This document shows positions 1 through 64,000 of a DNA stretch of 64,000 bases, piece by piece (the first letter of the stretch is position 1; the number at the start of each line of letters is the position of its first letter). Under the pieces are notes generated by a model. It had not been told where the DNA came from and did no database searches. It worked only from the letters and a program-made list of their open reading frames with translations. The stretch covers positions 128,529 through 192,528 of the forward strand of contig CAVSWO010000002.1 in NCBI GenBank assembly GCA_963731735.1, given 5' to 3'. This DNA comes from Candidatus Kerfeldbacteria bacterium (lineage in GTDB: Bacteria; Patescibacteriota; Patescibacteriia; SBBC01; CAIJZX01). The translations under genes were made by a program, and so were the position numbers.

Positions 1-378
1 GACGAATTCATTGACCGCCTCCGGCAACTGCAAATCTTTAACATGCTTGAGTTCGGTACTAATGAAATGTAGCGTCATGGCTAACGAGCCGCGCTGATAA
101 AACGCGCTGACTTTAAAGCGAACTTGCGGATTAAGGCTGTAGCCGAGCACAATTTCTTTGTTGGTTTCCAGGGTTTTACGCTGCTGCTCGGTCAAAAAAG
201 TGCTCAGGACCGATTCCATAAAGTCTTCGGAGATGATTTGCTCGTCGGCCAGCGCTTGGAGCTGACCATTCACGCGCACAATCGGCTGGCTGCCGATCAG
301 TAAATGCAAATCCGAGGCCCGTAAACCGGCCGCGGTCGTCAACATCCGATTGAGTGTAATGCTATCCGTTGCTCCCAT
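1..378 (-). CDS. pilT: Type IV pilus retraction ATPase, PilT/PilU family, N-terminal part (gene continues past window start)
   Basis: Minus-strand translation from the ATG at 378 gives MGATDSITLNRMLTTAAGLRASDLHLLIGSQPIVRVNGQLQ..., matching the conserved PilT N-terminus (ASDLHL, PIxRVxG). No stop before position 1. Not in the ORF track because it is truncated. Confidence 0.6.
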   Translation of the reverse strand, partial: MGATDSITLNRMLTTAAGLRASDLHLLIGSQPIVRVNGQLQALADEQIISEDFMESVLSTFLTEQQRKTLETNKEIVLGYSLNPQVRFKVSAFYQRGSLAMTLHFISTELKHVKDLQLPEAVNEFV

Positions 379-769
379 GGGCCTGTTGCAAGACGTGTTT
401 AATTTTATCAACCACCTCGGACGGCATGAAGTGCGCTTTAATCAAGTAATCGACCGCGCCCAGATTCAGCCCTTCGACCACATCGGATTTCTGGCCCAAG
501 TTGGTGAGTAAAATCACCGGAATGTCTTTGGTGGCGGCATCGGCCTTCAATTGTTTCAAGACATCAAAACCATTGAGTTTTGGTAGCAAGATATCAAGTA
601 AGATGAGATCCGGCTGAAACTTCTGGGCTTGATCCAGTCCGGCTTTTCCGTCAACGGCCAGTTGGGTTTCGAACTTTTCCATGCTAAGCTTGGTGACGTA
701 CATTCCGGCTAAAAACGCGTCATCTTCGATGATTAAGATTTTAGATTTCGCGAGGTCTTTATTTGGCAT
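362..769 (-). CDS. Single-domain response regulator receiver (CheY/PilH-like)
   Basis: 135 aa; ILIIEDD acidic pocket, phospho-acceptor region LILLDILLP, conserved T and K (DYLIKA). Lies between pilB and pilT. Confidence 0.8.
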   Translation of the reverse strand: MPNKDLAKSKILIIEDDAFLAGMYVTKLSMEKFETQLAVDGKAGLDQAQKFQPDLILLDILLPKLNGFDVLKQLKADAATKDIPVILLTNLGQKSDVVEGLNLGAVDYLIKAHFMPSEVVDKIKHVLQQAHGSNG

Positions 770-780
770 AGGTATACATA

Positions 781-2535
781 TTAGGCGCGGGTCGCGTCGA
801 GAACTTCTTCAACGCTGGTAAATCCACGCAAGGCTTTAATCATCCCGTCTTGTTTCATGGTGACCATCCCCTGGTTGGCGAAAGCGGCCGTAATTTTTTC
901 AATTAAGTCACCGCCGCCAACGATAATTTTCTTCATTTCTTCGTTGATTTCCAGGACTTCAGAAATTGCCACCCGGCCCTTATAACCGGTATTTTCGCAG
1001 CGGGCGCATCCTTTTCCCTGCCACATTTTTAGCGGCGGCGTCAGGTCTATTTCTTTAGGGAGCGTCTTTTTCGATAACGGTTCCAACTCAGCCAATACTT
1101 TTTCCTGAATTTCATCCGGCATGGGAGTTTGCTGCTTACAATGCTGGCAGACCCGTCGCACCAGCCGTTGCGCCATGACCACATTCAACGAGGAGGCGAT
1201 CAGAAATGGTTCAATTTGCATATCAATCAAGCGCGGCACGGCCCCAATTGAGTCGTTGGTGTGCAAGGTGGAGAGCACGACGTGCCCGGTTAGTGCGGCG
1301 TGGACGCCTAAGGCGGCCGTTTCATTGTCGCGGATTTCACCGACCATGATAATATCCGGGTCTTGTCGCAGAATGGACCGCAAGCCGGCCGCAAACGTTA
1401 ACCCGACCTCCGGATTGACCTGCGATTGGTTAATGCCGGTCATGTAATACTCGACCGGGTCTTCAAGGGTAATAATGTTCACGCCCTCTTCATTCAGAAT
1501 ATTAAGGAGCGCGTACAAGGTGGTCGATTTACCGGATCCGGTTGGACCGGTTATCAGGAACATGCCGTGTGAGCGGGTTATTGCTTCCAGCATGACTTCC
1601 TTGTTGCGGCCTTCAAAACCCAGACCCTCAACCTTGATCAGTTCGCTGTTCGTATCCAAAATACGCATCACAACTTTTTCGCTGTTGATCAGCGGCAAGG
1701 TTGAAACGCGATAGTCAATATTGCGGCCGTCAATCACCATCCGGAATCGACCGTCCTGCGGCACCCGCGTTTCGTCAATTTTCAGGTTGGACAAGACCTT
1801 AATCCGGGCAACTAACGATGAGTGGACGTGCTTCGGGAGGGTCAACGAGGTGTGCAAGATACCGTCGATTCGGTAACGAATCCGGGTTTCATCGGCTACC
1901 GGCTCGATGTGCACGTCGGAGGCTTTGCCTTCAACCGCGTGACGCATGACGACCGAGACAATTTTTGAGACCGGCGCGGTTTTGACAACCTCCTCCAGCC
2001 CTTTATCAGAAATATCAACCGCTCCGATTTCCTTATCGGCGTCTTTCTCGGCGCCTTTCAGCGCCTCTTCCACTTCAGCCGACAAACTTTCGTACTGTCG
2101 CAAGACGTATTTGAGCGAAGCGTCGGAAGTCAGGTAATATTTGATCTGAAAATTATTCTTGCGGGCAATATACTCAATCGCTTCCAGGGCTTGAAAATTC
2201 GTCGGATCGACCATCGCAATCGAGACTTGGTTGTCGGACCGATTGAAGGCCACCATTTTGTAATTGGCCGCTAATTCCTGCGGCATGATATTCAAAATTT
2301 CGGCCCGGACAATTTTGCCGAACAAATCGACCGACGGCATGTTGTAGAGCGATGCCTTGGCTTTGAGCAGGTCCTCATCTCGAACCGCGCCCGAGTGCTC
2401 GATCACATGATCAAGCGTTTCCCGTTGCTGTTGCGCTTGGGCTTGCAATTCGCCAAGCTTGGCCGGCGTGATGGCCTTGGCCTGGAGCAGGATATCAGCC
2501 AGCGAGGCGGTCGTGGATACTTGCGGACCGGGCAT
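781..2535 (-). CDS. pilB: Type IV pilus assembly ATPase, PilB/GspE family
   Basis: 584 aa; N-terminal T2SSE_N-like region, Walker A GPTGSGKST, Walker B/Asp box DPDIIMVGEIRD, His box, tetracysteine CQHC...CARC zinc motif. Confidence 0.85.
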   Translation of the reverse strand: MPGPQVSTTASLADILLQAKAITPAKLGELQAQAQQQRETLDHVIEHSGAVRDEDLLKAKASLYNMPSVDLFGKIVRAEILNIMPQELAANYKMVAFNRSDNQVSIAMVDPTNFQALEAIEYIARKNNFQIKYYLTSDASLKYVLRQYESLSAEVEEALKGAEKDADKEIGAVDISDKGLEEVVKTAPVSKIVSVVMRHAVEGKASDVHIEPVADETRIRYRIDGILHTSLTLPKHVHSSLVARIKVLSNLKIDETRVPQDGRFRMVIDGRNIDYRVSTLPLINSEKVVMRILDTNSELIKVEGLGFEGRNKEVMLEAITRSHGMFLITGPTGSGKSTTLYALLNILNEEGVNIITLEDPVEYYMTGINQSQVNPEVGLTFAAGLRSILRQDPDIIMVGEIRDNETAALGVHAALTGHVVLSTLHTNDSIGAVPRLIDMQIEPFLIASSLNVVMAQRLVRRVCQHCKQQTPMPDEIQEKVLAELEPLSKKTLPKEIDLTPPLKMWQGKGCARCENTGYKGRVAISEVLEINEEMKKIIVGGGDLIEKITAAFANQGMVTMKQDGMIKALRGFTSVEEVLDATRA

Positions 2536-2538
2536 AGG

Positions 2539-2814
2539 CTATTGAAATGGATTGGGATTGCCAGAATCTGCGTTGACGTTGACCGTCACGGTTTGATCGA
2601 ACGACTGGAGGTCCTGATAGCGCGCATCGTTTAAAATCGTTTCTCCGAAATTGGTAATAACGGTTCGATTACGATTTTGGTTGACCAGCATGTCGTTACT
2701 GGTCGGAGCTAGGAACTGCTGGACTAAAAACCATCCAATCCCACCCAACACCAATACGACCACGGCGATGATGATGGTGCGATTTGAACTGGTGCGACGT
2801 TTAACAAGGGCCAT
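2539..2814 (-). CDS. Small membrane protein in the pilus operon (single TM helix, Asn/Gln-rich C-terminus)
   Basis: 91 aa ORF with one hydrophobic helix (IIIAVVVLVLGGIGWFLV). Translationally coupled between pilO-like and pilB. Confidence 0.4.
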   Translation of the reverse strand: MALVKRRTSSNRTIIIAVVVLVLGGIGWFLVQQFLAPTSNDMLVNQNRNRTVITNFGETILNDARYQDLQSFDQTVTVNVNADSGNPNPFQ

Positions 2815-2816
2815 GG

Positions 2817-3479
2817 CTAGGAAGATGTTTTATCAGGAACGTAATACGTTCGAACTACGATGGTATAAGGTGAGGAGGTAGTTTCCGTGTCGCTGGTTTC
2901 GGCCGTGTGCGAGAAGCTGACCGATAATACGTCAAATAATCGCTGGCTGGATTCAACCAGCGTCATAAAGCGCTTGAAGGCTTCGTAACTCGTTCCGCCG
3001 GAAACGGTCAGATTAATATCTTCCGTTTTGACATCCAGCGCCGTGGCGGTACCGGCCGGCGCCGTATCCGGCGTCGTCGCGGTGGCCGATGATCCCGAGG
3101 TGCCAATCTGGCCGGATTCATTGACCGAGATAGAGGACAATTCCAAGTTGGCCGTTCGGGCAATATTTTCAAGCGTCAACAACAGGCCCGGGAAATCGGA
3201 TTCGGTCGGCAGGAAGGCGTCCACCTGGGCTAATTGATCCTGCGGTAAGGCGGCTTTAAATTTGGCCACGGATTTCTTGAGTGAGGCCAGATATTCCTGT
3301 TCACTCGACAATTCGGATTCGACGTTCGCTTTTTCCAGGATGCCGGATGTGCGCAGATTCGATATCTTCGTGTCGAGCACTAAGAAATAGCCGCCGACCA
3401 TGACCAGCACCACCAGCACCCAGACCGTCCAGCGGTAATAGTCAGTTAAGAGCGATTGGAGAAAACTTGGGAATTTCAT
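2817..3479 (-). CDS. PilO-like pilus assembly protein (N-terminal TM, coiled coil)
   Basis: 220 aa; TM near N-terminus, predicted coiled-coil region, position after the pilN-like gene; overlaps it by 4 nt. Confidence 0.45.
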   Translation of the reverse strand: MKFPSFLQSLLTDYYRWTVWVLVVLVMVGGYFLVLDTKISNLRTSGILEKANVESELSSEQEYLASLKKSVAKFKAALPQDQLAQVDAFLPTESDFPGLLLTLENIARTANLELSSISVNESGQIGTSGSSATATTPDTAPAGTATALDVKTEDINLTVSGGTSYEAFKRFMTLVESSQRLFDVLSVSFSHTAETSDTETTSSPYTIVVRTYYVPDKTSS

Positions 3480-4351
3480 GAGGTGGTGTCAGTGGTTGGT
3501 GCCTGATCCTGGAAAACCGACGGCAGAATTTGCAGATTGACGGAGAAGGTAACCTGATCGCCCAGTTCAGTCGTGGTTCGGGTGGCGCCGGTGATATCAA
3601 AGCTCGAAATGAAATCTCCGTTGGCGACCGCTTGTTCAAACACCAAATACTGCTGCGCGACGTGTTCGTAGGTGTCCGTCCGGGCGCCAAGCGTCAGGCT
3701 GCCATTGATATCCGCCGCGAACGATGTGCCGTAAAAGACTTCCGGCAGTGTATAGTGCTCAAGCTTGGCGAACATATTGGTCCAGTGGACATGGTCATCA
3801 ATCAGCCGCCGAATGGCGCTGATCTTTTGGGTGGTTTGCTGAATGGTTTTCTGCTCGCCTTTCAGATCGTCAATTTGCTGACGAACCTGCGCTAGCTCCG
3901 TTCGCTTGGTAGTAATTTGGTTGGCAATCGAGCGATCGGCCAGGCTCAAACCGAAATAGGCCAGCCCGACAACCGCCGCCGCGCCCACCATCCAGCCAAC
4001 CAATGACAGCAGCACCATCCGCGGTTTAAAGCTGGAAACCAAATCTTCCGACAGCAGGTTAACATCAAAATTGTCATCATCTTCCGGCAAGGGAATAACC
4101 GCCGGCCGGCTGGAGCGCTTTTCATTGATGATCCGCTGATCCGGTTTTGATTTGCCGAGTCCCATCCGCCCTTTATCGGCTTTGGCTTGCCCGAGCGTCG
4201 GGTTCGAATGCCCAAGCATCGATCGGAACATTTTGCCAAATCCCCCGCCGCCGGCCGTCGGGTCGGTCATTTCCGGCTGCCCCGGCTTCTTCGGCGGCTT
4301 GGGCGGCAAGTCCGGGGATTGCGTGTCGTGAATTAGGTTAACTTCCGGCAT
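3476..4351 (-). CDS. PilN-like pilus assembly protein (cytoplasmic N-tail, TM, coiled coil)
   Basis: 291 aa; Pro/Gly-rich N-terminal tail, single TM (VLLSLVGWMVGAAAVVGLAYFGL), coiled-coil segment, directly downstream of pilM. Confidence 0.45.
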   Translation of the reverse strand: MPEVNLIHDTQSPDLPPKPPKKPGQPEMTDPTAGGGGFGKMFRSMLGHSNPTLGQAKADKGRMGLGKSKPDQRIINEKRSSRPAVIPLPEDDDNFDVNLLSEDLVSSFKPRMVLLSLVGWMVGAAAVVGLAYFGLSLADRSIANQITTKRTELAQVRQQIDDLKGEQKTIQQTTQKISAIRRLIDDHVHWTNMFAKLEHYTLPEVFYGTSFAADINGSLTLGARTDTYEHVAQQYLVFEQAVANGDFISSFDITGATRTTTELGDQVTFSVNLQILPSVFQDQAPTTDTTS

Positions 4352-4360
4352 AGCAAATTT

Positions 4361-5425
4361 TTAGGCGACGATCTCCCGCATCCCCAAGCCAATCGAAACC
4401 GCGAAGCGCGGTCCAATTTCCTGGAGCACCGGCTGTAGATCAACCGGGTAGACGACGCGCGCCCACGGGTCACCGATAAACGTTTTGAGCGATAGGGTTT
4501 TTTCCAAGTATTCCGGCAGATTTAACAAAAACGATGAGCCACCGGCCAGGATAATCTTTTCAACCGGCGCCCGGCCCTGGTTACGATAGAGATTCAGCAC
4601 AAACCGAATTTCATTGATGATTGAACTTATCACAAATTCAATCGTTTTCGGAATTTGGGAAACCGATTGGCCGGTCGAAATGCCGAAGTCGCGTTTGAAC
4701 TGTTCGGCGCGTTCGAGATCGATGTTCATACTTTGGGCAATGGATTTTGAAATGGTGTTGCCGCCCACGTCGATGCTGCGGTTGATCAGCGGTATGCCGT
4801 CGACGAAAACCGCGATGTTGGTGGCCACGGCGCCGATATCGACGATCATGACCGGGGAGGAATCCGTGCCGATCAAGGATCGTTCCAGGGCCAAAGCCTC
4901 CGTCTCAAGATTGATCATCTGGAGTCCGGCGCCTTTGGCAATGTCTAAATAGCGTTTAACCAGGTTTTTCGGCGCGGCCGTGATCAGGACTTTCAGGTTC
5001 TTGGGCTGGTCGGTTTGGGCTTTCGGGTTTTTCGACGAGTTCTCTTTGATTAATTTCCAGTCTAACACCAATTCATCGATCGGCAGGGGCACGAATTTCT
5101 TGGCTTCCCAGCGGACGGCTGCATTCAATTCTTTGCGGGTCATCAGCGGTAAACTGATGATCGAACTGAAAACCGTGAAGCTTGGCAGGGCGGTAATCGC
5201 CTTATTTGAGGTAAATCCGGCGTGTTTGATTAGCGATTTTAGCGCGCTGATGACCGCTTCCTTGCCGGCCGTGGCGTCGCTTTTGACTATATCGAACTTC
5301 TCTTCGACGTAACCGTAGGTCATCAAACGCGGCCGACCATTATCGTCGCCCATTTGGACCACTTTGATACTTGAGGTCCCGATATCGATGCCAAGAAAAC
5401 TTTGTTTTGGGTTGAATGTTGCCAT
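4361..5425 (-). CDS. pilM: Type IV pilus assembly protein PilM (actin-like ATPase fold)
   Basis: 354 aa; N-terminal GIDIGTSSIKVV phosphate-1 motif and actin/FtsA-like architecture typical of PilM. Confidence 0.8.
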   Translation of the reverse strand: MATFNPKQSFLGIDIGTSSIKVVQMGDDNGRPRLMTYGYVEEKFDIVKSDATAGKEAVISALKSLIKHAGFTSNKAITALPSFTVFSSIISLPLMTRKELNAAVRWEAKKFVPLPIDELVLDWKLIKENSSKNPKAQTDQPKNLKVLITAAPKNLVKRYLDIAKGAGLQMINLETEALALERSLIGTDSSPVMIVDIGAVATNIAVFVDGIPLINRSIDVGGNTISKSIAQSMNIDLERAEQFKRDFGISTGQSVSQIPKTIEFVISSIINEIRFVLNLYRNQGRAPVEKIILAGGSSFLLNLPEYLEKTLSLKTFIGDPWARVVYPVDLQPVLQEIGPRFAVSIGLGMREIVA

Positions 5426-5614
5426 AACGGCGGGTCAGCAAATCGGTGAATCTGGCCGGCCCGAATGTTGAAAAGAAGTCGTGCGAGACCGCTTTAGTAT
5501 GGCACAAAAAATGGTCAAAGTCAAAATAACCGCTACCTGTGGAGAACTTTCCAGGTACAAAAACTCCTTGCGATTGTTCGTTTCGCCTTCTGTCCCGATA
5601 ATGTTACTCGATGC

Positions 5615-8600
5615 TTACGGCCCGGTGCTGACACTACTTGGTAGCACGCCGGCGAAGTCGCGAAAACCTTGCGGCGGATTGGATTGCAGCCGACCGTCGT
5701 TGATGATGACTTCTGACGGCAACGGCGTTTCAACCGTGCCGGCGAAGGTCCGGGCGAAATAGAATTTATGAGCCAGCATTATCCCCCGAACCGTCAACGG
5801 GAAATTGTTTGGTAAATTGCGGGTAACGGTACACTCCGTCGGCGGTGAATCACCATTGTCCGGTTGGCCGGTGCATATCGTTCCGGTCACATAATAATTG
5901 CCGGCCAGCTCGGTCACGCCGTTATCAATGATCAGATTGCCTTTGACAACAACCATCAAGGATGCTAATTGACGGAGAAGCGTTATTGACGGTGATAGAG
6001 AATACACAATATCTTTATCGATCCGCAGGTTACCATTTATAATCAGGGTTCCCGCCCCGCTGACAAAACTGGAACCACTCAAGCCACCGTTAAGAATAGT
6101 GAAACTCCTGTCGATTGTGTAGGTTTGCGTGCCACCCGCCTTACCCGCGACGAACACTTTATCCTGGAGTTTGGTTGTCGAATTACCTGCACCAATCATT
6201 GCATCCACAATGCTCCCACCGCTGTCGCCAAGCGATGTGACTGTTTGACCAAATTTATTAGTCTTATTTGTGGAGTCTGTCACCGTCTCTGCGCCCTGTA
6301 AATCAATCCGGCCGAGCGCGGTTTCAAACAAGTTTTTTTGTGACGCAAACGGAGTAAACGACGCGTTATTTTTTTCGGTGTCATAGGTCGCGACTTGATC
6401 AACGGTCAGCGAGGAGCAAAAATTATTTATCGAGCCGCCGGCCGAAACTACGTAACTGGCGTTACACAAATTGCCAGGCGCCGGCAACGTATCCGGGGCG
6501 CCAATGTTCCCCTGCGAGTAGACATCACCCAGTCGGGTCTGAATATAGCGGCGAGTCCCTTTAATCACATTCCCGAAATTCAACCAGCCGTAATCCGGGC
6601 TCCAGGCATAACCGGAGAATTGTCCGGTGATCGTATCCAGGTTTACCCCGTATTGATCGCATAAGGCGCCGGCGGCGCTACAGGTCGCACCTGTAAAACT
6701 GCACGTCCCACCGTTGCATTGAGTGTCATTCGTGCAAGCGTCGTAGGCATTGGTTGATTCACTCGAGCAGAAAGAGGCCGGCTTACAAGATTCATTCGCC
6801 GTGCACTCCGAATCCACCGTGCAAGTATTTTTCGTGATATCTCCACCACAATATTTCGTACAGCTTGCCGCCTCAGGTTGACAACTCCGCTGGTCCCCAT
6901 CTTGGCAAAAAGCACAAGACAGGTCACCACCGCTTAAGGCACAGGCCTGACAGGCAATCAATGAATACGTACCGCCGATGTTCACTGGCGTTGGTGTATT
7001 AACGGGTTTTCCACGTAAACTAATCCAACCGCGGGAACTATCGCCGTTCGGGTCACTCGAATTGGCCAAGGTCATGAAGCGGCCAACGCCCTGCAATTTT
7101 CCGGTTGTTGCGTCCAGGCAGGCGCCGCCGTTGTCGCAGTAATTGCGTTCCCCAGATCCAGCCTCAAGTTCGGCCGGCGGTGTTCCAATATCATTAGCAT
7201 CAAAGCTCAACCAACCGCCGCCGGCGCAGGCCAGCGAACTGGCATTGTTTTCGTCACACTGCAATCGCGTATTCGGCAGACTTTGCAATTTTGAGCTGCC
7301 GACGCTGGCCCCGCTCGGCAAATCAGCCGAGCCGAACGTACAATCCGCGTCATGTAAACAAATGAAACTTTGATCGTATTCGCAGTGCCCGTAACAATCA
7401 AAATCACGCAAGCAGGCACGTGTATCATCCTCCTGACAGGTGCGGGTGGCTGGATTGCATGATCCGGTCATGGTGTACGTAGTGGCTGGTTGCGGTAAAT
7501 CCGGATCTCGCGCATTGGCGCCCTGGCAGCTGCCGAGAGCGATCGTTTCGTTGTCCGAATTACTGTTTCCGGCCGCGTAATTTTTTCCGAACCAGGCGCG
7601 TCCGCTCAAACGATTATCCTCGAGCGTCAATCCGTAGGCGTCAATTTGCCGCTGGCAAAGGGATACGCTGTTCCCATCCCGTTGATTTAAACAGCTAGTC
7701 GAAATCCAGCCCAACCCGGCATTTTGCCCGCCGTTGGCCGGACTTGCATTGCCGGCCCAGACATAGCCCGAGACGTTGCCGGACACCCGTTGGAGCAACA
7801 AACTGCTCGGCCCGACCGCAAAGGCGTGCTGCTGTCCGATAGCGCTGACCGCATATAATGGATCACTGGTATTAGCGGCAGACTCAACCCGGCTGGAGAG
7901 GCTTAAAAAATTTCTGTCAGAATAAATAATACTAGTTCCATTATCTCCGACGGCCGTTATTTCTGCTCCCACCAGGGAATTCGCTGACGGGCTGTCCACC
8001 TGTTCAACACGGAGATTATCACACCAAACTTTCGCTCCATAGGTCGCTTCGCAGCTAACTTGGAGCTGCATGCCAAAATACCCAATCCGCGGGTTGGAAG
8101 TGGCGCCCTTAATCGGATTGGCGTATTGATTATTTTCCTGGGAAACAACCATTTCAAACGGAATATAGCCGTCGGTCGCGCCCTGGTTGATGGTCCGAAT
8201 TTGCGTCCGATTTTCGAACGCGCAGTCCGGAGCGGTGGCCTGCCCGACGTTACCTCCGACGCATCCAATCGCGATGCCGCCCTGGGGAATGGTTGCGGCC
8301 GGGTTCGGAGCAACGGTACCGGGAAATTCCACCTTGTATTCGCCGGAAATTTTATAGCGAATGCCCGGAATTGTTGAAAGGCGGATGGTGTTCACCGCTG
8401 CAACCGAATGTTTCGTGTTTCCATTTGTTCCATTCGTACAATCGGATATGCTTGAATAGGTGGGTCGTGGTTCAAGCATCAACGCGTAATTGCTTCCCCC
8501 TGACCCAACTTCGGTCGAGATCTGGATTTCTTTGGTACTAATACCGACTTTATTGCTCCCCCCATCGCAACCAGTGCTGCTGAAACCGCCGGCGCCCTCA

Positions 8601-9853
8601 TCAGTAAGGGTCCAAACACTTGGATTCACATATTCACCGGAAGGGTTTGACGATTCCCAAGATTCGAAGTTGCCATTGCGCAAGAGGTTGGATGATGAAC
8701 CCTGTTGAATTGGAATGCTTGAAACATCATGCAAGATGGTCTCGCTGGGAGCGATCTGCGTAAAACCAGCGGCAGATTGTTTCTCACTCAGCCGCCACAA
8801 ACCGTTGCTGGCCGCAACGTAGACCATATTGGCAAGCGGTCCGTTCGTCGAATCAGTAGGATAGTCAGTCGTTTGGACCGTCACCCCGAAGAAACATACT
8901 CCCGAAGCAGAACCGACTTCTGTAACTTGATTGCCGACGACTTTATACAAATGCCCGGATTGAGCACCCGCATTGGTACAGTTTCGATCAAGTTCACCCG
9001 TATTCGATGTCGTGGTGGTGATATAAGCGGTTCGATTTTCCCCAAAAGCGATATCGGTGATATGTTCGGTGCTCGGAATTGGCGAACAAAGTTTTTTCCA
9101 GGTATCCTTCGTATCCGTTATTGAATCATAATATTTGGTATGTTGGAGGAGTAATCCGTTCTTACCCCCTGCTAACATGGGCGTTCGGTAACCTTTAGCC
9201 GCGGCAATCGCGTACAATTCGTTGTCTACCGCGGGATTATTACCTCCCGAACAAGTGGTGTCTTCAAGATATGATGGCAGGGTGGCATTGAGGTCAGGAT
9301 TGGTGGCGGACGTATTTGCATAATCTAGAATAGTGGTCGTTGCTGAACCTGATCCGTCTACATAATTTGTCTGTTTTCCAGCAAACCAAATTTCGGAATT
9401 ACCGCTGCCGGTGTTATATTGCCCGGTGACGGCGTTTTGTTCACCAAGGGTACCGATAGCTGCGGTGACCTGGTTTCCTGAAGAATTAATACGAGTGAGT
9501 GACGTCATCGTTCGCTGCCGCCAACGCTGACCGTCAAACCGGTAGATGCTTCCATCAAAAACGTTTGCTCCGGCTTTGTCTTTATTCTGTCCCACCGCCC
9601 AGGCTTCAAAGAGCTGATTCGAAGTTACGCTAGCTTCTGGGTCGTACGGGTCATTGCGTCTGCTGACTGACCCATCCACCCGGTAATACGAATAAACTCC
9701 CCGAAAATCGGTCGGGGAAAAGTTAGTGGTGGTAATCAGCGGCACAGCTAATTCGGCCATGGTCCGTTGTACGCCCAAGAACACTCCGGTCATGGCAATC
9801 AAAGCGATAATTAGAGAGGCCGGGAATCGGTATCGATGAATCAAACGACGCAT
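5615..9853 (-). CDS. Giant (1412 aa) secreted or cell-surface Cys-rich protein in the pilus operon; candidate pilus-associated adhesin (PilY1-analogous by position only)
   Basis: Intact 4.2-kb ORF; N-terminal basic region plus hydrophobic helix (RYRFPASLIIALIAMTGVFLGV); several Cys-dense segments. Starts 3 nt after the stop of paralog A and is followed by pilM. Confidence 0.7.
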   Translation of the reverse strand: MRRLIHRYRFPASLIIALIAMTGVFLGVQRTMAELAVPLITTTNFSPTDFRGVYSYYRVDGSVSRRNDPYDPEASVTSNQLFEAWAVGQNKDKAGANVFDGSIYRFDGQRWRQRTMTSLTRINSSGNQVTAAIGTLGEQNAVTGQYNTGSGNSEIWFAGKQTNYVDGSGSATTTILDYANTSATNPDLNATLPSYLEDTTCSGGNNPAVDNELYAIAAAKGYRTPMLAGGKNGLLLQHTKYYDSITDTKDTWKKLCSPIPSTEHITDIAFGENRTAYITTTTSNTGELDRNCTNAGAQSGHLYKVVGNQVTEVGSASGVCFFGVTVQTTDYPTDSTNGPLANMVYVAASNGLWRLSEKQSAAGFTQIAPSETILHDVSSIPIQQGSSSNLLRNGNFESWESSNPSGEYVNPSVWTLTDEGAGGFSSTGCDGGSNKVGISTKEIQISTEVGSGGSNYALMLEPRPTYSSISDCTNGTNGNTKHSVAAVNTIRLSTIPGIRYKISGEYKVEFPGTVAPNPAATIPQGGIAIGCVGGNVGQATAPDCAFENRTQIRTINQGATDGYIPFEMVVSQENNQYANPIKGATSNPRIGYFGMQLQVSCEATYGAKVWCDNLRVEQVDSPSANSLVGAEITAVGDNGTSIIYSDRNFLSLSSRVESAANTSDPLYAVSAIGQQHAFAVGPSSLLLQRVSGNVSGYVWAGNASPANGGQNAGLGWISTSCLNQRDGNSVSLCQRQIDAYGLTLEDNRLSGRAWFGKNYAAGNSNSDNETIALGSCQGANARDPDLPQPATTYTMTGSCNPATRTCQEDDTRACLRDFDCYGHCEYDQSFICLHDADCTFGSADLPSGASVGSSKLQSLPNTRLQCDENNASSLACAGGGWLSFDANDIGTPPAELEAGSGERNYCDNGGACLDATTGKLQGVGRFMTLANSSDPNGDSSRGWISLRGKPVNTPTPVNIGGTYSLIACQACALSGGDLSCAFCQDGDQRSCQPEAASCTKYCGGDITKNTCTVDSECTANESCKPASFCSSESTNAYDACTNDTQCNGGTCSFTGATCSAAGALCDQYGVNLDTITGQFSGYAWSPDYGWLNFGNVIKGTRRYIQTRLGDVYSQGNIGAPDTLPAPGNLCNASYVVSAGGSINNFCSSLTVDQVATYDTEKNNASFTPFASQKNLFETALGRIDLQGAETVTDSTNKTNKFGQTVTSLGDSGGSIVDAMIGAGNSTTKLQDKVFVAGKAGGTQTYTIDRSFTILNGGLSGSSFVSGAGTLIINGNLRIDKDIVYSLSPSITLLRQLASLMVVVKGNLIIDNGVTELAGNYYVTGTICTGQPDNGDSPPTECTVTRNLPNNFPLTVRGIMLAHKFYFARTFAGTVETPLPSEVIINDGRLQSNPPQGFRDFAGVLPSSVSTGP

Positions 9854-9856
9854 AAT

Positions 9857-10672
9857 CTAGGGATATAAACCAATACACCCGGTGGCGCTGCTGCCATTGG
9901 CGCAAAAACAACGGGGGGTCGGATCAACCGCGGAACAATCGTTTAGGCCACCCCCGTTCACGTCATCACCCACCCGAATTGGGGTGCCATCCAGTATTCC
10001 GGCATCCAGGGTTGAACCGATGCCATCATTGCCGCTGTACCACACCGGTAATTGGGTGCTGTCGTAAGCGGATTTCACGGTTAACTGGCCATTGACCTGT
10101 AAATCCCCGCCAATTTCAATCGCATCGTTTGAACTCAATGCGTAGCCGGAAGGGTTGATGTTTGAGATATAGAGCGCGGCCGCCGGATTATCAGCCACCA
10201 AACTGACGGTTGGGTTGGTGCTTGAACCGCCGGTCAGCTGGACTCCCCAACTTTTATCAACCGGAAGTAAACGCAGGCCCAGCAGTTCCCAGGTTCCACC
10301 GCCGCCATCAGCCGGCCAAGTGTTCCGACACGCCCCGCCTAAGCAGACACTGCCGGGTACATCCACATTCACCGCAGCGCCCGAACGGCTAAACTTGACC
10401 GAGAGGTTGGCGGCCAAAGACGAGGGGCGCAGATAAATATCCGACGATGATGAGGCGATGTCCTGCCCGGTGGCGCCCAGTTCAAAATAGCTGTCACCCG
10501 TGCCGCCGGGAACAATCGCCACCACCCCTTGATAGGCTGCCGCTCGGGTGGTCGCACCGGGTGACACCGGCGCGGCCATCGCCGAGGTTGCCAACAATCC
10601 GCCCGCCATCAGCAAGGCGATACCGGCGGTCAACCAGTTCATCCATCGAGAATTGTTGCGGACGGTTTGCAT
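9857..10672 (-). CDS. Secreted Cys-loop-motif protein, paralog A of a six-gene tandem family
   Basis: ORF 9857..10795; most likely start at Met42 (10672), 2 nt after paralog B stop. Sec-type signal MNWLTAGIALLMAGGLLATSAMA. Motif VCLGGACRNTWP. Confidence 0.6.
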   Translation of the reverse strand: MQTVRNNSRWMNWLTAGIALLMAGGLLATSAMAAPVSPGATTRAAAYQGVVAIVPGGTGDSYFELGATGQDIASSSSDIYLRPSSLAANLSVKFSRSGAAVNVDVPGSVCLGGACRNTWPADGGGGTWELLGLRLLPVDKSWGVQLTGGSSTNPTVSLVADNPAAALYISNINPSGYALSSNDAIEIGGDLQVNGQLTVKSAYDSTQLPVWYSGNDGIGSTLDAGILDGTPIRVGDDVNGGGLNDCSAVDPTPRCFCANGSSATGCIGLYP

Positions 10673-10674
10673 AG

Positions 10675-11544
10675 TTAAATATGATTCCACATTGGCGCGC
10701 ATTTCTTTCCGATATCGGTGGCTACACACAAGCAGGCCAACGTTTTGTCTCCACCCGGATTTGGTTGGCCAAACGGACCGAGAATGCTGGCGCATGATGC
10801 AGCGGGTTCCAGCGTGACATTCTCAAAGTCGCCAAATGGTGACACGTAGCGGTCGGCATCAAGTCCTGAACCTTCACCTTGGTGCGGCGCAATACCCGCC
10901 GCCGGATATCCCGGATGCCAAACCTCGCTTCCATTCACGTAAATTTTTCTTCCCACTACCGTCTCCCCATCCGAAAATACGTTGCCGTCGGCTTGCATGG
11001 CTTGGGATAATCCGCTAGTGTCCCGATTAATAACCTGTAATCCGTAATACCCCGAACCATGAACATCCAGAGCGGGTCCGTTCTGGACACGCTGGCTTGA
11101 GGTTCCAACGCCGAGCGCGTAGGTAGCCGTATTGGGTTCCAGGTAGCCACTGTTGACCTGCCAATAATTGCCGCCGCCGGCCGTCGGCCAGACATCCCGG
11201 CAATCCTGGCTGCCGCTCCCGTTTAAACAGAGTTTCCCGGTTATCAAGACGTCTTCGGCGCTCCCATTTTTGAAAAAACGGATGCCTCGAGATTCCGGAA
11301 GCTGGGGACGAAAATAGAGGTCGCCGGTTGAGCCAATGTCCCGCCCGTTGTTACCGATCTCCATGGCTTGGCTGCCGTCCAATATCGTCAGGACTCCGCC
11401 ATAGACGCCAAGTTTTGTAAACGGCGCGCTGTTCGGCCCGTTCGTAATTGGCCCGGCCTGGGCTGGCAACATAGTAACCAGCGCGATGACGGCGATCAGG
11501 CCGAGAGCTAACCAGGTGTGAGATGTGAATCGGAGACGCAACAT
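10675..11544 (-). CDS. Secreted Cys-loop-motif protein, paralog B
   Basis: 289 aa; signal MLRLRFTSHTWLALGLIAVIALVTMLPAQA; mature N-terminus GPITNGPNSAPFTKLGVYGGV parallels paralog C; motif LCLNGSGSQDCRDVWP. Confidence 0.65.
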   Translation of the reverse strand: MLRLRFTSHTWLALGLIAVIALVTMLPAQAGPITNGPNSAPFTKLGVYGGVLTILDGSQAMEIGNNGRDIGSTGDLYFRPQLPESRGIRFFKNGSAEDVLITGKLCLNGSGSQDCRDVWPTAGGGNYWQVNSGYLEPNTATYALGVGTSSQRVQNGPALDVHGSGYYGLQVINRDTSGLSQAMQADGNVFSDGETVVGRKIYVNGSEVWHPGYPAAGIAPHQGEGSGLDADRYVSPFGDFENVTLEPAASCASILGPFGQPNPGGDKTLACLCVATDIGKKCAPMWNHI

Positions 11545-11545
11545 A

Positions 11546-13045
11546 CTAGTTAAAATTTTCCGTACAAATATCAGCCCCTTGTCCGGCTACCGAATTATAA
11601 AATGTTTTATCATTCGTTAATCGACAATCACACGAGCACGTAAAATTATTCGTATTCCCATCATACGAGCAAGCGGATTGCCCGCAGCTGCCGGTATTGT
11701 AATGAATAGAGCTGCCGGTAAACGAACAGCTGGGGTCTTGGGTCCCCTGACATTTAAATCTCGCGGAGCATTCGGTATTGCAGCGACTGTTATCGCAACT
11801 TATCGGTAACCCCTGATACAAAACCATATACTGTAATAAATCACCGTACAGGCAAAAATCCGTCCCCGGCGGGCCGCAATCATCATTATAGGTACAGCTG
11901 GTGCTGTTATTATTTGCACAATGACCTTGGCCAACATCAACACCAGGTTCGGGATCTTTGGCACATATTTGGGCCTGCGCCGAACAGAGTTGGGAACAAG
12001 TCCCGCCGGGACAGTCCCCTGCGCTGGAACAAGTTCCGCCGGGACAGTCCCCTGCGCTGGAACAAGTTCCGCCGGCATTGCTGCCCCCCACACAAAGTTG
12101 GGAACAAGTTCCGCCGGCATTGCTGCCCCCCACACAAAGTTGATTGTCGGGGGTGTGCAGACAAAGGTATTCAAGATTTGATCCGGTGTTAGTTTCAATA
12201 TCTTTCCAGAATAAATCGTGATAATTTCCGGCCGCGTGGCTGGCTTTGGTGAAGGGTAAATTCGTCGTTCCATCAAACGTGTCGGCATCGACGCCTCCAT
12301 AATTATCATTTTCTGCATTCCAGGGGACCACCGCATAGGTATAGCCGTAGGAATACAAGGTTGGATAGCGAACCTGGTAATTCCCGTTCACTAGGGTGCT
12401 GCCGCCGACGTAATTGCCGCTGCCGGGATCATACCCGGTGGTAATGCGCTTGGTTACTTGGACGGCCGAGCCGGCATAATTGGCGTAGATTTCTCCGGCT
12501 TGGCCGCTGGAGGACGGGATCGGGTTGGTAAATGTACCAATCCGGATGCCGTTATTCCCGTCGGTCGGCTGCAAGTTCGACGGAGAGCCGGCAACTTGCC
12601 AATTCGGGTCGCTAGCACCGCCAGCTGACCAGGCGCTCCGGCAATTTGATAATGTTCCTAAACAAATTTGGCCGCTCGGGATACTGAAATTCGCTTTGCC
12701 GGACCCGCTGTCTTTGTAGATGTAGGCAATGTTATTCGGAAAGGTGTCCGAGGGACTCGTATACGTTGGCTGCATTGCTCCCGGGCGCAGGAAAATATCT
12801 CCGGTTGAAGCAATCTCTCGTCCGGCGTTTCCGAACTCCATCACGCTGTCCGTCGCACCGCCGGGAATGATCGTGATTACACCTTGGTAGACGCCGATCT
12901 TAGTGAAGGGCTCACCATACTGATTGGTTAACGGTCCGGCCTGGGCGGTTCGGGTAATCAATCCTGCCACGATGACAACCAGTCCAGCCACTGTCACAAT
13001 GCTTGGCCAACTCCGGTATGAAAATATGGTGCGTTTCCGGGGCAT
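11546..13045 (-). CDS. Secreted Cys-loop-motif protein, paralog C, containing in-frame tandem repeats
   Basis: ORF 11546..13111; probable start at internal Met (13045), giving signal MPRKRTIFSYRSWPSIVTVAGLVVIVAGLITRTAQA. Mature GPLTNQYGEPFTKIGVYQGV; motif ICLGTLSNCRSAWS; C-terminal Cys-rich region. Confidence 0.65.
   Translation of the reverse strand: MPRKRTIFSYRSWPSIVTVAGLVVIVAGLITRTAQAGPLTNQYGEPFTKIGVYQGVITIIPGGATDSVMEFGNAGREIASTGDIFLRPGAMQPTYTSPSDTFPNNIAYIYKDSGSGKANFSIPSGQICLGTLSNCRSAWSAGGASDPNWQVAGSPSNLQPTDGNNGIRIGTFTNPIPSSSGQAGEIYANYAGSAVQVTKRITTGYDPGSGNYVGGSTLVNGNYQVRYPTLYSYGYTYAVVPWNAENDNYGGVDADTFDGTTNLPFTKASHAAGNYHDLFWKDIETNTGSNLEYLCLHTPDNQLCVGGSNAGGTCSQLCVGGSNAGGTCSSAGDCPGGTCSSAGDCPGGTCSQLCSAQAQICAKDPEPGVDVGQGHCANNNSTSCTYNDDCGPPGTDFCLYGDLLQYMVLYQGLPISCDNSRCNTECSARFKCQGTQDPSCSFTGSSIHYNTGSCGQSACSYDGNTNNFTCSCDCRLTNDKTFYNSVAGQGADICTENFN
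11993..12142. repeat. In-frame tandem direct repeats inside paralog C: 2 x 33 nt (11993-12025, 12026-12058; 1 mismatch) followed by 2 x 42 nt (12059-12100, 12101-12142; identical)
   Basis: Read directly in the sequence. Units begin ggaacaagt(c/t)ccgccgg...; they encode SAGDCPGGTCS x2 and QLCVGGSNAGGTCS x2 on the minus strand. Confidence 0.9.
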
Positions 13046-13046
13046 G

Positions 13047-13934
13047 CTATTGGCAATCAAAACTAAATTGATCTTCCTGAATTTCCGGCCAACAGAGTCC
13101 GTCGTTATCATAAATTGGGCTAATGGAAACTTTCATAGGTCCGCCCGCTACGACTGATTCAAATTGCCAGGCCGCATTGGCTACGCCGTTCCCCGTCCCG
13201 GTCCAGGCGAGCCCGCCTTCAACCGGTAATCCTCCGACTGCAATCGGTTGGATCAACGGCGGATTGGCAGTTTGGACTTTGACGTACGGGTCAACCGTAA
13301 TTGATCCAAGATCGCTCCAAGCGGAAATACATTGCCCGCTCGGACTCTCGCCCGCGCCTTTACCGCGTTTTGTAATACCGTTCAAGCAGAGTAAACCAGG
13401 ATTGGAATTCTTATCTTGTTCAACGCTCAAGATGCCAGAAAAACGCGCCGCGAAAGCCCCGCGGTCGAGGTCATCGGTCGCGAAGATGCCCACTTGTGTA
13501 CCGAGTACTCCGATAGCCGGATCGGCAATCACCGTTGCAGCCGGCGTACCGCCTGAACCTTGGAGTGCCGCGTACCCGGTTTGTCGATAGGGTGTATAGG
13601 AATCTATGAGTGATGGATCGTCAACGAGTTGATCAGGATTAACCTTGACCAAGGCACCGCCGACACTGCCACCTAAGTCGCTCCAGGCGGTGATACAGTT
13701 GCCGTTTGGATCCGAACCGTTCAGACACAGCGCGGCTTGATTGACCGTGTCACCGATTACCAAAGAACCAAGCTTAACTTGTGTGTTGCTTGAGGTATCG
13801 AGAAAGGTTGCGCTCCGTCCGCCCGGCGGTGTTGAACTGGGTTCCACGTAGATCGCAATCGCCGGCGCGGCAATCGCCAAACCCAAAATGATCAAGATCG
13901 CCAGGCTGGTGGATGGTACACGCAAGGTCAACAT
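13047..13934 (-). CDS. Secreted Cys-loop-motif protein, paralog D (two motif copies)
   Basis: 295 aa; signal MLTLRVPSTSLAILIILGLAIAAPAIA; mature IYVEPSSTPPGG; motifs ALCLNGSDPNGNCITAWSDLG and LLCLNGITKRGKGAGESPSGQCISAWSDLG. Confidence 0.65.
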   Translation of the reverse strand: MLTLRVPSTSLAILIILGLAIAAPAIAIYVEPSSTPPGGRSATFLDTSSNTQVKLGSLVIGDTVNQAALCLNGSDPNGNCITAWSDLGGSVGGALVKVNPDQLVDDPSLIDSYTPYRQTGYAALQGSGGTPAATVIADPAIGVLGTQVGIFATDDLDRGAFAARFSGILSVEQDKNSNPGLLCLNGITKRGKGAGESPSGQCISAWSDLGSITVDPYVKVQTANPPLIQPIAVGGLPVEGGLAWTGTGNGVANAAWQFESVVAGGPMKVSISPIYDNDGLCWPEIQEDQFSFDCQ

Positions 13935-13935
13935 A

Positions 13936-15594
13936 TTATGGAGTTAAGGTTCCGCCCCCTCCGCCGCCTGAGGAGAACGTGGCGGTCACTGATTTATCAC
14001 CGTTCATGAGTATACTACAGCTCTGACCCGAGCAGGCGCCGCTCCAGCCGGTAAATGTATAGCTGGGGAGAACAATTGTATCTAACGTTTCCGTAATCCC
14101 ATACTCATACACGACTTGCGTGCTGGTACATGACGTGCTGCAGACAAAGCTGTTATTGTTGCCCAGGACACCGCCGGCACTGGTCGGGCCGGACTTGGTT
14201 ACATTCAGGTGCACCACCTTGATGGAATCGGTGGCGGCGTTCGAGTAGCGGGGGAAATGGTTACCTTGGTAGGCGCGATAATAATAGGTTGTACCGGATA
14301 CCACGTTGCTGTCGCCGGAGATACTGACCGATGATCCGCCGTTAACGCTGCCGGCGTAGATGATTGTGCTGCCGCCGACCGTCATGCCGGTGTAATACAG
14401 CCGACCATTCTGCGGCTCGAATGGATCGCTGGCATCGGTACTGCGGGTTACCAGGAGTTGAACGGTCCCGCTCGGGCTCTGCGAACCGGTCGTGATGGAG
14501 AATTTTACTTCATTCTCTAAGGTATAGAGTGAAAGCGTCGGCTGACCGACGGTCGCACAATCAATCGGGCAGTTCCCCTCCGAGGCGCAAAAGCCGTCGC
14601 CGCAGGTACACGGCGCCGAGCCGCAGGATGGTGTGGTGGAAAACCCATACGGATCACCGGCCAGAATCGAACCAACCGATCCGACGCCGTTGCTTGAATC
14701 GGTAACCGTTGAGGCAGTCAAGGATACACCGCCGTATTGTTTCGAGGCGGTGCCATAACTAAACGGCGCGCCGGCCGTAGATTTGCGTAAACGCACATAG
14801 ATAGTGCCTGAGCCGGTTAAATCCTCCCAGGCTGAAATACAACTTGATCCCCCGGTTCCGTTTAGGCACAACTGCCCCGAAGAATATCCGTTATACGGAT
14901 AGGTGTTGCCGGAAATCAGGAGGTTCCCGGCAAATCGGCCGGCCACATTATTGGCATTGCCGCCGTTGGTCGCGTAGATTCCATACAGATTAGACTGCTC
15001 GCCGGGTGACCCGGAATTCGGGGCGGTACAGTCAGAACTTCCGGTACAGGATGATTGTTGATCCCCCGAACAAAAACATGATTCTTGGGTTGACTGGCTT
15101 CCGCAAGGAACCTCATTAGCGCTCGGGTCCAGTTCAACGCACTGGTGCGGCGCCGCAATCACGGCTGAATAATTTTGCTGATCACCGGTTGAGGTAACGC
15201 GCGCGAAGCCGGCCTGGGTATCATAATTGCCATAGCTATTCGGGTTACTGCTGGGTGCGGCTTTATTCAGACGCACGAATTGTCCGCCCAAGGCCGAATC
15301 AATTTGATCCCAGCTACTGATACAGTTTGTCGAATCTCCGGTCCCAACGCCGGCTGTCGGATTTAAACATAAAACGTTACTGCCGCTGCCAATGGTCAGG
15401 TCGCCGGCTTTTTTTTGCGCGCTATCCGAAGCGTTCAAAGGTGGCGCGATTTGACCGTCGGGCGGGTTGTCGGGACGTGGAATATACGAATAGGCGGGTT
15501 GGGTGACCCAAAAGATGCCGCCAAACAACGCGACCAAGAGCACGAAAATACTGGGTAAACGTAGTCGGGTCATGGGCTGCAATCGCTCGGACAC
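13936..15594 (-). CDS. Secreted Cys-loop-motif protein, paralog E (552 aa, two motif copies)
   Basis: Signal MTRLRLPSIFVLLVALFGGIFWV; mature AYSYIPRPDNPPDG; motifs VLCLNPTAGVGTGDSTNCISSWDQ and QLCLNGTGGSSCISAWEDL. Confidence 0.65.
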   Translation of the reverse strand: MSERLQPMTRLRLPSIFVLLVALFGGIFWVTQPAYSYIPRPDNPPDGQIAPPLNASDSAQKKAGDLTIGSGSNVLCLNPTAGVGTGDSTNCISSWDQIDSALGGQFVRLNKAAPSSNPNSYGNYDTQAGFARVTSTGDQQNYSAVIAAPHQCVELDPSANEVPCGSQSTQESCFCSGDQQSSCTGSSDCTAPNSGSPGEQSNLYGIYATNGGNANNVAGRFAGNLLISGNTYPYNGYSSGQLCLNGTGGSSCISAWEDLTGSGTIYVRLRKSTAGAPFSYGTASKQYGGVSLTASTVTDSSNGVGSVGSILAGDPYGFSTTPSCGSAPCTCGDGFCASEGNCPIDCATVGQPTLSLYTLENEVKFSITTGSQSPSGTVQLLVTRSTDASDPFEPQNGRLYYTGMTVGGSTIIYAGSVNGGSSVSISGDSNVVSGTTYYYRAYQGNHFPRYSNAATDSIKVVHLNVTKSGPTSAGGVLGNNNSFVCSTSCTSTQVVYEYGITETLDTIVLPSYTFTGWSGACSGQSCSILMNGDKSVTATFSSGGGGGGTLTP

Positions 15595-16490
15595 TGCGTC
15601 TGTTCGTTATTTTCCGGTGAACAAATTCCGTCTCCGCATGTGTATGAAGCTGGGGTGCTGGCCGCCGGGTGGCCGGCTACCAGGGAACCCACAATAATTG
15701 GGCCGTTGATCCCGATGTTACCATCCTGCGGGGTATAGACCTGCCCTGACTGCAGCTCTAAGACATCATTCGGAACGCCGCCCACGACCTCGGCCCAACT
15801 TTGTTTACAGTCATCATTCAAACAAATAGACGTTTGCCCGCTTTCCGGCAGGATGACAGTTTTACCGGCCAATTGGCCAGCATAATATGAAGAGGTGGAG
15901 CTAGCGGCTTGGATGCCGGTTGAATTATCGATGCTGTTGGCCTGGGCCAGCAGTGAAATAAACTGGAATTTAGGCGAGTTACCGTCCGCCTGGAAGGTAA
16001 TAAAGCCGGAGTCGGCGGTGGCGCCGGCTTGTTGACTCGAATTATAAAGGTGTAAATAGTTACCGCTGGCTTGCGACGCGATATCGCTCCAGGAAGAAAT
16101 GCAATTGGTTGGATCGGTCGTCCAGAGATTCGCATCGGCATTCAAACACAGCCGCGCACAGTTGCCGTTTTCACTCGTCGTGCAATGAGCTAGCTGGCCG
16201 CCCCTTTCACCGAGAATAAGCGAACCGGCCTTCGTTTGGGCGGTAGTTGATCCATTTAAAAATTCTAGGGTGCTGCCACCCGTCGGAACGCCGTCTGGGG
16301 GTGGTCCATTTGGTTCAACGTAAGCTTGCGCACCGGCCACCAGCGGGAAGATAAGCGCCCCGGCCAACAATACGGCGGCCAGGGAAAAACGGGAACGGGA
16401 TTGGATTCGATGTTTCTTTTTAGGCGTTTTCACGACAAGCAATCTACAAAACGACCGCTTGAGTATACCAAATTTCGCTTGCCAATGCAA
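15570..16490 (-). CDS. Secreted Cys-loop-motif protein, paralog F (first gene of the operon; exact start uncertain)
   Basis: 306 aa ORF; signal-like SRSRFSLAAVLLAGALIFPLVAGAQA; mature AYVEPNGPPPDG; motifs ARLCLNADANLWTTDPTNCISSWSDI and SICLNDDCKQSW. Confidence 0.6.
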   Translation of the reverse strand: MHWQAKFGILKRSFCRLLVVKTPKKKHRIQSRSRFSLAAVLLAGALIFPLVAGAQAYVEPNGPPPDGVPTGGSTLEFLNGSTTAQTKAGSLILGERGGQLAHCTTSENGNCARLCLNADANLWTTDPTNCISSWSDIASQASGNYLHLYNSSQQAGATADSGFITFQADGNSPKFQFISLLAQANSIDNSTGIQAASSTSSYYAGQLAGKTVILPESGQTSICLNDDCKQSWAEVVGGVPNDVLELQSGQVYTPQDGNIGINGPIIVGSLVAGHPAASTPASYTCGDGICSPENNEQTQCPSDCSP

Positions 16491-16560
16491 CTCCTCGTAA
16501 TTCCGAAGATCGTCACAATTTCACCATAGCCAGAATCGCCGGAATTGCCTATACTAACGG

Positions 16561-17025
16561 ATGCTCCGTATGGAAAACCCCCTGTTTCCCGATCAACACC
16601 AAAAAGACGTCCGTCGCGTCGCGGCCTATAGCCTAGTGGTTGCAATCGGACTGATGATTGGCGTTGGTTTGTATTTGCATTTTCAGACTCCCGCCGTCGT
16701 TCCAACCCCCGCCCCCAAGACGCCGGTGGCCGCTACACCCAGCTATTTTACCGACTTTTACGGCTTAATCCGCCAAGTCACAGATACCGGGCTGGTTTTA
16801 GAGGCCACCATCGTCCAACCCTCCGGACAACGCGTAGCCAAGCAGTATACCGTCCTGGTGAATGATAAAACCGCGGTCCAACAACTCTCCACCGACGGTC
16901 AAGCTACCGATTTACCGCTGCATGATCTGCAGGTAGGAGAATTAGTCCAGGCGTTTGGCACTGAAAATTTGGGTCCGATCGATCATTTCGCCGCAACCCG
17001 AATTATTTTAGTTAAAAATTCTTAA
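16561..17025 (+). CDS. Hypothetical membrane-anchored protein
   Basis: 154 aa; one N-terminal TM (VAAYSLVVAIGLMIGVGLYL), Pro/Thr-rich linker; divergent from the pilus operon. Confidence 0.5.
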   Translation: MLRMENPLFPDQHQKDVRRVAAYSLVVAIGLMIGVGLYLHFQTPAVVPTPAPKTPVAATPSYFTDFYGLIRQVTDTGLVLEATIVQPSGQRVAKQYTVLVNDKTAVQQLSTDGQATDLPLHDLQVGELVQAFGTENLGPIDHFAATRIILVKNS

Positions 17026-17043
17026 TCACGAAGGGAACGACTT

Positions 17044-17601
17044 ATGAGCATACTTACTTGGGTGATTGTCGGGGTTATTGCCTTGGCCTTGCTGTGGCTG
17101 ATGGGCGCGTACAATGGCCTAGTCCGGCTCCGCAATCAAACCGATGAGGCCTGGTCGGATATTGACGTCCAGCTTAAACGACGCTTTGACCTGATCCCCA
17201 ACCTGGTTGAAACCGTCAAAGGCTACGCCAGTCACGAAAAAGAAGTCTTTGAAAAAGTTACCGAGGCTCGAGCGGCCGCGATGAATGCCCAAGGACCGGA
17301 AGCCAAGGGGCAGGCCGATAATATGTTGAGCGGCGCCTTAAAGTCCCTGTTCGCCGTGGCTGAAGCCTATCCGCAATTAAAAGCCAACGAAAACTTCGCC
17401 AAGCTCCAGGATGAATTGTCTGACACGGAGAATAAAATCCAGGCTGCCCGCCGCTTTTACAACGGCAATGTCCGGGATTTCAACACCCGAATGCAACAAT
17501 TCCCGACCAACTTGATCGCCAGTTCGTTTGGCTTCAGCCGACGAGAGTTCTTCGCCCTCGATAACGAAGCGGCTAAGGAACCGGTGGCGGTAAAATTCTA
17601 G
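17044..17601 (+). CDS. lemA: LemA family protein
   Basis: 185 aa; N-terminal TM and a LemA-typical sequence (NGLVRLRNQTDEAWSDIDVQLKRRFDLIPNLVETVKGYASHEKEVFE...). Confidence 0.8.
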   Translation: MSILTWVIVGVIALALLWLMGAYNGLVRLRNQTDEAWSDIDVQLKRRFDLIPNLVETVKGYASHEKEVFEKVTEARAAAMNAQGPEAKGQADNMLSGALKSLFAVAEAYPQLKANENFAKLQDELSDTENKIQAARRFYNGNVRDFNTRMQQFPTNLIASSFGFSRREFFALDNEAAKEPVAVKF

Positions 17602-17603
17602 CT

Positions 17604-18260
17604 ATGGCGGCATCCGGTCTCCCCGCTTTTGCGGAATTGTTTGAGACGAGCTGGAAACGCTACCAACGGGAATTCCAAACGCTGGTCACCATTGCCCTGA
17701 TCGCCAATGCGGGCACAATTATTTTTGCCTTGGCCCGGACATCCGTTATGTTGACCGGCCTGCTTGGTTTGGCCAGTCTGGTCCTGTCAATTTGGGGTAT
17801 CTTTGCGCTCTATGCCTATGTGATGCTGCCGAATGTCAAAACGGTTGGACAGGCCTACCGCAGCGTCCAAAGTTTTTTTCTGGATGGGATCGTGACCGGA
17901 TTGGTGTATGGGTTGCTGGTGGTGGCCGGATTGATCCTACTGATTGGGCCCGGTATTTATTGGGGAGTGCTGTATGGCTTCGCCGTTTATGTAGTGATCA
18001 AAGAACGTTTACCGCTGGGACAGGCGCTGAGCCGCTCGAAAGCCCTGGTGACCGGTCGCTGGTGGAATATCTTTTGGAAGGTCGCGGTCATTTTGATTTT
18101 TACCGCCGCCGTCCAAAGCTTGCCGGGCATTGGTTTTCCGGCCACCTCGCAACTGGGTAATTTGATTGACGCGGTGATGTCGGCCTTGGTCACGCCTTTG
18201 ACGGTCATCTTTATTGCCAATCTCTACCAGGCGCTAGCGGCCGATCGTCCCGCGAAGTAA
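17604..18260 (+). CDS. Hypothetical polytopic membrane protein
   Basis: 218 aa; 5-6 hydrophobic helices; sits between lemA and htpX. Confidence 0.5.
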   Translation: MAASGLPAFAELFETSWKRYQREFQTLVTIALIANAGTIIFALARTSVMLTGLLGLASLVLSIWGIFALYAYVMLPNVKTVGQAYRSVQSFFLDGIVTGLVYGLLVVAGLILLIGPGIYWGVLYGFAVYVVIKERLPLGQALSRSKALVTGRWWNIFWKVAVILIFTAAVQSLPGIGFPATSQLGNLIDAVMSALVTPLTVIFIANLYQALAADRPAK

Positions 18261-18263
18261 TCC

Positions 18264-19178
18264 ATGGCCACCACCTACCAAGCAATTGCGTCGAATAAGC
18301 GGCGTTCGTTATTCCTGATTCTGGTTTTTATTGTGATCATCGGACTGGCCGGTTGGGCGTTCAGCCAGTGGCTGGATGTGGGGAATATCGGTATCGTTTT
18401 CGCCGTGCTGCTGGCCGTCGGCATGTCCCTGGGCGGCTACTATGGCGGTGACAAGGTAGCCTTAGCCGCCTCTGGCGCGCGCGGACCGATCACCCAGGAT
18501 GATAATCCCTATCTTTATCGATTGGTTGAGAATCTCTGCATCGCCAACGGCCAACCGCTCCCAAAAATCTACCTGATGGAAGACCCGGCGATTAACGCTT
18601 TTGCCACCGGTCGAGATCCGCAGCGGGCGTCGATCGCGGTCACCACCGGGGCGATTGAAAAACTCGAAAACGAGGAGCTTGAAGGTGTCTTAGCGCATGA
18701 GCTGAGCCATATCAAAAATTTTGACATACGGTTTATGACGCTGGTAACGGTCTTGGCCGGGGTCTTGATACTGTTGGCTGATTTCTTCTGGCGGGCACAG
18801 TGGTTCGGCGGTCGACGCAGCGGCAACCGTTCGAATAACCAGGCCCAGGGGATTTTGATGATCATCGGGTTAGTTCTGCTGATTTTGGCGCCGATCATTG
18901 GACGCTTGATTCAGTTTGCGGTCTCGCGTCGTCGAGAATTTTTGGCCGACGCTTCGGGGGCATTACTGACGCGCTATCCGGAAGGCCTGGCTTCGGCCTT
19001 ACAAAAAATTGAAACTGGCAATCGCCAGCCAATGGCGCATGCGTCAAATGCCACCGCTCATTTATTTTTCAGTAATCCATTTGGTCCCGTCACCAAGGGC
19101 TTGTCGCGATTATTTATGACGCACCCGCCAATTCCGGAACGGGTGGCCGCCTTGCGGGCAATGGGCAACATTCGGTAA
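18264..19178 (+). CDS. htpX: Zinc metalloprotease HtpX (peptidase M48)
   Basis: 304 aa; HELSHIKNFD (HExxH) motif, multiple TM helices, M48-type C-terminal region. Confidence 0.8.
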   Translation: MATTYQAIASNKRRSLFLILVFIVIIGLAGWAFSQWLDVGNIGIVFAVLLAVGMSLGGYYGGDKVALAASGARGPITQDDNPYLYRLVENLCIANGQPLPKIYLMEDPAINAFATGRDPQRASIAVTTGAIEKLENEELEGVLAHELSHIKNFDIRFMTLVTVLAGVLILLADFFWRAQWFGGRRSGNRSNNQAQGILMIIGLVLLILAPIIGRLIQFAVSRRREFLADASGALLTRYPEGLASALQKIETGNRQPMAHASNATAHLFFSNPFGPVTKGLSRLFMTHPPIPERVAALRAMGNIR

Positions 19179-19275
19179 CAACAGCCCCTGTATCACAAAA
19201 TTATAAGCCGAGACAAATTGGCAAAAGCCCTGATCCGTGTAACCGAGTCGTGTGATTTGTCCTTCCTCGGCAGGG

Positions 19276-19304
19276 TTGACAAACGTGTTTACAGATACTA
19301 CAAT
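19276..19304 (+). promoter_or_regulatory. Sigma70-type promoter upstream of clpC: TTGACA (19276-19281), 17-nt spacer, TACAAT (19299-19304)
   Basis: Read directly in the sequence: ttgacaaacgtgtttacagatactacaat, about 12 nt upstream of the clpC ATG at 19316. Confidence 0.6.
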
Positions 19305-19315
19305 CTGTCGTAAGC

Positions 19316-21865
19316 ATGGACGATCTGAAACCAGAAATTCGGAATAAATTTACGGCCCACCTCCGGTCGGCGCTGCAGTACGCGGCTGAGCTTTCGGTTG
19401 AGCTAAAAAACAGTTATGTCAATCCGGAACATCTCTTATTCGGCTTAGCCGAAACGAAAGGCGGGGTGGCCTACGAAATTTTACGCAAATGTGGGGTCAA
19501 ACTCGATACCTTGCGAGATTTGATCAGCGTTCGCAATGAACCAGTCCTCAAACCCGGCCAAACCTTGAGCCGCGATGATTTAAAATTCTCGCTGCCGGCC
19601 AAGCGCGCTCTGGAAAAATCGGTCCTGGTAGCCGCCAATTATGAACATAAGTACGTCGGGACTGAACATCTCTTTTGGGGTTTGCTGGAAATAAACGACG
19701 CGACCCTGGAACAGGTTATGAAGGAGAATCAAATTAATGTGCCGGAAGCCCGGCGACAGCTGCAAGCAGTCCTGAAAAACACCACTCGGTTTCCCGACAT
19801 TTCCGGATTTTTTGATCAACCGAAGGGCATGCCGGATGATGCGGTGGTGGCTCCCAGCCTGCCGGGACGCGGACGCAATGACAAGGCGCCCGCCTTGGAA
19901 TTCTTTACCACCGATCTGACCAACCCGAAAACCCAGCTCTCAATTGATCCGGTCATCGGCCGGGCCGATGAAATTGAACGGTTGGTGCATATTTTAAGCC
20001 GCCGGACCAAGAATAATCCGGTTTTGATTGGCGATCCCGGAGTCGGGAAAACGGCAATTGTCGAAGGCCTGGCCAAGCGGATCGTGGATGGTCAAGTACC
20101 GGAAACATTGCAGCATAAACGCATATTATCGCTCGATTTAGGCTTAGTAGTGGCCGGTACGATTTATCGGGGTGAGTTTGAATCGCGGATCAAACAAATA
20201 CTCGAAGAGATCAAAGAGGATCCGAACATCATGCTGTTTATTGATGAACTGCATACCATCATCGGCGCCGGCTCGGCCTCCGGTTCAATGGATGCCGCGA
20301 ATATGTTGAAGCCGGCCCTGGCCAAGGGACAAATTCGAGCGATCGGCGCCACCACCATGGAAGAGTACAAGAAACATATTGAAACCGATCCGGCCCTGGA
20401 ACGCCGTTTCCAAGCGATCGTGGTCCAAGAACCGTCAGCGGCCGAAACCGTGGAAATCCTCAAAGGCTTGCGTCACAATTATGAACACTATCACGGCGTC
20501 CGTATCACCGATCAGGCGATCGAGGCGGCTGTGCGCTTTTCGACACGGTATATCCAGGACCGTTTTCTGCCCGACAAGGCGATCGACTTAATTGACGAGG
20601 CGGCTTCGAAAGTCAAAGTTAAACACGGCGGTTCAGCCCTCAGCAAGCAACTCCGGAAAATTGAAGCCGAGCTGCATCAGGTTCATCTAGCCAAACATGA
20701 GGCCATTCAAGCCGAGCAATTTGATACCGCCCTGGAACTGAAGCAACGCCAGGCCGGGCTGGAAAATAAACTTCAGAAAATGAAAGATCGCGAAGCCACC
20801 GCCCCGGTTCAATATGTCGGAACTATTGGTGATCAAGAAATCGCGGAAGTGATTTCCCGGATGACCGGCGTGCCATTACAGGATTTGGTCAAACAGGAAC
20901 GCGACCGGCTACTCAACCTTGAAGGCTTACTCAAAAAACGTATCGTCGGACAGGATGAGGCGATTCAAGCCATCGCAAATTTCGTGCGGCGTTCACGAGT
21001 CGGGCTTGGCAATCCCAATCGCCCGATTGGATCATTCTTGTTCTTGGGCCCATCCGGCGTCGGAAAAACCGAAACCGCCAAAGAAATCGCCCGCACGGTT
21101 TTTGAGGATGAGCAGGCCTTGATTCGAATCGACATGTCGGAGTTTCAGGAAAGTTTTAACGTCAGTAAACTGATTGGCGCGCCGGCCGGGTACGTTGGAT
21201 ACAAAGAGGGCGCCAAGCTGACTGACGCCGTTAAACGCAAACCGTATTCGGTGGTGTTGTTTGATGAACTTGAGAAGGCCCATCCGGATGTTTTCAATCT
21301 CTTGCTCCAAGTCCTGGATGAGGGCCACTTGACCGATGGCGTTGGGAAAACCGTCAATTTCAAGAACACCATCATCATTATGACCTCAAACATCGGTCTG
21401 CATAGTTTCAATCAAGTCCAGTCGATCGGCTTTGAAACAAATGATGCGGCCGCCAAGCAGAAGTTGGAAGATCGCTATCAGGCCCTGCGGAGCAAGGTTA
21501 TGTCGGATGTGGAACGTAGTTTTCGGCCAGAATTTCTAAACCGGATAGATAAAATTGTGGTTTATCGTCCGCTTGATCAGGCGGCGGTTGAAAAAATCGT
21601 GGATCTGCACATTGCTGATCTCCAACAGCGGCTCGAATCCCACCAGCTGAAAATTCAGCTGACCGCCAAAGCCCGCACCCATATTGCCGAGCGCGGATTC
21701 AGTCCGGATTTCGGGGCCCGCGCGGTTAGTCGCTTAATTCAAGAGGAAATTGAAAACCCGTTGGCTGGGATGCTCCTGCACGGGCAAATTAAAGCCGGCC
21801 AAAAAGTCCGGGTAACGGTGAAAAAACAAGGCATCGTCCTGGAAAAAGTCCAACCCAAAGGATAA
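19316..21865 (+). CDS. clpC: ATP-dependent Clp protease ATP-binding subunit ClpC (class III AAA+ chaperone)
   Basis: 849 aa; two Clp_N repeats, AAA-1 ([15 protein letters not shown]), UVR-like linker, AAA-2 ([15 protein letters not shown]), ClpB_D2-small C-terminus. Confidence 0.85.
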
Positions 21866-21893
21866 GTTTCGGCTTGGCAAAATTTACCGTCTG

Positions 21894-22544
21894 GTGGCAA
21901 CGGATGCGTCTGTTATGTTTCCACCAATCGGATCAATTCTCAACTGGCTATTCCCAGCGGTGTGTGCTGCCTGCGGACGCGAGGGCGCTTGGTTGTGTCC
22001 GAACGAGATGCAGGAATTGCTGGACACTCCCCCGCCAACACACGAACCAATCCCTGGTTTGGACCAGGTTGTGGTTGCTTATGCCTATGATCAAGCTCAC
22101 CTGGCGGCCTTTATTCAAAAGCTCAAATATAACTTCTGGACCGCGTCAGCTTCAACCATCGACGGGTTATTCCGCGGGCGGGCCGAAATCATCCAGGACG
22201 TACGGGCCGATTGCCTGGTTCCGGTGCCGCTCCACCCGGCCCGGATGCGATATCGCGGGTTTAATCAAAGCCAGCTAATCGCCCAGTCGCTCAGCCAGCT
22301 GACCAACCTACCGATTCGACCGCTGCTGCGTCGGACACGGAATACGGCCGCACAGGCTCGCCAGGCGCCGGAGCGCCGCCGGACGAACGTCCGCGACGCG
22401 TTCGCGAGCGTCGGCCGGCCGCCAAAGCGGATTATCCTCGTCGATGATGTTATCACGACCGGCGCCACCCTGGCCGCCTGCGCCAGCACACTCCGAGCGG
22501 CCGGCGCGGAGCAGATTATTGGATTGGCTTTAGCTCGGGGTTAA
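21894..22544 (+). CDS. comF: ComF family protein (phosphoribosyltransferase-domain competence protein ComFC)
   Basis: 216 aa; N-terminal Cys4 zinc finger (CAACGREGAWLCPNEMQ) and PRTase motif ILVDDVITTGATL. Confidence 0.75.
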   Translation: MATDASVMFPPIGSILNWLFPAVCAACGREGAWLCPNEMQELLDTPPPTHEPIPGLDQVVVAYAYDQAHLAAFIQKLKYNFWTASASTIDGLFRGRAEIIQDVRADCLVPVPLHPARMRYRGFNQSQLIAQSLSQLTNLPIRPLLRRTRNTAAQARQAPERRRTNVRDAFASVGRPPKRIILVDDVITTGATLAACASTLRAAGAEQIIGLALARG

Positions 22545-23044
22545 ATCTTCAGCATTCGCGACCACTGGTCCGAAACCGGTTCTTCTTCGCGCTTCACGTT
22601 TTCCAGCAAATACTCGTTCAACAGCTGACGCAACTTCAACGGATTCTGATCGAGTAAGGAGATTTCCATCGGCGGCCGAATGCGGCTGTTAAATTCAAAA
22701 TAGAGTTTTTTCACGGCCGGTGGTTGGTAGACAATCCAATACTCTTTTAATTCCCGCCAAGCATAAAATCGTTCACCAACTTCAATCCCTTCCTCCCGAA
22801 TCGAGAATTGCACATCCGGCGGATGCTGACGTAAGCGAATGACCAGAATAACCGTGGCCACCACAATCACCGCCGCAAACGTATAGTTGGTGGACAGAAT
22901 TGCAAAAACCAGCAAGCCGGCCACCGCTGCCATAAACCACAAATACCAAGCCCGGCTGCGCTCATGCTGGACGAACTCCGGAAACACCCAGGATTCGAGA
23001 ATTTCACCCTTATGTTGTGTTTGGTCCGGTTCGGGCATACCCAA
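22541..23044 (-). CDS. Hypothetical membrane protein (two TM helices plus soluble C-terminal domain)
   Basis: 167 aa ORF convergent with comF; hydrophobic segments YLWFMAAVAGLLVFAIL and FAAVIVVATVILVI. Confidence 0.45.
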   Translation of the reverse strand: MGMPEPDQTQHKGEILESWVFPEFVQHERSRAWYLWFMAAVAGLLVFAILSTNYTFAAVIVVATVILVIRLRQHPPDVQFSIREEGIEVGERFYAWRELKEYWIVYQPPAVKKLYFEFNSRIRPPMEISLLDQNPLKLRQLLNEYLLENVKREEEPVSDQWSRMLKI

Positions 23045-23058
23045 AGGATATCACACTC

Positions 23059-23079
23059 TTGGCGGAGGCGGTAGGATTC
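23059..23079 (-). repeat. Orphan 21-nt duplicate of the tRNA-Ser(TGA) 3' end (CGAATCCTACCGCCTCCGCCA)
   Basis: tggcggaggcggtaggattcg occurs at 23059-23079 and again at 23164-23184, which is the real tRNA 3' end. The upstream sequence of the first copy does not fold as a tRNA. Confidence 0.7.
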
Positions 23080-23163
23080 GCCCGTTGGGCCGGGGCTTGT
23101 GCTCTCCTGCCACCGGCAGAAGTGCTCGCCCTTCGAATCTATTTTCTTCGCCAAACATCCGTT

Positions 23164-23253
23164 TGGCGGAGGCGGTAGGATTCGAACCTACGAGGAGCTT
23201 GCACCCCTAACGGTTTTCAAGACCGTCGCTTTCGACCACTCAGCCACGCCTCC
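23164..23253 (-). tRNA. tRNA-Ser (anticodon TGA), type II with long variable arm, CCA encoded
   Basis: Minus-strand sequence GGAGGCGTGGCTGAGTGGTCGAAAGCGACGGTCTTGAAAACCGT...GTAGGTTCGAATCCTACCGCCTCCGCCA; 7-bp acceptor stem, anticodon arm ACGGT-CTTGAAA-ACCGT. Confidence 0.85.
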
Positions 23254-23360
23254 AAATATTTGCATTTTCATCCCGTGCGCCGCGGTTCCTGCGGAACAAC
23301 GCGTCGCCCGTCTCGGCGGCCGCGAGCAAAGCAGTTTGCTCGCTACTGGTGGTGCCGCCT

Positions 23361-23382
23361 CGACCCACTCAGCCACGCCTCC
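23361..23382 (-). repeat. Orphan duplicate of the tRNA-Ser(TGA) 5' end (GGAGGCGTGGCTGAGTGGGTCG; one extra G)
   Basis: Second copy of ccactcagccacgcctcc. It is followed on the minus strand by two perfect GC-rich hairpins (23319-23340 gcgagcaaagcagtttgctcgc; 23285-23298 ggttcctgcggaac) instead of a cloverleaf. Confidence 0.6.
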
Positions 23383-23511
23383 GTATTTTCGGGTTGGCGG
23401 GACACATAGGTTAGGTACCACCGCCTGAGGGGTATTGTAAGGCTTTTTCAGCTATTTTTCCAGAGGGCAAAATGAGGCATGTGGGTCGGGGTCTGAAATT
23501 CAAAATGAGAC

Positions 23512-23550
23512 AAATGAGACACGGGAATGGGATATTAGCGTGTCTCATTT
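23512..23550. terminator. Hairpin (12-bp stem aaatgagacacg / cgtgtctcattt, 15-nt loop) flanked by T-rich runs; probable terminator for the minus-strand HIT gene
   Basis: Inverted repeat read directly in the sequence; lies in the intergenic region between the HIT gene stop (23578) and the tRNA block. Confidence 0.5.
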
Positions 23551-23577
23551 TCTAAGGCCTTCTTGGCTAATTTTGGC

Positions 23578-24030
23578 TTATTCCCGGATGTGTTTGGCTA
23601 ATTCAGCTAATTCCTCATTATCAGCTCGTTGGAAGTCGTGTGAAGAAATATAACCCTCGTAATGGTCAAAATATTTGTCGACATTTGACTTCAACGACTT
23701 CCAGTTCTCCATCCTTGTACCATGCATGGGGAAGAGTTTAGCGTGCAGATGGTCAACACCAAAACCTTCAAATATCATTCCGGTTCGACCAACGTCTTCC
23801 AGTTTTACATCCAGTAGCTTGGCAACTTTCTTGCTTGCCATAACGAGATCTGTCATGACTGACTCGGGTACATCAAAGACATAGCTAGGATAATGCTTCT
23901 TTGGAATAACTACGGAGAAACCTTTGGTGTTGGGGAAAATAGACAAGAATGCAAGATGCTTTTCATTTTCCCAGATTTTGTGTGCCGGGCTTTCACCCGT
24001 GATGATTGAGCAGAAGATACATTCAGTCAT
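23578..24030 (-). CDS. HIT (histidine triad) family hydrolase
   Basis: 150 aa; CIFCSI N-terminal motif and histidine triad GVDHLHAKLFP. Confidence 0.75.
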   Translation of the reverse strand: MTECIFCSIITGESPAHKIWENEKHLAFLSIFPNTKGFSVVIPKKHYPSYVFDVPESVMTDLVMASKKVAKLLDVKLEDVGRTGMIFEGFGVDHLHAKLFPMHGTRMENWKSLKSNVDKYFDHYEGYISSHDFQRADNEELAELAKHIRE

Positions 24031-24671
24031 AAAAAGAAATTAGAAGCATGAGTTGATACAAGCTTACTTGGAAGTGCCGATGGATGCGTTTGTAAGTAAT
24101 CACTAATTATGTGAAAGGCAAGAGCATATCCCGACCAACGAGGTATTTTCCGTTGTCGTGATCCGAAAAACCAATCGTGGTGGTTGTATCTTGGCGAGTG
24201 AAGCTCTTTTTTGGCACGGTTATGAAGAGTTTCCAGTTTCTTCCCGCGTACAGCAACGTCCCACATATTCAGCTTTCCCTCAAAGACCTCGGATTCAAAG
24301 TGTGCCGCCAGCCCCTCAGTGACCAGAGCTTCCCCTAAAGTATGGCCGTACCCAGGGTTCGTCCAACGAACAGCGTGATGCAGTTCGTGAGCCAAAGTCC
24401 GTGATAGTTGCGTTTTAATGCCACTTGCGAACTTAGGATGCCTTGGATCTACGGAAATGAACACCGTGTGAGCATTTGGGGTGAAGCCTCCGATACCAAG
24501 TTCGGGTATGGCACCCTCGGGGTTAGAATAAATAACCAAATCTACCTCAACCGGGTGTGGGAGTAATGGGGAAACTCGCGCCAGAGTTTGTTGTATGGAT
24601 AACTTGAGAGCGGTCTTTCTTTGTGTGATTTGGTTTTCTCCCGCTGTCAAAATGTGTGTGGTAACTTTCAT
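24027..24671 (-). CDS. Putative Zn-dependent hydrolase (HExxH; DUF2268-like)
   Basis: 214 aa; HELHHAVRW motif; overlaps the HIT gene by 4 nt. Confidence 0.4.
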   Translation of the reverse strand: MKVTTHILTAGENQITQRKTALKLSIQQTLARVSPLLPHPVEVDLVIYSNPEGAIPELGIGGFTPNAHTVFISVDPRHPKFASGIKTQLSRTLAHELHHAVRWTNPGYGHTLGEALVTEGLAAHFESEVFEGKLNMWDVAVRGKKLETLHNRAKKELHSPRYNHHDWFFGSRQRKIPRWSGYALAFHIISDYLQTHPSALPSKLVSTHASNFFL

Positions 24672-24722
24672 AACTGAAGCATACCACTAAAGTAGGAGTT
24701 GTGCGAAAAAAGACCACTTCAG

Positions 24723-25301
24723 TTACGAAGTGGCTGTACCGTTGGTCGACCAGTGGTCAACCGCCTGATGGATGTGATCGCGAACGTGTTCTGCTCGCCA
24801 AAGGTGGGTCGAGGCGATGTTGGAGACGAGGAAGTCTGCTAGCGGGTAGTAGAATTCCTGTGTCTCGGCCGTCTGCCTGGCCTGCTTGTCTGCCGGACAA
24901 TCACCGAGCGTCCGCAGGTTGTGGAGACGATCAACAAGCTTGGCCATGATGACTGGGTTGCGGCCAGACTCGCGGATGTTCTGGACGTATCGGTCGGTGC
25001 TGACGCTATCACGGTGGGTCAGCAGGTAGGTGTCCTCGACGATGTCATGGAGTAGGAGTGCCAGGTGAAGCTCGAAATCATGGAGCTGGAGCTCGTTGAT
25101 GGCGATCCACGAGCAGGCACGGACGTGGTCGAAGTACCGCCGGCCGCTATCACGGGTCTGCAGTCGGTGACCCTCCTTGGAGAAGGCGTAGGCCGCGCGG
25201 AGCAGACGCATCTGGCGAGCGCTGAAGAACGGTTCGAACCGTTCCATGTACTCTTTCTTCCCGATTTCGGGATACGCAGGCACAACCGTGACGGCCGACA
25301 T
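24723..25301 (-). CDS. Stand-alone RelA/SpoT-type HD-domain protein (small alarmone hydrolase, (p)ppGpp hydrolase-like)
   Basis: 192 aa; LLHDIVEDT, KLVDRLHNLRTL and ETQEFYYPLADFL track the SpoT hydrolase HD motifs (LLHDVIEDT, KLADRTHNMRTL, ETLEIYSPLAHRLG). No synthetase domain. Confidence 0.7.
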   Translation of the reverse strand: MSAVTVVPAYPEIGKKEYMERFEPFFSARQMRLLRAAYAFSKEGHRLQTRDSGRRYFDHVRACSWIAINELQLHDFELHLALLLHDIVEDTYLLTHRDSVSTDRYVQNIRESGRNPVIMAKLVDRLHNLRTLGDCPADKQARQTAETQEFYYPLADFLVSNIASTHLWRAEHVRDHIHQAVDHWSTNGTATS

Positions 25302-25461
25302 GGGACCTCCGGATTGGAAGGGGCTAGCTAGATTGGTTGTCCGGAGGGTAGCACGTTTGGTCTACAAGTCAAGTGCCTTGCTGGCTATACACCTCCAACA
25401 AACAACAGGTTATAAACCTGTGTACACCGAGTATATATATAATTTCATTGATCAGAAAACC

Positions 25462-26991
25462 TCAAATGTTCCGAAGTATTTTCTTACTACCCACTGCGCC
25501 CTTAAAAATTATTGATTGGTCAATCTCAATGTACGATGTACACATATAGCTAATGACGCTAGGATCGTGAGACATAATGATACAAGATAGTCCTTGTTGG
25601 GTATGTATTTGTTTGAGAGTGTTAAGCACCATTTTCTGAGTCTGTACGTCAAGTGCAGATGTTGGTTCATCAAGTATTAATACGTCTGGACTAGCCAATA
25701 AGGCTCGCACTATAGCGATTCGTTGTTGCTGTCCACCACTTAGGCGACTAACCTGTGTATATAAAATTGTCTGCGGCAAATCAACCCTTAGAAGAAAGCT
25801 CTGCAATTCTGCGATAGAACGATTTTTTCTACCTTGAATTGTTCGATCCTCATTTAAGATGGCCAATACAGAGTGGTAGGGGTTCAGAGATTCACTCACC
25901 CCTTGATCAACCAATTCAACGCGTAGATTTGGACTAGTGATAATTTGGCCGCCACTTATCGATAAGTAACCAGCAATGATCTTTGCTAAAGTCGATTTGC
26001 CACCTCCGCTCGGACCCATGACCCCAAAACATTCGCCGTTTTTTATAGAGAAACTAATATCTCTAAGAGCAACAAAATCCTCGTCGAAAGACTTCGTTAA
26101 ACCACGAATATCTAAAACCTTTTTATTGTCGTCCTTTACATCCAAACTCTGTGAATGCAATTCTGACCCAGCTATGATACTCTTCGAAATGACTTTTTTC
26201 AGGTTTATCCCCTTCGAACTTCTTGTAGCATTTTCGATTATCCTACCCTTGTGAAGTACCATGACATTTGTTGCGGCATTTTGGACAAGGTGTATGTCGT
26301 GCGTTACAAAAATGATTGAGAGGTTTCGTTCACGCTTAATCTGGCTCAATATTTGTATAATAACATCGCGACGCTCCTTATCTAGAGCAGAGGTTGGCTC
26401 GTCCAGAAGTAATATCTCTGGATTATTTATGAGCCCGAGTGCGATGTTAATTCGCTGGTTCATGCCACCGCTCAGTTCTGCAGGATATTTCCCCAAAACT
26501 TGCTCTGGGTCGGTAATTTGCACTTCACGAAGTCGATCTACTATTGCCTTCCGAAGACCCCAAGCACTATGTCGACTTCCTTGCTGTTCTTGTAGGGCAA
26601 GTTGAAATTGTTTTTGAATAGAAAGAGTGGGGTTGAGTGACGCGAAAGGATCTTGAAAGACTATCGAAATCTGCTTACCCAGAAACGATTGAATCGAGGA
26701 TTGTTTCGTTCGCTGGTGGGCAAGGTCATAGCTTCTGTAGGACACGGATAGATTGGGGGGTAAAAGTCCACATAGGGCGCGTAGCAAGGTTGATTTCCCG
26801 CCACCAGACATACCAATGATACACAAAAAATCGCCCTGTTGAAGATCTAAACTGATATTCGTTAAAATACTTTTTTTCTTTCCCGCAGTAGAGTGCCAGA
26901 CATTCAAGCCGCGCACACTCAGCACCAATTGTGATGTTGAACTATTCTGAGGCATGATGTTGATCGCTGAGTAGGAAACCGTAAATCCCAA
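25462..26991 (-). CDS. ABC transporter ATP-binding protein with two fused ATPase cassettes (DppD/DppF-like, peptide/nickel type)
   Basis: 509 aa; two Walker A sites (GMSGGGKSTL, GPSGGGKSTL), two signature motifs (LSGGMNQR, LSGGQQQR), two Walker B sites (LLLDEPTSALD, LILDEPTSALD). Confidence 0.8.
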   Translation of the reverse strand: MGFTVSYSAINIMPQNSSTSQLVLSVRGLNVWHSTAGKKKSILTNISLDLQQGDFLCIIGMSGGGKSTLLRALCGLLPPNLSVSYRSYDLAHQRTKQSSIQSFLGKQISIVFQDPFASLNPTLSIQKQFQLALQEQQGSRHSAWGLRKAIVDRLREVQITDPEQVLGKYPAELSGGMNQRINIALGLINNPEILLLDEPTSALDKERRDVIIQILSQIKRERNLSIIFVTHDIHLVQNAATNVMVLHKGRIIENATRSSKGINLKKVISKSIIAGSELHSQSLDVKDDNKKVLDIRGLTKSFDEDFVALRDISFSIKNGECFGVMGPSGGGKSTLAKIIAGYLSISGGQIITSPNLRVELVDQGVSESLNPYHSVLAILNEDRTIQGRKNRSIAELQSFLLRVDLPQTILYTQVSRLSGGQQQRIAIVRALLASPDVLILDEPTSALDVQTQKMVLNTLKQIHTQQGLSCIIMSHDPSVISYMCTSYIEIDQSIIFKGAVGSKKILRNI

Positions 26992-27745
26992 ACGTTAGTG
27001 TTATTAACACTAGAAATAGTGTGGGGAACAACAGCACATTTGGATGATTCCGAAAAACAAGAATTCCATCGCTGATCATCTTTCCTAAATTAGCCTCCGG
27101 CGGTTGGAAACCGATGCCGATAAATCCAAGGAAGGCAGAAAGGAGAACAACAACCGGAACGCGTTGTATGCCAATCATCACCAACGTCTCTTTCATGGAC
27201 GGTAGGAGATGAAACGCTAATATGTGGCGCCATCCAGCTCCCTTGTTTCGTGCGTAGGCTATAAATCCGCGTTGCATTGCCTTACTCGTTTCGTTAGTAA
27301 CGACCCTAGCTACTCCGGTCCAAGAGATAATGATAATGGTAATAACCATGCCAAGATCACTGCCTATTTGCGGTATGTTACTAAAAAGTAAGAGCAGCGC
27401 AATGGCTAGAAGAAAGTCCGGTATACTGTCTGTAATATTCAATATGGCGGTCATGGCACGACGAACTGTGCCGCCGCGGAAACCAGAGTATGCCCCGAAA
27501 AGTGTTCCAATGCCTAGGCTGCATAATGTGGCGATAGAAACAACCAATATGGCTGATGTGGTTGCCGCCAAAGTACGTGCAAATAAATCTCGTCCAAGAT
27601 AGTCCGTACCAAAAAGATATGTTTTGGAGGGCGGAAGATATTTACCAGCTATGATTTCATTTGGGCTATATTTATTTAGTCCGACGCATACTAAAATAAT
27701 AACCACAGGAACTACAATTACTACCCAAGACTCGCAGCGTTTCAT
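26942..27745 (-). CDS. ABC transporter permease (DppC/OppC-like)
   Basis: 267 aa polytopic membrane protein of the binding-protein-dependent permease family, in the same operon as the ATPase. Confidence 0.7.
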   Translation of the reverse strand: MKRCESWVVIVVPVVIILVCVGLNKYSPNEIIAGKYLPPSKTYLFGTDYLGRDLFARTLAATTSAILVVSIATLCSLGIGTLFGAYSGFRGGTVRRAMTAILNITDSIPDFLLAIALLLLFSNIPQIGSDLGMVITIIIISWTGVARVVTNETSKAMQRGFIAYARNKGAGWRHILAFHLLPSMKETLVMIGIQRVPVVVLLSAFLGFIGIGFQPPEANLGKMISDGILVFRNHPNVLLFPTLFLVLITLTFGIYGFLLSDQHHASE

Positions 27746-28701
27746 GGCAGGTCTCCTGTCTTTTGCGAGTGGCTCCGTTTATCGTTGATTTTTACAATGG
27801 CGTTGGCAATAGAATTCAATGCTATCAAGATTATTGAATAAAAAATTGTTACCCCGGCAATTACGGGATAATCTCGATTTGTGACACTGTCAATAAAGTA
27901 CCGGCCTAAGCCAGGAATATTAAAGATTGATTCAATAATAAAACTGCCCGCAAGTATGTTTGCCACGATTGGTGCGGCGTATGTTAAGCTTGCCGTTAAG
28001 CTATTTTTAAACACGTAATAAATCATTACTGCATCAGTAGAAACTCCCCGCGCGCGAGCGGCCAGCACGTAAAGACTTTGACGAGTTTTTCTCATGTCTC
28101 TCGTTAAAAGTTGTGTCAGAATAATCGTCGGCACAATGCTCAGGATAATGATTGGCAGGATATAACCTGCTCTATCGTCGATACCATAAACAGGTAAGAG
28201 CGAGGCTTTCACGCCTATAAAATATTGAAAGAGTACCGCTATGACAAAAACTGGGACACTGAGGATAATGACTCCTAAAACATTAAATATCAAACTAACA
28301 CGATGATGGAGACTGAGATACGCGCTCAATACCAAGCTCATCACCATAGTGAGTAACATCGCGATAAAGCCAATAACCAAGGAAATTGAGGCATGACTAA
28401 AGATAATACTACGAACGGACTGACCCTCATTTACATACGAATATCCAAAATTAAAAGTTGGCAGCCCCTTCAGTGCGGTGAAGTATCTCGTTAGCGGAGA
28501 TGCATCGAGCTGATGCTTCGCAATAATGTTGTGGATGACCTGCTCACTCTTGATGTTCTCAATATCATAGAATTTTCCAGGCACGACCTCAAAAATTATG
28601 AAGGTGGCCGTAAAAACGAGCAGTAGGGATACCGCAAAAGACAAAACACCGCCGAGAGCAATTCTGGCGGTGTTTCTGTATCTACTTCTTGAAGTAGGCA
28701 T
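27742..28701 (-). CDS. ABC transporter permease (DppB/OppB-like)
   Basis: 319 aa polytopic membrane protein; overlaps the downstream permease by 4 nt. Confidence 0.7.
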   Translation of the reverse strand: MPTSRSRYRNTARIALGGVLSFAVSLLLVFTATFIIFEVVPGKFYDIENIKSEQVIHNIIAKHQLDASPLTRYFTALKGLPTFNFGYSYVNEGQSVRSIIFSHASISLVIGFIAMLLTMVMSLVLSAYLSLHHRVSLIFNVLGVIILSVPVFVIAVLFQYFIGVKASLLPVYGIDDRAGYILPIIILSIVPTIILTQLLTRDMRKTRQSLYVLAARARGVSTDAVMIYYVFKNSLTASLTYAAPIVANILAGSFIIESIFNIPGLGRYFIDSVTNRDYPVIAGVTIFYSIILIALNSIANAIVKINDKRSHSQKTGDLP

Positions 28702-30238
28702 TCTGTAGTATCAATGTACCCGTGTTGTCTTGATAGTAGCCCGTCAGACTCGGGTCAGCAATGTATGTATTAGCCAATGAGTAGAGAGGAAACACGGCAT
28801 GATCATTCATTAATAAATCTTCTGCCTGATGTGCAAGTTGGTATTTCTTGGCACCTTCCGGTTCTTTCAAAATACTTTGATACAGGTCATCGTATTGGGT
28901 ATTCTTGTACCCTGGATAGTTGTTCGTGTCGGTTGATACAAACCCATAGAGGTAGCTCGAAATGTCCGGATATTCTGCAGCCCACGAAGCGGCAACCAAA
29001 TCATACTTCCTATCTTTACGATAACTGTTGAAACTTTGCTTTCGTACGCTTGGATGTCAATGTTTATACCGACTTTCTCGAGCTGGTTCTTTATCAACTC
29101 TGCCAGTGCGACGTCCCCCGATGTATTCGTCAAGTACACTAATGTGAGAGGGTGCTTCGTAGAATAACCAGCATCAGACAAGAGTTGTATCGCTCGTTGT
29201 TGGTCAGCGGTTGCAGTCAAGTACTGTCCCTGGTAGCCATCATTACGGAAGTCAGCCCCCTTTGCTGTATTCATGAAACCCGACGGAATAAAACTCAGGA
29301 GGGCTTGACTACCACTGATGGTTTTAGCAACTGCACTTCGGTCAATGGCCAACGTGATTGCCTGTCGAACTCGATCGTCTTTTAGCGGCGCATGATCGAA
29401 GTTCGGAGATAAGAACTTCGTATAGACAAAGTTTGCATAGTGTACGCTACTTACTTGCGACATTTGATCAACGGTAAGTACGTTACTGACATATGCTAAA
29501 TCCTTACTCTGAAAAGCACTCATAATCGAGTTAGGATCAGACAGCAATTTGAAATGTATTTGGGCTAGATGGACAGTGTTGCGGTTCCAGTACTGATCAT
29601 TTCGCGTCAGAACGATTTGTGTATCGTGACCCCAACTTTCAAGTTTATAAGCACCGTTGCTACATACGTCTCCGCTTTCGTTGACCAGGCCTGGCCATTT
29701 GCCTCGATCGTTTTTTTCTGGACTGGGAAATAGGCTTGTAAAGCGGTCATTGATCCGAAAAAGGAATTTGGTGCTGCAATAGTTACTTCCAGCGTTGTAT
29801 CATTTACTACTTTAATCCCCACATCGTTGGTACTGCCCTTACCGCTATTGTATTCTTTAGCACCCTTAATGTAATACAGATATGATGCCCATCCTGAGGC
29901 GGTTGATGGATTAGGAACCGTAACCAAGCATATTTAAAGTCGTTGGCAGTAACTGCGCTACCATCCGACCATCGGGCATTATTTCGAATAGTAAATGTAT
30001 AAACAGACTGCTGGCTATTGGTGGTGAAGCTCGAGGCTGCGGCTGGTTTTAGACTGCCATCAGAACCAATACTCATGAGCCACACAAACATATTGGAAAG
30101 ATATGCTCGAGCATCTATTGTGAGACTGATTGCGGGATCCAAGGAACTCGGCTCCGATCCTAATACTAAGTTGGCTGTGCGCGTGTTATCAATTCTGGGC
30201 TGCGCCAACGCATAAATCAGCAGCGCAACCAAACCCAA
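28682..30238 (-). pseudogene. Family-5 (peptide/nickel) ABC substrate-binding protein, fragmented into at least 4 ORFs by frameshifts
   Basis: ORFs 29807..30238, 29607..29927, 28867..29547 and 28682..28999 are colinear pieces of one SBP (signal/TM MGLVALLIYALA, then NLVLGSEPSSLDP...). They lie in different frames. Confidence 0.55.
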
Positions 30239-30338
30239 GGACGCGACAGATAGTCATAATGTCCACCTGCCTATCTTAAAAGAGCTTTTATCATAAGATT
30301 CGCCGTAGAAAGTGTATGAAAAAATCTTTTCTTGTGGG

Positions 30339-31817
<1,479 letters not shown>

Positions 31818-32048
31818 CTAGTTTTTTCCTATATTACAAGGGCACCCCCTGAGGGTGCGATACAATGGTTTATCACCCTAACTGGCTAATTTAAAGGATA
31901 TTCAGCCAACGGTGAGCCTAGGGTACAAATCATATCGTTAGAAAATAAAAACTTATTATAAGAAATAAATACAAATAGGTGCCATACGTCAAGTCGTGAA
32001 TCAGACTTGTCATATGGCACCTAGTAAAAGGAGCTGAGAAAATACACT

Positions 32049-33584
32049 CTAGATGACATGCTTCTCGTCCGAAGTGAATGAACGCGTCGGACTGAAAGCG
32101 TGCATGTCGATCGCGAGCCTGTCGAAAGGAGCCGGAAGCAACACCCGACCAGCTTGATTAATACCATCCGTGAGAATGGCTTCAACCAAGAAGGCGGTAA
32201 TCGGCGCATGCATGAGGCCGTGACCAGAACATCCGACAGCATGGATCAGGTTGGACAGGTTCGTATCCTGACCGATGATCGGCGTGTGATCTGGCGTCGT
32301 CGCATAGTAACCAGAAAGCGTGGCGACTATTTGACCCTCGGCCAATTCAGGAACGAAGTCACTCATCTGCATCAAGGCACAGATGCCGTGGTTATCATCC
32401 CCATTCTTGTGGTTATATGGCGGCTCGATCAGATCCTGATCCGAGTCTTCGAAATCCGGTTCAGGAATGGCATCATGAGCCCAGCCAATCATCAGCCTGA
32501 CGTTGTCCGGACGCGAGTAGACGCCCCGATTCCCACCCATACCATAAATGATCATGGGCATTTGTTTCCAGTTTGCCTCCCCGAACTGAAGAAGGAATTC
32601 CGGTTGCGGGACAAGGGAGTACAGATATCGTTTCTCTGGTACGATCGAGATCTCCATCCCACCGATCGCCCGCGAGACTCGCGGAGCCCAAGCGTTGGTG
32701 CAATTGACGACCATGTCGACTTCTAGACGGCCTTCTTCCAGACCGCGTCTCGTCTTCAACGCCACAATCTTTCCGTCCAGAATTTCTGAACCAGTCACTT
32801 CCGTCCACGTCAGGATTCTGACACCTATCTCTTTGGCGTACCGTGACGCTTCGCCATAGATCACCTCGGGCTGCAGAAATCCGTCATGCGGACACCATGT
32901 CGCACCGATGAGATGTTCGGTTCGGATATGAGGCCAGCGTTCGCTTACCTGCTCTGGAGTGAGCAGATACACGTCCAGACCGACCGCACGTTGGATTGCG
33001 TACGCCTCTTGCGCGGCCTGCCAGGACGCCACCAATGCTTCGGCATGATCGGGATTCGCTTTCGCGTCCTCATACAGGAAAAGATACCCGTTATGAGTAA
33101 TCACGTCTCGGCGGTCATCCGGCCTGGTATGCATGTGGTCATGAAACTCGTCGAAATACTGCTCTGAATACATCATACCGATCACCGTCTGCGGATTGCT
33201 GAACTGTGCACGAATGCACGCCGCTGACCGACTTGAAGAACCGTTGCCGATAGCTGCTTTCTCGATTAGCGTAACATCAAAACCACGCTCGGCGAGACGA
33301 ACAGCGCACATGGCTCCGACCGATCCACCACCAATGACCGCGGTACGTGTCGCGGTTCCGTGAGAATTGAAGAGTTTCACTTTTCCCTCCCAAGTAGTAG
33401 AACACTTAGTTCTATCCTGCTGAGTATTGGGTAATACAACGGAAATGGCTTGAGATGCGCCAAAACAAGCACGCAGACACCTGCCATACTTTATTGTCAA
33501 AGGCCATTCTTGCTTGGTCTCTACACCAAAACCAACCACATTGTCAAGCGCCGTCGCGACGGCGCTTGACCACCTCTCACCCAC
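32049..33584 (-). CDS. FAD-dependent oxidoreductase (DAO/glycine-oxidase superfamily); true start probably internal
   Basis: Dinucleotide-binding motif TAVIGGGSVGAMCAVRLAERGFDVTLIEK at about residue 80 of the ORF. The N-terminal 75 aa look like an ORF-calling extension. Confidence 0.6.
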   Translation of the reverse strand: MGERWSSAVATALDNVVGFGVETKQEWPLTIKYGRCLRACFGASQAISVVLPNTQQDRTKCSTTWEGKVKLFNSHGTATRTAVIGGGSVGAMCAVRLAERGFDVTLIEKAAIGNGSSSRSAACIRAQFSNPQTVIGMMYSEQYFDEFHDHMHTRPDDRRDVITHNGYLFLYEDAKANPDHAEALVASWQAAQEAYAIQRAVGLDVYLLTPEQVSERWPHIRTEHLIGATWCPHDGFLQPEVIYGEASRYAKEIGVRILTWTEVTGSEILDGKIVALKTRRGLEEGRLEVDMVVNCTNAWAPRVSRAIGGMEISIVPEKRYLYSLVPQPEFLLQFGEANWKQMPMIIYGMGGNRGVYSRPDNVRLMIGWAHDAIPEPDFEDSDQDLIEPPYNHKNGDDNHGICALMQMSDFVPELAEGQIVATLSGYYATTPDHTPIIGQDTNLSNLIHAVGCSGHGLMHAPITAFLVEAILTDGINQAGRVLLPAPFDRLAIDMHAFSPTRSFTSDEKHVI

Positions 33585-33752
33585 ATGCTACCATCGAAAC
33601 ATCGTTATGAATCTATCAATCGATACATCTTCACAAGCCTATTATTACGTAATTTCTCTCCTGCAGAAGTTGCGGTAATTCTATTCTAGATAATAGTTAC
33701 ACCAACCGCCCTCTGCAGGCGGTGTTTTTCTTATTATCCTCACCTCAAGTAT

Positions 33753-34439
33753 ATGACCCAACTCAGTAAACCAGTTATCGGCGTCCTCGGCGGACTTGGA
33801 CCAGAGACTACTGCCGAGTTCTACAAAGAACTCATTGCTTCGACGTGCGGTCAAACACGACCTGCGGTCTGTATCTGGAGCCTGCCCATCGACCGACGCA
33901 AAGAAGCAATATTTATTGCGACAGGTCAACATGGTGACCATTTTCGCACCCTCATGGTTGATGGCACCAAAAGACTCGTTTCAGCTGGTGCTACTACGAT
34001 TGTTATTCCGTGTAACACTGTGCATGAATTCTTCGACGAGGTCTCGGCAAGCGTGTCGGTTCCATTCACGAACATGATAGATCTTGTTGCTGAAGAAGTT
34101 GCGCGTCGTCAATGGAAACATGCGTTATTATTGGCGACTAGCCGAACAATCCAGACTCAACTCTTCCAACGAGCTATCCCAACAACAAAAACTGAGCTTG
34201 GTTTGCCTTCCCCAGCTGATCAGCAAACGCTTGATCGAACCATCCAGGGTTTGTTGAAGAATGATCGAGACACATCCCACAGACAGTTCCTACAGCATCT
34301 CATGGCTCAGGCAAAGACCGATCATGTGATCTTGGGTTGTACGGATTTACAGCTTCTATGGACAGCCAAAGACTCCGTCATCGATAGCTTGCATCTCCTT
34401 GCTCAAGACACTGCTCGGCTAGCAGGTGCTAGAGTCTAA
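33753..34439 (+). CDS. Aspartate/glutamate racemase family protein
   Basis: 228 aa; PVIGVLGGLGPETT, IVIPCNTVH, VILGCTDL motifs with two catalytic Cys positions. Confidence 0.7.
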   Translation: MTQLSKPVIGVLGGLGPETTAEFYKELIASTCGQTRPAVCIWSLPIDRRKEAIFIATGQHGDHFRTLMVDGTKRLVSAGATTIVIPCNTVHEFFDEVSASVSVPFTNMIDLVAEEVARRQWKHALLLATSRTIQTQLFQRAIPTTKTELGLPSPADQQTLDRTIQGLLKNDRDTSHRQFLQHLMAQAKTDHVILGCTDLQLLWTAKDSVIDSLHLLAQDTARLAGARV

Positions 34440-36007
34440 ACTCCGTTGCACATAACGACAACCCCGGATAATCTGAAAAATATGTGAAGCCATAGTCATG
34501 AAACTACCTTGAAGAGTCTGGATTACTTCATGGTGCCATCCGTGGACTGATAACAGCAATCTATGCTTATATCCATGGCAACGAAAACTGGCCCTGCTCT
34601 TTTTAGCTCTTCGCGTTTGGCATAGAGGACTGGGATGGACACAGGGACACGGGCCTGGTTTACATCATCATCATTAATCCATCTGTCCCTGACAAACAGG
34701 GTAAATCATTCATCCACTTAAAACATAAATCGGTCATTGAGGCATATATGTTAGTCAGACGAGTCATCGAGGCAGGACTAGCAAAGGTGCTCAAATGAAT
34801 ACGATGCTGTTGTTCAGCAGTGCTTGGACCTCCATGCTAGCCCCAGCTGTCGCACGAAAGCGCCCTCCCATTGCTGTACCTTGAGCACTTCTATTAGGGA
34901 AACACCTCTCCTTTCCCTGAGGGACCTGTTCACGGTAGTTTTATCTATTTGAGCTGAGGAGGGGTCTCTTATTGCTTCGTTAGCTTCCTGGTTGTGGTAT
35001 GAACTTCGTGCGCCGATGTGAGCTATTCTCCACCAAAATGATGGGTCACCCAAACAGCCAATTTGGACTCCACATGCGTTCCTTGTGGCTACTATTGTTC
35101 TCCCTGCTAAGCAATGCACATATCACCAGCAATGAATCAGAATTGATAGCCTCTATCCAAAAATAAAAAAGGCAATACTTCAAGCTGATAAAAGCTGTGT
35201 GCTGATCTTAGCCATGTTCCACATGCACAGGTCATCAACCATGACGGTGACTCAGCTGCTGCTATCAGTGATTAATGGCGGACAAAAGCGTTGTTCTTAT
35301 GTGAACGCCTTATAGTCGGCCAAGAGCGTCTGGCCTATTCCTAAACCGGACTCCTATAAACTCCCCAAGGCTGTGACTACTTTACTTTACAAAAGAAACC
35401 ACACACACGCCTCTGGGCTGCCTCACAATGACTGCCTGAGGCTCACTGGGCAGTCATTCTCGCCCCCAGTCACTCGACTAGACAGCTCGCTTCCTCCGTG
35501 ATCACTCACTGCTCCGCCAAAATTGCTGACTTTTGGAACCGCTGGCAAGAAGCCGGCACAGGGAAACTCTACCGTGGTGCATCGTATGTAGAGATATTCA
35601 CATATTACGGGCCTCAGGCTCCGAATGGTGGCCTGTATCGCCCGACGGCCGGACAACGGCGGTACGGGCGCAAATCGCCGCTTACTTCAGCGTCAGCATC
35701 AGCACCCATCCGAGCGGTCGCGACAGCATCAGCCCACAACATTCAATTGCCGCCCGGCTGATGGCCGGGTCTCCTCCGACGGCGCCAGCCAGCCCGAGAT
35801 CAGCCTGCCTAACCTCTGGCCACACTGTCACATCATTTGCCTTTTTACAACGGCAGGTTCAAACCAACATCCACCTATCGTCTATACCGATCGGAGACGA
35901 CGGGGTTCTCGACCAGATCGGCGAAGTTGCTATCAATCCGTCCTCCGCCTGACCCGCGCATGGAGCCAGCTGGCGGGGACTCGGAGACGCCTCTCCGGTG
36001 GTGAACA

Positions 36008-36547
36008 ATGGGGTCGAGCCGAGTGGGATGCACATGGTTGGATATGGGCAATGAACCAATTCACTGTGGCCAGCTTGTTCATGAGTACTGGCCAGCTGAT
36101 CAGGTCAAGCAGGATATCGCACACGAACTCTCTCCTTGTGCTAGCTGTTGGCTGGCGCTCGATGCGGAGCAAGTGGTTGGATTCTGCTGGGGATACCCAA
36201 TTACACTTGAAAACTTGGAGCGGAAGCTGGCGACTCCGATCATGCTCCGGTTTCTGTGGAAGTGTGGCTACCCGCCGGGTACCGAGGTGGCTTATCAGGA
36301 TGAGCTCGGTGTTCTCCTTCCCTACCGCTCCCACGGTATCGCGCGCCAATTGGTCACCATGCGTCAGCTCAGTTTTGACGCTCAGCGTCTTACCCTGAAC
36401 ATTGTCCGAACGCGGAAATCACCTCCATCAGTAACGTACCTCTGGTATACGCGCGATGGGTACCGCGAGATCGGATCGTATCCGGATGGACGCGTAGTCC
36501 TCGCCAGAGAAGTTGCTGGGTATCTCATCCCGCAGTCGGAATACTAA
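36008..36547 (+). CDS. GNAT family N-acetyltransferase
   Basis: 179 aa; acetyl-CoA binding motif A-like QDELGVLLPYRSHGIARQLV. Confidence 0.5.
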   Translation: MGSSRVGCTWLDMGNEPIHCGQLVHEYWPADQVKQDIAHELSPCASCWLALDAEQVVGFCWGYPITLENLERKLATPIMLRFLWKCGYPPGTEVAYQDELGVLLPYRSHGIARQLVTMRQLSFDAQRLTLNIVRTRKSPPSVTYLWYTRDGYREIGSYPDGRVVLAREVAGYLIPQSEY

Positions 36548-36626
36548 TCCGACACATCGTCAGCCAAGCCTCACAATATGTGGGGCTTTTTTTCTACTAC
36601 TTCATTTTGCGATGCGATAAATATTG

Positions 36627-37496
36627 CTAAACTCCTTTTTTCGTCTCTGATAAGCTCTCCCAAAAACCAATCAACTTTGGATCGTAATGGTGCTGACTGG
36701 ACATTGGGATGACGAAATCCTTGTCCCACTGCTTGAATTCACCATGGAGCGTTTGTGAGAAGAGTCCCTTATAACTCTTTACCTTCTGTTCAAGATTTGT
36801 ACTGAAGGAATATGCCTGAAAGTGCTTGAGGTATTCTGGATCATGCTGTTCTAAATATTCAATGGCTGCCTTCTCTCCACGCCAAGGGATGTTACGAAAA
36901 GAGAAATACGCTGTGACTAACTCGGTAATGCTGTACAGCAATCGAAGTTCAAGAGTCTGGTGGTAAAGGGTATTATTAGATTTGTAGTACCGGGTATTGG
37001 CAATATAGTTATAATTGACCTTCACCCACAAGTCCTGTTGTTCTTGCTTAGCAAATGTGAATTCTGGGGACTGATGTTCAAGTTTCACGCAAAGCTTCTT
37101 GAGTAAGGCGTCAGGATCGTAAACGATTTTTGCCAAAGTCAGCCACGTTACAAACATGCCATCAAAGTCATTGGCCGTGAAGGTGTTCTTGGTATTCAAT
37201 CGCTTAAGGAAGCTCGTATCAAAAAAGAAGATATCGGCGAAATGATCCTCAATCGTGGTATAGATGGACTTCAACCCAACCGTATTAGTATCAAGAATAA
37301 CTATGAGGTCAATATCGCTCGAGTCCGTTATCGAAGTAGCTGTCGATCCTGTTAGAAAAATTCCTCGTACTCGCGGGGAACGCTCGAGCTTATCAATGAC
37401 TTGAGAAAGCGAAAGGCTAGACACGCGGGCTTCTACTTCAGCAACTGTTTTACCTTCTCCACCACTTCCGCCGGAGAATTCATCGCCTTGACCCAA
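36627..37496 (-). CDS. Nucleotidyltransferase-domain protein (Pol-beta superfamily; KNTase/ANT-like N-terminal fold plus helical C-terminal domain)
   Basis: 289 aa; GIFLTGSTATSITDSSDIDLIVILD matches the GS...D.D nucleotidyltransferase signature. Last gene of the signalling operon. Confidence 0.5.
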   Translation of the reverse strand: MGQGDEFSGGSGGEGKTVAEVEARVSSLSLSQVIDKLERSPRVRGIFLTGSTATSITDSSDIDLIVILDTNTVGLKSIYTTIEDHFADIFFFDTSFLKRLNTKNTFTANDFDGMFVTWLTLAKIVYDPDALLKKLCVKLEHQSPEFTFAKQEQQDLWVKVNYNYIANTRYYKSNNTLYHQTLELRLLYSITELVTAYFSFRNIPWRGEKAAIEYLEQHDPEYLKHFQAYSFSTNLEQKVKSYKGLFSQTLHGEFKQWDKDFVIPMSSQHHYDPKLIGFWESLSETKKGV

Positions 37497-37840
37497 TAAT
37501 CGGTGGCACCAAGTTCTTTGGCGCGTTCCACGTTACCCTGCATTTTTTCATCAAGATTGGTGAGAATAACTACGGGGACATCTTTCGTGGCTGGATTCTT
37601 CTTTAGTTGTTCGAGCACTTCAAACCCCGATTCTTTATCAAGTACGTCCGTAAGCCCGCGATGCTTGGGCATAATGAGATCCAGAAGAATAAGATCTGGA
37701 TGAACCCGCTGAGCGGTTTCCAGACCTTTTTCTTGGGTAGCGGCTGGGAGAAACTCGAATGTTCCTTCAAGTGAAAACTTAAGGGTATAGAGATGGATTA
37801 GCTCTTGTTCGTCATCAATAAATAGTACTTTTTTCTTCAT
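37433..37840 (-). CDS. Single-domain response regulator receiver
   Basis: 135 aa; VLFIDDE, LILLDLIMP, KAMNSPAEVV receiver motifs. Confidence 0.75.
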   Translation of the reverse strand: MKKKVLFIDDEQELIHLYTLKFSLEGTFEFLPAATQEKGLETAQRVHPDLILLDLIMPKHRGLTDVLDKESGFEVLEQLKKNPATKDVPVVILTNLDEKMQGNVERAKELGATDYWVKAMNSPAEVVEKVKQLLK

Positions 37841-37844
37841 AAAG

Positions 37845-38228
37845 TTATTCTTTGGCTAATCGTTCAAGAACCTTATTCACCACTTGCTGTGGTAGGAGTT
37901 CTGCCTTGATAAGGTACTGTTCCGCCCCAAGTCCAAGGCCTTTAGCGGCATTATCTTTTTCACCTACATTGGTGAGCAAAAAAACTGGGATACTAGCCAG
38001 TGACGGATCTTCTTTTAAGCGTTTGAGAACCTCAAAGCCATCGAGATCATCCATACGGATATCGAGCAAGATCAGATTTGGCTTACTCTTCTTGGCTAAG
38101 GACAAACCCTCATAACCACCATAGGCAATCAAAAGGTTCAAGCCAGCCACCTTGAATTTAATGCCATACATCTCACACAAAACGCGCTCGTCTTCGATTA
38201 GGAGTATCTTGGCTTTTTTAGGATCCAT
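37845..38228 (-). CDS. Single-domain response regulator receiver
   Basis: 127 aa; ILLIEDE, LILLDIRMDDLDGF, conserved T/K region LLTNVGEK...YLIKA. Confidence 0.75.
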   Translation of the reverse strand: MDPKKAKILLIEDERVLCEMYGIKFKVAGLNLLIAYGGYEGLSLAKKSKPNLILLDIRMDDLDGFEVLKRLKEDPSLASIPVFLLTNVGEKDNAAKGLGLGAEQYLIKAELLPQQVVNKVLERLAKE

Positions 38229-38230
38229 AA

Positions 38231-39239
38231 TTATTTAGTAGAGTGATTTTGTTGATGAATGGGAAGTGTGATCGTGACCGTGGAACCCTTTCCATCTCCG
38301 TCACTAATGATGTCAATCGCACCGTGGTGCTCGTCAATCACGTTCTTGGCAATAAAGAGTCCGAGACCAGAACCGTTGGTGTGCTGGTAAGTGGATTTTT
38401 CGCCTCGGGAAGACTTCTGGAACAACTTCGAACGGTCAGACTTTGGAATGCCAATACCGGTGTCCTTAACGGTGAGGACGACTGCCTCACCCTTAACCCC
38501 CAGACTGATTGTTGTGCCACCGGTATTTGTATATTTCTCGGCGTTATCGATAATGTTCATTAAGACCTCGTGGAGCATCTTTGGTTCGGCCTCTATCTTT
38601 GGTAGCGGTGGCTTCGGGTGATTAAACTTTAAGTAGAGCTCCTTATGGTCATAGTTCGGTTTGAGGTCACCACAAACACTATCGATCATTTCCTCAAGTT
38701 GTACTTGTTGGAAGTCAAAATGAAGACTCCCGCCCTCAAGCTCCATCGCTTTCAGCAAATCGTTGACGATACTAGAAGCCTATTTGCTGAGTCCAACATG
38801 TGGTGCTGTTCGGTTTTCTTTTCGTCCTTCGATAAGCTATCAAAGTCTCCGTCTGCTTGCATAGCCAATAGTCCACGAACAGCTGTCAATGGCGTGCGGA
38901 GCTGGTGGGAAGCAATAGTAAGGAACTCCGACTTATTTTAACGAGTTCTTGCAAATGTTCATTTTTATCGGAAATGTCCCTTGTTTGCTCATCAACCTTT
39001 GAGCGGAGATTCTTGTTGAAGTCTTGAACTTGCTGATAGAGCAAGCCGTTTTGAATAGCAATTGATGCTTGGTCAGCGATGGAATCGAGGAGTTGTAAAT
39101 CACCGGACGTGTAGGCTTCCTTGGTTACCTTTGATCCTAACACAACAATACCAATAAGATGCTTACCAAACGTTAACGGCAAACAGAGCGCCGCTTCAAT
39201 CCTTTTCATATTTACAACGAGCTTCCCCGACCTCGCCAT
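38231..39239 (-). pseudogene. 3' part of the sensor histidine kinase (end of GAF domain, HisKA, HATPase_c), broken by frameshifts
   Basis: 38886..39239 carries the GAF C-terminal part; HisKA (SHQLRTPL-like) reads in another frame around 38760-38940; 38231..38758 encodes HATPase_c (GTGIGIPKSD..., GSGLGLFIAKNV). All are colinear with the upstream 787-aa ORF. Confidence 0.55.
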
Positions 39240-41559
39240 TTCCTTGTCCCGCGACTTGCATCCCTTCCAGTTCCTGCAACAACACGGAACGTCGATTTGT
39301 TGTAAGATAATTCGTTAAAAAGTTGTTACGAACAAGTGAAATACCGTTTTCCTCATTGAAACCAATGTTTTTGACGATATGGTAATTCGATGTCGTTTGG
39401 TCATACAAGAGGACACCTGCTCGGTCGAGCTTCATAGTGCTCTTAATCGTCTCAACGACTGAGTTAACAATCTGTTGAAGATCAATGGTATGCGTCAGTT
39501 CGCGCCCTAAGTCAGCTAACGTCACTTGCACGTTATACAGACTGGTAAAGAAGAAACGATTGGCTAGTCGTTCGATCCACAATTTGAGTGGATCGAAGAC
39601 GATTAAGCCAAACGTGATAACGGCTAAACTCCATGGGATAGGAGTACTGCCAGAAAAATTGTTTGATCCCCAGTCAACAAGTAATCCAGAAACACCAAGA
39701 ATAATTGCGAATGTTAATAGATAAACTGTCGTTCGTTTAAAAATAATACGAATATCTAGGAGTCGGTATCGCACAATAGTGTATGCGACGGTCATGATAA
39801 AGACGAGCGGAGCGACGTTAGTAAACGTTATTAACGCCGAGGAGTGAAAAACGAGTGGGGCAACGACATTGAAGAGAATAATACACGTGAAGCTCAGGGC
39901 AAAACTTCCGAGAATATATTGAAGCTGTGTTCGCTCGATTCCGAACCTGGTTCGGATCTGATGGACAAACTGCTTAATAATCCCAAACAAGTAAAGAAAA
40001 AAACCGATGAAGAAATAGCCCACCGCCCAGCCCGGATGCGCTACGATATTTCCATTATTTACCTCGACGCTTTTGAACATCCATGGACTGAGTGCCAGTG
40101 CCATACTGGAGACCACGACAAATGCTGATAATACAACAGTCTGTCGCCGAGTAACTAATGATCGATGCGGAAAGTTGCTAAGAAATAAATACCAAGACGG
40201 GGTCAGAACCGAAGCAAAAAACATAGTCCAACGTATCCAAATGACTATGCGGGATGGATCGTGATAGAACGATGTCAGGTAGTTTGAACCGATGGCGCCA
40301 GCAAAACCGATGGAAAAGATGAACAGCAACATATGCAGCGCCGATCGTCGGTTATTCGACAACACAACGCCCGCCAGAATAATGGTGCTCGCGACCGAGA
40401 GGATAGTAACAATGAGACCAAACATATTAGACAGCAAAAAGTTTTTCGAATGGACCGAAACACATGAAGGCAATTGGTCACCAAGGGCTATGCGCTTGAT
40501 GGCGTACGTGACTAGAGAACCACCGAGGAATGAAGCTAGGGCAAGTTGTGGATGGCCAGCAAGATGTGTCCCCACTCGACGAATGGAATCCAGCATGCGC
40601 GGGGAAATATCTTTCACTCCAATCATCTGCGTCGCCAGTCGTGCTATTTCCTGATACTCTAAGGTCGTAGGTACATTTTCCAATTCCTTCTCCGGCACAC
40701 GGCCACCAAACATTGGTGTATGTTGGTCGAGATCATGTCGCTCAATATCAAGTATCGCCCCATCTGCCAAATCCGTCGCCATTAAAACAGCGATCCGGTG
40801 TTGACGAGCAAAAAGACGAAGTTTGATTTTCATTCGGATGTTGTCAAAAGCATCAACCACAATATCTAGTTTCTGGTCACCGAGGAGAAAAGCCTCTAGA
40901 TTCTCTTCGGTAATCGCCTGAGGGAAAAGTAAGGGTGCCGCAAATGGATCAAGTTCCGTTATCTTACGAGCCAGAACTGTGGTTTTTTGTTCCCCCACGT
41001 CTGCCAGCGTCGCGTGCATGCGATTTAAATTGCTCGCCTCAATAATATCCGGATCGGCCATCCGAAGTGACTGCCCGATGCCACTAATCGTAAGTGTCAA
41101 TGCCTGAGCTTGACCGACGCTGAGACCGATAATACCGATGCGTATTTGCTGAAGCTTACGCTGTTCCTCGATCGTTACAAGATTACGGTTTCTCGCGGTA
41201 CGCAGTTGAAAATAGTCATCCGCAGCCGGAACATGGATGAGCTCTCGATTCCATGGATAATAGGCCCATACCCCACACCGTGCTGAATTTTCTTGGTTCC
41301 CACGGTGTGACTGAAGCCAGGATTCATAGGCGATTTTCAAACCTTGGGGATCCGATTTTAACGGTGGATGGCTGATGACGTACAGCTCACGAAGCATCTC
41401 ATCATATCGATCAAGAACAACCACGTCCCGCGCCTCAGCTAAAAAGGCATCCAGTCGATCCACCTCGTCCGGACGACTCATATCATACAAAACTGGGCGA
41501 GCTACATCAGTATCATCTGTGTGACGACGTTGCCACTGCTCAAGGCGTTCTTCAAGCAT
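39196..41559 (-). CDS. Fusion protein: N-terminal E1/ThiF-like adenylyltransferase domain, multi-TM (about 8 helices) sensor region, and start of a GAF domain
   Basis: 787-aa continuous ORF. ThiF/E1 signature ADPDIIEASNLNRM and Rossmann-like IRIGIIGLSVGQ in the first 330 aa, then a long hydrophobic block, then GAF-like sequence continuing into the frameshifted kinase. Start overlaps the upstream gene by 8 nt. Confidence 0.6.
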   Translation of the reverse strand: MLEERLEQWQRRHTDDTDVARPVLYDMSRPDEVDRLDAFLAEARDVVVLDRYDEMLRELYVISHPPLKSDPQGLKIAYESWLQSHRGNQENSARCGVWAYYPWNRELIHVPAADDYFQLRTARNRNLVTIEEQRKLQQIRIGIIGLSVGQAQALTLTISGIGQSLRMADPDIIEASNLNRMHATLADVGEQKTTVLARKITELDPFAAPLLFPQAITEENLEAFLLGDQKLDIVVDAFDNIRMKIKLRLFARQHRIAVLMATDLADGAILDIERHDLDQHTPMFGGRVPEKELENVPTTLEYQEIARLATQMIGVKDISPRMLDSIRRVGTHLAGHPQLALASFLGGSLVTYAIKRIALGDQLPSCVSVHSKNFLLSNMFGLIVTILSVASTIILAGVVLSNNRRSALHMLLFIFSIGFAGAIGSNYLTSFYHDPSRIVIWIRWTMFFASVLTPSWYLFLSNFPHRSLVTRRQTVVLSAFVVVSSMALALSPWMFKSVEVNNGNIVAHPGWAVGYFFIGFFLYLFGIIKQFVHQIRTRFGIERTQLQYILGSFALSFTCIILFNVVAPLVFHSSALITFTNVAPLVFIMTVAYTIVRYRLLDIRIIFKRTTVYLLTFAIILGVSGLLVDWGSNNFSGSTPIPWSLAVITFGLIVFDPLKLWIERLANRFFFTSLYNVQVTLADLGRELTHTIDLQQIVNSVVETIKSTMKLDRAGVLLYDQTTSNYHIVKNIGFNEENGISLVRNNFLTNYLTTNRRSVLLQELEGMQVAGQGNGEVGEARCKYEKD

Positions 41560-43075
41560 GGGGTTTTACGATGATAAACTTTTGCTTATCTGAAGAAAAA
41601 TATTTACGGTCTTGGAATGGACGATTATGGACTTGGACTAGGCCAGGCCTCGTAACCGACTCGGTCAGTTTTCGGAATTCACTGTTCACCGTTTTGAGGT
41701 GGTCGGTAATATACTTCGCTAGATACTGTTCATCAACATCACCATTCTGGTGTTTCGGACCGAGCTCAACGAAAAATTCTAGATATTGATTGCTTTTCTC
41801 ATCCTCGCTTGTCTGCATAGCGAATCGTCCGGTGATTTTCCCCTGGAATTCCGGTGCGAGTAAAATGGATTTAATACTTTCCGGATATACATTGACGGCA
41901 TAGATGGTCGCTGTCAGGTTTGAACGCCCAAAGAGATAGGCAAACGGTAAACTCCATGGAGCCGAACCTATAGCCTTGTTTATCACTTCTTGACTGATAC
42001 CAGCTTTGGCCAAGTGCCCTATGATTTCGGTAATGGTGAGGAGGCCGCCCCGATCTTTGGTATTATATCGAACTAATGGTATACCACCAAGATTCGTCAG
42101 CACCAGTTCGTGGTCAACCGCTTCGATGAACTTTGTCAGAGGATTAAACTGGACGATAGACGGTAACGTATCATGACCGAAGAATTGGGTATGCAACTTC
42201 GGCTGTTTATAACAAGCACGACGCAGGTAAACACTCATTGGCGTCTCAACCCCGACGATGCCGCCCTCTGATGATCCGAGTACAGAGGTAATATCTTTGA
42301 ACTCGTGGTTTAATTGTGCATGTTTGAAAACATAATCTCGCCATGACTCGGTATGGACTTCACCACCAACGAGTACCTTCAGTTTCATTTTTGCAATGTC
42401 GATTCCTTCGGTGATAGCTAGGTCAATGATATCTTTTACGAAGGCTGGATAGCCTATGATGAAAACCTGTTCATAATACGGGGCTACATTCCGTAGGATT
42501 TTTATCGTCTCCCCAAGATCGATTCCCGGCGACATGACTGTCAGTGGGTAACCCTTGGCGGCAATAGTCTTTCCTGACGAAAGCATCATCTCGCCGGCAG
42601 TCCAGACACCCATGCCAAGGTTGTCGAGTAAGAGGGTTGAAACGTGATCAATGGCGAAATTTTTGATATACAACAGCTCTAATATTTTTGCTATGCCCAG
42701 ATCCTGATCAAGAAGTCGGGGCCAGTAGAAAGGTTTTCCTGACGATCCCGAACTTGAAGAGATAATGTTGGTTTGTGACAAATTGCCGTCCAAACACAAC
42801 TGATCCAGTGGGTACTGCATCAGGTATGACTCTTTATCGGTTAGTGGAACCTCTTGAAAAGCTTCGTAGGTAGTAATTTTTGTCGAATCGACACTGTGTT
42901 TTTTGAGAAAATCTTTATAGGCCGGTACGCGTTCCGCGACGATCTGAAAACTCTTTAGCGCAAACTCCTTACCCTTTTCATCCCACATAGCGGGAGGTGC
43001 TTTTTGGAGAGCTACTTCGTCCTTGGTGGGATCGGAAGTATAGTATGTCTGAAATAACTCAAGTGGTGTTGGCAT
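41552..43075 (-). CDS. Adenylate-forming enzyme of the PaaK / coenzyme F390 synthetase / GH3-like family
   Basis: 507 aa; AMP-binding P-loop SSSGSSGKPFYWP and family-typical size and architecture. Translationally coupled to the E1-like/sensor gene. Confidence 0.6.
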   Translation of the reverse strand: MPTPLELFQTYYTSDPTKDEVALQKAPPAMWDEKGKEFALKSFQIVAERVPAYKDFLKKHSVDSTKITTYEAFQEVPLTDKESYLMQYPLDQLCLDGNLSQTNIISSSSGSSGKPFYWPRLLDQDLGIAKILELLYIKNFAIDHVSTLLLDNLGMGVWTAGEMMLSSGKTIAAKGYPLTVMSPGIDLGETIKILRNVAPYYEQVFIIGYPAFVKDIIDLAITEGIDIAKMKLKVLVGGEVHTESWRDYVFKHAQLNHEFKDITSVLGSSEGGIVGVETPMSVYLRRACYKQPKLHTQFFGHDTLPSIVQFNPLTKFIEAVDHELVLTNLGGIPLVRYNTKDRGGLLTITEIIGHLAKAGISQEVINKAIGSAPWSLPFAYLFGRSNLTATIYAVNVYPESIKSILLAPEFQGKITGRFAMQTSEDEKSNQYLEFFVELGPKHQNGDVDEQYLAKYITDHLKTVNSEFRKLTESVTRPGLVQVHNRPFQDRKYFSSDKQKFIIVKPHA

Positions 43076-43603
43076 AAAAAGGGAAAAGATTACCCCGATA
43101 TTAAAGCCCTACGGCAAGCAAATGATAACACAAAATGAGGCTTTCGCGTAATATTACGTCATCAAACCTTGCAAGGGATCTTAAGGGTTTCGCGGTCTTT
43201 TAGAAACCAAACTTATTTGAAGTTACCTACAGTTTACCAACTAGACGCCGTCCCCCATCGCGGTACTGTCTGGACAAGTCACTGAGCAAGAAAAACGAAG
43301 TTGCTGGAAGGCGCAAAATACGCTAGAATAACGCCAGTTTGAGGCCTCGGTAGCAGTTGTTTCCTCAAACGTCCTTTCTCCAACTTCTTTGCCTAACCCA
43401 TACCCTTGTATGGCACGGCATCTAACTCCCATCCCTGGTATTGAGCTCTCCGCTCAGTGACTCAGGGATGGGTCATATCCTGAAAGGGGTATGGGTGGCC
43501 GCAAGGCTGCTAGCTGACGGAGAGCTCTGTGTTATGCAGAGATTCTCGCAAGCTACAAAATCCCATCCCACGACATGCTTTTATCTACCAATATCCTAAG
43601 CAT

Positions 43604-44122
43604 ATGAAAACCGTCTATGGTTCGCTTTTGCATAGAAAAAATATAGTGGCCATCACCTTTATTGGTGTGTCGGCTATGCTTCTCTCGGGCTGTTCCGGAT
43701 CGTCAACAACGAAGACAACTAATACCACAAACACTGGGGTGTCCGCCCCGCAGGTCAGCGCAGAAGATAGTATCAAGGAAGTCCTGAGAAGTTACAGTTC
43801 ACTTTGCGGACAACGGAAGTTCGGTGATGCATACCAATACGTCGCGTCAGCTAGTAACGTTACCCAGAAGAATTTCGTTGACGACCTAACTGGCCGTGGC
43901 CAGCTTGTAAGCGGATTTAAGGACATTTCCTATAACTACGTTCAAATACATGGCGACACCGCCGATGTTTCATACACGGTGACGTGGAGCCTGCTTACCA
44001 ATTCTGTTAGTGGGGGCGCATACAACTACGAGCGGCAGTACCAAATGGTCAAAGAAACTGGGAATTGGAAAATCCTGTGGAAGAGCGACGACGCAGTAAA
44101 TACGAATTCAACCAATCAGTAA
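43604..44122 (+). CDS. Putative lipoprotein
   Basis: ORF 43529..44122; start taken at internal Met MKTVYGSLL...; lipobox LLSGC; Ser/Thr-rich linker. Confidence 0.5.
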   Translation: MKTVYGSLLHRKNIVAITFIGVSAMLLSGCSGSSTTKTTNTTNTGVSAPQVSAEDSIKEVLRSYSSLCGQRKFGDAYQYVASASNVTQKNFVDDLTGRGQLVSGFKDISYNYVQIHGDTADVSYTVTWSLLTNSVSGGAYNYERQYQMVKETGNWKILWKSDDAVNTNSTNQ

Positions 44123-44123
44123 C

Positions 44124-44399
44124 ATGTTCAAACGCGTCCCTGTTCAGAAACTCACTGGTCAAGAAACTTTCCACCAGACGGGAGAGAAGAAGTTCAACGT
44201 GTTGGAGTTCTGGCAGTATGGTTTCTCGAACCTGAACTCAAATGTTTTGCGCGGAGCATTGGCCGAGTTCATTGTTGAGAACGCCCTCAAAGACGTAAAG
44301 GACATCAACATCAGAAACCCGTGGGGCGACTCCGATAAAAGATTGAGTTGGCGGAGAGGGAGAGATTCGAACTCTCGATACGGGTTTAACCCCGTATAA
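44124..44399 (+). other. Short ORF that runs into the tRNA-Ser(GCT) gene; likely a gene remnant at the island/tRNA junction
   Basis: 91-aa ORF whose last about 17 codons overlap the tRNA (44349-44442). The first 70 aa look protein-like (FNVLEFWQYGFSNLNSNVLRGALAEFIVENALKD) but no domain is recognised. Confidence 0.3.
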
Positions 44400-44442
44400 C
44401 AGGTTAGCAACCTGCCGCTTTCAACCGCTCAGCCACCTCTCC
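44349..44442 (-). tRNA. tRNA-Ser (anticodon GCT), type II, CCA encoded
   Basis: Minus strand GGAGAGGTGGCTGAGCGGTTGAAAGCGGCAGGTTGCTAACCTG...GAGTTCGAATCTCTCCCTCTCCGCCA; anticodon arm CAGGT-TGCTAAC-ACCTG. Confidence 0.85.
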
Positions 44443-44475
44443 CCGTTTCTGTTGACGATATGTAAAACTGACTTT

Positions 44476-44552
44476 TGGTGCGCCCGACAGGATTCGAACC
44501 TATGACCTTCAGCTCCGCAAGCTGACGCTCTATCCAACTGAGCTACGGGCGC
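44476..44552 (-). tRNA. tRNA-Arg; anticodon reads GCG as sequenced
   Basis: Minus strand GCGCCCGTAGCTCAGTTGGATAGAGCGTCAGCTTGCGGAGCTGAAGGTCATAGGTTCGAATCCTGTCGGGCGCACCA. Arg-type D-arm; anticodon arm TCAGC-TTGCGGA-GCTGA. Confidence 0.75.
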
Positions 44553-44635
44553 CAAAAACTTAGCCGGCCTATCGTACCAGAAATTGCGAGGAAAAACAAG
44601 GTCTGAAAAATAGGTGGATCTGCTACAATACCCGC

Positions 44636-46651
44636 ATGTCCTCGCTGCTCACCCCGATCGCCGCCTTGCCGCGAATGCGACCTGAAATTGCCAAGAAATT
44701 TTTGGCCCTGGGTTTAACCACCCTCCAAGACGCCTTGTGGCATTTTCCGATTCGTCATCAGGACTGGCGACAACGACTTGCGATTGCTCAACTCCAATCC
44801 GGTCAGCCAGCTACCGTACTGGCCACTATTCTGTCCATCCGGGGCCGTCGCGCCTGGCGCCGGCGTGGCATACACGTAACGGAAGCGGTGGTCACCGATG
44901 AAAGCGGGGCTCGGCTGCGGGTTGTTTGGTTTAATCAGCCCTATCTGGCCACCTGGATCAAACCGAAGCAGGCTTGGTTTTTGTCCGGAAAAATCAGTGC
45001 TAAAAACGAGCAACTCCAAATGCAAAATCCGATGTATGAACGACCGGGCGCCTCACCAACGCACGAAACATTGGTCCCGGTCTATCCGTCGACGGCCGGG
45101 TTATCACAGTGGCAGATTCGGAAAGTTATTAAACGCGCAGTCGAGTACGCCGCTCTGTTACCCGATCCGTTGGATCATGCAATCCAGGTTAAGAATTCTA
45201 TCGTCGATCGCACCACCGCCTTGAAAGAAATACATTTCCCAACCGATGAGGCGAGTGCCACCCGTGCGGTCAACCGCATGAAGTTTGAGGAGTTATTGAC
45301 CTGGCAACTGCGGTGGCGGTTGGCCGAGTCGGAACGTGAAGCGTTGCCCGGTATCCCGATGCCGTTTCAATCCGAAGCGATCCGAGAATTTATTCAACGT
45401 TTACCGTTTAAATTGACGGATGATCAACGCCTGGCCGCTTGGGAAATGTTTCAGGACATGGGAAAGCCGCGGGCCATGTCGCGTTTGCTTCAAGGTGACG
45501 TCGGAACCGGCAAAACCGTGGTGGCGGCGTTGGCGGCACTCTTGGCGATGCGGCAAGGGTGGCAGGTAGCCTGGCTGGCGCCGACCGTGGTGCTGGCCCA
45601 ACAACACGCCACTACTCTCAAGCGGTTTTTTGCCGGCACGGATTTTTCAATCCATGTCCTGGCCGGACATCAACGCGATTCGGTGGCTAGCCAGCCGGCC
45701 ATTATCGTTGGAACCCATGCCCTGTTTACTGCTCAGTTGGACTGGAGTCGATTGGGTTTGGTGGTGATTGATGAGCAGCAACGCTTTGGGGTGGCGCAGC
45801 GGCAGGTACTGCTTGATCGTCCCCAGGCGGCCGGCCTACCGGTCCCACACTTTCTAAGCTTGACGGCGACACCAATTCCGCGAACCCTGGCTTTGTTCCT
45901 GTCTGGTGAACTGGCTATTTCCAGTCTGCACAGTAGGCCTCCCGGCCGCCAACCGATCGTGACGCGGTTACTTGGTTCGAATGACCGGGACCTGGCTGAT
46001 GAGGCTATCCAGGAGACCTGTGACCGGGGTCTACAGGTCTACGTGATAACCCCGTTGATTGAAGAAAGTGATGTATTCGGCGCCACCGCGGCCACCACCG
46101 AGCACGCTCGGCTAGTAAAAAAGTTTCCGAAGCTGCATGTCGGCCTAGTTCATGGACTTTGCACGCCCGAGGAACGGGTCCAAGCGCTTCAAGACTTTCG
46201 CGAACATCGGTACGATATTTTGGTGAGTACGACTGTTATCGAAGTCGGCGTTGATGTTCCGAACGCGTCCTTAATCGTAATATTGGATGCTGAGCGATTC
46301 GGTCTGGCACAGTTACATCAACTTCGCGGGCGCGTGGGCCGCGGAGATCAGGCCAGCCAGTGCTTACTGGTGACCGAAAAAAATTCAGCCGCGGTTCGGC
46401 AGCGGTTACAACGGGTGGCTGAGACTAACGATGGCCTGGCGCTAGCCGAACTCGATTTATCATTGCGCGGCGCTGGCGACTTGTATGGCCTGCGCCAGTC
46501 CGGCTTGCCGGATTGGAAATTGGCGACCTTACAGGATCAGGAATTGATGACTCGGGCCCGCCAAACTGCCGAATCGCTGGATTCCGCAAATCGACAACGT
46601 TTACTCACCGCGCTGAGTGGTGAAACTCAGGTCAACGTGCATCGGGAGTAG
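44636..46651 (+). CDS. recG: ATP-dependent DNA helicase RecG
   Basis: 671 aa; wedge/OB N-terminal domain, helicase motif I GDVGTGKT, DExH box VIDEQQRFG, motif VI QLRGRVGRG. Confidence 0.85.
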   Translation: MSSLLTPIAALPRMRPEIAKKFLALGLTTLQDALWHFPIRHQDWRQRLAIAQLQSGQPATVLATILSIRGRRAWRRRGIHVTEAVVTDESGARLRVVWFNQPYLATWIKPKQAWFLSGKISAKNEQLQMQNPMYERPGASPTHETLVPVYPSTAGLSQWQIRKVIKRAVEYAALLPDPLDHAIQVKNSIVDRTTALKEIHFPTDEASATRAVNRMKFEELLTWQLRWRLAESEREALPGIPMPFQSEAIREFIQRLPFKLTDDQRLAAWEMFQDMGKPRAMSRLLQGDVGTGKTVVAALAALLAMRQGWQVAWLAPTVVLAQQHATTLKRFFAGTDFSIHVLAGHQRDSVASQPAIIVGTHALFTAQLDWSRLGLVVIDEQQRFGVAQRQVLLDRPQAAGLPVPHFLSLTATPIPRTLALFLSGELAISSLHSRPPGRQPIVTRLLGSNDRDLADEAIQETCDRGLQVYVITPLIEESDVFGATAATTEHARLVKKFPKLHVGLVHGLCTPEERVQALQDFREHRYDILVSTTVIEVGVDVPNASLIVILDAERFGLAQLHQLRGRVGRGDQASQCLLVTEKNSAAVRQRLQRVAETNDGLALAELDLSLRGAGDLYGLRQSGLPDWKLATLQDQELMTRARQTAESLDSANRQRLLTALSGETQVNVHRE

Positions 46652-46652
46652 C

Positions 46653-49600
46653 TCAGTTTTGCCGCGGCGCGGTCACCGGTCCCGGCGTGGGAGAAACTTT
46701 CGAGAGCGTACAAATTTTATCATAGTTTGCTTTTGTCCCGAGGACATACCCGATCCCCTGATTTTGTAATTGTTGTAATCGGGCGGCCGAGGCATCCTTG
46801 ATTTTAATGTCTTCGCCCTGACAATAGCGCGTGGCATTACCTGGTCCAAGATAATATCCAAAGGCGGTATAAATTAAATTACGGTTGACGCAGGACGTCT
46901 GGGAAATTTTGGCTAAGTACAGGGCGGCCATCCGGACTTGTGTTTCCAGGTGCGCGTCCAGCCAATCCCGGCAGCTTTTGATCAGCGTATTGGTGGCCGT
47001 ATCTACGTTGTTCGATTCCGGACACGCAGACGGCAACGAACCATTGACCTGCTTGAGGAGCGGAAGCATGGTGCCCACCACAAATTGGCCTATGCCATAG
47101 GCGGTAGTGGCCGCCCGGCCGTCGGCGCCTTTGACCTCGGTGCCGGTGGAAAGCGGATAACCATCGCTCGTTTTTTTACTTTCTTGCATAATAATTGCCT
47201 TGACCAGGAAACGGTCGACTTTGTAGTCACCTGCCGCATCATTGATCCAACGGTTAAGGCCAGACTGGCAGGCTGGACTAACTTTATTGGCGCAAGCCTG
47301 ATCCGGGTCGCCACGCAGCGTCGTTGCCGCGCAAGCCGGCCACTCGCCGACTTGTTTGGCAACTTGTACATTGAGTTCAAACAACTTCTGATCAACCGTG
47401 GCAATCGTTAAACCCTGAAATTTCGTCAATTGCGGATTGATGAGGTTCAGGAGTACCACCGACACCAAGGCCAGAATCACACCGATTATGGCATTATTGA
47501 TGATGTCGCGGGCGTCATTAATCCGTCCCGCGTTCCCGGCTGCGGTGACCCAGCGAATCCCGCCGTAGACCACCATCACGGTTGCCAAGATTCCTACCAC
47601 CCAGATGAATAAGATAAACACCGCCTGAATATATTGGGCGACTGACTCGCCGCTAATTGGTCCGCCCAGAAACCCGGGGAGCGGCACTTCCGGCACGAAT
47701 TGGACAGATTTATCAGCCGAGCTCGGGCTCGATCCGGTGCCTCCGCTGCTGGTGCGGGTGGAGCTTGAACTGGAAACAGCGCTGGCTCCGTTGGTGGTGA
47801 TCGAAATCGGCTGACTGGTAGTCTGATTACCGGCCGCGTCCTGTGCTCGAGCCGTTAATTGGTGGGTGCCGGCCGCCACCGAAGAACTGTCCCAGGATAA
47901 ACTAAAGGGCGAGACCGTACTGGCCCCGATCTGGGTGGTGTCAAGAAAATAGTCGACCCGGGTCACGCCGGTATCATCACTGGCGGCCACCGCGATACTA
48001 ATCTGGCCTTGGACGCTGGTTTGGGTGGCGGGTGAGGTAATCGTCACGCTTGGCGCTTGCGTATCGTTCGTGCAAGCCTGCGTCAGGGCCGGACGGCTGT
48101 TGTTCGTTCCGCAACCATTGGCGTCCGTACAGGTACGTGACTGCTGTCCATTCTGACAGACCGACCAGGCGCTACACTGCCAATTCTCGGTACAGGCGCT
48201 TGGCGGAGGCGGCGGCGCGGCCGCGCTTGGGTCGGCACCGATGTTGGTGCCGTTGCTACCGGCGCCGATAGCCGGCGAACCAGCCTGCAAGGACAAATCA
48301 TAAGTAGCGGCATTTACAAATAGCGGATCGCCTTCAATCGAATTGGCCTGCTCACCACTCAGAGTCTTCCAACCGGCCAACGAGGCGGCGGCGCCGAAAC
48401 TGACACTCCCGTTTCGTTTGTGGTAGAGATTATGATGGGCGGTAAATCCGGTATAGTCGTTGGTATTGTCGATGCTGTTACCGAGTGAACTGACAATATT
48501 GTTCGTCCACACCGTATTAGCGGCTCCTGAAACATCAAAGGTGACGCCGGAACCGTTAGAAGCTTGGTTGTAAAACGTATTGTGGTCATAGGTATTTTTC
48601 GGTTGGAGGTGCGAACCGGTCGGAGAGTTTGAATACAAAATATTGTTGGAAAAAACATTATTCTGGGCAATCGCTTGGATCCAGAGCGCTTTCCCATTAT
48701 CGGCAATGATCGTATTTCCGCGGAAGGTATTATTCGAAGGAAAACCCTTGAAGGCCGCTCCTTCGTTGCCAGAAACCATGGTCAAACCACCGCGTTGGTC
48801 ATTGACCGCATGATTCACGTGAATGGTATTGTTGGTGAAAGTCCCGCCCGTCCAGCCGTCACGAATCAGGAAACCAGTGGCCTGTCCGGTGGCAATCACT
48901 AGATTATTGTCAAACACATCGTTCGTGCTGCAAGCCAAATAGACGGTCAGCGGATTGTCCGTCAGCGTGTCGATGGTATTGGTAATCGTATTGCCGGTCA
49001 CCACGCGTCCCGAAGCAGGACAGGGATGCGTCGCGTCCCCATAATTATGAAAGTCAATAAAGCGACTGGCTGATCCCGTGATGGTGTTATTTTCCAGGTG
49101 GAAATTGAGCGCCTGGTTCCACCAGGCACACGTGGCGTCGTCAATACATCCCCCGTTGGTATTATCCGAGATTACCCCGCCGTTAATCGTGTTCCCGCGA
49201 ACCGTGATACTATCACCGCCGTAGTTTCCAAACTCTCCAAAGGTGGCGTTGGCAAAGGTGATGTCCGAGTTGTTATCTCCGTAGTTTCGAACCCCGTTAG
49301 AGCTGGAAAAATTGCTGATCTGAATTGTATGATACGGGCCCGATCCGTAATCGGCGACCTCGACCGCATCTCCCCCAGTGGCCGTGATGGTTTTTCCGTT
49401 GCCATCGAAGGTGACGTTGCTAGCGCGAATTGAAAAACACGTACCGGACGATGAAACGTTGTTTTCCAGCCGATAGCTCCCCGCGTTCGTTATTGTTTGA
49501 CAACCGGTGAGACTTATGACCGTTTGGGCATCGGTCAGGGATGCGAACACGGCAAGCAACGCGACCACGCCCAAACCAAATACCCAGGCCGACGTTCGCC

Positions 49601-49673
49601 AGGCAGACCGGCGTTTACCGGAGCGCAATTTTTTGGATTGTGCCGGTGTTTGCATCCACAAAATAGAGGGCAT
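46653..49673 (-). CDS. Large T4SS-associated cell-wall protein: signal peptide, right-handed beta-helix repeats, Ig-like domains, pilin-like two-helix membrane module, C-terminal lytic transglycosylase (VirB1/SLT-like)
   Basis: 1006-aa intact ORF. PbH1-type repeats (GNTI..N.I..N). SLT motifs IIMQESKKTS and AYGIGQF in the last 250 aa. Hydrophobic hairpin FILFIWVVGILATVMVVYGGIRWVTAAGN...IIGVILALVSVVLLNLI. Confidence 0.65.
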   Translation of the reverse strand: MPSILWMQTPAQSKKLRSGKRRSAWRTSAWVFGLGVVALLAVFASLTDAQTVISLTGCQTITNAGSYRLENNVSSSGTCFSIRASNVTFDGNGKTITATGGDAVEVADYGSGPYHTIQISNFSSSNGVRNYGDNNSDITFANATFGEFGNYGGDSITVRGNTINGGVISDNTNGGCIDDATCAWWNQALNFHLENNTITGSASRFIDFHNYGDATHPCPASGRVVTGNTITNTIDTLTDNPLTVYLACSTNDVFDNNLVIATGQATGFLIRDGWTGGTFTNNTIHVNHAVNDQRGGLTMVSGNEGAAFKGFPSNNTFRGNTIIADNGKALWIQAIAQNNVFSNNILYSNSPTGSHLQPKNTYDHNTFYNQASNGSGVTFDVSGAANTVWTNNIVSSLGNSIDNTNDYTGFTAHHNLYHKRNGSVSFGAAASLAGWKTLSGEQANSIEGDPLFVNAATYDLSLQAGSPAIGAGSNGTNIGADPSAAAPPPPPSACTENWQCSAWSVCQNGQQSRTCTDANGCGTNNSRPALTQACTNDTQAPSVTITSPATQTSVQGQISIAVAASDDTGVTRVDYFLDTTQIGASTVSPFSLSWDSSSVAAGTHQLTARAQDAAGNQTTSQPISITTNGASAVSSSSSTRTSSGGTGSSPSSADKSVQFVPEVPLPGFLGGPISGESVAQYIQAVFILFIWVVGILATVMVVYGGIRWVTAAGNAGRINDARDIINNAIIGVILALVSVVLLNLINPQLTKFQGLTIATVDQKLFELNVQVAKQVGEWPACAATTLRGDPDQACANKVSPACQSGLNRWINDAAGDYKVDRFLVKAIIMQESKKTSDGYPLSTGTEVKGADGRAATTAYGIGQFVVGTMLPLLKQVNGSLPSACPESNNVDTATNTLIKSCRDWLDAHLETQVRMAALYLAKISQTSCVNRNLIYTAFGYYLGPGNATRYCQGEDIKIKDASAARLQQLQNQGIGYVLGTKANYDKICTLSKVSPTPGPVTAPRQN

Positions 49674-50865
49674 CTTCGGTTGGGGTTAGGCGCAATTGGG
49701 TCGCGCTGTAGCGCTGATTGAGGTTCTGATCAACCGGCCGGGCTACAATTTCCGAGCTACCACGCAATAAATCAATTTTGTAAATATTGTCCGGAATTCC
49801 AGTCGCCAAAGACGGTTGCGGGCCCGAACCCGGATCAAGGTAATACGGCACAGCACAAAAGACATCCACGCCGCTGGCTGAAAAGACGCATTTGTCGGCC
49901 GTAGTGTTTAGCCCCAAATCCACCAGTCCGCTGCCGATTGATTCCGGTGAAGCATTCATGATGTATAAATGCGGGATTTCATCGGTGGTCGGACCGTAGG
50001 CGCTATACAGCAGCTTGCGTCCGTCCGGTGACCACTTTGGATCAAAGCCCCGACCCTGGATCGTGGCGGACGGAAAGTTTTCGCCGTTCGCCCCTAAAAA
50101 GATGATTTCAGATAATTGATCGCTGGTACTTTTTTCATAGGTTGCAATTATCTGGTTATTCGGTGACCACAGCGGCGTAACTTTATCCGCGTTCGATCCC
50201 AAGTGTTCGACCGCCTGCGATTGTGATCCATCAGGTTTCGAAACCATCAGCCACTGATCATCGGTGTTGCCCGGATTTAAATACTTTGAGACCACCTGAT
50301 CAGACTGCGCGGAAAACGAAAAGTCGTTTAATTCATTCGGGAGCGTGGTTTGTTTATCCTGCGTGAAATCATAGAGAATTTTCGCGCCGTCCGGAAAACT
50401 GATTATGGCCTGGCTGCCATCAGCCGACCAATCGACGTTTTGAACATCTTTATAGGTCGCGTCCGAGAGCGGCGTAGTCGTTAAGCCATCGGCGCTGAGC
50501 ATGAAGAATTTACCGCTGGTCGCGTCGTAAAACCGAAAATCATTTGAAGTAGTCGAGACCAGTTGCTCCGAGGTAGTGTCGACCACGGTCTGGCTCAAGG
50601 TCGCGCCGCCGTTCGCCACCGCGTCGGGTTGGGTTTGCCCCTGTAAGCCATTTACAATCGGCAAGGCGTTGACGTTGCTGGGCGTTTGGCCGTTGATGTT
50701 GCCATTGTTCACGTTCGGCAGTCCATTCACCACCACGCCGTTCGCGTTATTGACTGGCGTGGTCGGCGTCGAACGGAAAAAGACTAGCCAAATCACGTAG
50801 AAAATAGCTAGCACCACCACCACGAAGGCGGAAATCAACAGTATTCTACGAAGCGTGGGATTCAT
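49615..50865 (-). CDS. Membrane-anchored TolB-like beta-propeller protein
   Basis: 416 aa; N-terminal TM, Asn/Gly-rich linker, PD40-type repeats (WSPDGRKLLYSA, WSADGSQAIISF). Confidence 0.5.
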   Translation of the reverse strand: MNPTLRRILLISAFVVVVLAIFYVIWLVFFRSTPTTPVNNANGVVVNGLPNVNNGNINGQTPSNVNALPIVNGLQGQTQPDAVANGGATLSQTVVDTTSEQLVSTTSNDFRFYDATSGKFFMLSADGLTTTPLSDATYKDVQNVDWSADGSQAIISFPDGAKILYDFTQDKQTTLPNELNDFSFSAQSDQVVSKYLNPGNTDDQWLMVSKPDGSQSQAVEHLGSNADKVTPLWSPNNQIIATYEKSTSDQLSEIIFLGANGENFPSATIQGRGFDPKWSPDGRKLLYSAYGPTTDEIPHLYIMNASPESIGSGLVDLGLNTTADKCVFSASGVDVFCAVPYYLDPGSGPQPSLATGIPDNIYKIDLLRGSSEIVARPVDQNLNQRYSATQLRLTPTEDALYFVDANTGTIQKIALR

Positions 50866-51938
50866 ATACCGTATTGGGTAGGTGACAAGTCATAGGTTTT
50901 ACAAAGAGTTCGTGGGCCCAGCAATTGACATTGATCGCCAAATCCCGCGAGAGCACAATATGCATTTGAACCACACGTGTCCTTCGTCCCATAGACGGGC
51001 GCATCTCCAAGGTTAACGACTTTCCCACAATCCAGGTTGCTATCAAAGAAAAGTTGGAATTGTGGGGTGCCAGCCTTGATGCATATAGCTACATTACTGA
51101 AAACCTGATCCGTTCCGTTGGTAGGAACACAGTTGCCGGTGTAACGCCCAGTTATATTACAGACTTTTCCCGCAACTGGACAGCTCACGCCCAGACATGG
51201 GTTCCCCTTCCCGTCATCGCTGAGCGAACCACAACTGGTGGTATCTGTACAAGCCGGGAGTGTATTTGGATCAAGCGGAACTTGATTACATGTCCCCTCC
51301 CATTCATTGCTCAAGTCCTTGGCACTATAGCTGTAGCAAGTATTCGTATCTTTGAGTTGGCAGCAGATACCTTTGACGATGTTGGCGGCACACGACGGTT
51401 TCCCCGGATTAACCAGGGTTTTGGCCCCTCCGTAACAGGCACCCGACGAAACCTGCGTCATGCCGGTTGGGCAGGTCAGATTTTCAAAACATTTGTAGGC
51501 ATCATTGTACGTCGCAAATCCGGGTTTTACTTGTTGGGCTTGCTTGATCTCCGGTAACCCCAAGCTTGTGAATTGCGGACTAATTAAGTTCAACAGCACG
51601 ACCGAGACCAGTGCAATAATTATCCCGATGATCGCATTATTAATAATATCGCGCGCTTGCGCGACTTGGCCGGGATTGCCGCTGGCGGTAACCCAACGAA
51701 TGCCGCCGAAGATAACCATCACGGTCGCAATGATGCCAACCACCCAGACAAAGTACGTGTAAATTACTTTGACGTAGGTGCCGATAAAATCATCATTCAC
51801 TTCCTGCGGTCCGGTAAATCCCGGCAGACTGACTTCGGGAGTAAAGGTGACGCCGCTGGACGTGGTAGCCGCCACGGCTGGCGTCACGGCTGTCAGCCCC
51901 GCTCCAACCATCAGCAAACTAAACAAGAGCCGCTTCAT
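50862..51938 (-). CDS. Secreted/membrane protein with pilin-like two-helix module and Cys-rich C-terminal domain
   Basis: 358 aa; signal peptide; module VTFTPEVSLPGF...FVWVVGIIATVMVIFGGIRWVTASGNPGQVAQARDIINNAIIGIIIALVSVVLLNLISPQF is homologous to the module in the 1006-aa protein. Confidence 0.6.
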   Translation of the reverse strand: MKRLLFSLLMVGAGLTAVTPAVAATTSSGVTFTPEVSLPGFTGPQEVNDDFIGTYVKVIYTYFVWVVGIIATVMVIFGGIRWVTASGNPGQVAQARDIINNAIIGIIIALVSVVLLNLISPQFTSLGLPEIKQAQQVKPGFATYNDAYKCFENLTCPTGMTQVSSGACYGGAKTLVNPGKPSCAANIVKGICCQLKDTNTCYSYSAKDLSNEWEGTCNQVPLDPNTLPACTDTTSCGSLSDDGKGNPCLGVSCPVAGKVCNITGRYTGNCVPTNGTDQVFSNVAICIKAGTPQFQLFFDSNLDCGKVVNLGDAPVYGTKDTCGSNAYCALAGFGDQCQLLGPRTLCKTYDLSPTQYGI

Positions 51939-52624
51939 TGGGTTAAGAGTGATCCAAAGCTCTTGAGTAAGTCCGCTAGCGCACCTAATCCCAGTTGGGC
52001 AAAATCAAGCGGATGGAATATGAAGTACAAAATGAAAATGATCAGACCCCAAAGAATGCCGGTAATGAGGCTAATAAACACAACTTTGCTGGTCCGGTAG
52101 ACCGCCTCCGCCGCCGAAAAGCTTGGCACGAGCGGCACGTGCAAATCGCGCGCGGCATCCATGCCCGGCGGCAAGGGAACGTTCGACGGAACGCCGATTT
52201 GGCTGATACCGTTTAGCCAGTGGCCGCCCACCCAGCGGATCAGAAAAAGCGCGATGACCACTGGTCCAATGACTATTGATAAAAGTCCAAAAAATTGAAA
52301 CGAGAGATCCTCGACCACCTCGTGGACCGTCTGCCAGGCCCGACGCCAGGCTTGGAGTGCGATTTGGTTGGCTTCCGCCACTGCCGTTTCCGGATTGAGT
52401 GACAGGCCTTTCCGCCGTACGCTTTGCAGCGCTCGCAGTCGGGCTGCCCGTTGGAGACGATTGCCTTCACCCGGCGCACTCAACGCCTCTGGTTGCTCGG
52501 CCAAGGTTCCTGGCACCGGCTGGCCGGATCGCTGAGCATCAAATCGCTCCTGCCGGGCTCGATTTAGTCGGTAGGCGCGATCGGCTTGGATATTGGCGCG
52601 TTCAACTGCGGTAGCTTCGGCCAT
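51935..52624 (-). CDS. Hypothetical membrane protein in the T4SS cluster
   Basis: 229 aa; basic/Ala-rich N-terminal region, then 3-4 TM helices. Confidence 0.45.
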   Translation of the reverse strand: MAEATAVERANIQADRAYRLNRARQERFDAQRSGQPVPGTLAEQPEALSAPGEGNRLQRAARLRALQSVRRKGLSLNPETAVAEANQIALQAWRRAWQTVHEVVEDLSFQFFGLLSIVIGPVVIALFLIRWVGGHWLNGISQIGVPSNVPLPPGMDAARDLHVPLVPSFSAAEAVYRTSKVVFISLITGILWGLIIFILYFIFHPLDFAQLGLGALADLLKSFGSLLTQ

Positions 52625-52627
52625 AAT

Positions 52628-53185
52628 TTATGTTGCTTCCCACGACGCCGCGTTAATTTTCCATTCGTCGCTCTGTTTGACTAGGTCCAGAAAGAGTTTT
52701 TGGGTCTTGACGGTTTCATCAGTCCCAGTGGTTTCAACCCGTTGCGTGTCGACGGTCACGGCCGCGTTGCCAGATGTTTGATTGGTAATCGAAATCACAA
52801 TCACTTTAGTGGTCAGGGCGTGATAGGGCGTGATAGTTTGGTTGATCCGACCCTGGGAAATAGTTCGATCAAGAAAGCTGTTAAAGTTACTGGTCCCCCA
52901 GTTTTTACTGGCTTCCAAGTTGGCGAAATTATTTTGGTTGCTTTCGTTGCCGTACTCTTCGGTAAAGTTTCGAGCCACGTATCGAATCGCCACCGCGTCC
53001 GGATCTTCCGCTTGGTTGGTGTTCAGATTGGTATTTATGACTTCCACGTTGGCTGAGTTCGTGTTGGCAATTTTTTCGACCGCGTTCTGAAGGCTTGGAT
53101 TACGATCCACGAGAAATAACACGATGATAGCCGGAATAATGAGTACGGCCAGCGCGATTGAGATAATCAGAAGTCGACGTGACAT
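52628..53185 (-). CDS. Membrane-anchored protein, possibly VirB8/PrgL-like
   Basis: 185 aa; N-terminal TM followed by a soluble domain; sits immediately downstream of VirB4. Assignment is by position and topology only. Confidence 0.35.
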   Translation of the reverse strand: MSRRLLIISIALAVLIIPAIIVLFLVDRNPSLQNAVEKIANTNSANVEVINTNLNTNQAEDPDAVAIRYVARNFTEEYGNESNQNNFANLEASKNWGTSNFNSFLDRTISQGRINQTITPYHALTTKVIVISITNQTSGNAAVTVDTQRVETTGTDETVKTQKLFLDLVKQSDEWKINAASWEAT

Positions 53186-53188
53186 AAA

Positions 53189-55135
53189 TTAGGCGTTAAT
53201 ATCTTCCGGACTCGAGACGGCCGTACCAACATTGGTGGCCGTTCCGCTGGCAATTGATTGCTCAAACTCCTTTTTCGAACGCTCAATTTCAAGCAATTGG
53301 GCGGGGTTGGTAGTCACGATTTGGTCCTCACTGTACGATGCCACGACTTTGATGGCCGCGTGTTTTGGTCCGGCGAAGAAGATACCTTCGCCGACTCCGG
53401 CTTCAAGCAGCAGGTAGCGCTCTTGTTGAGTCAACAGGAAGGTCTTGGCGACGATATCAATTGAAGCCGGCGACTGTTTCATCAACAACGTTAGGGCTGA
53501 GTTGTTGATAATGGCTTGTCCGTACGGCGACAGTAAGAAGTCATTGACGTCCTGGGTGATGGTCGTCACGCCCAGGTAATATTTACGCGAACGTTTGACC
53601 AGGCCGAAAATAAACTTGGCCGAGTCTTCGTGCTGCATTAACCACCAGGCTTCATCAATCACCAGGATACGTTTTTTGAGACTCGAACGCGCCACGTTCC
53701 AGATGTAGCTGACCACAATCGAAATCCCGACCGGCCGTAATTCATCTTCCAGATCTCGGACCGAGAACACTACCAGCTGGTTCGTCAATTCGACGTTGGT
53801 CGGACTGTTAAACAAACCGGCGAAGGTTCCTTGGGTAAACTTTTTTAAACGCTCCGCCATCCGTTCTCCACCCGTCATGCCGCCCAGCACTTCTTCAAAA
53901 TCCGACATCACCGGCACTTCAATATTCTGGAGATCGGCATCGGGGGTAATATCTTTCTTGGCATATGTTTCCAGCAGCGCCCGATCCAGGATTGAATCTT
54001 CCTCGTGGGTCATGTCACCCAGCATCAACCGGAACATAGATTTCAACGTGATGACCGCCGAGCGAATAATATCGGCCGTACTTTCGTCGCTGCTAATGGG
54101 TTTCGGCAGATCGAAGGGATTAATTTTACTATCTGAATTGAGTGAAATGTTAATATAGGTGCCGCCGACCGCGTCCGACAGATATTTATATTCGTGCTCC
54201 GGGTCAATAATGATGATGTCCGTTCCGAACATCATGCTGCGCAAAATTTCCAGCTTGACTGCGTAGGATTTACCGGAGCCGGCCGTCGCAAAGACGGTAT
54301 AATTCGCGTTCTGGAGCGAGAATCGATCAAATAGAATCAGCGAGTTATTGTGTCGGTTAATCCCATATAAAATGCCGTTGTCGCTCGACAGGTCGGCGGA
54401 CACAAACGGGAAACTCGAGGCGATCGGCGACGAATTCATATTGAAGGTCACCTGGAGTTGGTCCATGCCAATCGGCAAGGTTGAGGCGTATCCTTGTTCG
54501 GTTTGGAAGAAGGCGCGTTTCGAATATACCAGTTTCGAGCCGAATAAGGCTTCAACTTGGCTGGTTACTTCATCCAATTGCTTCTGCGTATCGGCGTACA
54601 GCGTGACATACAACGCGAATTGGAAAAATTTCTCCGTGCCCTGGGTTAAATCATCGCGCAGTTTTTCAATGTCGCGGAGGGCCGTTTCGCGCACCGGATC
54701 GCGCGGCGCGCCTTTTTGAATATCGGCTGAGAGCTGGGCTTCCAGCGCGCCAACTTTGTTCTTGAGTTGCTTTAAGATCAAATCCGAGGGGATCGGATAG
54801 AAAAACATGGATATATCCAGCGGGGCGTTAAAGTTGATGATCGGCGCAAACCAGCCGACCGCGATATACCGCGGATAGGTCACGACAAATAATGTTCGCA
54901 GGAATTGGCCGTTCAGGCGCAGGGTATTCGGATCAACCTTGAGTGCCGCCGGTGCGATCAGGTCACGGACCGTAACCACTCCGCGACGATAAATCCGCTC
55001 GGCTTCAATTAGTTCTTTTTCATCGGCCGGGTGCGGAAGCTCGCGACGCGGTGATTGCCGGTCGTCCTGGAAAATTTTCGGGCTCGAAAGGTTGATATCA
55101 GGCATTGCGGTCGTCTCCTTTAGATTTTTCATCAT
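53189..55135 (-). CDS. VirB4/TrbE/PrgJ-family T4SS ATPase, C-terminal ATPase portion
   Basis: 648 aa; Walker A FATAGSGKSYAV, Walker B VIDEAWWLM. Confidence 0.75.
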   Translation of the reverse strand: MMKNLKETTAMPDINLSSPKIFQDDRQSPRRELPHPADEKELIEAERIYRRGVVTVRDLIAPAALKVDPNTLRLNGQFLRTLFVVTYPRYIAVGWFAPIINFNAPLDISMFFYPIPSDLILKQLKNKVGALEAQLSADIQKGAPRDPVRETALRDIEKLRDDLTQGTEKFFQFALYVTLYADTQKQLDEVTSQVEALFGSKLVYSKRAFFQTEQGYASTLPIGMDQLQVTFNMNSSPIASSFPFVSADLSSDNGILYGINRHNNSLILFDRFSLQNANYTVFATAGSGKSYAVKLEILRSMMFGTDIIIIDPEHEYKYLSDAVGGTYINISLNSDSKINPFDLPKPISSDESTADIIRSAVITLKSMFRLMLGDMTHEEDSILDRALLETYAKKDITPDADLQNIEVPVMSDFEEVLGGMTGGERMAERLKKFTQGTFAGLFNSPTNVELTNQLVVFSVRDLEDELRPVGISIVVSYIWNVARSSLKKRILVIDEAWWLMQHEDSAKFIFGLVKRSRKYYLGVTTITQDVNDFLLSPYGQAIINNSALTLLMKQSPASIDIVAKTFLLTQQERYLLLEAGVGEGIFFAGPKHAAIKVVASYSEDQIVTTNPAQLLEIERSKKEFEQSIASGTATNVGTAVSSPEDINA

Positions 55136-55847
55136 CCTTCAAACTTGATACTTCTTCGAGTGACATGGCTTTGACTGACTGCAGTTTTTGCTGGCGCGAA
55201 GTTTCCGGATTGTATGAATTGTAATACAACTCGATCAAACTTTGGGTATCGAGAATAATTGATTTGAGCCCGGCCGAATCCAGGGCATTCATAGTTCCAT
55301 CCACCCGTTTATACAGTTCCCGCCGGTAATCTTCGAATTGTTTTTGCTTGAGGTGAATTGTTGACGTCGGTGAAAAAACGTCAATCACTTTTGAAAAGAA
55401 TTTCGCCGGCCGGTCGATTTTCGGTGAATACGGAATCACCAGGTAAAAACGCTTGGTCATAATATCGGCAATTTGGACCAGTTCGCCCACAAATTGTCGA
55501 TAGTCCTGGGTTTGCATCCGCAGGAGTTCGTTGGTTTGTTTCTTCTCAACATCCTTGAGTTGGTCCAAGTAGGCGTCAATATCGAGTCGGCGCGATTGGA
55601 CGACAATTTGGAGCGGAAAATCAATGGTGTTTAAGAATTGGGTATAGGCGCCAATCACCGCGTCCTGCTCTTCTTCGGATTTGAGCGAGAAGTTAATTGA
55701 GGACACCAGCAACACAGCCCGCAAAGTTCCGTCGCGCAGCACCACCGTATCATCCCGAATTTCCAAAATATCAAGATACTGCTGCGTCGAGGGAGCCGAT
55801 TTTGTCCGGCGGGTAGTCTTTTCCTTTTTGGTGTCCTGGTCGGCCAT
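55098..55847 (-). CDS. VirB4 N-terminal domain as a separate ORF (start taken at Met MADQD...)
   Basis: DGTLRAVLLVSSINFSLKSEEEQDAVIGAYTQFLNTIDFPLQIVVQS resembles the VirB4 N-terminal region. It overlaps the ATPase ORF by 38 nt in another frame. Confidence 0.5.
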   Translation of the reverse strand: MADQDTKKEKTTRRTKSAPSTQQYLDILEIRDDTVVLRDGTLRAVLLVSSINFSLKSEEEQDAVIGAYTQFLNTIDFPLQIVVQSRRLDIDAYLDQLKDVEKKQTNELLRMQTQDYRQFVGELVQIADIMTKRFYLVIPYSPKIDRPAKFFSKVIDVFSPTSTIHLKQKQFEDYRRELYKRVDGTMNALDSAGLKSIILDTQSLIELYYNSYNPETSRQQKLQSVKAMSLEEVSSLKDDEKSKGDDRNA

Positions 55848-55851
55848 GGGC

Positions 55852-56352
55852 TTATCGGTTATCGAATGGATTGGCTGGTTCGGGTTGTTTTGGAAGCGAT
55901 TGGCCCCAATACAACAATTCTTCGTCTTCATGATAGGCGCCGCCGGTATCGACCAGCAATGATAATTGCGCCAACTTCGTTTCGCTTAAGGGTTGCTTAG
56001 AAGGAATTGGAGGCGGTGGCGGCGGTTCACGTCGATACTGAATTCGTTCGCCCAATTGATTGTTCCACAGGCGGAGGCGCGGATTCTTGAGTGATTGCAA
56101 AAGATTCAGCAGGAACAAATGGAATGGCCGGCCGTTTACCCGAACAAACGCGAATGAAACCATGGCCACTAAAATCCCAAACCCGGTAAATAGGAATGGT
56201 CCGGTTTGATTGGCCAGGCGAACCATCAGTTGATACGACCCGACCAAAAGCCCGACACCGACTAAAATGATGATAAACTGCCGAACCGTGACCGGACCGA
56301 TCACTTTGTCTTCGACTTCGATAAATTGTGGGACGACGTATTGTTGGGGCAT
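55852..56352 (-). CDS. Small two-TM protein, VirB3/PrgI-like
   Basis: 166 aa; two hydrophobic helices (FIIILVGVGLLVGSY, FLFTGFGILVAMVSFAFV); immediately upstream of VirB4, as in Gram-positive T4SS loci. Confidence 0.4.
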   Translation of the reverse strand: MPQQYVVPQFIEVEDKVIGPVTVRQFIIILVGVGLLVGSYQLMVRLANQTGPFLFTGFGILVAMVSFAFVRVNGRPFHLFLLNLLQSLKNPRLRLWNNQLGERIQYRREPPPPPPIPSKQPLSETKLAQLSLLVDTGGAYHEDEELLYWGQSLPKQPEPANPFDNR

Positions 56353-56356
56353 GGTA

Positions 56357-57250
56357 TTAGGCGTGCACGCGACGATTTAAGTCAGCCAGCGAAGCAAATT
56401 CATGTTCGGATAAATAGGGTTGATTGTCTTTAGCGCGGCGACGAATAACTTCACTGATCGGGATGTTGTCATCAAGACTTTGTCGTCCCATGGCCAAGTA
56501 CAGTTGATAGACTGAGCTTTGACGCCAACCCGCAACCGCTTCCGCCCAGAGTCGAAACGATTCGTGTTTGAGATGCTCAAATGTTTCAAAGAGGTGTTTG
56601 GTTGAATCAGTGGCGCCTTGACCCAGGCGTCGAAATTCAGCCACCGACATGCTTTTGAGTTCTTCGGCCGGACCCAGTGTCCGGGATGGTTGGGTGATGT
56701 CGGCAACTTTGGGTCGATCGCTCCCCCGACTCCGTGGCCAGGACGGACTTGACTTGACCGTTGGCGGCGGTTGTTGCGGCACGGGCTTAGCCGGTGGCGG
56801 GGCCGGGATATCCGGCGGCCGCACGATCGGCCGGCTAGGTCGCGGCGCTTCAGTCACCGACGGCATCGGTGACTTGGGCGGAGTTTGATCGGTCGACGGG
56901 AATACTCGCGTGAGCGGCGGTTTCGGCGCCGGGTGTTCAGCTTGGACAGTCGGAACTTTGGGGGGCGGCGGGGCCGGAATCGGTTCGGGCTTGGCTACCA
57001 TACCGCGACTCTTGAGCTGCTTGGCCTGTTCGGTCAGGCTGGCCACGACCTGCTCGGCCAAATCGCGATCTAAACCGAGGCCGCCAATTTTCGGATCACG
57101 CGCCATGACGTCAATTGTTTGGTCAGACGTCCGAATATCTTTCAATCGGCTTTTGAAAATCGCGTGCGCCCGCTTCGTTAAAAATTCATCCGGAAAAGCG
57201 AGTTGGTGCTGCTGAATGATTTGCTCAGCAATCGCATCGAGATCCTTGGG
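56357..57250 (-). CDS. C-terminal domain of a proline-rich T4SS-cluster protein (reading frame upstream of about 57250 is unreliable)
   Basis: ORF 56357..57535. Protein-like sequence (DLDAIAEQIIQQHQLAFPDEF...) only in the 3' two-thirds; the 5' part is an Arg-rich out-of-frame reading of a Pro-rich tract. Confidence 0.4.
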   Translation of the reverse strand, partial: PKDLDAIAEQIIQQHQLAFPDEFLTKRAHAIFKSRLKDIRTSDQTIDVMARDPKIGGLGLDRDLAEQVVASLTEQAKQLKSRGMVAKPEPIPAPPPPKVPTVQAEHPAPKPPLTRVFPSTDQTPPKSPMPSVTEAPRPSRPIVRPPDIPAPPPAKPVPQQPPPTVKSSPSWPRSRGSDRPKVADITQPSRTLGPAEELKSMSVAEFRRLGQGATDSTKHLFETFEHLKHESFRLWAEAVAGWRQSSVYQLYLAMGRQSLDDNIPISEVIRRRAKDNQPYLSEHEFASLADLNRRVHA

Positions 57251-57501
57251 AGCCTGCGTTGCTGTCGCTAAATGTTGTAAGTTTTTTGGCTTGGGCTTCA
57301 ATTTCTTTGGCGTCTTCTTCTGAATATGCCTGGGTCGGGGCTTTGGCGCCAATCGGGGCTTCCGGGGTGGCCATCGCCGGAACTTTCGGCGGCGGGGGTA
57401 GTGGCGGTGAGCTCGCAACGGATTGGGGCGGCGGGGTCGGTTTGATTTTTGGGGCGGCGGGAACCGTCGGTGTCTGGACTGGTTGCGATTGTCCGAGTGG
57501 T

Positions 57502-57909
57502 TTAAGCTTCGGCGCGACGGTCGGTTTTTTGGCAATTGGCAAGTTCGGTGGTGCCGCGGGACGCGGCGGATTGTTGACGGCGCTGGGAGGCGTTACTTTT
57601 GTGGCCGCCCCGGCTGGCGGCTCGAGATTTTTCGCCTAAATATTCGCTGACCTGGCCGAATACGCTTTTGCGAAGCTCAGCGACGACGGCGTCCGCCTGC
57701 GGCGGGGCAAGTTCAGCCTCGCGTTGGATTGCTTCAGACAGCGTCGCCAGCGGAATTTCCTTCACCATCACTCGCATTACAAAACCGGCCACGTCGAGTT
57801 GCGGGTAGGTTGCCTCAAGCTTGTCAACGGCCGCTAAGGCTCTCGAGGAAGCGACGGTATCGCGAATCGAACGGGGCAACTGATGAAATTGTTGCCAAAT
57901 ATCAGCCAT
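57502..57909 (-). CDS. N-terminal domain ORF of the same proline-rich protein (probably one gene split by frameshifts in the Pro-rich linker)
   Basis: 135 aa; MADIWQQFHQLPRSIRD.... It is followed by overlapping ORF 57225..57542, which encodes a plausible Pro-rich linker (PKLKPLGQSQPVQTPTVPAAPKIKPTPPP). Confidence 0.4.
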   Translation of the reverse strand: MADIWQQFHQLPRSIRDTVASSRALAAVDKLEATYPQLDVAGFVMRVMVKEIPLATLSEAIQREAELAPPQADAVVAELRKSVFGQVSEYLGEKSRAASRGGHKSNASQRRQQSAASRGTTELANCQKTDRRAEA

Positions 57910-58083
57910 CTCGTTAGCGTTTTGGAGAATAAGAAAAAATGCCCAGCGATAAAATCACCGGGGTTGGGAATTTCTTGGGAAAACTTTGATATTCAATCTC
58001 TAACGAGAACATGAAGTGTTTGTTTGAGTGGATTTATTATAGCACAAACCCACCCGGACCGCAAAGCCTGAAAGTGGAAAAAA

Positions 58084-58377
58084 TTACTGGAAATATTGCT
58101 GGATTCGCTCGCTTTCGGCTTCGACCGTCGAACCATCATATTCCCCCGCATGACGCGATGTGCCGGAATAAGAGGGTTGTTTCTGGTCGAGGTGGAGATT
58201 CAGACGAACCCTTTCCCCTTCCTCCTGGAGATAGACATGAAATCGCGGGTAGGCGTAGCTGCTCAGCCGACGAACGTACGAAATATCTCCGGATCGCGGA
58301 TCACGTATCATTGAATAACCCGCCCGTTGGAGTGTCAGGCGGGCTGGTTGAGCCAAGCGGCGAAGGCGCAGGATCAC
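58084..58377 (-). CDS. Small hypothetical protein
   Basis: 97 aa; protein-like composition (YPRFHVYLQEEGERVRLNLHLDQKQPSYSG...); overlaps the upstream gene by 4 nt. Confidence 0.4.
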   Translation of the reverse strand: MILRLRRLAQPARLTLQRAGYSMIRDPRSGDISYVRRLSSYAYPRFHVYLQEEGERVRLNLHLDQKQPSYSGTSRHAGEYDGSTVEAESERIQQYFQ

Positions 58378-59108
58378 GCCGGCAGCTGGTCAGTTTGTTT
58401 GAGGATGCGCCGAATCTTCCGTTTGAGCGCGTTGAGTTCAAACGGGTTGAGATCTTGGGTATTGACGGCATAACTAACGGCATCCAGGTCCTGCATTAGA
58501 CGCTCGCCATCAGGCTGCAGCAATTCACCGCTTTTCATGGCTGCTTCGACTTGGCTGGATAATCCGGTTAAACGGAGGAGGATGTCAGCCTTGCCGCGTA
58601 GGGTCGCAGCCTTGGTATCAAAGTCACGGAGCAACGGATGCGCATCTTCATCGAAGGCGACCGATGGTTCTATTGAATCCGCCGTGGCTGCTGCCGCAGC
58701 TGCGTTCGGTTCAGGTTGCGGGGCATAGACTTCCGGAAAGTTTTTTTGGGCTTCAGCTAAGGCCGCGACCGGGTCTCCGCCCAGGTTCTTGATCGTTGAT
58801 TGAATGTCACCCAGGTACCATTCCATTGGCAGCATGATCCGGCTTAAAATTTCACGCGTTAAGTTTTTTGCGTGATCAGTATCAGTATGAAGTTCATTTT
58901 GAATCTGTGTTTGTAATTGTTCGGGAGTAAATTCTTGCGCCACCAAGCTGGCTTCCAACCGGACCATCTTACGTTGCTGATCATCACTTAGTTTGTACTG
59001 CTTGCTAAGCGCTATGTTTATATCAGACAACTCTCGGTGGGCCAGCACTTCCTTTAAGAGCGGGGGAAATTCGAGATAGAGTTTGTAGTAAGCTTTTGGA
59101 CTGACCAT
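58374..59108 (-). CDS. Hypothetical protein in the T4SS cluster
   Basis: 244 aa; mostly alpha-helical-looking; starts 2 nt after the TrbL-like gene stop. Confidence 0.45.
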   Translation of the reverse strand: MVSPKAYYKLYLEFPPLLKEVLAHRELSDINIALSKQYKLSDDQQRKMVRLEASLVAQEFTPEQLQTQIQNELHTDTDHAKNLTREILSRIMLPMEWYLGDIQSTIKNLGGDPVAALAEAQKNFPEVYAPQPEPNAAAAAATADSIEPSVAFDEDAHPLLRDFDTKAATLRGKADILLRLTGLSSQVEAAMKSGELLQPDGERLMQDLDAVSYAVNTQDLNPFELNALKRKIRRILKQTDQLPA

Positions 59109-59109
59109 A

Positions 59110-61893
59110 TTATGCTAAGTTTGCGGTATTAGGATTCATCGCATAAACACGATAGAGCCGTGGATTGGTTCGTAGCAGGGTTTGAACCGCATCTCGGGCC
59201 AGTTGAAATCGACGAGCTCCCAACTCAGGCATTTCTTTTTCCCGAAGCGCCTCCCCAACCGTTTGGTCAATAAAGGCTTTGTTTTGTTGATAGACTTGGC
59301 CTTGATCAAGTCGTCCCAGCTGTTCACCTTTCGCTGCGGCAATGGTATCACGAAAGGCGGCCTGCCCGGCAACATCGCCAAAATCAAAGTCTTTATGTTC
59401 ACCGCGCGAGATGAGTAGTCGGGCACCCATAGCTTTGTGAAGATCGTCTGGGTTAACTAGGCCTCCGTATGTCGCCTGTAACCCATTGACAACGGCATCG
59501 CGCATTGCAGCATTCCGCTCGCCAGCTTTGACTATATTGCTTCGGCGAAAGTTTCTGTTTTGCAAAGCGGCTGTCATAAAATCAGCATCAGCGGCCACTG
59601 ATTCAGTCATCACGTCCGCCATCTTATCAGCATTGCGGGAAAGATATTCGTTAAGTGCCTGAGTCATAATGTTGTTTGCATCCCGAAATGCCCGGTGCGT
59701 GGCTCCGGTTGCATTCGCGAACTTCTGACGATCTTCAAAATCAACATTATCCAAAACGACATGATTATAGAGCTGATCTCGCATTTGTTCGGATAAGTCT
59801 TGTCCTGCTTTATCTGCCATTCCTTGCCGAATGTACATGTTCGCAATTTGTTGGCCAAGCTCATCTCCAGCCGCTCCGTTGCGAACCTGTAAATGTCGGC
59901 TTTTCAATATCGATTTGCTTGCTGCTTCGCGTTCAACTGCAGCCACAAAACTTGCCGTATCGGCTTGCGTCGCAAAGTCATTGTGGAACGCAGAAATCGA
60001 CATGTCTCCCATGTGTTTGTACATGGTTTTCAAGAACTGCTCCTCACGGTCAGGGCCCATCTGTCGTGCCACGTCACGAATCGCTTGGGCTTCAGCTACA
60101 TTTTGGACATGTCCGCGGTTAGCCAACTCTTCTCCCGATTCCATCCGCATCGATAATGGTGCGGTATTATTCATAGCCATGTCACGGAGCGTATCATTTG
60201 TCGTTTCTGGCCGTTTAACTGCTTTCGCCAACGAACTGGACAGTTTGGTTCGGACATCAGGATTGCTATCCCAAGCTTTGATCGTCCGGCTAACCACGTC
60301 TCGATTTGTAAGATCATTCAAATCAATTTTTCCGGATTGCAAGCCGACGGTCGCCGCTGCCGCTCGCGTCGCACCGCCACCCGTTCGAAGGAGGGTATTG
60401 ATTGTGCCAGCTGAAGCGTTGCTGAGGTCGCGTTCTTTAATTTCGCGATCCACGAGAGTTTCACGGAACTGCTCATATCGTCCAAGGGCTTGCCGTCGAG
60501 ATCGTGTGCCTTGTTCAAAGCCAGTTTGTGCCGCACTGTCAATGTCACGACCTGCCTCTTGGACCGTTTTTCGTCGAAGCGCTACATCGCGAACACCTCG
60601 CAAACTTGCTCCAGCTGCGCTGGTAGTGGCTGCTCGCGCGCGCCCAATTTGGCCAACTGTTCGGGCCAGGCCCGCATCAACCCGCGCGCCCAGGGCAACA
60701 CTTCGTTCGCGAACTTCAGCTTGACGGCGGGCTGAACGCTGCTGAAATACTCCTTGGATCGGCCGGATAGTCCGATCCCGTAACCAATTCACTCCGGTCG
60801 CGCCCAATCCAACCCCGACGCCAAAGGCGCCGGCCGCTTTCGCGCCATAGGTGCCGGACTGCATCGCGTACTGCAGCCCCATCACCATGAAAATAATGGC
60901 CACCAAGAACGGTAAGAAGTGATTGAGTTGCAGCGCGCCGGTTACAAATCCGAAAGTTGATCCCACCACGCCAATTTCTTGTTCATACGCGGCGCCGGCG
61001 TCACCACCGATATTGATACCGGCGTTCGGTCCGGCATTCGTTAAAATGGCAAGCGATAACCACAAAATAAACGCGATGACCGGCCCAACCGTCACGTATC
61101 GCCCAAATTCGGACCACCACTTCCGGGCGTACCCTTCGGTATTCGGCAGGATCCGCAAGGCGTAGGCCAATGGTGATAAGATGACTAAAATCCAGAGGGC
61201 CACGATCCGAACGGTCAAGATAACCGCAAAAGCCAAGGTCACAATCAAGGCGGTGACCATCAGCGCCAACCCGGCTAGTAGGCTGACGAAGATGCTACTA
61301 AAGGCAATGCCATTCCCGCCGGAAGAGACTGATGTTTGTGAAAAATTCAGAATCTCATTCAGTCCAAACAGCGACGCAAAATTTCCGAATAAGGCGTCTT
61401 TGTAGGAATTCACAAAGGTTAACATCACCACCTGTGAGGTTTGGATGAAGAAGCCGGCGATCAGGCGCGAGAAGTTGACCAGGAAAGCCATGATGATCAG
61501 CCGGGCCAGCAGCCGATTGTAGCGGTAGTTTTCGATCCGCAGGACCGTGCCGACCGCGATAATCAGCAGCGTGACGATAAAGAACATGTTGGTAATATCG
61601 CGCACGATTGACCAGCCGGTCACCACAATTGGAACATTAATGAAGTTATTGTGCAGCGACAGAATCACGATGACGTGTGTTGCGACCGCCGTCAGGTACC
61701 CGACAGTTTGAATCACTAGGAACACCAAGTTAGCCATTATTTGCGACAACTTGTTTAAGACCGCTGACTGATCGCCGGCCGCGTAGGTGACTGAACCGGC
61801 CAAAAACAATCCCGCGATAACCGCCAGCACCGTATAGGCGCGTGAATATCGGCTGAGATGGTGCGTCAGGCGTCGTAACATATTACTCAACAT
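59110..61893 (-). CDS. VirB6/TrbL-like polytopic membrane protein with long hydrophilic C-terminal extension
   Basis: 927 aa; about 8 TM helices in the first 400 aa, then a charged, Ala/Arg-rich 500-aa tail. Confidence 0.5.
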   Translation of the reverse strand: MLSNMLRRLTHHLSRYSRAYTVLAVIAGLFLAGSVTYAAGDQSAVLNKLSQIMANLVFLVIQTVGYLTAVATHVIVILSLHNNFINVPIVVTGWSIVRDITNMFFIVTLLIIAVGTVLRIENYRYNRLLARLIIMAFLVNFSRLIAGFFIQTSQVVMLTFVNSYKDALFGNFASLFGLNEILNFSQTSVSSGGNGIAFSSIFVSLLAGLALMVTALIVTLAFAVILTVRIVALWILVILSPLAYALRILPNTEGYARKWWSEFGRYVTVGPVIAFILWLSLAILTNAGPNAGINIGGDAGAAYEQEIGVVGSTFGFVTGALQLNHFLPFLVAIIFMVMGLQYAMQSGTYGAKAAGAFGVGVGLGATGVNWLRDRTIRPIQGVFQQRSARRQAEVRERSVALGARVDAGLARTVGQIGRARAATTSAAGASLRGVRDVALRRKTVQEAGRDIDSAAQTGFEQGTRSRRQALGRYEQFRETLVDREIKERDLSNASAGTINTLLRTGGGATRAAAATVGLQSGKIDLNDLTNRDVVSRTIKAWDSNPDVRTKLSSSLAKAVKRPETTNDTLRDMAMNNTAPLSMRMESGEELANRGHVQNVAEAQAIRDVARQMGPDREEQFLKTMYKHMGDMSISAFHNDFATQADTASFVAAVEREAASKSILKSRHLQVRNGAAGDELGQQIANMYIRQGMADKAGQDLSEQMRDQLYNHVVLDNVDFEDRQKFANATGATHRAFRDANNIMTQALNEYLSRNADKMADVMTESVAADADFMTAALQNRNFRRSNIVKAGERNAAMRDAVVNGLQATYGGLVNPDDLHKAMGARLLISRGEHKDFDFGDVAGQAAFRDTIAAAKGEQLGRLDQGQVYQQNKAFIDQTVGEALREKEMPELGARRFQLARDAVQTLLRTNPRLYRVYAMNPNTANLA

Positions 61894-63070
61894 GAACGGT
61901 TAGTCCCGAATCAATCCACTGACTAGAGTCTAAGGAATTCGTTCCACCGGACGCCTCGCTCGCCCATCCCCAGTTATCCTTGATCTGGATCTTGATATGG
62001 TAATCACATTCCGTGGCTCCGGTTCCGCCTCGGTGACAGTCAGTCGCACCCGGTTTAATCGTGTAGGCATGACTAAAGATGTGCGGGTTGCTCGGATCAG
62101 TTCGTGGCGCGTACGGGAAGTTAAAGCTATCCACCGTATCGCCCCAATTAATCGCAATTGACTGCAATGGCACCTGCTCCGCATCGGCTTTCGAGTTGAA
62201 TTTAATGGTCACCAAACCGCTACCACCTGAAACATTCAGTGTGTCGTCAGTGCTGTTCAGGAATAAGGCTTTCCGGTCAATTTTCCCATCATTGTTGACA
62301 TCGACACCGCAAATTTGCTCTCCCGCTTTATTTTTCAAACTTGGGTCACAGAAGAAGTCCGGCGGAATGGCGCAATAATCGTTCGGATATTGGGGATCGC
62401 GCTTCGGTGGATCGCCCGCGCAAACTTGAGTCGGCGGTTCCCAACCCGCACCGGAGACCAGCACGTAATTTGAACCATCCCAGCGCCAAATTCCACGGGA
62501 AGCCGGGAACAGTCGTCGAAGTCGTTCCTGGGCGAAATATTGGTTGGTGGTTGGATCATTTGGATCCGAGGTTTGCAATCCGGCGGTGTAGGATTGTGTT
62601 CCGCGGTTACTGGCGGCCGGAGAAGCAACGCCGACACACTGCCCGTCCGGATTTCCGTCGCCGTCATTATCGCGTTGGCATTGATTTACCTTGGTCATAT
62701 CGAGATTTCCGAGCGAATTCAAACAGCTCGAACCGTCCGTGGTACAGGCGATATCGCCACACGGCCCGTCACATGAGTACGGCGTCCCGCCTCGGGCTTG
62801 TGTCGCGCCGCTAAATTGCGAAACGTTTTTGACTTCGACTGACATCAATGGCCAGGTGGCAGGATTATTCGGGAAGCCATCCGGTTGCAGAAGACCACCG
62901 TACGGAGCCAAGTCTTGACTCCGGGTGTAACCAAGCGTCGGAACCGTATACGAATCCGAATTGACGCGTTGGGCATAGGCTTGATTATCACCGTTCGGCG
63001 AGACTACTTCAACAATGTCCTGGCAGGATTCTTTCACGAAGAATTGTACTTTATAGGTCAGCGCCTTCAT
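61883..63070 (-). CDS. Secreted Cys-rich protein
   Basis: 395 aa; many paired Cys, Asp/Gly/Asn-rich (DNDGDGNPDG) calcium-binding-like loops. Confidence 0.45.
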   Translation of the reverse strand: MKALTYKVQFFVKESCQDIVEVVSPNGDNQAYAQRVNSDSYTVPTLGYTRSQDLAPYGGLLQPDGFPNNPATWPLMSVEVKNVSQFSGATQARGGTPYSCDGPCGDIACTTDGSSCLNSLGNLDMTKVNQCQRDNDGDGNPDGQCVGVASPAASNRGTQSYTAGLQTSDPNDPTTNQYFAQERLRRLFPASRGIWRWDGSNYVLVSGAGWEPPTQVCAGDPPKRDPQYPNDYCAIPPDFFCDPSLKNKAGEQICGVDVNNDGKIDRKALFLNSTDDTLNVSGGSGLVTIKFNSKADAEQVPLQSIAINWGDTVDSFNFPYAPRTDPSNPHIFSHAYTIKPGATDCHRGGTGATECDYHIKIQIKDNWGWASEASGGTNSLDSSQWIDSGLTVHVE

Positions 63071-63160
63071 AGACGGTTGAGCCAGTCTGAATCATTAACC
63101 TATTGAGTCCATAGCAACTGAAATTCACCAGTTGCCTTGTCAAAGAGATTCGAATGCGCG

Positions 63161-63978
63161 TCAATCGCCATTAGCGTTTAGATTCTCCACGGCACCAGGG
63201 TAACTATATGTTACCCGCCAATAATCTGCATCGGGTGCATCATCCCGAAAACGGTATATTTTTTCGCAGACCCTTCCTTCATAATCACCCATACAATCTG
63301 TTTTATAAGGCGAAGTGGCATTCGAAGCTTTGAACTGCTTATTATTCGTAAATGTAATTGGGCTAAGTGCGTTCACCTCCAGGACTTGAATTGGTCCAGA
63401 CAGCATTAACGATTTCATCTTCTGTTAGACCTTTAGCATTTTGCGTCGGTTGGACTGTACAGTAGTTTACACTTGAGGCAATCATCCATACGAGGCAGCG
63501 ATCGTACGATCAACATTGAACAATTGGTCCGGAATCGCCACCTGCACAAGAGTTTCCTATGGGGTTACATTGGGTGGTTTCTGTTCGGTATTGCTCGGAT
63601 ATTACATACGAAAGTCCGGACGAAAATCGGACCACCTTTGTTGTTTCCCTTTGCACTCGCACACAGATAGAGTGGCACACGGTCCTGATAACCGGCCTGG
63701 GTTTCCGAGCCGAAAATTGAACTTTGCCCTTTAATCAAATCAACGGGCCACCAGGATAGACAGGTGCCGGTCAGTGAGTCTTGTTCCAGGCAGTATCCTT
63801 GCCATCCGTGGTATTCCACTCCGCTCTGGTCAATATAGTCGCAAGCCGGCGCGTCTTCGCGCGGATATAACCGACAGGATGGCGAAACATAAGATGGACT
63901 GGTGTCGGTCTGCAAAACCGGTTGCACCTGAACATCATCCACATAGAACGGGACGGCTGGCTGTCCCGGAGCCAGCAC
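63161..63978 (-). other. Two further Cys-rich ORF fragments (63161..63418, 63565..63978) upstream of the Cys-rich protein; possibly pieces of one larger decayed gene
   Basis: Similar Cys/Asp-rich composition; separated by stops or frame changes; the distal one reaches the window edge. Confidence 0.3.
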
Positions 63979-64000
63979 AATCGCAAAACGTGTGTATCCG

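Follow-up and report, generated by a model that had tools for sequence, protein, structure and literature searches.

Patescibacteria, which account for a large share of bacterial diversity, apparently live attached to other cells, and to our knowledge their host recognition is understood mainly in a few cultured Saccharibacteria. In the model systems of type IV pilus biology, PilY1/PilC are encoded with the minor pilins and not beside pilM. In TM7x (Nanosynbacter lyticus), the lectin-like proteins PilX1 (jelly-roll) and PilX2 (propeller) have no predicted PilD signals, and PilX2 is required for host binding (PMC11623550). The monoderm type IV pili of Streptococcus sanguinis comprise the modular pilins PilB (vWA) and PilC (lectin) (bioRxiv 10.1101/2021.01.27.428410). 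ComZ of Thermus thermophilus is a tip-associated pilin with a bulky beta-solenoid (PMC6561018), and the solenoid of the cyanobacterial PilX 'tip plug' is reported to resemble both ice-binding-like proteins and ComZ (bioRxiv 10.64898/2026.02.12.705559).

The window, i.e. the whole stretch of 64,000 nucleotides analysed here, contains at the head of a type IVa pilus cluster a large gene, designated ORF X. Its product can tentatively be read, with a likelihood falling somewhat short of even, as a Sec-exported, disulfide-stabilised modular extracellular protein that works with the pilus and belongs to a family specific to Patescibacteria. It is a strong candidate for an adhesin used in gripping hosts.

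Gene context and domain architecture

The genes of interest are given below by decreasing coordinates.

9857..10795, minus strand: paralog A, last gene in an array of secreted paralogs, its stop lying 3 nt before the start of ORF X
5615..9853, minus strand: ORF X, 1412 aa plus stop, ATG start, 44 Cys; intact, unnamed Patescibacteria family
5496..5524, minus strand: pilM promoter in the 189-nt spacer between ORF X and pilM, TTGACT-N17-(TG)CCATACT, sigma-70-type with TG extension
4361..5425, minus strand: pilM (PF11104, E 4e-44)
3476..4351, minus strand: pilN-like gene, by position and synteny
2817..3479, minus strand: pilO (PF04350, E 9e-5)
2539..2814, minus strand: conserved protein of 91 aa with a single TM, encoded between pilO and pilB
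781..2535, minus strand: pilB extension ATPase (TIGR02538, E 5e-173)
362..769, minus strand: response regulator, conserved in the pilus cluster

ORF X consists of a single uninterrupted frame without frameshift and is located between paralog A and pilM, as reported in the preliminary description. Translational coupling had also been proposed there on both sides. On the side of paralog A, the stop codon (9857-9859) is followed by 3 nt and the ATG of ORF X (TAG ATT ATG). Coupling does not hold towards pilM, the next gene 3', where the stop at 5615 and the pilM start at 5425 are separated by 189 nt containing a promoter. This promoter is the sole conserved block in the intergenic alignment of 8 orthologous loci. 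pilM is therefore driven by its own promoter and ORF X is grouped transcriptionally with the paralog array. Conservation of the promoter in the lineage of the window places ORF X outside the pilM operon, which counts against the pilus-adhesin reading.

The type IVa pilus cluster is complete and displays the order pilM-N-O-small-pilB-RR-pilT-pilC-pilin(KKGFTLIELL)-PilD-pilin, the pilin genes being found at its far end, after pilC and 8-10 kb from ORF X. The positional analogy to PilY1/PilC drawn earlier is not borne out, as the pilin genes lie at the end of the cluster opposite to ORF X, which adjoins pilM. The proximity to the alignment-complex genes pilMNO, far from the pilin genes, is likewise an observation against a pilus adhesin.

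The following parts are distinguished in the protein, from the N- to the C-terminus.

9755..9853, minus strand: signal peptide (aa 1-33), with a basic n-region, the h-region ASLIIALIAMTGVFLGV and the signal peptidase I (SPase I)-type site RTMA/ELAVP (the slash marks cleavage); not prepilin (class III)
8699..9754, minus strand: variable all-beta region (aa 34-385), for which AF2 predicts the blades of a beta-propeller
7988..8698, minus strand: beta-sandwich, lectin/CBM-like (aa 386-622), starting with NLLRNGNFESW and containing 6 conserved Cys; from DSSP of the AF2 model
7778..7987, minus strand: further propeller-like strands (aa 623-692), DSSP strands 594-656 of the model, after the sandwich
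6659..7777, minus strand: stalk (aa 693-1065), in which two Cys-dense insertions are carried by three G[YRV]xW...GW[IL]S hairpin units
6557..6658, minus strand: last hairpin unit (aa 1066-1099), YGVNLD..GYAWSPDYGWLNF, where conservation is highest
5618..6556, minus strand: C-terminal domain (aa 1100-1412), predicted beta-solenoid with about three strands per coil (AF2)

The N-terminal signal noted earlier was recovered as an n-region and a hydrophobic segment preceding a conserved SPase I-type site, [ST]-x-A/[ED][FY]E, which is kept in 26/28 homologues after an h-region of 12-20 residues. Beta strands and a Pro at position 37 are found past the h-region. The prepilin motif G/F[TS]L[IL]E is absent from ORF X in a motif scan that detected canonical pilins in related loci. 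An assignment as a pilin was rejected on the basis of the conserved Sec-type site and the missing prepilin motif: signal peptidase I would remove the signal peptide, and a protein cleaved in this manner is not a pilin.

The N-terminal region was modelled with AF2 (model mc4161c0c3d08, pLDDT 80.9), and its Foldseek matches are propeller proteins whose E-values lie between 1e-8 and 1e-5, at a TM of only 0.13-0.19 by query and 6-10% identity. The best PDB matches for the head are architectures combining propeller and sandwich, e.g. trans-sialidase and the integrin alpha headpiece. A weak Pfam match in the head (Beta-prop_HVO_0234, E 1.8e-4) is below the cut-off. Among the features considered in the preliminary description, a beta-propeller is predicted in the N-terminal model; no vWA family was found for ORF X in Pfam or NCBIfam, and no calcium-site motif was found in it. 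In the model, the sandwich looks like an insertion into the propeller. Its NLLxNGxFExW start presumably denotes a resemblance to CBM4_9; the segment aa 385-625 produced no Pfam match even at E<=10, CBM_4_9 included. The failure to detect any carbohydrate-binding family by sequence in the Pfam segment searches (E<=10) is an observation against a glycan-binding head.

The Cys-dense modules announced earlier are located in the stalk, where hairpin units at 696/715, 751/880 and 922/942 are accompanied by one insertion with 10 Cys (aa 776-876) and a second with 18 Cys (aa 968-1065). Of the 28 Cys in the stalk, 26 recur in at least 90% of the homologues, as do 34 of the 44 Cys of the entire protein among the 28 full-length homologues, and the number of Cys is even in 26/28 members. 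Identity climbs from the N- to the C-terminus: the propeller region is the least conserved part (27% over the 28 full-length homologues), the last hairpin, found in every family member, reaches 57% and the last 160 aa 50%. G1357, R1368, E1381, D1386-G-R1388 and N1392 are invariant. The AF2 model of the C-terminal domain (m3d85cd21f3cf; pLDDT 87.6, pTM 0.84) gave weak structural matches, none at E<=1e-3, and their TM lies at 0.25-0.34. The top Foldseek match is the DUF3494 ice-binding protein 6bg8 (E 7.7e-3, prob 0.90); ComZ of Thermus (6qvi) is among the top matches (prob 0.66, TM 0.31-0.34, 10-12% identity), and PL6 alginate lyases appear at probability 0.03-0.07. These matches to a predicted structure could reflect just a generic beta-solenoid likeness.

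Family membership and linkage to type IV pilus genes

Apart from the propeller match below the cut-off, no sequence match to ORF X was obtained in Pfam, NCBIfam, PHROG or PDB, the Pfam thresholds being E<=0.1 for the whole protein and E<=10 for its four segments. A full HMMER scan returned 429 relatives at E<=1e-3, of which about 28 are full-length, the others sharing only the last ~350 aa. The number of relatives and the 37-45% identity of the full-length homologues indicate that ORF X is not a chance product. Every located relative belongs to the Patescibacteria. Members of the family, as defined here, combine a signal peptide with one or more GxAW..GWIxF hairpins and with a C-terminal domain of ~310 aa in which G..R..E..DGR..N is invariant; ORF X displays all three features, as well as the position upstream of pilM at the head of the type IVa pilus cluster. 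Family ORFs measure between 471 and 2996 aa; their C-terminus is constant and their N-terminus variable, and the minimal members of about 470-600 aa contain the signal, hairpins and solenoid. In Saccharibacteria, hairpin-motif matches only were recovered, and no locus with the C-terminal domain of ORF X.

Co-conservation with pilus genes, which the preliminary description had put forward as a means of verification, was observed from two directions. In 24 of 30 loci of GTDB species representatives found through an X-family protein, the C-terminal domain is encoded immediately 5' of pilM in the same orientation, and 7-365 nt separate the two. In one of the six non-adjacent loci pilM is 2 kb off, and four of the other five offer less than 1.75 kb of downstream sequence. 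When loci were sampled through PilM alone, the domain was found directly upstream in 48 of 57 informative loci. Two further Logan contigs display the same gene order. Eight PilM-anchored loci are devoid of ORF X, so that a pilus appears possible in its absence, a point against the adhesin reading. Proteins with the hairpin motif only are not found near pil genes, and the linkage is therefore a property of the C-terminal domain in particular. It is the C-terminal beta-solenoid that is linked to pilus genes, the propeller being variable and lineage-specific. In most of the relatives sampled, the main cluster of type IV pilus genes is headed by this family, which carries no annotation beyond 'hypothetical protein' and no Pfam domain.

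Possible roles of the protein

The contrast between the two ends of the protein in size and conservation (471-2996 aa; 27% rising to 57% and 50%) argues for an adhesin-like architecture. About 20 conserved disulfides would stiffen a stalk of GxAW...GWIxF hairpins, and the C-terminal beta-solenoid together with the preceding hairpin would form the module engaging the pilus apparatus. We infer that the minor-pilin tip complex is the most likely docking site of the solenoid, by comparison with the C-terminal domain of PilY1 or the ComZ/PilX solenoid, and that the protein would be presented by the pilus at its tip. The fast-evolving head of propeller and sandwich would then be the ligand-binding end, probably for host-cell glycans. 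A bolder proposal, possible but on balance doubtful, is that the solenoid represents a third, independent solution to the capping or priming of type IV pili, in which a Sec-exported non-pilin, comparable in this to PilY1, plugs the minor-pilin tip by means of a ComZ/PilX-like solenoid and bears a swappable head. If true, secretin-less ultrasmall Patescibacteria would gain an exchangeable head for host recognition, 0.5 to 3 thousand residues in size, and the family would be the main host-range determinant across much of the candidate phyla radiation.

The same gene order can be read differently. Because ORF X immediately adjoins pilM-pilN-pilO and not the pilins, its product might be an accessory of the pilus fixed in the envelope (collar, portal or anchor at the base), its solenoid binding the PilN/PilO ectodomains or the wall or S-layer at the fibre exit and its head being displayed on the cell surface beside the pilus. 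The conserved minimal members (about 470-600 aa) suggest a core structural role without an adhesive head, and these organisms have no secretin through which the fibre could cross the envelope (Meheust et al., bioRxiv 10.1101/335083). We nevertheless consider such an accessory unlikely, since cleavage of the signal leaves the protein without a membrane anchor, Pfam revealed no known wall-binding domain, ORF X is missing from 8 related pilM loci, and the extreme variability of the N-terminus in size and sequence is more typical of a ligand-binding protein. It is quite unlikely that the protein serves as a surface adhesin or envelope protein of a general kind, physically unlinked to the pilus and neighbouring it through a shared role in host attachment, by co-regulation or co-inheritance. 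The separate conserved promoter of pilM, the transcriptional junction of ORF X with the array of secreted paralogs (3-nt gap) and the occurrence of the hairpin repeat in many proteins unrelated to pil loci are in its favour. However, the adjacency is kept across lineages where PilM is only 44-50% identical, with gaps down to 7-40 nt, and its persistence in small, rearranged CPR genomes points to more than co-regulation; the linkage moreover tracks one specific domain and not the adhesin-like parts.

TcpF of the Vibrio TCP pilus, and PulA encoded beside the pul genes of a type II secretion system, are precedents for a cargo of the machine. By analogy, the pilus machine would act in the manner of a type II secretion piston and push the product of ORF X, as an exoprotein exported by Sec and bearing disulfide bonds, through the wall or S-layer, with the C-terminal domain as recognition element. 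The Sec signal, the folded disulfide-rich ectodomain and the position beside machine genes are compatible with this, and a conserved domain in otherwise very different proteins is the expected look of a secretion-recognition module. This role is nonetheless improbable: there is one such gene per cluster only, no outer membrane has to be crossed (bioRxiv 10.1101/335083), and the data fit release and retention alike. Very improbable, finally, is an enzyme that degrades glycans, as a propeller glycosidase and/or a beta-helix lyase, and thereby opens the host or its own cell wall for the pilus. The top Foldseek matches of the N-terminal model are to glycoside hydrolases and (trans-)sialidases (8ic1, with E 1.3e-8; GH43; GH32), PL6 alginate lyases are present among the C-terminal ones, and invariant R/E/D/R/N residues cluster close to the C-terminus. 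The low TM and identity of the N-terminal matches, however, indicate likeness to a generic propeller, the lyase probabilities are minimal as given above, and conservation is lowest in the propeller. Homology to an enzyme class, raised earlier as a potential objection, was not found in Pfam, NCBIfam or PDB profile searches, glycosidase and lyase families included.

In terms of the favoured pilus-associated adhesin, the constant tail, hypervariable lectin-like head and many conserved disulfides are what would be expected of a host-specificity determinant, and the family constitutes a concrete target for further study of host attachment.

Comparison with known systems

Similarly to PilY1/PilC (Pseudomonas, Neisseria, Myxococcus), ORF X encodes a large non-pilin with a Sec-type (SPase I) signal and a beta-propeller somewhere in the chain, and in both a conserved C-terminal part is proposed to contact the machine and a variable N-terminal part to serve adhesion. 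The propeller is nevertheless N-terminal and variable in ORF X and forms the conserved C-terminal dock in PilY1; the N-terminal vWA of the Pseudomonas/Myxococcus type is missing, the head matching propeller plus sandwich proteins; and ORF X adjoins pilM, whereas PilY1 is encoded with the minor pilins that it binds. Homology to PilY1/PilC was rejected, as no PF05567 domain was found in Pfam and the C-terminus is a predicted beta-solenoid. DUF3494 proteins share with the C-terminal model a solenoid of about three strands per coil, but no match to DUF3494 (PF11999) was found in Pfam, TM is only 0.25-0.5 and the C-terminal DSSP string has no long flanking helix.

The modular pilins PilB and PilC of Streptococcus sanguinis likewise graft adhesive modules on a pilus-associated carrier, but they are bona fide pilins processed by PilD, which ORF X is not. 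PilX1 and PilX2 of TM7x are also Patescibacteria proteins associated with type IV pili, and ORF X is predicted to carry both of their module kinds. They are described as having the pilin 'lollipop' fold with C-terminal accessory domains and are encoded among pilins (PMC11623550); ORF X is about 3-5 times larger, lacks the pilin helix and combines N-terminal accessory domains with a solenoid. The solenoid has, by weak matches, the same two neighbours as that of PilX from cyanobacteria, namely ice-binding-like proteins and ComZ. ComZ and this PilX are genuine pilins, in which a class III signal and an N-terminal alpha1 helix are present and the solenoid is inserted in the pilin fold, in contrast to ORF X with its Sec signal and no pilin fold. 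PilY1-like in its logic and ComZ-like in its fold, ORF X is best read as a pilus-associated modular adhesin, whose family would widen the known routes by which pili gain an adhesive module.

The open reading frame and its setting

The ORF designated X (5615..9853, minus strand; Candidatus Kerfeldbacteria bacterium) runs unbroken from an ATG start over 1412 aa, in agreement with the preliminary description. In its product G, S, T, A and N are abundant, and 44 Cys residues are present, grouped at aa 776-876 and aa 968-1065. The N-terminus (MRRLIHRYRFP, ASLIIALIAMTGVFLGV, QRTMA|ELAVP) combines a basic n-region with an h-region of 17 residues and a cleavage site of the small-x-small type, and a site of signal-peptidase-I type, [ST]-x-A|[ED]-[FY]-E, is kept in 26 of the 28 full-length members of the X family. 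The G|F-T-L-I-E motif is absent from X, while the same motif scan detects canonical pilins in related loci; devoid of a class III signal, X was rejected as a pilin. Sortase anchoring was discarded as well, the ALPxxxxxP sequence lying at the extreme C-terminal end with no hydrophobic tail. The genes next to X are as follows.

Genes flanking X
9857..10795, minus strand: paralog A, last gene of the array of secreted paralogs upstream of X
4361-5425, minus strand: pilM (PF11104, E 4e-44), first gene downstream of X
minus strand, following pilM in this order: pilN-like gene, pilO (PF04350), 91-aa single-TM protein, pilB (TIGR02538, E 5e-173), response regulator

X had been described as translationally coupled on both sides. 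The 3-nt gap between the stop codon of paralog A and the ATG of X is confirmed (TAG ATT ATG), whereas coupling of X to pilM is ruled out by the 189 nt that separate the X stop from the pilM start and contain a conserved promoter. The promoter-like site, TTGACT-17-CATACT with a preceding TG, lies at 5524..5496, and an alignment of 8 orthologous loci displays TTTGAC-N17-TGnTATAcT as the sole conserved block of the spacer. Since this block is conserved in 8 loci, pilM is predicted to be driven by its own promoter, and X would belong transcriptionally to the paralog array. Downstream of the promoter, the spacer (5426-5614) continues as a non-conserved leader of ~70-100 nt up to the pilM start.

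The array upstream of X comprises six secreted paralogs (9857-16490, minus strand) in two families, A/B/C and D/E/F, with 25-34% identity. None of the six is a pilin and none resembles X by BLAST, so X was rejected as a member of the array. Pfam gave a single match among them, an InlB B-repeat in paralog E. In these proteins Sec signal peptides precede conserved mature N-termini (GPITNGPN... or Y[VI]EP..PP.G), and xLCLNG...C..W motifs recur. Homologous arrays are found at the corresponding position, flanked by LemA/p154 and X, in related Kerfeldbacteria-type loci. Several of the listed paralog ORF starts run 25-121 nt into the preceding gene; the true starts of these overlapping ORFs are probably internal. 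In paralog C, two adjoining near-perfect tandem duplications (11993-12142; 33 nt x 2.5, 98%, and 42 nt x 2.0, 100%) encode the duplicated Cys-rich peptides QLCVGGSNAGGTCS and SAGDCPGGTCS, and suggest that repeats of a surface protein expanded recently.

Elsewhere in the window, a full-length LOOT RNA (Rfam RF03000, 76.5 bits against a gathering score of 46.4) is found at 43390-43511 (plus strand), just upstream of an ORF of 197 aa (43529-44122), and tRNAs are located at 23167-23253, 44352-44442 and 44479-44552. From the reading of translations, 46653-63070 (minus strand) resembles a type IV secretion or conjugation system, with the following members.

Members of the secretion-like cluster, from translations
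53189-55135, minus strand: VirB4-like ATPase
59110-61893, minus strand: large polytopic VirB6-like protein
46653-49673, minus strand: 1006-aa protein, beta-helix-like repeats at the N-terminus, C-terminal region resembling a lytic transglycosylase

A TM segment (...GGIRWVTAxGNxG...) is 53-61% identical between the 1006-aa protein and a 358-aa ORF at 50862-51938. The minus-strand genes at 28682-31805 lie in a low-GC stretch (0.43-0.45 against ~0.52 elsewhere); there, two genes are seemingly split, one for a solute-binding protein (28682-30238, four overlapping ORFs) and one resembling prolyl-tRNA synthetase (30712-31805, two ORFs), which may reflect frameshifts, pseudogenes or assembly errors. 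At 34800-36400 only short, mutually overlapping ORFs of odd composition occur on both strands, and Rfam at the gathering threshold matched no family; the GC skew is strongly negative at 32-36 kb.

Relatives of X and linkage to pilM

No match to X was obtained with phmmer or profiles in Pfam, NCBIfam, PHROGs or PDB sequences, nor with four segments searched separately at E<=10, nor with profiles against PDB sequences; only sub-threshold matches were seen, to a beta-propeller family (E 1.8e-4, below cut-off) and, in single homologues, to PSII_BNR or PA14. A word-indexed homology search with full-length X, or with the 28-sequence alignment, returned the query alone, the candidate list being probably swamped by low-complexity Cys/Gly/Ser words; with the C-terminal alignment it returned 8 proteins, all 'hypothetical' or nameless and devoid of Pfam domains. 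When 1.84 billion representatives were scanned exhaustively with HMMER, with aa 214-1412 as the query, 429 proteins were obtained at E<=1e-3, including 70 at E<=1e-30. About 28 are full-length relatives (1400-1680 aa, 37-45% identity); the others have only the last ~330-450 residues in common, preceded by unrelated N-terminal parts such as GWAWSENxGWISLNC-type hairpins, CGDG...CDDGN Cys repeats and other modules. All named relatives are 'hypothetical protein' with no Pfam domain recorded. Those with located genes belong to Kerfeldbacteria, Falkowbacteria, Microgenomates, Parcubacteria and unclassified Patescibacteria MAGs, some under the wrong record label 'uncultured Gammaproteobacteria'. The literature, searched with incomplete coverage, provided no description of the family, which is weak negative evidence; X is best filed as a member of a previously undescribed Patescibacteria family.

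The window ends after the response regulator of the pilus cluster. In the closest relative locus, also from Candidatus Kerfeldbacteria, pilT and pilC come next, followed by genes for a canonical pilin (KKGFTLIELLVVIAIIGILS...) and a polytopic membrane protein and by another pilin-like gene. Two Logan contigs display, by precomputed Pfam labels, the same order: X-PilM-x-x-x-PilB-RR-PilT-PilC-N_methyl pilin-Peptidase_A24-pilin. Taken together, these gene orders indicate that X heads a complete type IVa pilus cluster.

Linkage was quantified for the C-terminal domain (aa 1100-1412). Of 30 GTDB species loci carrying it, 24 have a same-strand pilM 7-365 nt downstream and one more has pilM 2 kb away; four of the five others have <1.75 kb of downstream sequence and are like the 2-kb case, and the fifth has pilB at 2.3 kb. 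Against ascertainment bias, 80 metagenome loci were retrieved through a PilM alignment and scanned with a C-terminal-domain HMM. Among the 57 informative ones (>=600 bp upstream of pilM), 48 carry the domain in the ORF directly upstream of pilM (gap 7-549 nt), in one the domain lies at a distance of 5.6 kb, and in eight its place is taken by unrelated genes. The ORFs of the family range from 471 to 2996 aa and the linkage extends over lineages whose PilM proteins are 44-50% identical. Co-conservation with pilus genes is thus borne out by both samples: the linkage is strong and tied to one domain, and it is not universal. Related loci matching the hairpin motif only (L033, L036-L068) are not near pil genes. 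This motif, GxAW(S)xxxGW(I/L)x(F/L), is shared by numerous further Patescibacteria proteins, some of them from Saccharibacteria, and by one Phycisphaerales record, and looks like a widespread unnamed extracellular repeat.

Conservation and predicted structure

At least 90% of the 28 full-length members keep 34 of the 44 Cys, and the Cys count is even in 26 of them; this pattern fits an exported protein with about 20 structural disulfides. MdbA/VKOR-type disulfide machinery is enriched in CPR genomes (Meheust et al., bioRxiv 10.1101/335083). Two AlphaFold2 models were built with family alignments.

Models and predicted regions of X
aa 34-1095: N-terminal model (pLDDT 80.9, pTM 0.84)
aa 34-385: ~23 strands, N-terminal model
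aa ~386-622: sandwich, N-terminal model
aa 623-692: further blade-like strands, N-terminal model
aa 693-1095: four G[YRV]xW...GW[IL]S hairpin units bearing both Cys-dense insertions, sequence and N-terminal model
aa 1041-1412: C-terminal model (pLDDT 87.6, pTM 0.84)

The N-terminal model is predicted all-beta. Its Foldseek matches in the PDB are propeller or propeller-plus-sandwich proteins, namely endo-arabinanase (E 1.3e-8), GH43, integrin alpha headpieces and trans-sialidases, with low TM-scores and 6-10% identity, and are read as generic fold similarity rather than enzyme homology. The C-terminal model contains repeating short-strand triplets (193/204/211, 227/235/242 and 258/267/275, model numbering), which describe a predicted, roughly three-sided solenoid. 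No PDB match reached E<=1e-3; those obtained were DUF3494 ice-binding proteins (6bg8, E 7.7e-3, probability 0.90) and ComZ of Thermus thermophilus (6qvi, probability 0.66, TMq 0.31-0.34), and a viral structure library gave no meaningful match. Identity climbs along X from the propeller (27%) through the sandwich (34%) and stalk (39%) to the last hairpin (57%) and the last 160 aa (50%), where G1357, R1368, E1381, D1386-G-R1388 and N1392 are invariant.

Proposed role and comparison with known systems

A constant pilus-linked tail, a stalk made rigid by disulfide staples and a head that evolves fast and has lectin-like folds are best explained by a modular adhesin, which would act together with the pilus. 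Three independent lines point towards the pilus itself as partner: the conservation of X as leading gene of the type IVa cluster; the sole structural neighbours of the tail, ice-binding-like solenoids and ComZ; and the precedent of TM7x, a cultured Patescibacterium whose lectin-like PilX1 (jelly-roll) and PilX2 (propeller) lack PilD signals and whose host binding requires PilX2 (PMC11623550). As X is not a pilin, a PilY1-like route into the fibre would be required, with Sec export followed by putative capture by the minor-pilin complex, by analogy. That X is an exported adhesin-like protein functionally tied to the pilus system is probable; the full mechanism, a Sec-exported modular adhesin associated with the pilus, is proposed tentatively, at somewhat under even probability.

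If X were an accessory fixed to the machine at the base of the pilus, the position beside pilMNO and the conserved minimal members would be accounted for; this reading is unlikely, and no sign of an anchor or of wall binding was seen. Slightly less likely is that X, as a general adhesin, is only inherited together with the pilus: the separate pilM promoter speaks for this, the domain-specific, long-range synteny against it. That X is cargo moved by the pilus machine, in the manner of TcpF or PulA, appears improbable, and that it is a glycan-degrading enzyme, as suggested solely by the generic fold matches, very improbable. The adhesin reading of the preliminary description is partly supported: pilus linkage and adhesin-like build are confirmed, the physical link to the pilus being the part that we infer. 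X is a conserved, unannotated and testable candidate for host recognition in uncultivated CPR lineages.

Among known systems, the likeness to ComZ and PilX resides in the fold of the conserved module, whereas X fails their defining pilin features. The cyanobacterial PilX beta-solenoid, with the same ice-binding/ComZ resemblance, was proposed as a 'tip plug' in place of PilY1 (preprint, bioRxiv 10.64898/2026.02.12.705559; ComZ: PMC6561018). The positional analogy to PilY1/PilC drawn earlier does not extend to homology, which was rejected as X has neither a PilY1/PilC nor a vWA domain, or to gene position, X not being among the minor pilins; moreover, its predicted propeller is variable and at the wrong end. 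The analogy stands in its logic and, although not a member, X is closest to PilY1/PilC in its putative way of working.

Follow-up and report, generated by a model that had tools for sequence, protein, structure and literature searches.

Among the closest described counterparts of the locus reported here are the PilY1/PilC proteins of type IVa pili (T4aP), which are large non-pilins with a Sec-type leader, are linked to pilus genes and are thought to be tip adhesins. In P. aeruginosa, the T4aP genes pilMNOPQ are separate from the minor-pilin/pilY1 operon. Minor pilin and pseudopilin sets, such as GspH-I-J-K and FimU-PilV-W-X, are fixed groups of small, anciently diverged subunits encoded in conserved order with the filament machine, and their members are true class III pilins. 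TcpF and CofJ belong to Vibrio and ETEC, both of which are diderm. These operon-encoded, Sec-exported proteins dock on the tip pilins of type IVb pili (T4bP), and the mature N-terminus of TcpF hooks onto the tip pilin (PMC9565799). In Saccharibacteria TM7x, a member of the CPR, the operon-encoded proteins PilX1 and PilX2 have no PilD-type signal; they were proposed to be host-binding pilus adhesins and described as having lollipop-like pilin architectures with lectin-like or beta-propeller domains (PMC11623550).

The window analysed here is a 64,000-nt stretch of DNA from Candidatus Kerfeldbacteria, in which six genes, belonging to two families (A and B), and the gene for a large protein (BIG) head a type IV pilus operon. 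By position, BIG and the A and B proteins fit the PilY1/PilC pattern, and their leaders and synteny show both of its hallmarks, a Sec signal and linkage to pilus genes. In contrast to PilY1, no beta-propeller or vWA domain was found in Pfam scans of the six proteins, BIG and 8 BIG orthologs, where the lone match was a sub-threshold one to the HVO_0234 propeller (E 0.008) in one BIG sequence, and PDB sequence searches gave no match; moreover, no minor pilins are adjacent, and there are seven proteins instead of one. The six proteins share with the minor (pseudo)pilin sets their fixed composition, ancient divergence and conserved order, but have neither the class III signal nor pilin-like conservation. 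Like PilX1 and PilX2, they are pilus-locus proteins of a CPR bacterium without a PilD-type signal; judged against the published description of those proteins, they differ in that their low-confidence models lack an N-terminal helix like that of pilins and that no similarity to the pilin of the operon was detected. Operon-encoded, Sec-exported and bearing a conserved, aromatic-containing mature N-terminus that might act as a docking signal, they also resemble TcpF and CofJ. However, searching PDB sequences with the A and B profiles gave nothing above chance level, hence no similarity to TcpF or CofJ, and the present locus has six distinct subunits and relatives that are annotated as Patescibacteria, as opposed to diderm hosts.

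The gene array and the pilus operon

Six tightly packed ORFs on the minus strand (g1 to g6, Table 1) fill positions 9857-16490. With the most plausible start codons, given in the table, the junctions within the array are either ATGA overlaps or gaps of 1-3 nt, and g1 is separated from the BIG gene by 3 nt, which agrees with the tight coupling described in an initial annotation of this DNA. The same annotation placed the array directly upstream of a Cys-rich protein of 1412 aa and pilM-N-O-pilB-RR-pilT, and this order was confirmed, with PilN recognized from its position and membrane topology only. It also equated this place with the minor-pilin/PilY1 slot of classical loci; the position upstream of pilM holds, but the notion of a fixed slot is loose, considering the P. 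aeruginosa layout. BIG gave no match in Pfam, NCBIfam or PDB, and its position after the array and before pilM is constant. A gap of 190 nt between BIG and pilM contains a sigma-70-like site at 5524-5496, suggesting that the locus may comprise two transcription units. Neither pilP nor pilQ was seen in the operon, and in relatives pilT is followed by pilC and then by the canonical pilin gene.

Table 1. Features of the Cys-loop gene array and of the operon downstream of it (a slash marks the predicted cleavage site)
Gene	Coordinates (strand)	Product	Leader/mature start	Cys-loops	Other features
g6	15570..16433 (-)	family A, subunit A1; 287 aa from GTG 16433; ORF reaches 16490	...AGAQA/YVEPNGPPPDG	16089-16148, 15795-15824	C-terminal CGDGxC...CPxDC motif, 15579-15638
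g5	13936..15573 (-)	family A, subunit A2; 545 aa; start 15573		15310-15369, 14827-14868	CGDG motif, 14557-14604; C-terminal part, in order: FN3-like domain, InlB B-repeat, Gly-rich end (GGGGGGTLTP)
g4	13047..13934 (-)	family A, subunit A3; 295 aa		13683-13727, 13317-13388	degenerate CGDG motif, 13053-13109
g3	11546..13045 (-)	family B, subunit B1; 499 aa; start 13045	...RTAQA/GPLTNQYGEPFTKIGVYQGV	12629-12664	long C-terminal extension with 28 Cys; perfect in-frame tandem repeats in the extension, 11993-12142
g2	10675..11544 (-)	family B, subunit B2; 289 aa	...LPAQA/GPITNGPNSAPFTKLGVYGGV	11188-11229	VWHPG...GSGLDAD motif, 10843-10923
g1	9857..10672 (-)	family B, subunit B3; 271 aa from ATG 10672	...TSAMA/APVSPG	10316-10345	VWYSGNDGIGSTLDAGILDG motif, 9986-10045
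BIG	5615..9853 (-)	exported protein; 1412 aa			44 Cys
pilM	4361..5425 (-)	PilM			PilM_2, 4e-44
PilN-like	3476..4351 (-)	bitopic protein			assigned from position and membrane topology only
pilO-like	2817..3479 (-)	PilO-like			PilO, 8.8e-5 (weak match)
91-aa protein	2539..2814 (-)	single-pass membrane protein			conserved in operon
pilB	781..2535 (-)	extension ATPase			T2SSE, 4e-130; MshEN
RR	362..769 (-)	response regulator, receiver-only			2e-22
pilT	1..360 (-)	PilT N-terminus			cut by window edge

Two families of exported Cys-loop proteins

The Cys-loop, C-L-[NG]-x(n)-C-x-x-x-W, matched eight times in the six-frame translation of the 64 kb, always within the six genes, and a slightly different ninth copy (CLNDDCKQSW) lies in g6, so that each A protein has two copies and each B protein one, consistent with the one or two copies originally noticed. 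In an alignment of 71 family A sequences, both Cys and the Trp of loop 1 were invariant and those of loop 2 were at least 90% conserved. In family B, the Cys, Cys and Trp of the loop are at least 90% conserved; the conservation of the loop is far beyond chance.

By sequence comparison, the array is two families of three, A (g6, g5 and g4) and B (g3, g2 and g1). The initial annotation regarded all six genes as paralogs. This applies within A and within B, where BLASTP pairs were significant (1e-9 to 1e-21), but not between them, where pairs reached only non-significant values (E >= 0.003) confined to the loop region, and hhalign gave a probability of 24-65% across 20-22 columns. Only the loop of about 20 residues is thus common to A and B. 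Family A has a Sec-type leader, the sequence [YFW]xEP...Q.K.G.L.IG, two LCLN-x(n)-C-I-x-x-W modules and a C-terminal CGDGxC...CPxDC; g4, g5 and g6 fit this definition, with family HMM scores of 2e-70 to 7e-96. Homology between the two modules (hhalign 98%, E 7e-14) indicates an internal duplication. Family B has an N-terminal domain, AxA/GPITNG..PFTKLGVYQGV...MEIGN.G.DIAS.GD.Y.RP, followed by one LC-x(n)-C-x-x-x-W loop, and g1, g2 and g3 fit with scores of 4e-58 to 2e-87. The two subgroups previously distinguished by their mature N-termini are therefore real, and g1 is a diverged B member (APVSPG...AAYQGV). An exhaustive HMMER search with the A profile gave 137 representatives at E < 1e-30, about 110 of which match across most of their length; the remainder are giant proteins that match only in the FN3-like C-terminal part. 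The B-repeat of g5 was detected in a Pfam scan (Flg_new_2, 3.7e-5). The shared core regions matched no known non-pilus family in Pfam scans or when the A and B profiles were searched against PDB sequences. A and B are unnamed families.

Each of the six leaders begins with charged residues, continues as a hydrophobic core and ends in a small-x-small site; judging from the sequence, all would be cleaved as signal peptides. Every mature protein has an even number of Cys (10, 20, 6, 28, 6 and 6), the pI is 4.1-4.9, and G, S, T, N and A make up 42-52% of the residues. Per-column information content was lowest in the hydrophobic leader (about 1.4-1.5 bits), which is the opposite of pilins, and peaked directly after it. 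Conservation in family B is highest over the first 50 mature residues (2.7-3.6 bits), and the conserved mature N-terminus of family A starts with an aromatic residue. As initially annotated, class III prepilin leaders are absent: a regex for the motif found none in any of the six frames of the window, and in the six proteins the hydrophobic stretch precedes the conserved cut site instead of following it. Alignment of A and B with the canonical pilin of the relatives' operons by hhalign gave a probability of 0.5-3%, and AF2 models, with a pLDDT of only 57-62, showed no long alpha-1 helix or alpha-beta roll. In related operons, a normal KKGFTLIELLVVIAIIG pilin is encoded after pilC. It is the only class III pilin found per locus, and no minor-pilin genes were found within about 24 kb; genes for minor pilins might lie in another part of the genome.

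Family B also contains a motif, W..GNDG.GSGLDA..LDG (in g1), that is reminiscent of phage tail or tail-fibre proteins. Its matches, among them Cellulophaga phage tail proteins (E 0.03) and a 'tail protein' family of PHROG (E 0.03), span only about 25-40 residues at E 0.03-1 and are weak and statistically insecure. No relative turned up when viral contigs were scanned for patterns of the B N-terminal peptides, and the Cys-loop module had no phage match.

Conservation in related genomes

At least 10 related loci have the order [ClpB-M48-LemA-~155 aa] <> A/B array -> BIG -> pilM-N-O-small-pilB-RR-pilT-pilC-pilin, a recurrence that supports the original description of these proteins as exported, unnamed and linked to a pilus operon. 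MAG records of the relatives assign the locus to Patescibacteria, which are not known to have an outer membrane. Identity across relatives was 66-82% for PilB, PilM and the response regulator, 37-59% for PilN, PilO and the 91-aa protein, and only 27-41% for A, B and BIG, which hence evolve faster than the PilN/PilO alignment proteins. The best matches of each gene in the window were 1:1 positional orthologs in other Kerfeldbacteria-like genomes and not its neighbours in the array, indicating that the array is old and fixed and has not recently diversified. The earlier suggestion of a diversifying family thus gives way to what looks, from these comparisons, like an old, fixed set of two families in the gene order AAABBB or ABBBAA. 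Copy number, which had been proposed as a check, is mostly stable for A and variable for B: three A genes were present in nine of the 10 classified loci (two in L003) and also in L015, whereas the number of B genes ranged from 0 to 3, with none at all in the related operon of L002. Family A and BIG were found in this operon context only; family B also occurs outside pilus neighbourhoods elsewhere in Patescibacteria (L014, L016 and L017). Family A orthologs carry variable grafted parts, namely FN3, B-repeat, Hint and inserts of 300 aa.

Candidate roles of the array

Since these genes are kept at the head of the pilus operon across relatives and their products are not pilins, they are candidate parts of a host-attachment apparatus. 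The reading that we prefer, tentatively and with slightly less than even confidence, is that the six proteins serve the type IV pilus system as extracellular accessory parts or adhesins, exported by Sec and stabilised by disulfides, and that A1-A3 and B1-B3 act together with BIG. The seven genes are arranged for translational coupling and would be expressed with or beside pilMNO-pilB-RR-pilT. Each product would leave the cell through Sec, and signal peptidase I would cleave it behind the small-x-small site, exposing a family-specific mature N-terminus ([YFW]-x-E-P...PPxG...Q.K.G.L.IG in A and GPITNG..PFTKLGVYQGV... in B). Outside the membrane, the invariant Cys pairs would close loops of 2-20 residues by putative disulfides, with an invariant Trp after each loop. 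The three anciently diverged subunits of each family may use the N-terminal modules that they have in common to form a hetero-oligomer, which would sit on the pilus, at its tip or at its base, or at the cell surface and show the host cell its fast-evolving C-terminal grafts, such as the FN3-like domain, the InlB B-repeat and the Cys-rich extension. This function would resemble, by analogy and not by homology, that of PilY1 plus minor pilins, of PilX1/PilX2 in Saccharibacteria and of TcpF/CofJ on the tip pilin. The conserved gene order, the fixed subunit set, the leaders, even Cys numbers and composition, the conservation pattern, the adhesin-type grafts and the published precedents speak for this reading; the B genes found away from pilus loci, the L002 operon that lacks B, and the gap with its promoter-like site ahead of pilM speak against it.

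It is unlikely that the array instead builds a fixed envelope structure for the pilus machine, for example a collar, a conduit or an anchor within the wall or S-layer, and is not carried on the fibre. Such a structure could replace PilP/PilQ-type parts, whose genes were not seen in the operon, in a bacterium without an outer membrane or secretin; export of every product is consistent with it, fixed and anciently diverged subunits in conserved order are typical of structural complexes, and the acidic, disulfide-rich and Gly/Ser/Thr-rich composition would suit an envelope matrix. However, the divergence of A, B and BIG beyond that of the PilN/PilO alignment proteins, the variable grafts of the A orthologs and the fresh in-frame repeats in g3 suit proteins exposed to the host better than the core of a machine, and the varying number of B genes also argues against this explanation. 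It seems quite unlikely to us that these are ordinary proteins of the surface or the secretome, such as adhesins or S-layer-associated proteins, whose genes are only neighbours of the pilus genes, perhaps under common regulation, and that they have no physical link to the pilus. The solitary B genes in unconnected genomic surroundings of other Patescibacteria, the gap and promoter-like site ahead of pilM, and the failure to find similarity to any pilus protein all point that way, but A and BIG keep to this operon context across loci that have diverged to 25-40% identity, and gene order conserved in this way in genomes so small and prone to rearrangement speaks for a functional link.

Release of the six proteins as soluble cargo by the pilus machine, acting as a type II secretion-like piston with the mature N-termini as recognition signal, has a precedent in TcpF and CofJ (PMC9565799) and would accord with operon-encoded proteins that have Sec-type leaders and conserved mature N-termini (aromatic-first in A, highly conserved in B). 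We consider it very unlikely, because the PDB searches revealed no similarity to TcpF or CofJ and six distinct fixed subunits with a 1412-aa partner look more like a complex. Furthermore, in Patescibacteria, which are not known to have an outer membrane, Sec export alone would already release a soluble protein, and the piston would be needless. A non-canonical pilin class polymerised into the fibre, as the initial annotation had also considered, might be suggested by the N-terminal hydrophobic helix of each protein in a pilus operon that lacks nearby minor-pilin genes in relatives, but is highly improbable and is not supported, given the missing G/FxxxE motif, the poorly conserved hydrophobic segment ahead of the cut site, the profile comparison, the low-confidence models and the canonical pilin that relatives already carry.

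Returning to accessory or adhesin subunits of the pilus system, we infer an adhesin or tip role for A and B. The attachment of Kerfeldbacteria to their hosts is unusually strong (PMC7906910), and the A and B proteins are candidate components by which episymbiotic, ultrasmall CPR/Patescibacteria hold host cells.

Two exported protein families preceding a pilus operon

The six consecutive ORFs of the array, g6 to g1, are closely packed. With the most plausible start codons, g6 and g5 overlap by ATGA, the g5/g4, g4/g3 and g3/g2 junctions have gaps of 1 nt and the g2/g1 junction has a gap of 2 nt; g1 lies 3 nt from the ORF of BIG, a Cys-rich protein, which is followed by pilus genes. The only sizeable intergenic gap in this gene string is that between BIG and pilM. 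A possible internal promoter, the sigma-70-like sequence TTGACT-17-CATACT preceded by a TG, lies on its coding strand, and terminator-like matches in the same scan were at chance level.

Features of the window and of related loci (L numbers)
Feature	Positions	Strand	Details
Six-gene array	9857-16490	minus	g6 to g1
BIG	5615-9853		1412 aa
BIG-pilM gap	5426-5614		190 nt
pilM		minus	downstream of BIG; PilM_2, 4e-44
PilN-like gene		minus	downstream; bitopic; assigned by position and topology only
pilO		minus	downstream; weak match
91-aa membrane protein		minus	downstream
pilB		minus	downstream; T2SSE, 4e-130, plus MshEN
Response regulator		minus	downstream; receiver-only
pilT start		minus	downstream; truncated by window edge
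Divergent upstream block	16561-21865	plus	154-aa membrane protein, LemA, 218-aa membrane protein, M48 peptidase, ClpB
Ninth Cys-loop copy	15795-15824		CLNDDCKQSW
g5 end	13936-13965		GGGGGGTLTP
g3 tandem repeats	11993-12142		33 nt x 2.5 at 98%; 42 nt x 2.0 at 100%
Second surface-machine cluster	46653-63070	minus
P-loop ATPase of that cluster	53189-55135		TraG/VirB4-like
LOOT RNA (RF03000)	43390-43511	plus	76.5 bits; gathering score 46.4
tRNA genes	44352-44442, 44479-44552	minus
Low-GC regions	26000-32000, 36000-44000		GC 0.43-0.47; about 0.52 in rest of window
ThiF domain/7TM histidine-kinase N-region fusion	39196-41559		787 aa
A2 ortholog P0054, L007	6495-8585		terminal Hint domain
A1 ortholog P0007, L004	380-2116		about 300-aa insert
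Two adjacent B genes, L014	8190-11101		beside Suf and SOD genes
Isolated B gene, L016	10001-11353		outside pilus operons
Isolated B gene, L017	10001-12124		outside pilus operons

A regular expression for the Cys-loop, C-[LIV]-[NGH]-x(1-16)-C-x(1-2)-[STDNAV]-x-W, matched eight times when the entire window was searched in six-frame translation, each time within the six array genes, and a ninth copy of the loop was also found. The array, the motif and the pilus operon reported in the initial annotation are confirmed. That annotation had also taken the six genes for a single paralogous family, and here the comparison gave another result, namely two families of three: family A (g6, g5 and g4, hereafter A1, A2 and A3) and family B (g3, g2 and g1, hereafter B1, B2 and B3). 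BLASTP E values were 1e-9 to 1e-17 within family A and 1e-16 to 1e-21 within family B, whereas A-B comparisons gave E values of at least 0.003, confined to the loop region. When the full A and B profiles were compared using hhalign, the alignment was confined to the leader (the Sec-type N-terminal signal), and the loop modules of the two families aligned with 24-65% probability over 20-22 columns. Six-fold paralogy was rejected, because the profiles align solely over the leader or the 20-residue loop. The two loop modules of family A aligned with each other at 98% probability (E 7e-14), indicating that the A proteins contain an internal duplication.

In family A, the leader is followed by [YFW]-x-E-P..PPxG..LN.S...Q.K.G.L.IG, Cys-loop module 1, a spacer, YA..F.G.V.I, Cys-loop module 2 and a CGDGxC...CPxDC motif; A2 alone adds an FN3-like domain, an InlB B-repeat (Pfam 3.7e-5) and a Gly-rich end. 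In family B, a leader ending in AxA precedes a 50-residue block of high conservation, GPITNG..PFTKLGVYQGVLSI.P...MEIGN.GRDIASTGD.YFRPG. After this block come a single Cys-loop, a beta-rich region that is variable and in some members contains a VW..GNDG.GSGLDA..LDG motif, and a Cys-rich tail that is very long in B1. Across 71 aligned sequences, the two Cys and the Trp are invariant in loop 1 of family A and at least 90% conserved in loop 2; in the family B alignment the same three residues are also at least 90% conserved. Between the cysteines lie 2 to about 20 residues. The idea that "CLNGS/T" holds an N-glycosylation sequon was rejected, because the +2 position is frequently neither Ser nor Thr in the aligned loops. 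The B1 gene contains two perfect in-frame tandem DNA repeats that double the Cys-rich peptides SSAGDCPGGTC and SQLCVGGSNAGGTC, a sign of recent expansion of the tail. Some A1 orthologs (P0006 and P0007) carry an insert of about 300 aa, with no Pfam match, between the conserved N-terminus and loop 1, which indicates that the family A scaffold tolerates grafted domains.

Many A2 orthologs (P0042, P0049, P0054, P0082 and P0070) are closed by a terminal Hint/PT-HINT domain, which starts as GCF.(A/G)GT, with the junction between G and C, and ends in (L/Y)VHN plus 3-9 residues, the Asn not being followed by a nucleophile. The alignment of g5 with P0054 reaches the Hint junction, where g5 terminates in a Gly-rich end; other A2 orthologs without Hint have Gly-rich ends too. 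This architecture, together with the termination of g5 at the junction, suggests that the A2 C-terminus may be autocleaved or ligated in some lineages.

All six array proteins have a basic start, 15-20 hydrophobic residues and a small-x-small site at which the leader would be cleaved. The mature proteins have even numbers of cysteines (10, 20, 6, 28, 6 and 6), a pI of 4.1-4.9 and a G+S+T+N+A content of 42-52%, a composition that fits an extracellular, disulfide-bonded location. BIG contains 44 cysteines; its C-terminus was considered as an LPxTG-like signal (LPNTVxxGP in the alignment consensus) and rejected, because the protein stops there with no membrane anchor after it.

Searches of Pfam, NCBIfam and PHROGs with the six proteins and BIG returned nothing on the core regions, the InlB B-repeat at the g5 C-terminus being the sole domain match, and when the profiles of A, B and BIG and the B-motif peptides were searched against PDB sequences, all matches were at chance level. 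A short family B motif had weak matches to phage tail proteins (E 0.03), which may serve as a lead only; a pattern scan of viral contigs found no relative, and the Cys-loop module, compared with phages by tblastn, had chance matches only. The AlphaFold2 model of g2 (25 sequences; pLDDT 56.6) was all-beta, with moderate confidence at residues 40-100 only, and that of g4 (71 sequences; pLDDT 62.1) was largely coil. Such monomer models, poor although the alignment was reasonable, would fit obligate oligomers but do not demonstrate them.

Elsewhere in the window, the second surface-machine cluster looks like a type IV secretion-like system. Besides the ATPase, it encodes a 1006-aa protein with a right-handed beta-helix, Big_7 and a T4SS_pilin domain, and large unannotated ORFs of 927 and 395 aa. 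A full-length LOOT RNA match lies in an intergenic site near two tRNA genes. The second of the two low-GC regions encodes the ThiF fusion protein and a 507-aa ORF with no Pfam match.

Locus order and divergence in related genomes

The order of a ClpB-M48-LemA-~155-aa block, divergent from the A/B array, then BIG and pilM-N-O-small gene-pilB-response regulator-pilT-pilC-pilin, was present in every sufficiently long related locus (L002, L003, L006, L007, L009, L013 and L015) and partly visible in L004, L008 and L011. The divergent block, with its 154-aa membrane protein, is kept beside the array in relatives whose sequence reaches that side (identity 72-81% for LemA and 61-67% for M48); conservation does not extend to the 218-aa membrane protein that separates LemA from M48. 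HMM classification of the genes gave the array layouts AAABBB (window, L013), ABBBAA (L007, L009, L015), AAAB (L006), BAAA (L008), AAB (L003) and AAA (L002), so that most classified loci contain three A genes (two in L003) and the number of B genes ranges from 0 to 3.

For each window gene, the best BLASTP matches were its positional counterparts in other genomes, and the in-window paralogs fell outside the top nine matches for family A and ranked fifth or lower for family B. These data indicate that A1, A2, A3, B1, B2 and B3 are distinct, long-separated subunits. Recent tandem diversification was therefore rejected, and the diversifying family envisaged earlier gives way to an old set. Identity between the window and its relatives was 27-41% for A, B and BIG, 37-59% for PilN, PilO and the 91-aa protein, and 66-82% for PilB, PilM and the response regulator; by this comparison, A, B and BIG evolve fast, more so than the pilus machine proteins.

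A search of species-representative genomes with the BIG alignment found five loci, three of them in two MAGs named Candidatus Kerfeldbacteria and the other two in MAGs labelled "uncultured Gammaproteobacteria", with the same locus content as in Kerfeldbacteria. L007 (CAZFGG010000001.1) and L009 (CAYGGC010000005.1), titled "uncultured Gammaproteobacteria bacterium", carry a locus of CPR type, in which PilB and PilM share 75-80% identity with those of the window, and this label is probably wrong. The few named family members are "hypothetical protein, Patescibacteria group bacterium". A word-indexed search returned 2-5 relatives for family A and 24 for family B; the idea that the families are nearly unique was rejected when an exhaustive HMMER search with the family A profile gave 755 matches with E < 1e-3, of which 137 had E < 1e-30. 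About 110 of these 137 (about 130 of the 150 matches listed) aligned over the greater part of their length and measured 260-820 aa; very large proteins among the matches shared the FN3-like part only.

Possible roles of the array proteins

Considering genomic context and composition, from which alone function is inferred, we tentatively favor a role for the A/B set outside the cell, as conserved accessory or adhesin subunits belonging to the pilus system. These subunits would be exported by Sec and stabilised by disulfides, and would probably form a hetero-oligomer via their conserved mature N-terminal modules. A fixed envelope collar or conduit is an unlikely alternative, albeit one that deserves mention. 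It is rather unlikely that these are surface proteins merely co-located with the pilus genes and unrelated to them. Family B does occur outside pilus operons in other Patescibacteria, as adjacent genes in L014 and isolated genes in L016 and L017, the last from the same sample as the B-less operon L002, and one 477-aa family B protein outside pilus operons contains a pair of Cys-loops, with an LQQVL..GN motif after each; together with the gap and sigma-70-like site before pilM, this limits the array-pilus link. Soluble, pilus-dependent cargo is improbable.

Non-canonical pilins, as proposed in the initial annotation, are highly improbable: the class III prepilin motif is absent from the window, hhalign of A/B against the canonical pilin of related operons gave 0.5-3% probability, and conservation in the A/B proteins is lowest in the hydrophobic segment and among the highest in the residues right after it, opposite to the pattern in pilins. 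Cryptic pilins were rejected on the same grounds. The relatives provide a further argument: their canonical pilin (KKGFTLIELLVVIAIIGILSAIGL..., about 190 aa), encoded beyond pilC at the other end of the operon from the array, is the sole class III protein in those 24-kb loci. What stands of the earlier interpretation is that the array encodes exported, unnamed proteins tied to a type IV pilus; the pilin class and the diversification do not.

A further reading, which we consider quite unlikely, is that A, B and BIG make up an unrecognised pilin-independent pilus-tip complex for priming or adhesion. In one CPR lineage this complex, made of 3 + 3 + 1 distinct subunits exported by Sec, would take the place of the minor-pilin/PilY1 module. 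Its subunits would dock by their conserved mature N-termini, and it would set which host cell is attached to, with A2 in many genomes C-terminally activated or ligated by the terminal Hint domain. The favored accessory or adhesin role has precedents: PilX1 and PilX2 of Saccharibacteria are without PilD-type signals and are proposed adhesins (PMC11623550), and the mature N-terminus of TcpF is a hook on the tip pilin (PMC9565799); the likeness of these proteins to A/B is functional only, and none is a homolog. Sec-exported proteins that are not pilins but have a genetic link to a type IV pilus are a known kind, and what is new here is the two unnamed families.

Type IV pili are the main suspects in the recognition and holding of hosts by CPR/Patescibacteria episymbionts. 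Pilus parts conferring host specificity are known for oral Saccharibacteria only (PMC11623550), and Kerfeldbacteria are a groundwater lineage reported to be unusually firmly host-attached (PMC7906910). The locus provides a concrete, testable candidate set for this different, groundwater CPR lineage: two exported families together with a giant partner, all of which keep their place at the start of the pilus operon and evolve faster than the machine. If the set is pilus-borne, a type IV pilus can carry a multi-subunit module without any pilins; if it is not, A and B are still widespread, unnamed CPR surface-protein modules worth defining.

Follow-up and report, generated by a model that had tools for sequence, protein, structure and literature searches.

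The streptococcal alpha C and M proteins, the Xr region of staphylococcal protein A and MSP1a of Anaplasma all carry in-frame repeats within surface proteins. In-frame intragenic minisatellites are also found in other microbial surface proteins, such as the yeast FLO1/ALS adhesins (PMC3899988). Minisatellite arrays consist of many units, for which strain-to-strain differences in copy number have been documented, and they usually occupy a stalk or linker. Phase-variable contingency loci are instead built from short simple-sequence repeats, such as the CTCTT repeats of the Neisseria opacity genes (PMC3899988); with units of 1-8 nt, gain or loss shifts the frame, or changes the promoter spacing, and switches the gene on or off. 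The minor pilins and tip adhesins of Patescibacteria include PilX2 of Nanosynbacter lyticus, and pilins are reported to be far less conserved than the pilus machinery (PMC12206443); in cultivated relatives of the present organism pili mediate attachment to the host (PMC9894109, PMC12206443).

The array considered here lies on the minus strand of a 64-kb window (the whole stretch of DNA that was analysed), within a gene for a putatively secreted Cys-rich protein, paralog C. It runs from 12142 to 11993 in the order A-A-B-B', with a unit A of 42 nt and a unit B of 33 nt according to the codon layout, and comprises the following features:

11546..13045, minus strand: coding sequence of paralog C, putatively a secreted Cys-rich protein; likely start ATG at 13045, 499 aa
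12101..12142, minus strand: unit A copy 1, 42 nt, QLCVGGSNAGGTCS, carrying C1 and C2 of a conserved six-Cys module
12059..12100, minus strand: unit A copy 2, 42 nt, QLCVGGSNAGGTCS, with 0/42 nt differences from copy 1
12026..12058, minus strand: unit B copy 1, 33 nt, SAGDCPGGTCS, carrying C3 and C4 of the module
11993..12025, minus strand: unit B copy 2, 33 nt, SAGDCPGGTCS, with 1/33 nt differences, a synonymous GGG for GGA (Gly)
11951..11992, minus strand: unduplicated remainder of the module, QLCSAQAQICAKDP, carrying C5 and C6
12117-12101, 12075-12059, 12042-12026 and 12009-11993, minus strand: 17-nt direct repeats CCGGCGGAACTTGTTCC, spanning 11993..12117 at spacings of 42, 33 and 33 nt

Thus 14 codons (unit A) and the adjoining 11 codons (unit B) are each duplicated once, and both unit lengths are multiples of 3, in frame with the open reading frame 11546..13111(-). 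Tandem Repeats Finder reported 11993-12075 with a period of 33 (2.5 copies, 98% matches, score 159) and 12059-12142 with a period of 42 (2.0 copies, 100% matches, score 168), and a second repeat search returned identical 33-nt and 42-nt units. The preliminary description had reported in-frame repeats of 2x33 nt and 2x42 nt that duplicate these peptides, and the repeat searches together with the codon layout bear this out. All other repeats in the window score 49 or less, so that the array represents the sole strong tandem repeats there. The shared 17-nt tail CCGGCGGAACTTGTTCC (the GGTCS codons) closes all four units, with 1 mismatch in one copy; this 17-mer occurs 4 times in the window against 0.03 expected by chance, in every case within the array. 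The module remainder at 11951..11992 opens with CAACTCTGT, which is similar to the unit A start CAACTTTGT. No further copies of the full units A and B were found elsewhere in the 64-kb window, and silent donor cassettes for the units were rejected because none is present there. P0001, the database copy of this protein, comes from an 822,872-bp contig and agrees with the window protein in its repeat numbers. Two plus-strand open reading frames (11914-12192 and 11921-12181) and one in an alternative minus frame (11800-12336) cross the array and were dismissed as spurious in view of the clear homologs of the 521-aa frame.

As in minisatellites, the units are arranged head-to-tail with high identity, and their lengths are multiples of three within the coding region of a predicted exported protein, in which slippage or exchange would be frame-safe. 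Unlike the long minisatellite arrays, each unit is present here only twice, and within a conserved disulfide module. Moreover, a variable-number tandem repeat would be expected to have three or more units and to recur in orthologs or paralogs, and no such recurrence was found among 153 other family proteins and 20 homologous loci (322 kb). Repeat-mediated slippage in the gene of a putative exported protein is also conceivable in the manner of contingency loci, but the 33- and 42-nt units never shift the frame. The six possible exchanges between the 17-nt tails involve 33, 42, 66, 75 or 108 nt, all multiples of 3, and a length change would therefore stay in frame. A frameshift-type phase-variable locus is excluded by these lengths, while the earlier proposal that copy number can change without breaking the frame holds as a mechanistic possibility. 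A diversity-generating retroelement would be expected to show a pair of non-adjacent repeats with differences at many adenine positions and a reverse transcriptase nearby. Such a target was likewise excluded, since the copies here adjoin each other with only 0 and 1 differences, and no reverse transcriptase domain was detected among 35 window open reading frames scanned with Pfam.

The longest open reading frame of paralog C starts at 13111 and encodes 521 aa, and residues are numbered on this version; the database copy P0001 starts at GTG 12997. The ATG at 13045, located 2 nt past the stop of the upstream gene, is the likely start, because of this position and because it gives a signal peptide. 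Read from the sequence, the 499-aa product begins MPRKRTIF...VAGLITRTAQA/GPL (the slash marking the end of the signal, MPRKRTIFSYRSWPSIVTVAGLVVIVAGLITRTAQA/GPL), with the RKR, hydrophobic and AQA/GP elements of an ordinary Sec-type signal peptide, and the signals of relatives also end in AQA/GP. The mature chain contains 28 Cys, and the Cys count was even in 20/20 relatives checked (range 18-54), which is strong, if indirect, evidence for fully disulfide-bonded exported members of the family. Paralog C is therefore very probably an exported, disulfide-rich protein. Of the Cys-rich surface protein previously proposed, export and disulfide richness are thus very probable (signal peptide, 28 Cys, even counts), while anchoring at the surface is hypothetical.

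No known family accounts for this protein. Pfam-A returned 0 families at E<=1 for paralog C or its relatives, NCBIfam returned none for paralog C apart from a single chance match at 0.038, and a profile search of PDB sequences with the paralog C family returned nothing (best E = 0.99). Similarly, a Foldseek comparison of two AlphaFold2 models with the PDB gave no match (best E = 0.55 and 2.5). In its short Gly- and Cys-rich modules, regular Cys spacing and variable module number per protein, the family resembles the Cys-rich repeat families of Pfam and NCBIfam, but unlike these curated families it has no Pfam-A, NCBIfam or PDB match. An exhaustive profile search of 1.84 billion proteins yielded 175 representative members at E<=1e-3, and the genomes that carry them are mostly metagenome-assembled genomes (MAGs) of Candidatus Kerfeldbacteria or other Patescibacteria. 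A literature search returned nothing relevant on the family or on Cys-rich pilus-linked proteins in Patescibacteria or Kerfeldbacteria.

In relatives, the conserved module reads [LIV]C-x-GG-x-N-x-G-xx-C-x(4-13)-C-x-GG-x-C-xx-[LM]C-x(5-6)-C and opens the C-terminal disulfide-rich domain of the putatively secreted protein. A pattern search found it exactly once, at the same position, in 25 other entries (24 distinct sequences), and in alignments the window protein carries insertions of 14 aa and 11 aa with respect to every homolog. No tandem peptide repeats of at least 7 residues were found in 153 other family proteins, setting aside P0044, whose imperfect 7-residue repeat was discounted as chance, and no DNA repeat in 20 homologous loci (321,653 nt) scored above 73 in Tandem Repeats Finder. 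Recurrent fresh duplications in relatives were accordingly rejected, with none in 20 loci or 154 proteins. When variants were scored against a profile of 11 relatives from which the window protein was left out, a collapsed A-B variant reached a full score of 140.2 bits with a best single domain of 140.1, compared with 127.7 and 87.2 for the actual A-A-B-B. Judged from these comparisons, the single-copy module is the ancestral and normal state and the array is derived and lineage-specific, having come from A-B, because relatives have the module once and neither they nor the homologous loci hold a comparable repeat. In addition, as gauged by the 0/42 and 1/33 nt differences between copies, both duplications are very young.

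Family members have 4 to 13 residues between C2 and C3. In AlphaFold2 models built from 30- and 12-sequence alignments, the repeats had a pLDDT of 46-65 in both models, against 72-95 for the flanking strands, and the C-terminal domain was otherwise predicted with fair to high confidence. The low pLDDT over the repeats is consistent with a tolerated loop-out, in models that give no disulfide map. A portable four-Cys module (C-x-GG-x-N-x-G-xx-C-x4-9-C-x-GG-x-C) was also observed 1-7 times per protein, at varied positions, in 33 family members; it lies within the conserved N-terminal domain as well in P0002, P0003, P0009, P0017 and P0018, and P0134 (1978 aa) has seven copies. The identity of these modules is 0.447 within one protein and 0.427 between proteins, and an intragenic origin of the extra modules of relatives is unsupported by this comparison. 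The present array is the only fresh example for the idea that the family may grow by module duplication.

In a protein homology search of 5.8 billion protein clusters, the best match beyond the protein's own copy had 33% identity, and a comparison of the paralog C protein with genome contigs and metagenome contigs found no close relative. As well, a search of metagenomes for the flanking peptide QLCSAQAQICAKDP, written as a degenerate DNA pattern, gave 0 matches. An apparent length variant within one cluster, P0004 (627 aa) against P0007 (638 aa), turned out to be a mere start-codon difference. The closest genome found, a Kerfeldbacteria groundwater MAG (L009) with a PilB 84% identical to that of the window, has no ortholog with a six-Cys module: its one gene of the A/B/C group has a different C-terminal region that lacks the module, and it thus offers no ortholog for comparison.

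Paralog C is the fourth of six co-directional paralogs that precede genes of the type IV pilus machinery on the same strand:

9857..16490, minus strand: six co-directional paralogs, F to A, with Cys and a predicted signal peptide
15570-16490, minus strand: paralog F
13936-15594, minus strand: paralog E, 552 aa
13047-13934, minus strand: paralog D
10675-11544, minus strand: paralog B
9857-10795, minus strand: paralog A
5615..9853, minus strand: giant, putatively secreted protein, 1412 aa, with its own Cys-rich stretch; flanked by the paralogs and pilM in related genomes as well
781..5425, minus strand: type IV pilus machinery genes, downstream of the paralogs
4361-5425, minus strand: pilM (Pfam PilM_2, 4e-44)
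3476-4351, minus strand: pilN-like gene
2817-3479, minus strand: pilO (Pfam PilO, 9e-5)
781-2535, minus strand: pilB (Pfam T2SSE, 4e-130)

The gene order M48 peptidase, LemA, small open reading frame, secreted paralogs, giant protein and PilM-N-O(-B) is common to L001, L003 and L009, and the giant protein has 1400-2000 aa across Kerfeldbacteria-like genomes. Identity to L009 is 84% for PilB, 81% for PilM, 79% for LemA and 76% for ClpB, but only 33-41% for the six paralogs and the giant protein; the secreted cluster evolves fast relative to its neighbours. The single A/B/C-group gene of L009 (9992-11485, 497 aa) shares the N-terminal domain, which is followed by a repetitive stretch rich in Gly and Ala and then by a short Cys-rich terminus of another kind. 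Even at a PilB identity of 84%, genomes thus differ in how many paralogs they have and in C-terminal architecture. In Pfam and NCBIfam searches the six paralogs and the giant protein were without a family save for the C-terminus of paralog E, a divergent InlB B-repeat or Listeria-Bacteroides repeat (Flg_new_2, 3.7e-5; TIGR02543, 0.0017), which is the sole recognisable domain among the paralogs. The longest open reading frames of paralogs A (9857-10795) and B (10675-11544) overlap by 121 nt, and translation of paralog A probably begins at an ATG further downstream, around MQTVRNNSRWMNWL... As a side observation, six MAG records titled 'uncultured Gammaproteobacteria bacterium' (L004, L010, L011, L017, L019 and L020) carry this locus in a form typical of Patescibacteria; their PilM, LemA and ClpB share 58-78% identity with those of the window, and these titles are probably mislabels.

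A class III (prepilin) signal consists of a short basic leader ending in Gly, followed by a hydrophobic helix with Glu at +5. Paralog C resembles minor pilins and tip adhesins (PilX2; PilY1 of Pseudomonas) in having pilM/N/O/B as neighbours, in its predicted export and in being far less conserved than the machinery, but unlike pilins it has neither a class III signal nor an N-terminal pilin helix and carries an AXA-type signal peptide instead. A type IV pilin or minor pilin identity was thus rejected on the signal peptide, in spite of the linkage to pilus genes, and neither beta-propeller nor pilin-family homology was detected in paralog C with Pfam and NCBIfam.

Other features were also observed in the window. 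A full-length Rfam LOOT RNA is present at 43390-43511 (+), scoring 76.5 bits where the gathering score is 46.4; two tRNA genes lie close by, at 44352-44552. The segment 46653-55931 (-) is occupied by a type IV secretion-like cluster, which encodes two proteins with T4SS_pilin domains, one of which (1006 aa) also has beta-helix and Big_7 domains, as well as a protein with PD40 repeats and a P-loop ATPase resembling TraG/VirB4. Moreover, 39196-41559 (-) encodes a 787-aa protein in which a ThiF (E1-like) domain is fused to HisKA_7TM, a 7TM region typical of histidine kinases, which is an unusual fusion.

With respect to origin, the array probably reflects two very recent, lineage-specific, in-frame tandem duplications within one six-Cys module, as an ordinary product of replication error and not as a dedicated variation device. 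The ancestor would have been A-B, that is QLCVGGSNAGGTCS-SAGDCPGGTCS-QLCS..., with both halves closed by the shared 17 nt at a distance of 33 nt. Written as a-T-b-T, where T is the 17-mer, this ancestor may have undergone slipped-strand mispairing or unequal exchange between the two Ts, which would give the 33-nt duplication; a role of the 17-nt direct repeat here is inferred from the layout of the array. The duplication of 42 nt (exactly 2.0 copies) would need a separate second event of another kind, because it has no flanking microhomology. In addition, a tandem duplication of 75 nt would give A-B-A-B and not A-A-B-B, so that at least two events are needed and a single-event origin was rejected; an alternative to two events would be that a complete copy of the module was inserted at the A/B junction, which would be unusual. 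DNA secondary structure was also rejected as the cause of slippage, since small palindromes are present but the fold energy (z = -0.88) is not unusual.

The net gain would be 25 residues and 4 Cys, each unit bringing two Cys, so that the count stays even. The product can be viewed as A-[A'-B]-B', in which a complete module A'-B would be nested within the C2-C3 loop of the original, and the variable length of this loop in the family would explain the tolerance of the insertion. At present, the four 17-nt repeats would be a likely substrate for slippage or exchange. Against an ordinary origin, two events within a 75-nt ancestral segment, with none elsewhere in the 64 kb or in the 322 kb of related loci, exceed the expectation under a uniform background rate, and this clustering hints at a local hot spot or selection. 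The 17-nt identity of both halves may also go back to an earlier conversion, that is, to repeated activity at the site. The fast evolution of the cluster (33-41% against 76-84% identity to L009) was counted in favour of young duplications.

The same anatomy could be taken for a true variable-number locus, at which frequent slippage or recombination gives an exposed loop that varies in length or antigenicity. The pure units directly adjoin one another in frame, four 17-nt direct repeats are at hand, and the site has seen two separate recent events, with the identity of the 17-nt halves suggesting a still earlier exchange; furthermore, the protein is predicted to be exported, the evolution of its cluster far outpaces that of the neighbouring genes, paralog content differs between genomes, and variation is known to arise from minisatellites in genes for the cell surface (PMC3899988). 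However, unit number is reported to be the main determinant of instability (PMC3899988), and there are just two copies per unit here. The repeats also lie within a conserved disulfide module rather than a stalk of low complexity, 24 distinct relatives have this module as a single copy with no comparable repeat in the family or at homologous loci, and the assembled allele is the sole one known from the protein, genome-contig and metagenome-contig searches. On balance, a variable-number locus is unlikely, and the suggestion of a 'classic' route to length or antigenic variation was not upheld, given two copies of each unit, a single-copy module in 24 relatives and no comparable repeat in 322 kb. 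In a wider version, the array would be the sign of a loop whose length varies within the population and which belongs to the contact domain of a fast-evolving, fully disulfide-bonded family of secreted proteins new to science. In Kerfeldbacteria-like Patescibacteria this family, with several paralogs and the 1400-2000-aa protein immediately upstream of pilM-N-O-B, would be genetically coupled to the type IV pilus machinery and would diversify by four-Cys module duplication as a host-recognition set. This version appears doubtful.

Selection might otherwise have fixed the expansion, the nested four-Cys module being kept for a longer or added binding loop as one step of module accretion. This would fit the four-Cys modules of 33 family members, which number 1 to 7 in each protein and vary in position, the preserved Cys parity and the fact that A'-B is a complete canonical module. 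Modules within a protein are, however, about as similar as those between proteins (0.447 vs 0.427 identity), which gives no hint that further intragenic duplications took place; each half was duplicated on its own and not as part of a whole module, the near-zero divergence leaves no time for visible selection, and the structural model of the repeat region has low confidence. A selected expansion is accordingly improbable. The copies could also have been created or miscounted by the assembler, for instance by laying strain variants in series, as the contig is a single one from a metagenome-type assembly of an uncultured organism, tandem repeats are known to cause assembly errors (PMC6868369) and a single SNP separates the B copies, as it might two alleles from different strains. 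Nevertheless, the sub-arrays of 84 and 66 nt are short enough for ordinary reads to span, frame and Cys parity survive intact, which could not be counted on after random mis-joins, and the A copies are identical and thus not two alleles. An assembly artefact is therefore quite unlikely, and two young in-frame duplications remain the probable explanation.

Taken as such a routine duplication, the repeat itself is of value as a marker of a conserved, unannotated, pilus-linked operon in a Kerfeldbacteria-like, episymbiont-type (CPR) bacterium, and the surrounding fast-evolving, disulfide-rich cluster is a more interesting object than the array. Should the copy number prove uniform in reads, the array would be merely a lineage-specific insertion. 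If it proved heterogeneous, the array would provide an inexpensive marker, short enough for PCR, of surface variation among strains of an uncultured lineage, as well as a live example of a family gaining cysteine modules. If the reading of a pilus-coupled, length-variable loop were true, the cluster would be a new host-recognition gene set, with one of its modules caught at birth.

Follow-up and report, generated by a model that had tools for sequence, protein, structure and literature searches.

We have found that the stretch of Candidatus Kerfeldbacteria DNA analysed here (64,000 nucleotides, referred to as the window) carries an accessory, compositionally foreign genomic island that lacks an integrase and is probably segregating. 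The full reading, which we hold to be distinctly likely, is that of a genuine, horizontally acquired island of 20,946 bp with intact genes, located in a small Patescibacteria (CPR) chromosome and present in part of the population. The island proper occupies window positions 23401-44346 and holds 20 genes as well as one gene remnant and a small RNA; the original prediction (23440-44348) had the right segment but let it start ~40 nt too far in.

The segment lies where it had been predicted to lie, between three minus-strand tRNA genes that we located with ARAGORN: tRNA-Ser(TGA) on the left (23164-23253; Rfam tRNA 64.8 bits), 147 nt from the left island edge, and tRNA-Ser(GCT) (44349-44442) and tRNA-Arg(GCG) (44476-44552) on the right, both also found with Rfam. 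The right edge of the island meets the 3' CCA end of tRNA-Ser(GCT), consistent with the proposed site at a tRNA 3' end; in the present genome, 21,095 bp separate the two tRNA-Ser genes. Direct reading of the sequence reveals an 8-bp direct repeat, GTTGGCGG, with its left copy at 23393-23400 and its right copy at 44347-44354, the latter sharing the last 6 nt (CCGCCA) of tRNA-Ser(GCT). Minus-strand fragments of tRNA-Ser(TGA) are found nearby: a 22-nt exact copy of its 3' end, from T-loop to CCA (23059-23080; blastn-short E=3.7e-7), lies 83 nt downstream of the intact gene, and an 18-nt exact copy of its 5' end (23365-23382; blastn-short E=6.5e-5; repeat family D4), with a likeness that reaches ~27 nt (acceptor and D arm), lies just outside the left island edge. 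Amid these tRNA-end fragments, the 8-bp repeat could represent either microhomology or chance.

In composition the segment stands apart from its flanks. GC is ~0.466 in the island versus 0.528 in the flanks, and the tetranucleotide correlation with the flanks falls from 0.86-0.95 to 0.21-0.48 over 24-44 kb. The AT excess that had been predicted is therefore real, although the figures given for it were not: GC of the 25.45-32.0 kb block is 0.436 and not 0.40, and that of the flanks 0.53 and not 0.55. Most island genes have a GC3 that is 3-5 SD under the mean of host genes (0.60 +/- 0.04). The composition of the island is also uneven, with a GC3 of 0.75 for the HD-domain hydrolase gene, a GC-rich outlier (GC 0.594), ~0.57 for the DAO and GNAT genes and 0.39-0.54 for the others.

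The closest available relative, and the sole reasonably close one for polarising insertion versus loss, is a Kerfeldbacteria MAG locus (L001; RecG 57% identity) in which 17 of the 18 flank proteins tested are collinear (32-88% amino acid identity). There 382 bp lie between the two tRNA-Ser genes, and no island proteins were found in the locus. We note that tRNA fragments of the kind described above also occur near the same tRNAs in L001. Ten further Patescibacteria loci contain both tRNA-Ser genes, separated by 7-2,795 bp with small variable cargo, and across 80 related recG loci no orthologue of any of the 21 island proteins was found in this neighbourhood. The synteny comparison that had been proposed thus supports an accessory island, one that is missing between the same tRNAs in L001 and the ten other relatives.

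It might be argued instead that the 21 kb are native and were deleted in relatives, in which case the empty site would be a recent deletion between chance 8-bp repeats. Just one relative is even moderately close, the tRNA-proximal gene is truncated, and housekeeping-type functions are aboard, including a prolyl-tRNA synthetase (ProRS); microhomology deletions, moreover, are common in reduced genomes. If the island ProRS were the genome's only proS, the island could not be dispensed with, which would count against the reading we favour. Nevertheless, we regard an ancestral origin as improbable, given that codon and oligonucleotide usage is so far from that of the host, that the short tRNA-Ser spacing is shared by eleven relatives across the phylum, that none of the 80 loci has an island gene in this neighbourhood, and that both ends of such a deletion would need to match the compositional boundary and the exact tRNA end.

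Evidence on the state of the island in the sample comes from independent assemblies. Our clean assembly consists of the Logan k-mer contigs of run ERR11594398, from the same sample; Logan is built from 31-mers (PMC12424806). In the flanks these contigs match the window at 10,697 of 10,697 positions on the left and 5,963 of 5,972 on the right, gap-free on both sides (0 indels over 16.7 kb, 99.85-100% identity). The Logan island contig ends are at 23371 (23401 minus 30) and 44376 (44346 plus 30), exactly 30 nt past the island-unique DNA on either side; contigs that stop there indicate two continuations for the flanks against one for the island. A contig in ENA, contig_108178, corresponds to the island only, with ends at window positions 23398 (left) and 44348 (right). 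Assembly-graph ends located exactly at the 8-bp repeats suggest that the sample contains the site in both occupied and empty form, as judged from contig ends and not from an empty site seen as sequence; the empty-site junction would read CCGTATTTTCGGGTTGGCGGAGAGGGAGAGATTCGAAC. We infer that only part of the population carries the island, and partial presence would explain why the noise is restricted to the island, why an island-only contig exists and why the graph branches at both repeats.

Could the island be an assembly chimera, 21 kb of another organism or replicon mis-spliced between the two tRNA genes? Another assembly does have the island as a contig of its own (20,848 bp), consensus noise is limited to it, its composition is strongly unlike that of the flanks, and tRNA genes are conserved sequences at which assembly graphs tangle. 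However, the independent 31-mer assembly contains both junctions, each reaching 30 nt into the host side and including a left flank that is not tRNA, and a second context would end the island contigs at the edge rather than 30 nt past it. In addition, the separate contig ends at the 8-bp repeats without running into another genome, and long reads are unlikely to be joined wrongly at two 90-nt repeats. We therefore consider a chimera very improbable.

The original prediction described the segment as old and degraded and rich in decayed genes. The lesions do stand in the letters of the window, where indel clusters at 29032, 29114, 29661 and 29919 break up the binding protein, three frameshifts (near 30958, 30771 and 30606-30618) ProRS and single-base indels at 38776, 38934 and 39228 the sensor kinase, and where one missing T at 40452 produces a ThiF-kinase fusion that is two separate genes in the clean assembly. 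These errors are clustered and fall partly in homopolymers (T5/A5/C5 runs). The Logan contigs match the island exactly save for a 1.6-kb patch and ~60 clustered differences, which fall at every window frameshift, and in them all island genes are intact, with the binding protein, proS and the kinase at full length. What had been called an ORF-poor patch (34466-36100, plus strand) is a garbled, ~78% identical copy of three genes that are intact in Logan, from which it differs by 277 mismatches and 93 extra bases with exact identity on either side; its substitutions show strand asymmetry (T>C 76, C>T 54, A>G 10, G>A 14). The ENA contig has its errors elsewhere, heavily at 27-30 kb and with just 2-4% differences at 34.4-36.1 kb. 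Because the lesions vanish in an otherwise identical, independent assembly of the same sample, the decay is not real: the organism has intact genes, and it is errors in the local consensus of the deposited assembly that produce the frameshifts, the fusion and the ORF-poor patch.

To maintain that this is an old, decaying island, in which real pseudogenes and eroded DNA account for ProRS, the binding protein, the kinase and the ORF-less 1.5 kb, one could point to the lesions in the window alongside intact flank genes (as had been claimed of genes elsewhere in the window) and to a reproducible nuclease-like ORF remnant at the tRNA junction. Yet the run that reproduces the host flanks so closely also matches the island except at the lesions, where it has full-length genes; over 370 differences within 1.6 kb between exact stretches, dominated by insertions and strand-asymmetric, are not an evolutionary pattern; and the lesions of the third assembly are located elsewhere. 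Real decay has, in our estimation, next to no probability. Long-read metagenome assemblies are prone to "pseudogenes" that arise when consensus errors introduce indel frameshifts in regions of low coverage or ambiguous mapping, and the present case resembles these in that the frameshifts vanish in an independent assembly, the errors are clustered and a ~78% stretch looks like raw reads. It differs from the usual case in that the noise affects only a single 21-kb segment of an otherwise clean contig, a confinement that is itself informative about lower or ambiguous coverage of the island. The deposited assembly would seem to derive from long reads, with the island thinly covered or ambiguously mapped in it.

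The cargo of the island is of Patescibacteria type. Three hydrolases lie at its left end, all on the minus strand: a HIT-family hydrolase (150 aa; 23578-24030; Pfam PF01230 E=2.7e-10), whose DNA is 100% identical in the Logan contig, a DUF2268 predicted Zn protease (214 aa; 24027-24671; Pfam PF10026 E=7e-30) and a RelA/SpoT-type HD-domain hydrolase (192 aa; 24723-25301; Pfam HD_4 and NCBIfam spoT_relA). A peptide ABC importer follows on the same strand, with a fused double ATPase (25462-26991; two copies of Pfam ABC_tran, E=1.7e-55), two permeases (267 and 319 aa; 26942-28701; BPD_transp_1 on the identical Logan products) and a family-5 solute-binding protein (538 aa in the clean assembly; 28682-30294; Pfam SBP_bac_5 E=3e-78 for the Logan version). 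ProRS (30339-31805, minus strand) has 486 aa in the clean assembly by the Logan gene call, and in the window tblastn against P0002 spans residues 9-486 in three frames; its nearest named relatives are Patescibacteria (85%). An amino-acid-handling set comprises a DAO-family FAD oxidoreductase (511 aa; 32049-33584, minus; Pfam PF01266 E=7e-55) and, on the plus strand, an Asp/Glu racemase (228 aa; 33753-34439; Pfam PF01177 E=1.7e-25) together with three proteins assigned with Pfam and NCBIfam in their clean versions, namely an AstE/AspA-family deacylase (269 aa; window 34498-35357), a YerC/TrpR-like regulator (104 aa; window 35405-35732) and a GNAT acetyltransferase (222 aa; window 35863-36547), only the gene start of which falls within the garbled stretch. 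A Pol-beta-type nucleotidyltransferase (265 aa; 36627-37424, minus) is weakly matched by Pfam Polbeta/NTP_transf_2.

Further to the right, one minus-strand operon encodes two single-domain response regulators (135 and 127 aa; 37433-38228; Pfam Response_reg), a 7TM-GAF-HisKA-HATPase sensor kinase (38231-40484; Pfam; one ORF of <=751 aa in the clean assembly, the ORF in L082), a ThiF/E1-like adenylyltransferase of the Rv1355c family (377 aa; 40427-41559; NCBIfam NF005901 E=7e-87) and a distant PaaK-like adenylate-forming enzyme (507 aa; 41552-43075; NCBIfam PaaK models E=1e-14 to 1e-12, below cutoff). The PaaK-like, ThiF and kinase genes form a conserved operon whose order recurs in three JGI contigs, and the nearest named relatives of the PaaK-like enzyme are Patescibacteria (56-57% identity; best match overall 64%). 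On the plus strand, a LOOT small RNA (Rfam RF03000; 43390-43511; cmscan 76.5 bits, E=1.2e-12, with the gathering score at 46.4), unchanged in the Logan contig, lies upstream of the gene for an NTF2-like (MecA_N) putative lipoprotein (172 aa; 43604-44122; Pfam PF05223 E=1e-5). The truncated ORF that had been predicted to abut the tRNA does adjoin tRNA-Ser(GCT) (44124-44348, plus strand) and is PD-(D/E)xK-like; in a phmmer search of 1.84 billion representatives its residues 1-71 align, in 260 matches, to the N-termini of proteins of 199-209 aa. It comprises the N-terminal 71 aa of this ~200-aa family, ending just after the GDSD motif and before the EVK motif, is truncated identically in all three assemblies, and is the only reproducible gene remnant.

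With clean protein versions used as queries wherever the window differs, Pfam, NCBIfam, PADLOC and PHROGs identified no integrase or transposase among the unassigned or weakly assigned island proteins, in agreement with the original prediction, and a six-frame Pfam scan for integrase remnants in 34380-36060, the low-stringency check proposed for the ORF-poor patch, returned nothing at E<=1. An integrative mobile element (prophage, ICE or IME) that is active, excising and circulating with GATAAAAGATTGAGTTGGCGGGACACATAGG as its excision (circular) junction, would suit the tRNA 3'-end position, the flanking direct repeat, the island-only contig and the inferred empty site. Such an element is nevertheless extremely unlikely, given that genes for integration, transposition, phage functions or conjugation (integrase, transposase, relaxase, T4SS, capsid or terminase) are missing from the island, where PHROGs and PADLOC matches are generic only, that no relative was found in IMG/VR, that the Logan contigs do not branch at the inner repeat edges, as they would if a circular junction were there, and that the ENA contig is cut at the repeats and not at an arbitrary point of a circle.

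We return, then, to a horizontally acquired, segregating island, which would split an ancestral tRNA-Arg/tRNA-Ser(GCT)/tRNA-Ser(TGA) cluster, with the right GTTGGCGG copy serving as the tRNA terminus. No recombinase was found in it, and it may have entered through recombination at the tRNA 3' end, by way of an integrase that acted in trans or has since disappeared, or else through microhomology-mediated illegitimate recombination. Since the tRNA-adjacent gene is truncated, we would argue that the present junction is not a pristine mobile-element end.

The island is a further case of an already known kind, the tRNA-site genomic island. Classical islands of this kind, such as the enterobacterial pathogenicity or metabolic islands at tRNA 3' ends, are integrase-mediated. 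The island shares with them an atypical composition, an exact tRNA 3'-end site, a direct repeat by which the tRNA terminus is restored, absence from relatives and accessory cargo, but differs in having no integrase gene or remnant, a repeat of just 8 bp, a truncated tRNA-proximal gene, and a CPR host genome of ~0.82 Mb with CPR-type housekeeping and scavenging cargo. The hypervariable islands of streamlined genomes, among them that of Prochlorococcus, said to have been described by Coleman et al. in 2006, reportedly also sit at tRNA genes, have tRNA-fragment repeats and often lack integrases. Although Prochlorococcus belongs to another phylum, and the variability here is deduced from assembly-graph ends instead of compared isolate genomes, the two have in common a genome that is small and streamlined, a variable slot at tRNA genes with tRNA-end fragments near it, strain-level presence and absence, and nutrient-acquisition cargo. 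With graph ends that fall exactly at the 8-bp repeats, the island in this member of the Patescibacteria looks recent or dynamic.

We have found that the stretch from 23401 to 44346 (20,946 bp) is a real island of foreign DNA, and that it appears to be segregating in the sample from which it was assembled. As a feature it is ordinary, a genomic island at a tRNA site; its host is unusual, and it has no integrase. The flanks encode HtpX, a ClpC-type ATPase, ComF and RecG, together with a large surface protein and T4SS-like genes. A search with RecG returned relatives from the candidate phyla radiation, Chloroflexota and Dormibacterota only; the best match (57% identity) comes from a Candidatus Kerfeldbacteria MAG, whose locus (L001) is the closest relative available, and the remaining matches are at 43% identity or below. 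Exact-sequence matches in NCBI and ENA place the window's proteins on one contig of 822,872 bp, and the genome is about 0.82 Mb in size. The RecG relatives and the protein content point to a small Patescibacteria genome as the host and speak against an enterobacterial or Sodalis-like one. A megablast of the segment against E. coli gave zero matches, no exact-protein matches were found for RecG, the ProRS fragment, the 167-aa start variant or the 1006-aa protein, and the run and assembly accessions had no match in the literature.

The original prediction placed the segment between tRNA genes and described it as AT-richer and mosaic, and these positional and compositional observations were correct. 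ARAGORN and Rfam call tRNA-Ser(TGA) at 23164-23253, tRNA-Ser(GCT) at 44349-44442 and tRNA-Arg(GCG) at 44476-44552, all on the minus strand; with its last unique base at 44346, the island lies immediately 3' of tRNA-Ser(GCT), which ends at 44349. Both GC content and tetranucleotide usage, computed along the sequence, set the segment apart from its flanks. GC is 0.466 within the segment versus 0.528 outside it, and the tetranucleotide correlation with the pooled flanks is 0.86-0.95 throughout the flanks but 0.21-0.48 in every 4-kb window at 24-44 kb, the GC-richer parts included. Flank genes have a GC3 of 0.60 +/- 0.04 and most island genes one of 0.39-0.54; three island genes fall outside this range, HD at 0.75 and DAO and GNAT both near 0.57, and this gene-to-gene spread makes "mosaic" a fair description. 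Long ORFs cover 96-97% of the flanks versus 84% of the segment. The island thus shows the host-deviating composition and codon usage of a classically defined tRNA island. We note that one 85-aa ORF in the right flank (63161-63418, minus strand; GC 0.426, GC3 0.37) also differs from its host-type neighbours.

The island is absent from the same site in L001 and in ten other relatives. L001 carries, in order, HtpX, ClpC, ComF, a conserved 165-aa protein, tRNA-Ser(TGA), tRNA-Ser(GCT), tRNA-Arg, RecG and the T4SS-like genes, and of 18 flank proteins tested, 17 are matched there in collinear order (32-88% identity). Its tRNA-Ser genes, however, are 382 bp apart and none of the 21 island proteins has a match, which identifies the segment as accessory. 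The same tRNA trio adjoins recG in many Patescibacteria; in ten additional loci that have both tRNA-Ser genes, these are separated by 7 to 2,795 bp, as against 21,095 bp in the window, and orthologues of the island proteins were found nowhere in 80 recG loci. Gaps that are not empty carry unrelated cargo of small size, as read from ORF translations in five Patescibacteria recG loci: a sigma factor and putative anti-sigma factor (L018, 1379-4084), an AbrB/MazF-like (toxin-antitoxin) pair with a SulP transporter (L029, 3872-6668), a restriction-enzyme-like protein (L036, 8355-9743), a DUF218-like protein (L008, 5003-6074) and a NUDIX hydrolase (L024, 1169-1836). The short gaps, the small and variable cargo and the lack of orthologues suggest that the spacer between the tRNA-Ser genes is a recurrent variable slot into which the island was inserted. 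L001 also has two genes missing from the window between the 165-aa gene and tRNA-Ser(TGA) (6846-8307, minus strand), judged by their translations to be an apparent P-loop kinase and an apparent D-2-hydroxyacid dehydrogenase, so that variability extends to the left of the tRNA cluster as well.

The second part of the original prediction, that the island is old and degraded, does not survive comparison with other assemblies. The window as deposited does contain the frameshifts and the ORF-poor patch (34466-36100); in it ProRS is complete relative to a Patescibacteria homologue but runs over three frames, and there is no Pfam domain in any frame of 34380-36060. In contrast to most of the flank proteins tested, the island proteins are also found on other contigs by cluster and exact-protein matches. 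Two contigs of 18,402 and 2,533 bp carry the island in Logan, a k-mer assembly of run ERR11594398, and a third version is ENA ERZ25039549 contig_108178 (20,848 bp). Against Logan contigs of the same run, the left flank shows 0 differences in 10,697 bp (12541-23237), and the right flank, gap-free over 5,972 bp (49261-55232), has 9 substitutions, a disparity that suggests some strain microdiversity on one side of the island. The island itself is identical to Logan except for the ORF-poor patch and clustered differences. Across the patch identity drops to about 78%, with 277 mismatches and 93 bases that Logan lacks, and the stretches on either side are free of differences; the substitution spectrum of the patch is strand-asymmetric (T>C 76 and C>T 54 versus A>G 10 and G>A 14). 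The remaining differences, about 60 mismatches or indels, are tightly clustered, several of them at T5, A5 or C5 runs.

All of the predicted frameshifts coincide with these clusters: those in ProRS (at about 30958, 30771 and 30606-30618), in the binding protein (29032, 29114, 29661 and 29919) and in the kinase (38776, 38934 and 39228), and a T missing at 40452, which carries the ThiF frame on into the kinase. We note that the resulting apparent fusion of ThiF and a 7TM kinase (39196-41559, minus strand) is an ORF of 787 aa, and that the deposited annotation has a 787-aa fused protein. In Logan the genes are intact at all of these sites, with whole ORFs for ProRS (486 aa), the binding protein (538 aa), ThiF (377 aa) and the kinase (up to 751 aa), and three genes are read from the clean patch: an AstE/AspA-family deacylase of 269 aa, a YerC/TrpR-like regulator of 104 aa and, in its first part only, the GNAT (222 aa). 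The patch was thus read correctly as letters but not as biology. The ENA contig differs by 10-15% at 27-30 kb, a stretch almost free of errors in the window, and by only 2-4% in the patch. That the three versions agree over much of their length, have their lesions in different places and in the cleanest case leave all frames open indicates that the lesions are technical and not biological, and we infer an imperfectly polished long-read consensus as the source of error. Lesions reproducible in independent sequence, the mark of a decaying island, were not found; the only reproducible remnant is a nuclease-like ORF at 44124-44348. Taken at face value, the annotation would wrongly score the organism as lacking ProRS, the peptide-binding protein and the sensor kinase, and would report a false ThiF-kinase fusion.

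The ends of the island contigs may offer a reason for this noise. An 8-bp repeat, GTTGGCGG, brackets the island-unique sequence at 23393-23400 and 44347-44354, its right copy including the final six bases of tRNA-Ser(GCT); no longer att-type repeat was found at the island ends. Contig ends in two assemblies coincide with these copies. The ENA contig spans 23398-44348, which is the island alone. Logan assembles 31-mers that occur two or more times (PMC12424806), and its island contigs end at 23371 and 44376, each exactly 30 nt (k-1) past the last island-specific base. In a de Bruijn graph such ends mean that the flank has two continuations and the island one; had there been a circular junction, or had the island lain in a second genomic context, the contigs would have stopped at the repeat's inner edge. 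The simplest second continuation would be an empty site in which AGCCACGCCTCCGTATTTTCGGGTTGGCGG is joined to AGAGGGAGAG, a model that leaves the tRNA-Ser genes 141 bp apart, inside the range of the relatives. Reads from the empty site would carry CCGTATTTTCGGGTTGGCGGAGAGGGAGAGATTCGAAC, and excision would give the circle junction GATAAAAGATTGAGTTGGCGGGACACATAGG. From these contig ends we infer a mixture in the sample, with the site occupied in some genome copies and empty in others. The left end carries more weight, since on the right the flanking sequence is a tRNA and could be shared by other organisms. A coexisting empty site would explain both the poor consensus limited to the island and the separate island contig.

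Several lines of evidence bear on where the island came from. ProRS is 85% identical to the enzyme of a "Patescibacteria group bacterium" and 76-83% identical to many others of the phylum, and the island gene is an extra or replacement copy. The locus of its best homologue (L081) is not syntenic with the island; there, proS lies among a ribosomal protein operon and glycosyltransferases that bear no relation to the island, and two tRNA genes lie within the 1.2 kb before it (8830-9814). The order of PaaK-like, ThiF and sensor-kinase genes (38231-43075, minus strand) recurs on three low-GC metagenome contigs, one of them 236 kb long, at 28-59% protein identity, with a response regulator after the kinase in one (L089). 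The ThiF/E1-like protein belongs to the Rv1355c family and the kinase is a 7TM-GAF histidine kinase; the PaaK-like protein matches no Pfam family, and its nearest named relatives are Patescibacteria. The LOOT RNA motif is known from the OD1, OP11 and TM7 lineages. In the island a full-length LOOT RNA (Rfam RF03000; 43390-43511, plus strand; 76.5 bits versus a gathering score of 46.4) adjoins the 5' side of the NTF2-like lipoprotein gene; none was found in L001 or the three metagenome contigs. A 2017 paper on RNA motifs makes no mention of the LOOT motif in its main text, where the name occurs only as that of a cited author. The Patescibacteria-type relatives of ProRS and the PaaK-like protein, together with the LOOT RNA, indicate that the donor was probably a different member of this radiation with a lower GC content. 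Outside this sample the island had no near-identical match. The cargo looks like a package for scavenging and signalling, which would fit the scavenging lifestyle of these bacteria: it comprises a peptide importer, enzymes that racemise, oxidise and deacylate amino acids, a tRNA synthetase, a two-component system and small hydrolases.

Searches of the island proteins, in clean versions where these differ from the window, against Pfam, NCBIfam, PADLOC and PHROGs found no recombinase, transposase, relaxase or phage genes. Integrase remnants, sought by six-frame Pfam search (E<=1) of 34380-36060 and all small gaps, were likewise not detected, in agreement with the original prediction; the integrase of the classical tRNA-island definition is thus lacking. 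A prophage, ICE or IME would bring structural, packaging, relaxase or conjugation genes, and the element has none; PHROGs gave generic enzyme matches only, with nothing pointing to phage, and the PaaK-like gene has no relative in IMG/VR. The T4SS-like genes (50862-55135, minus strand, also given as 50.8-55.2 kb; 13163-18560 in L001) lie outside the island and include a VirB4/TraG-type P-loop ATPase, 87.8% identical to that of L001, and a T4SS_pilin-domain protein; their host composition and conservation in L001 mark them as core to the lineage. A transposon is rejected for want of a transposase and of terminal inverted repeats joining the island ends; the YerC-like protein gave the sole transposase-like signal, a weak HTH match at 18.5 bits to an IS630 model whose cutoff is 100. 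A CBASS-like defence reading of the NTase and E1-like genes is rejected too, as PADLOC gave only generic E1-domain and weak NTase matches.

The ORF that touches the tRNA (44124-44348) corresponds to the N-terminal 71 residues of proteins of about 200 aa that bear a PD-(D/E)xK-like GDSD...EVK signature, and it ends before the EVK motif in all three assemblies, so that the tRNA-proximal end was either eroded or formed by illegitimate recombination; an integrase once located at this end may have been lost. On either side of tRNA-Ser(TGA) lies an exact partial copy of that gene, one of 22 nt from its 3' end (23059-23080) and one of 18 nt from its 5' end (23365-23382), and L001 (8360-9860) has many more tRNA half- or end-fragments than the window around the same three tRNAs. 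These fragments could be remnants of att sites or of duplicated tRNAs that have decayed, and they fit a history of repeated recombination at the cluster. Some T-loop-like halves in L001 are 60-90 nt apart, with GC-rich sequence between them. An Rfam search (E<=10) near tRNA-Ser(TGA) gave only chance-level matches to further tRNAs or pseudo-tRNAs. It is conceivable, if rather improbable, that DNA is captured at the tRNA CCA end through the 8-bp identity, the spacer between the tRNA-Ser genes beside recG being an integrase-independent cargo slot used across the Patescibacteria. The donor DNA would then come from other CPR cells, the tRNA-end fragments in the window genome and L001 would have been left behind, and the 21-kb island, ProRS included, would be a currently segregating example. 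If true, such a slot would represent a hitherto undescribed way for genes to move between organisms whose reduced genomes are regarded as very static.

The main value of these findings lies in a warning about artefactual pseudogenes and in a pointer to a variable slot in these genomes. A cluster of pseudogenes limited to one segment of a MAG can be a consensus artefact, and noise confined to one segment is itself a signal that would mark the segment as polymorphic in the population. The window documents a sizeable accessory island, without an integrase and probably strain-variable, in a candidate-phyla-radiation genome of about 0.82 Mb.
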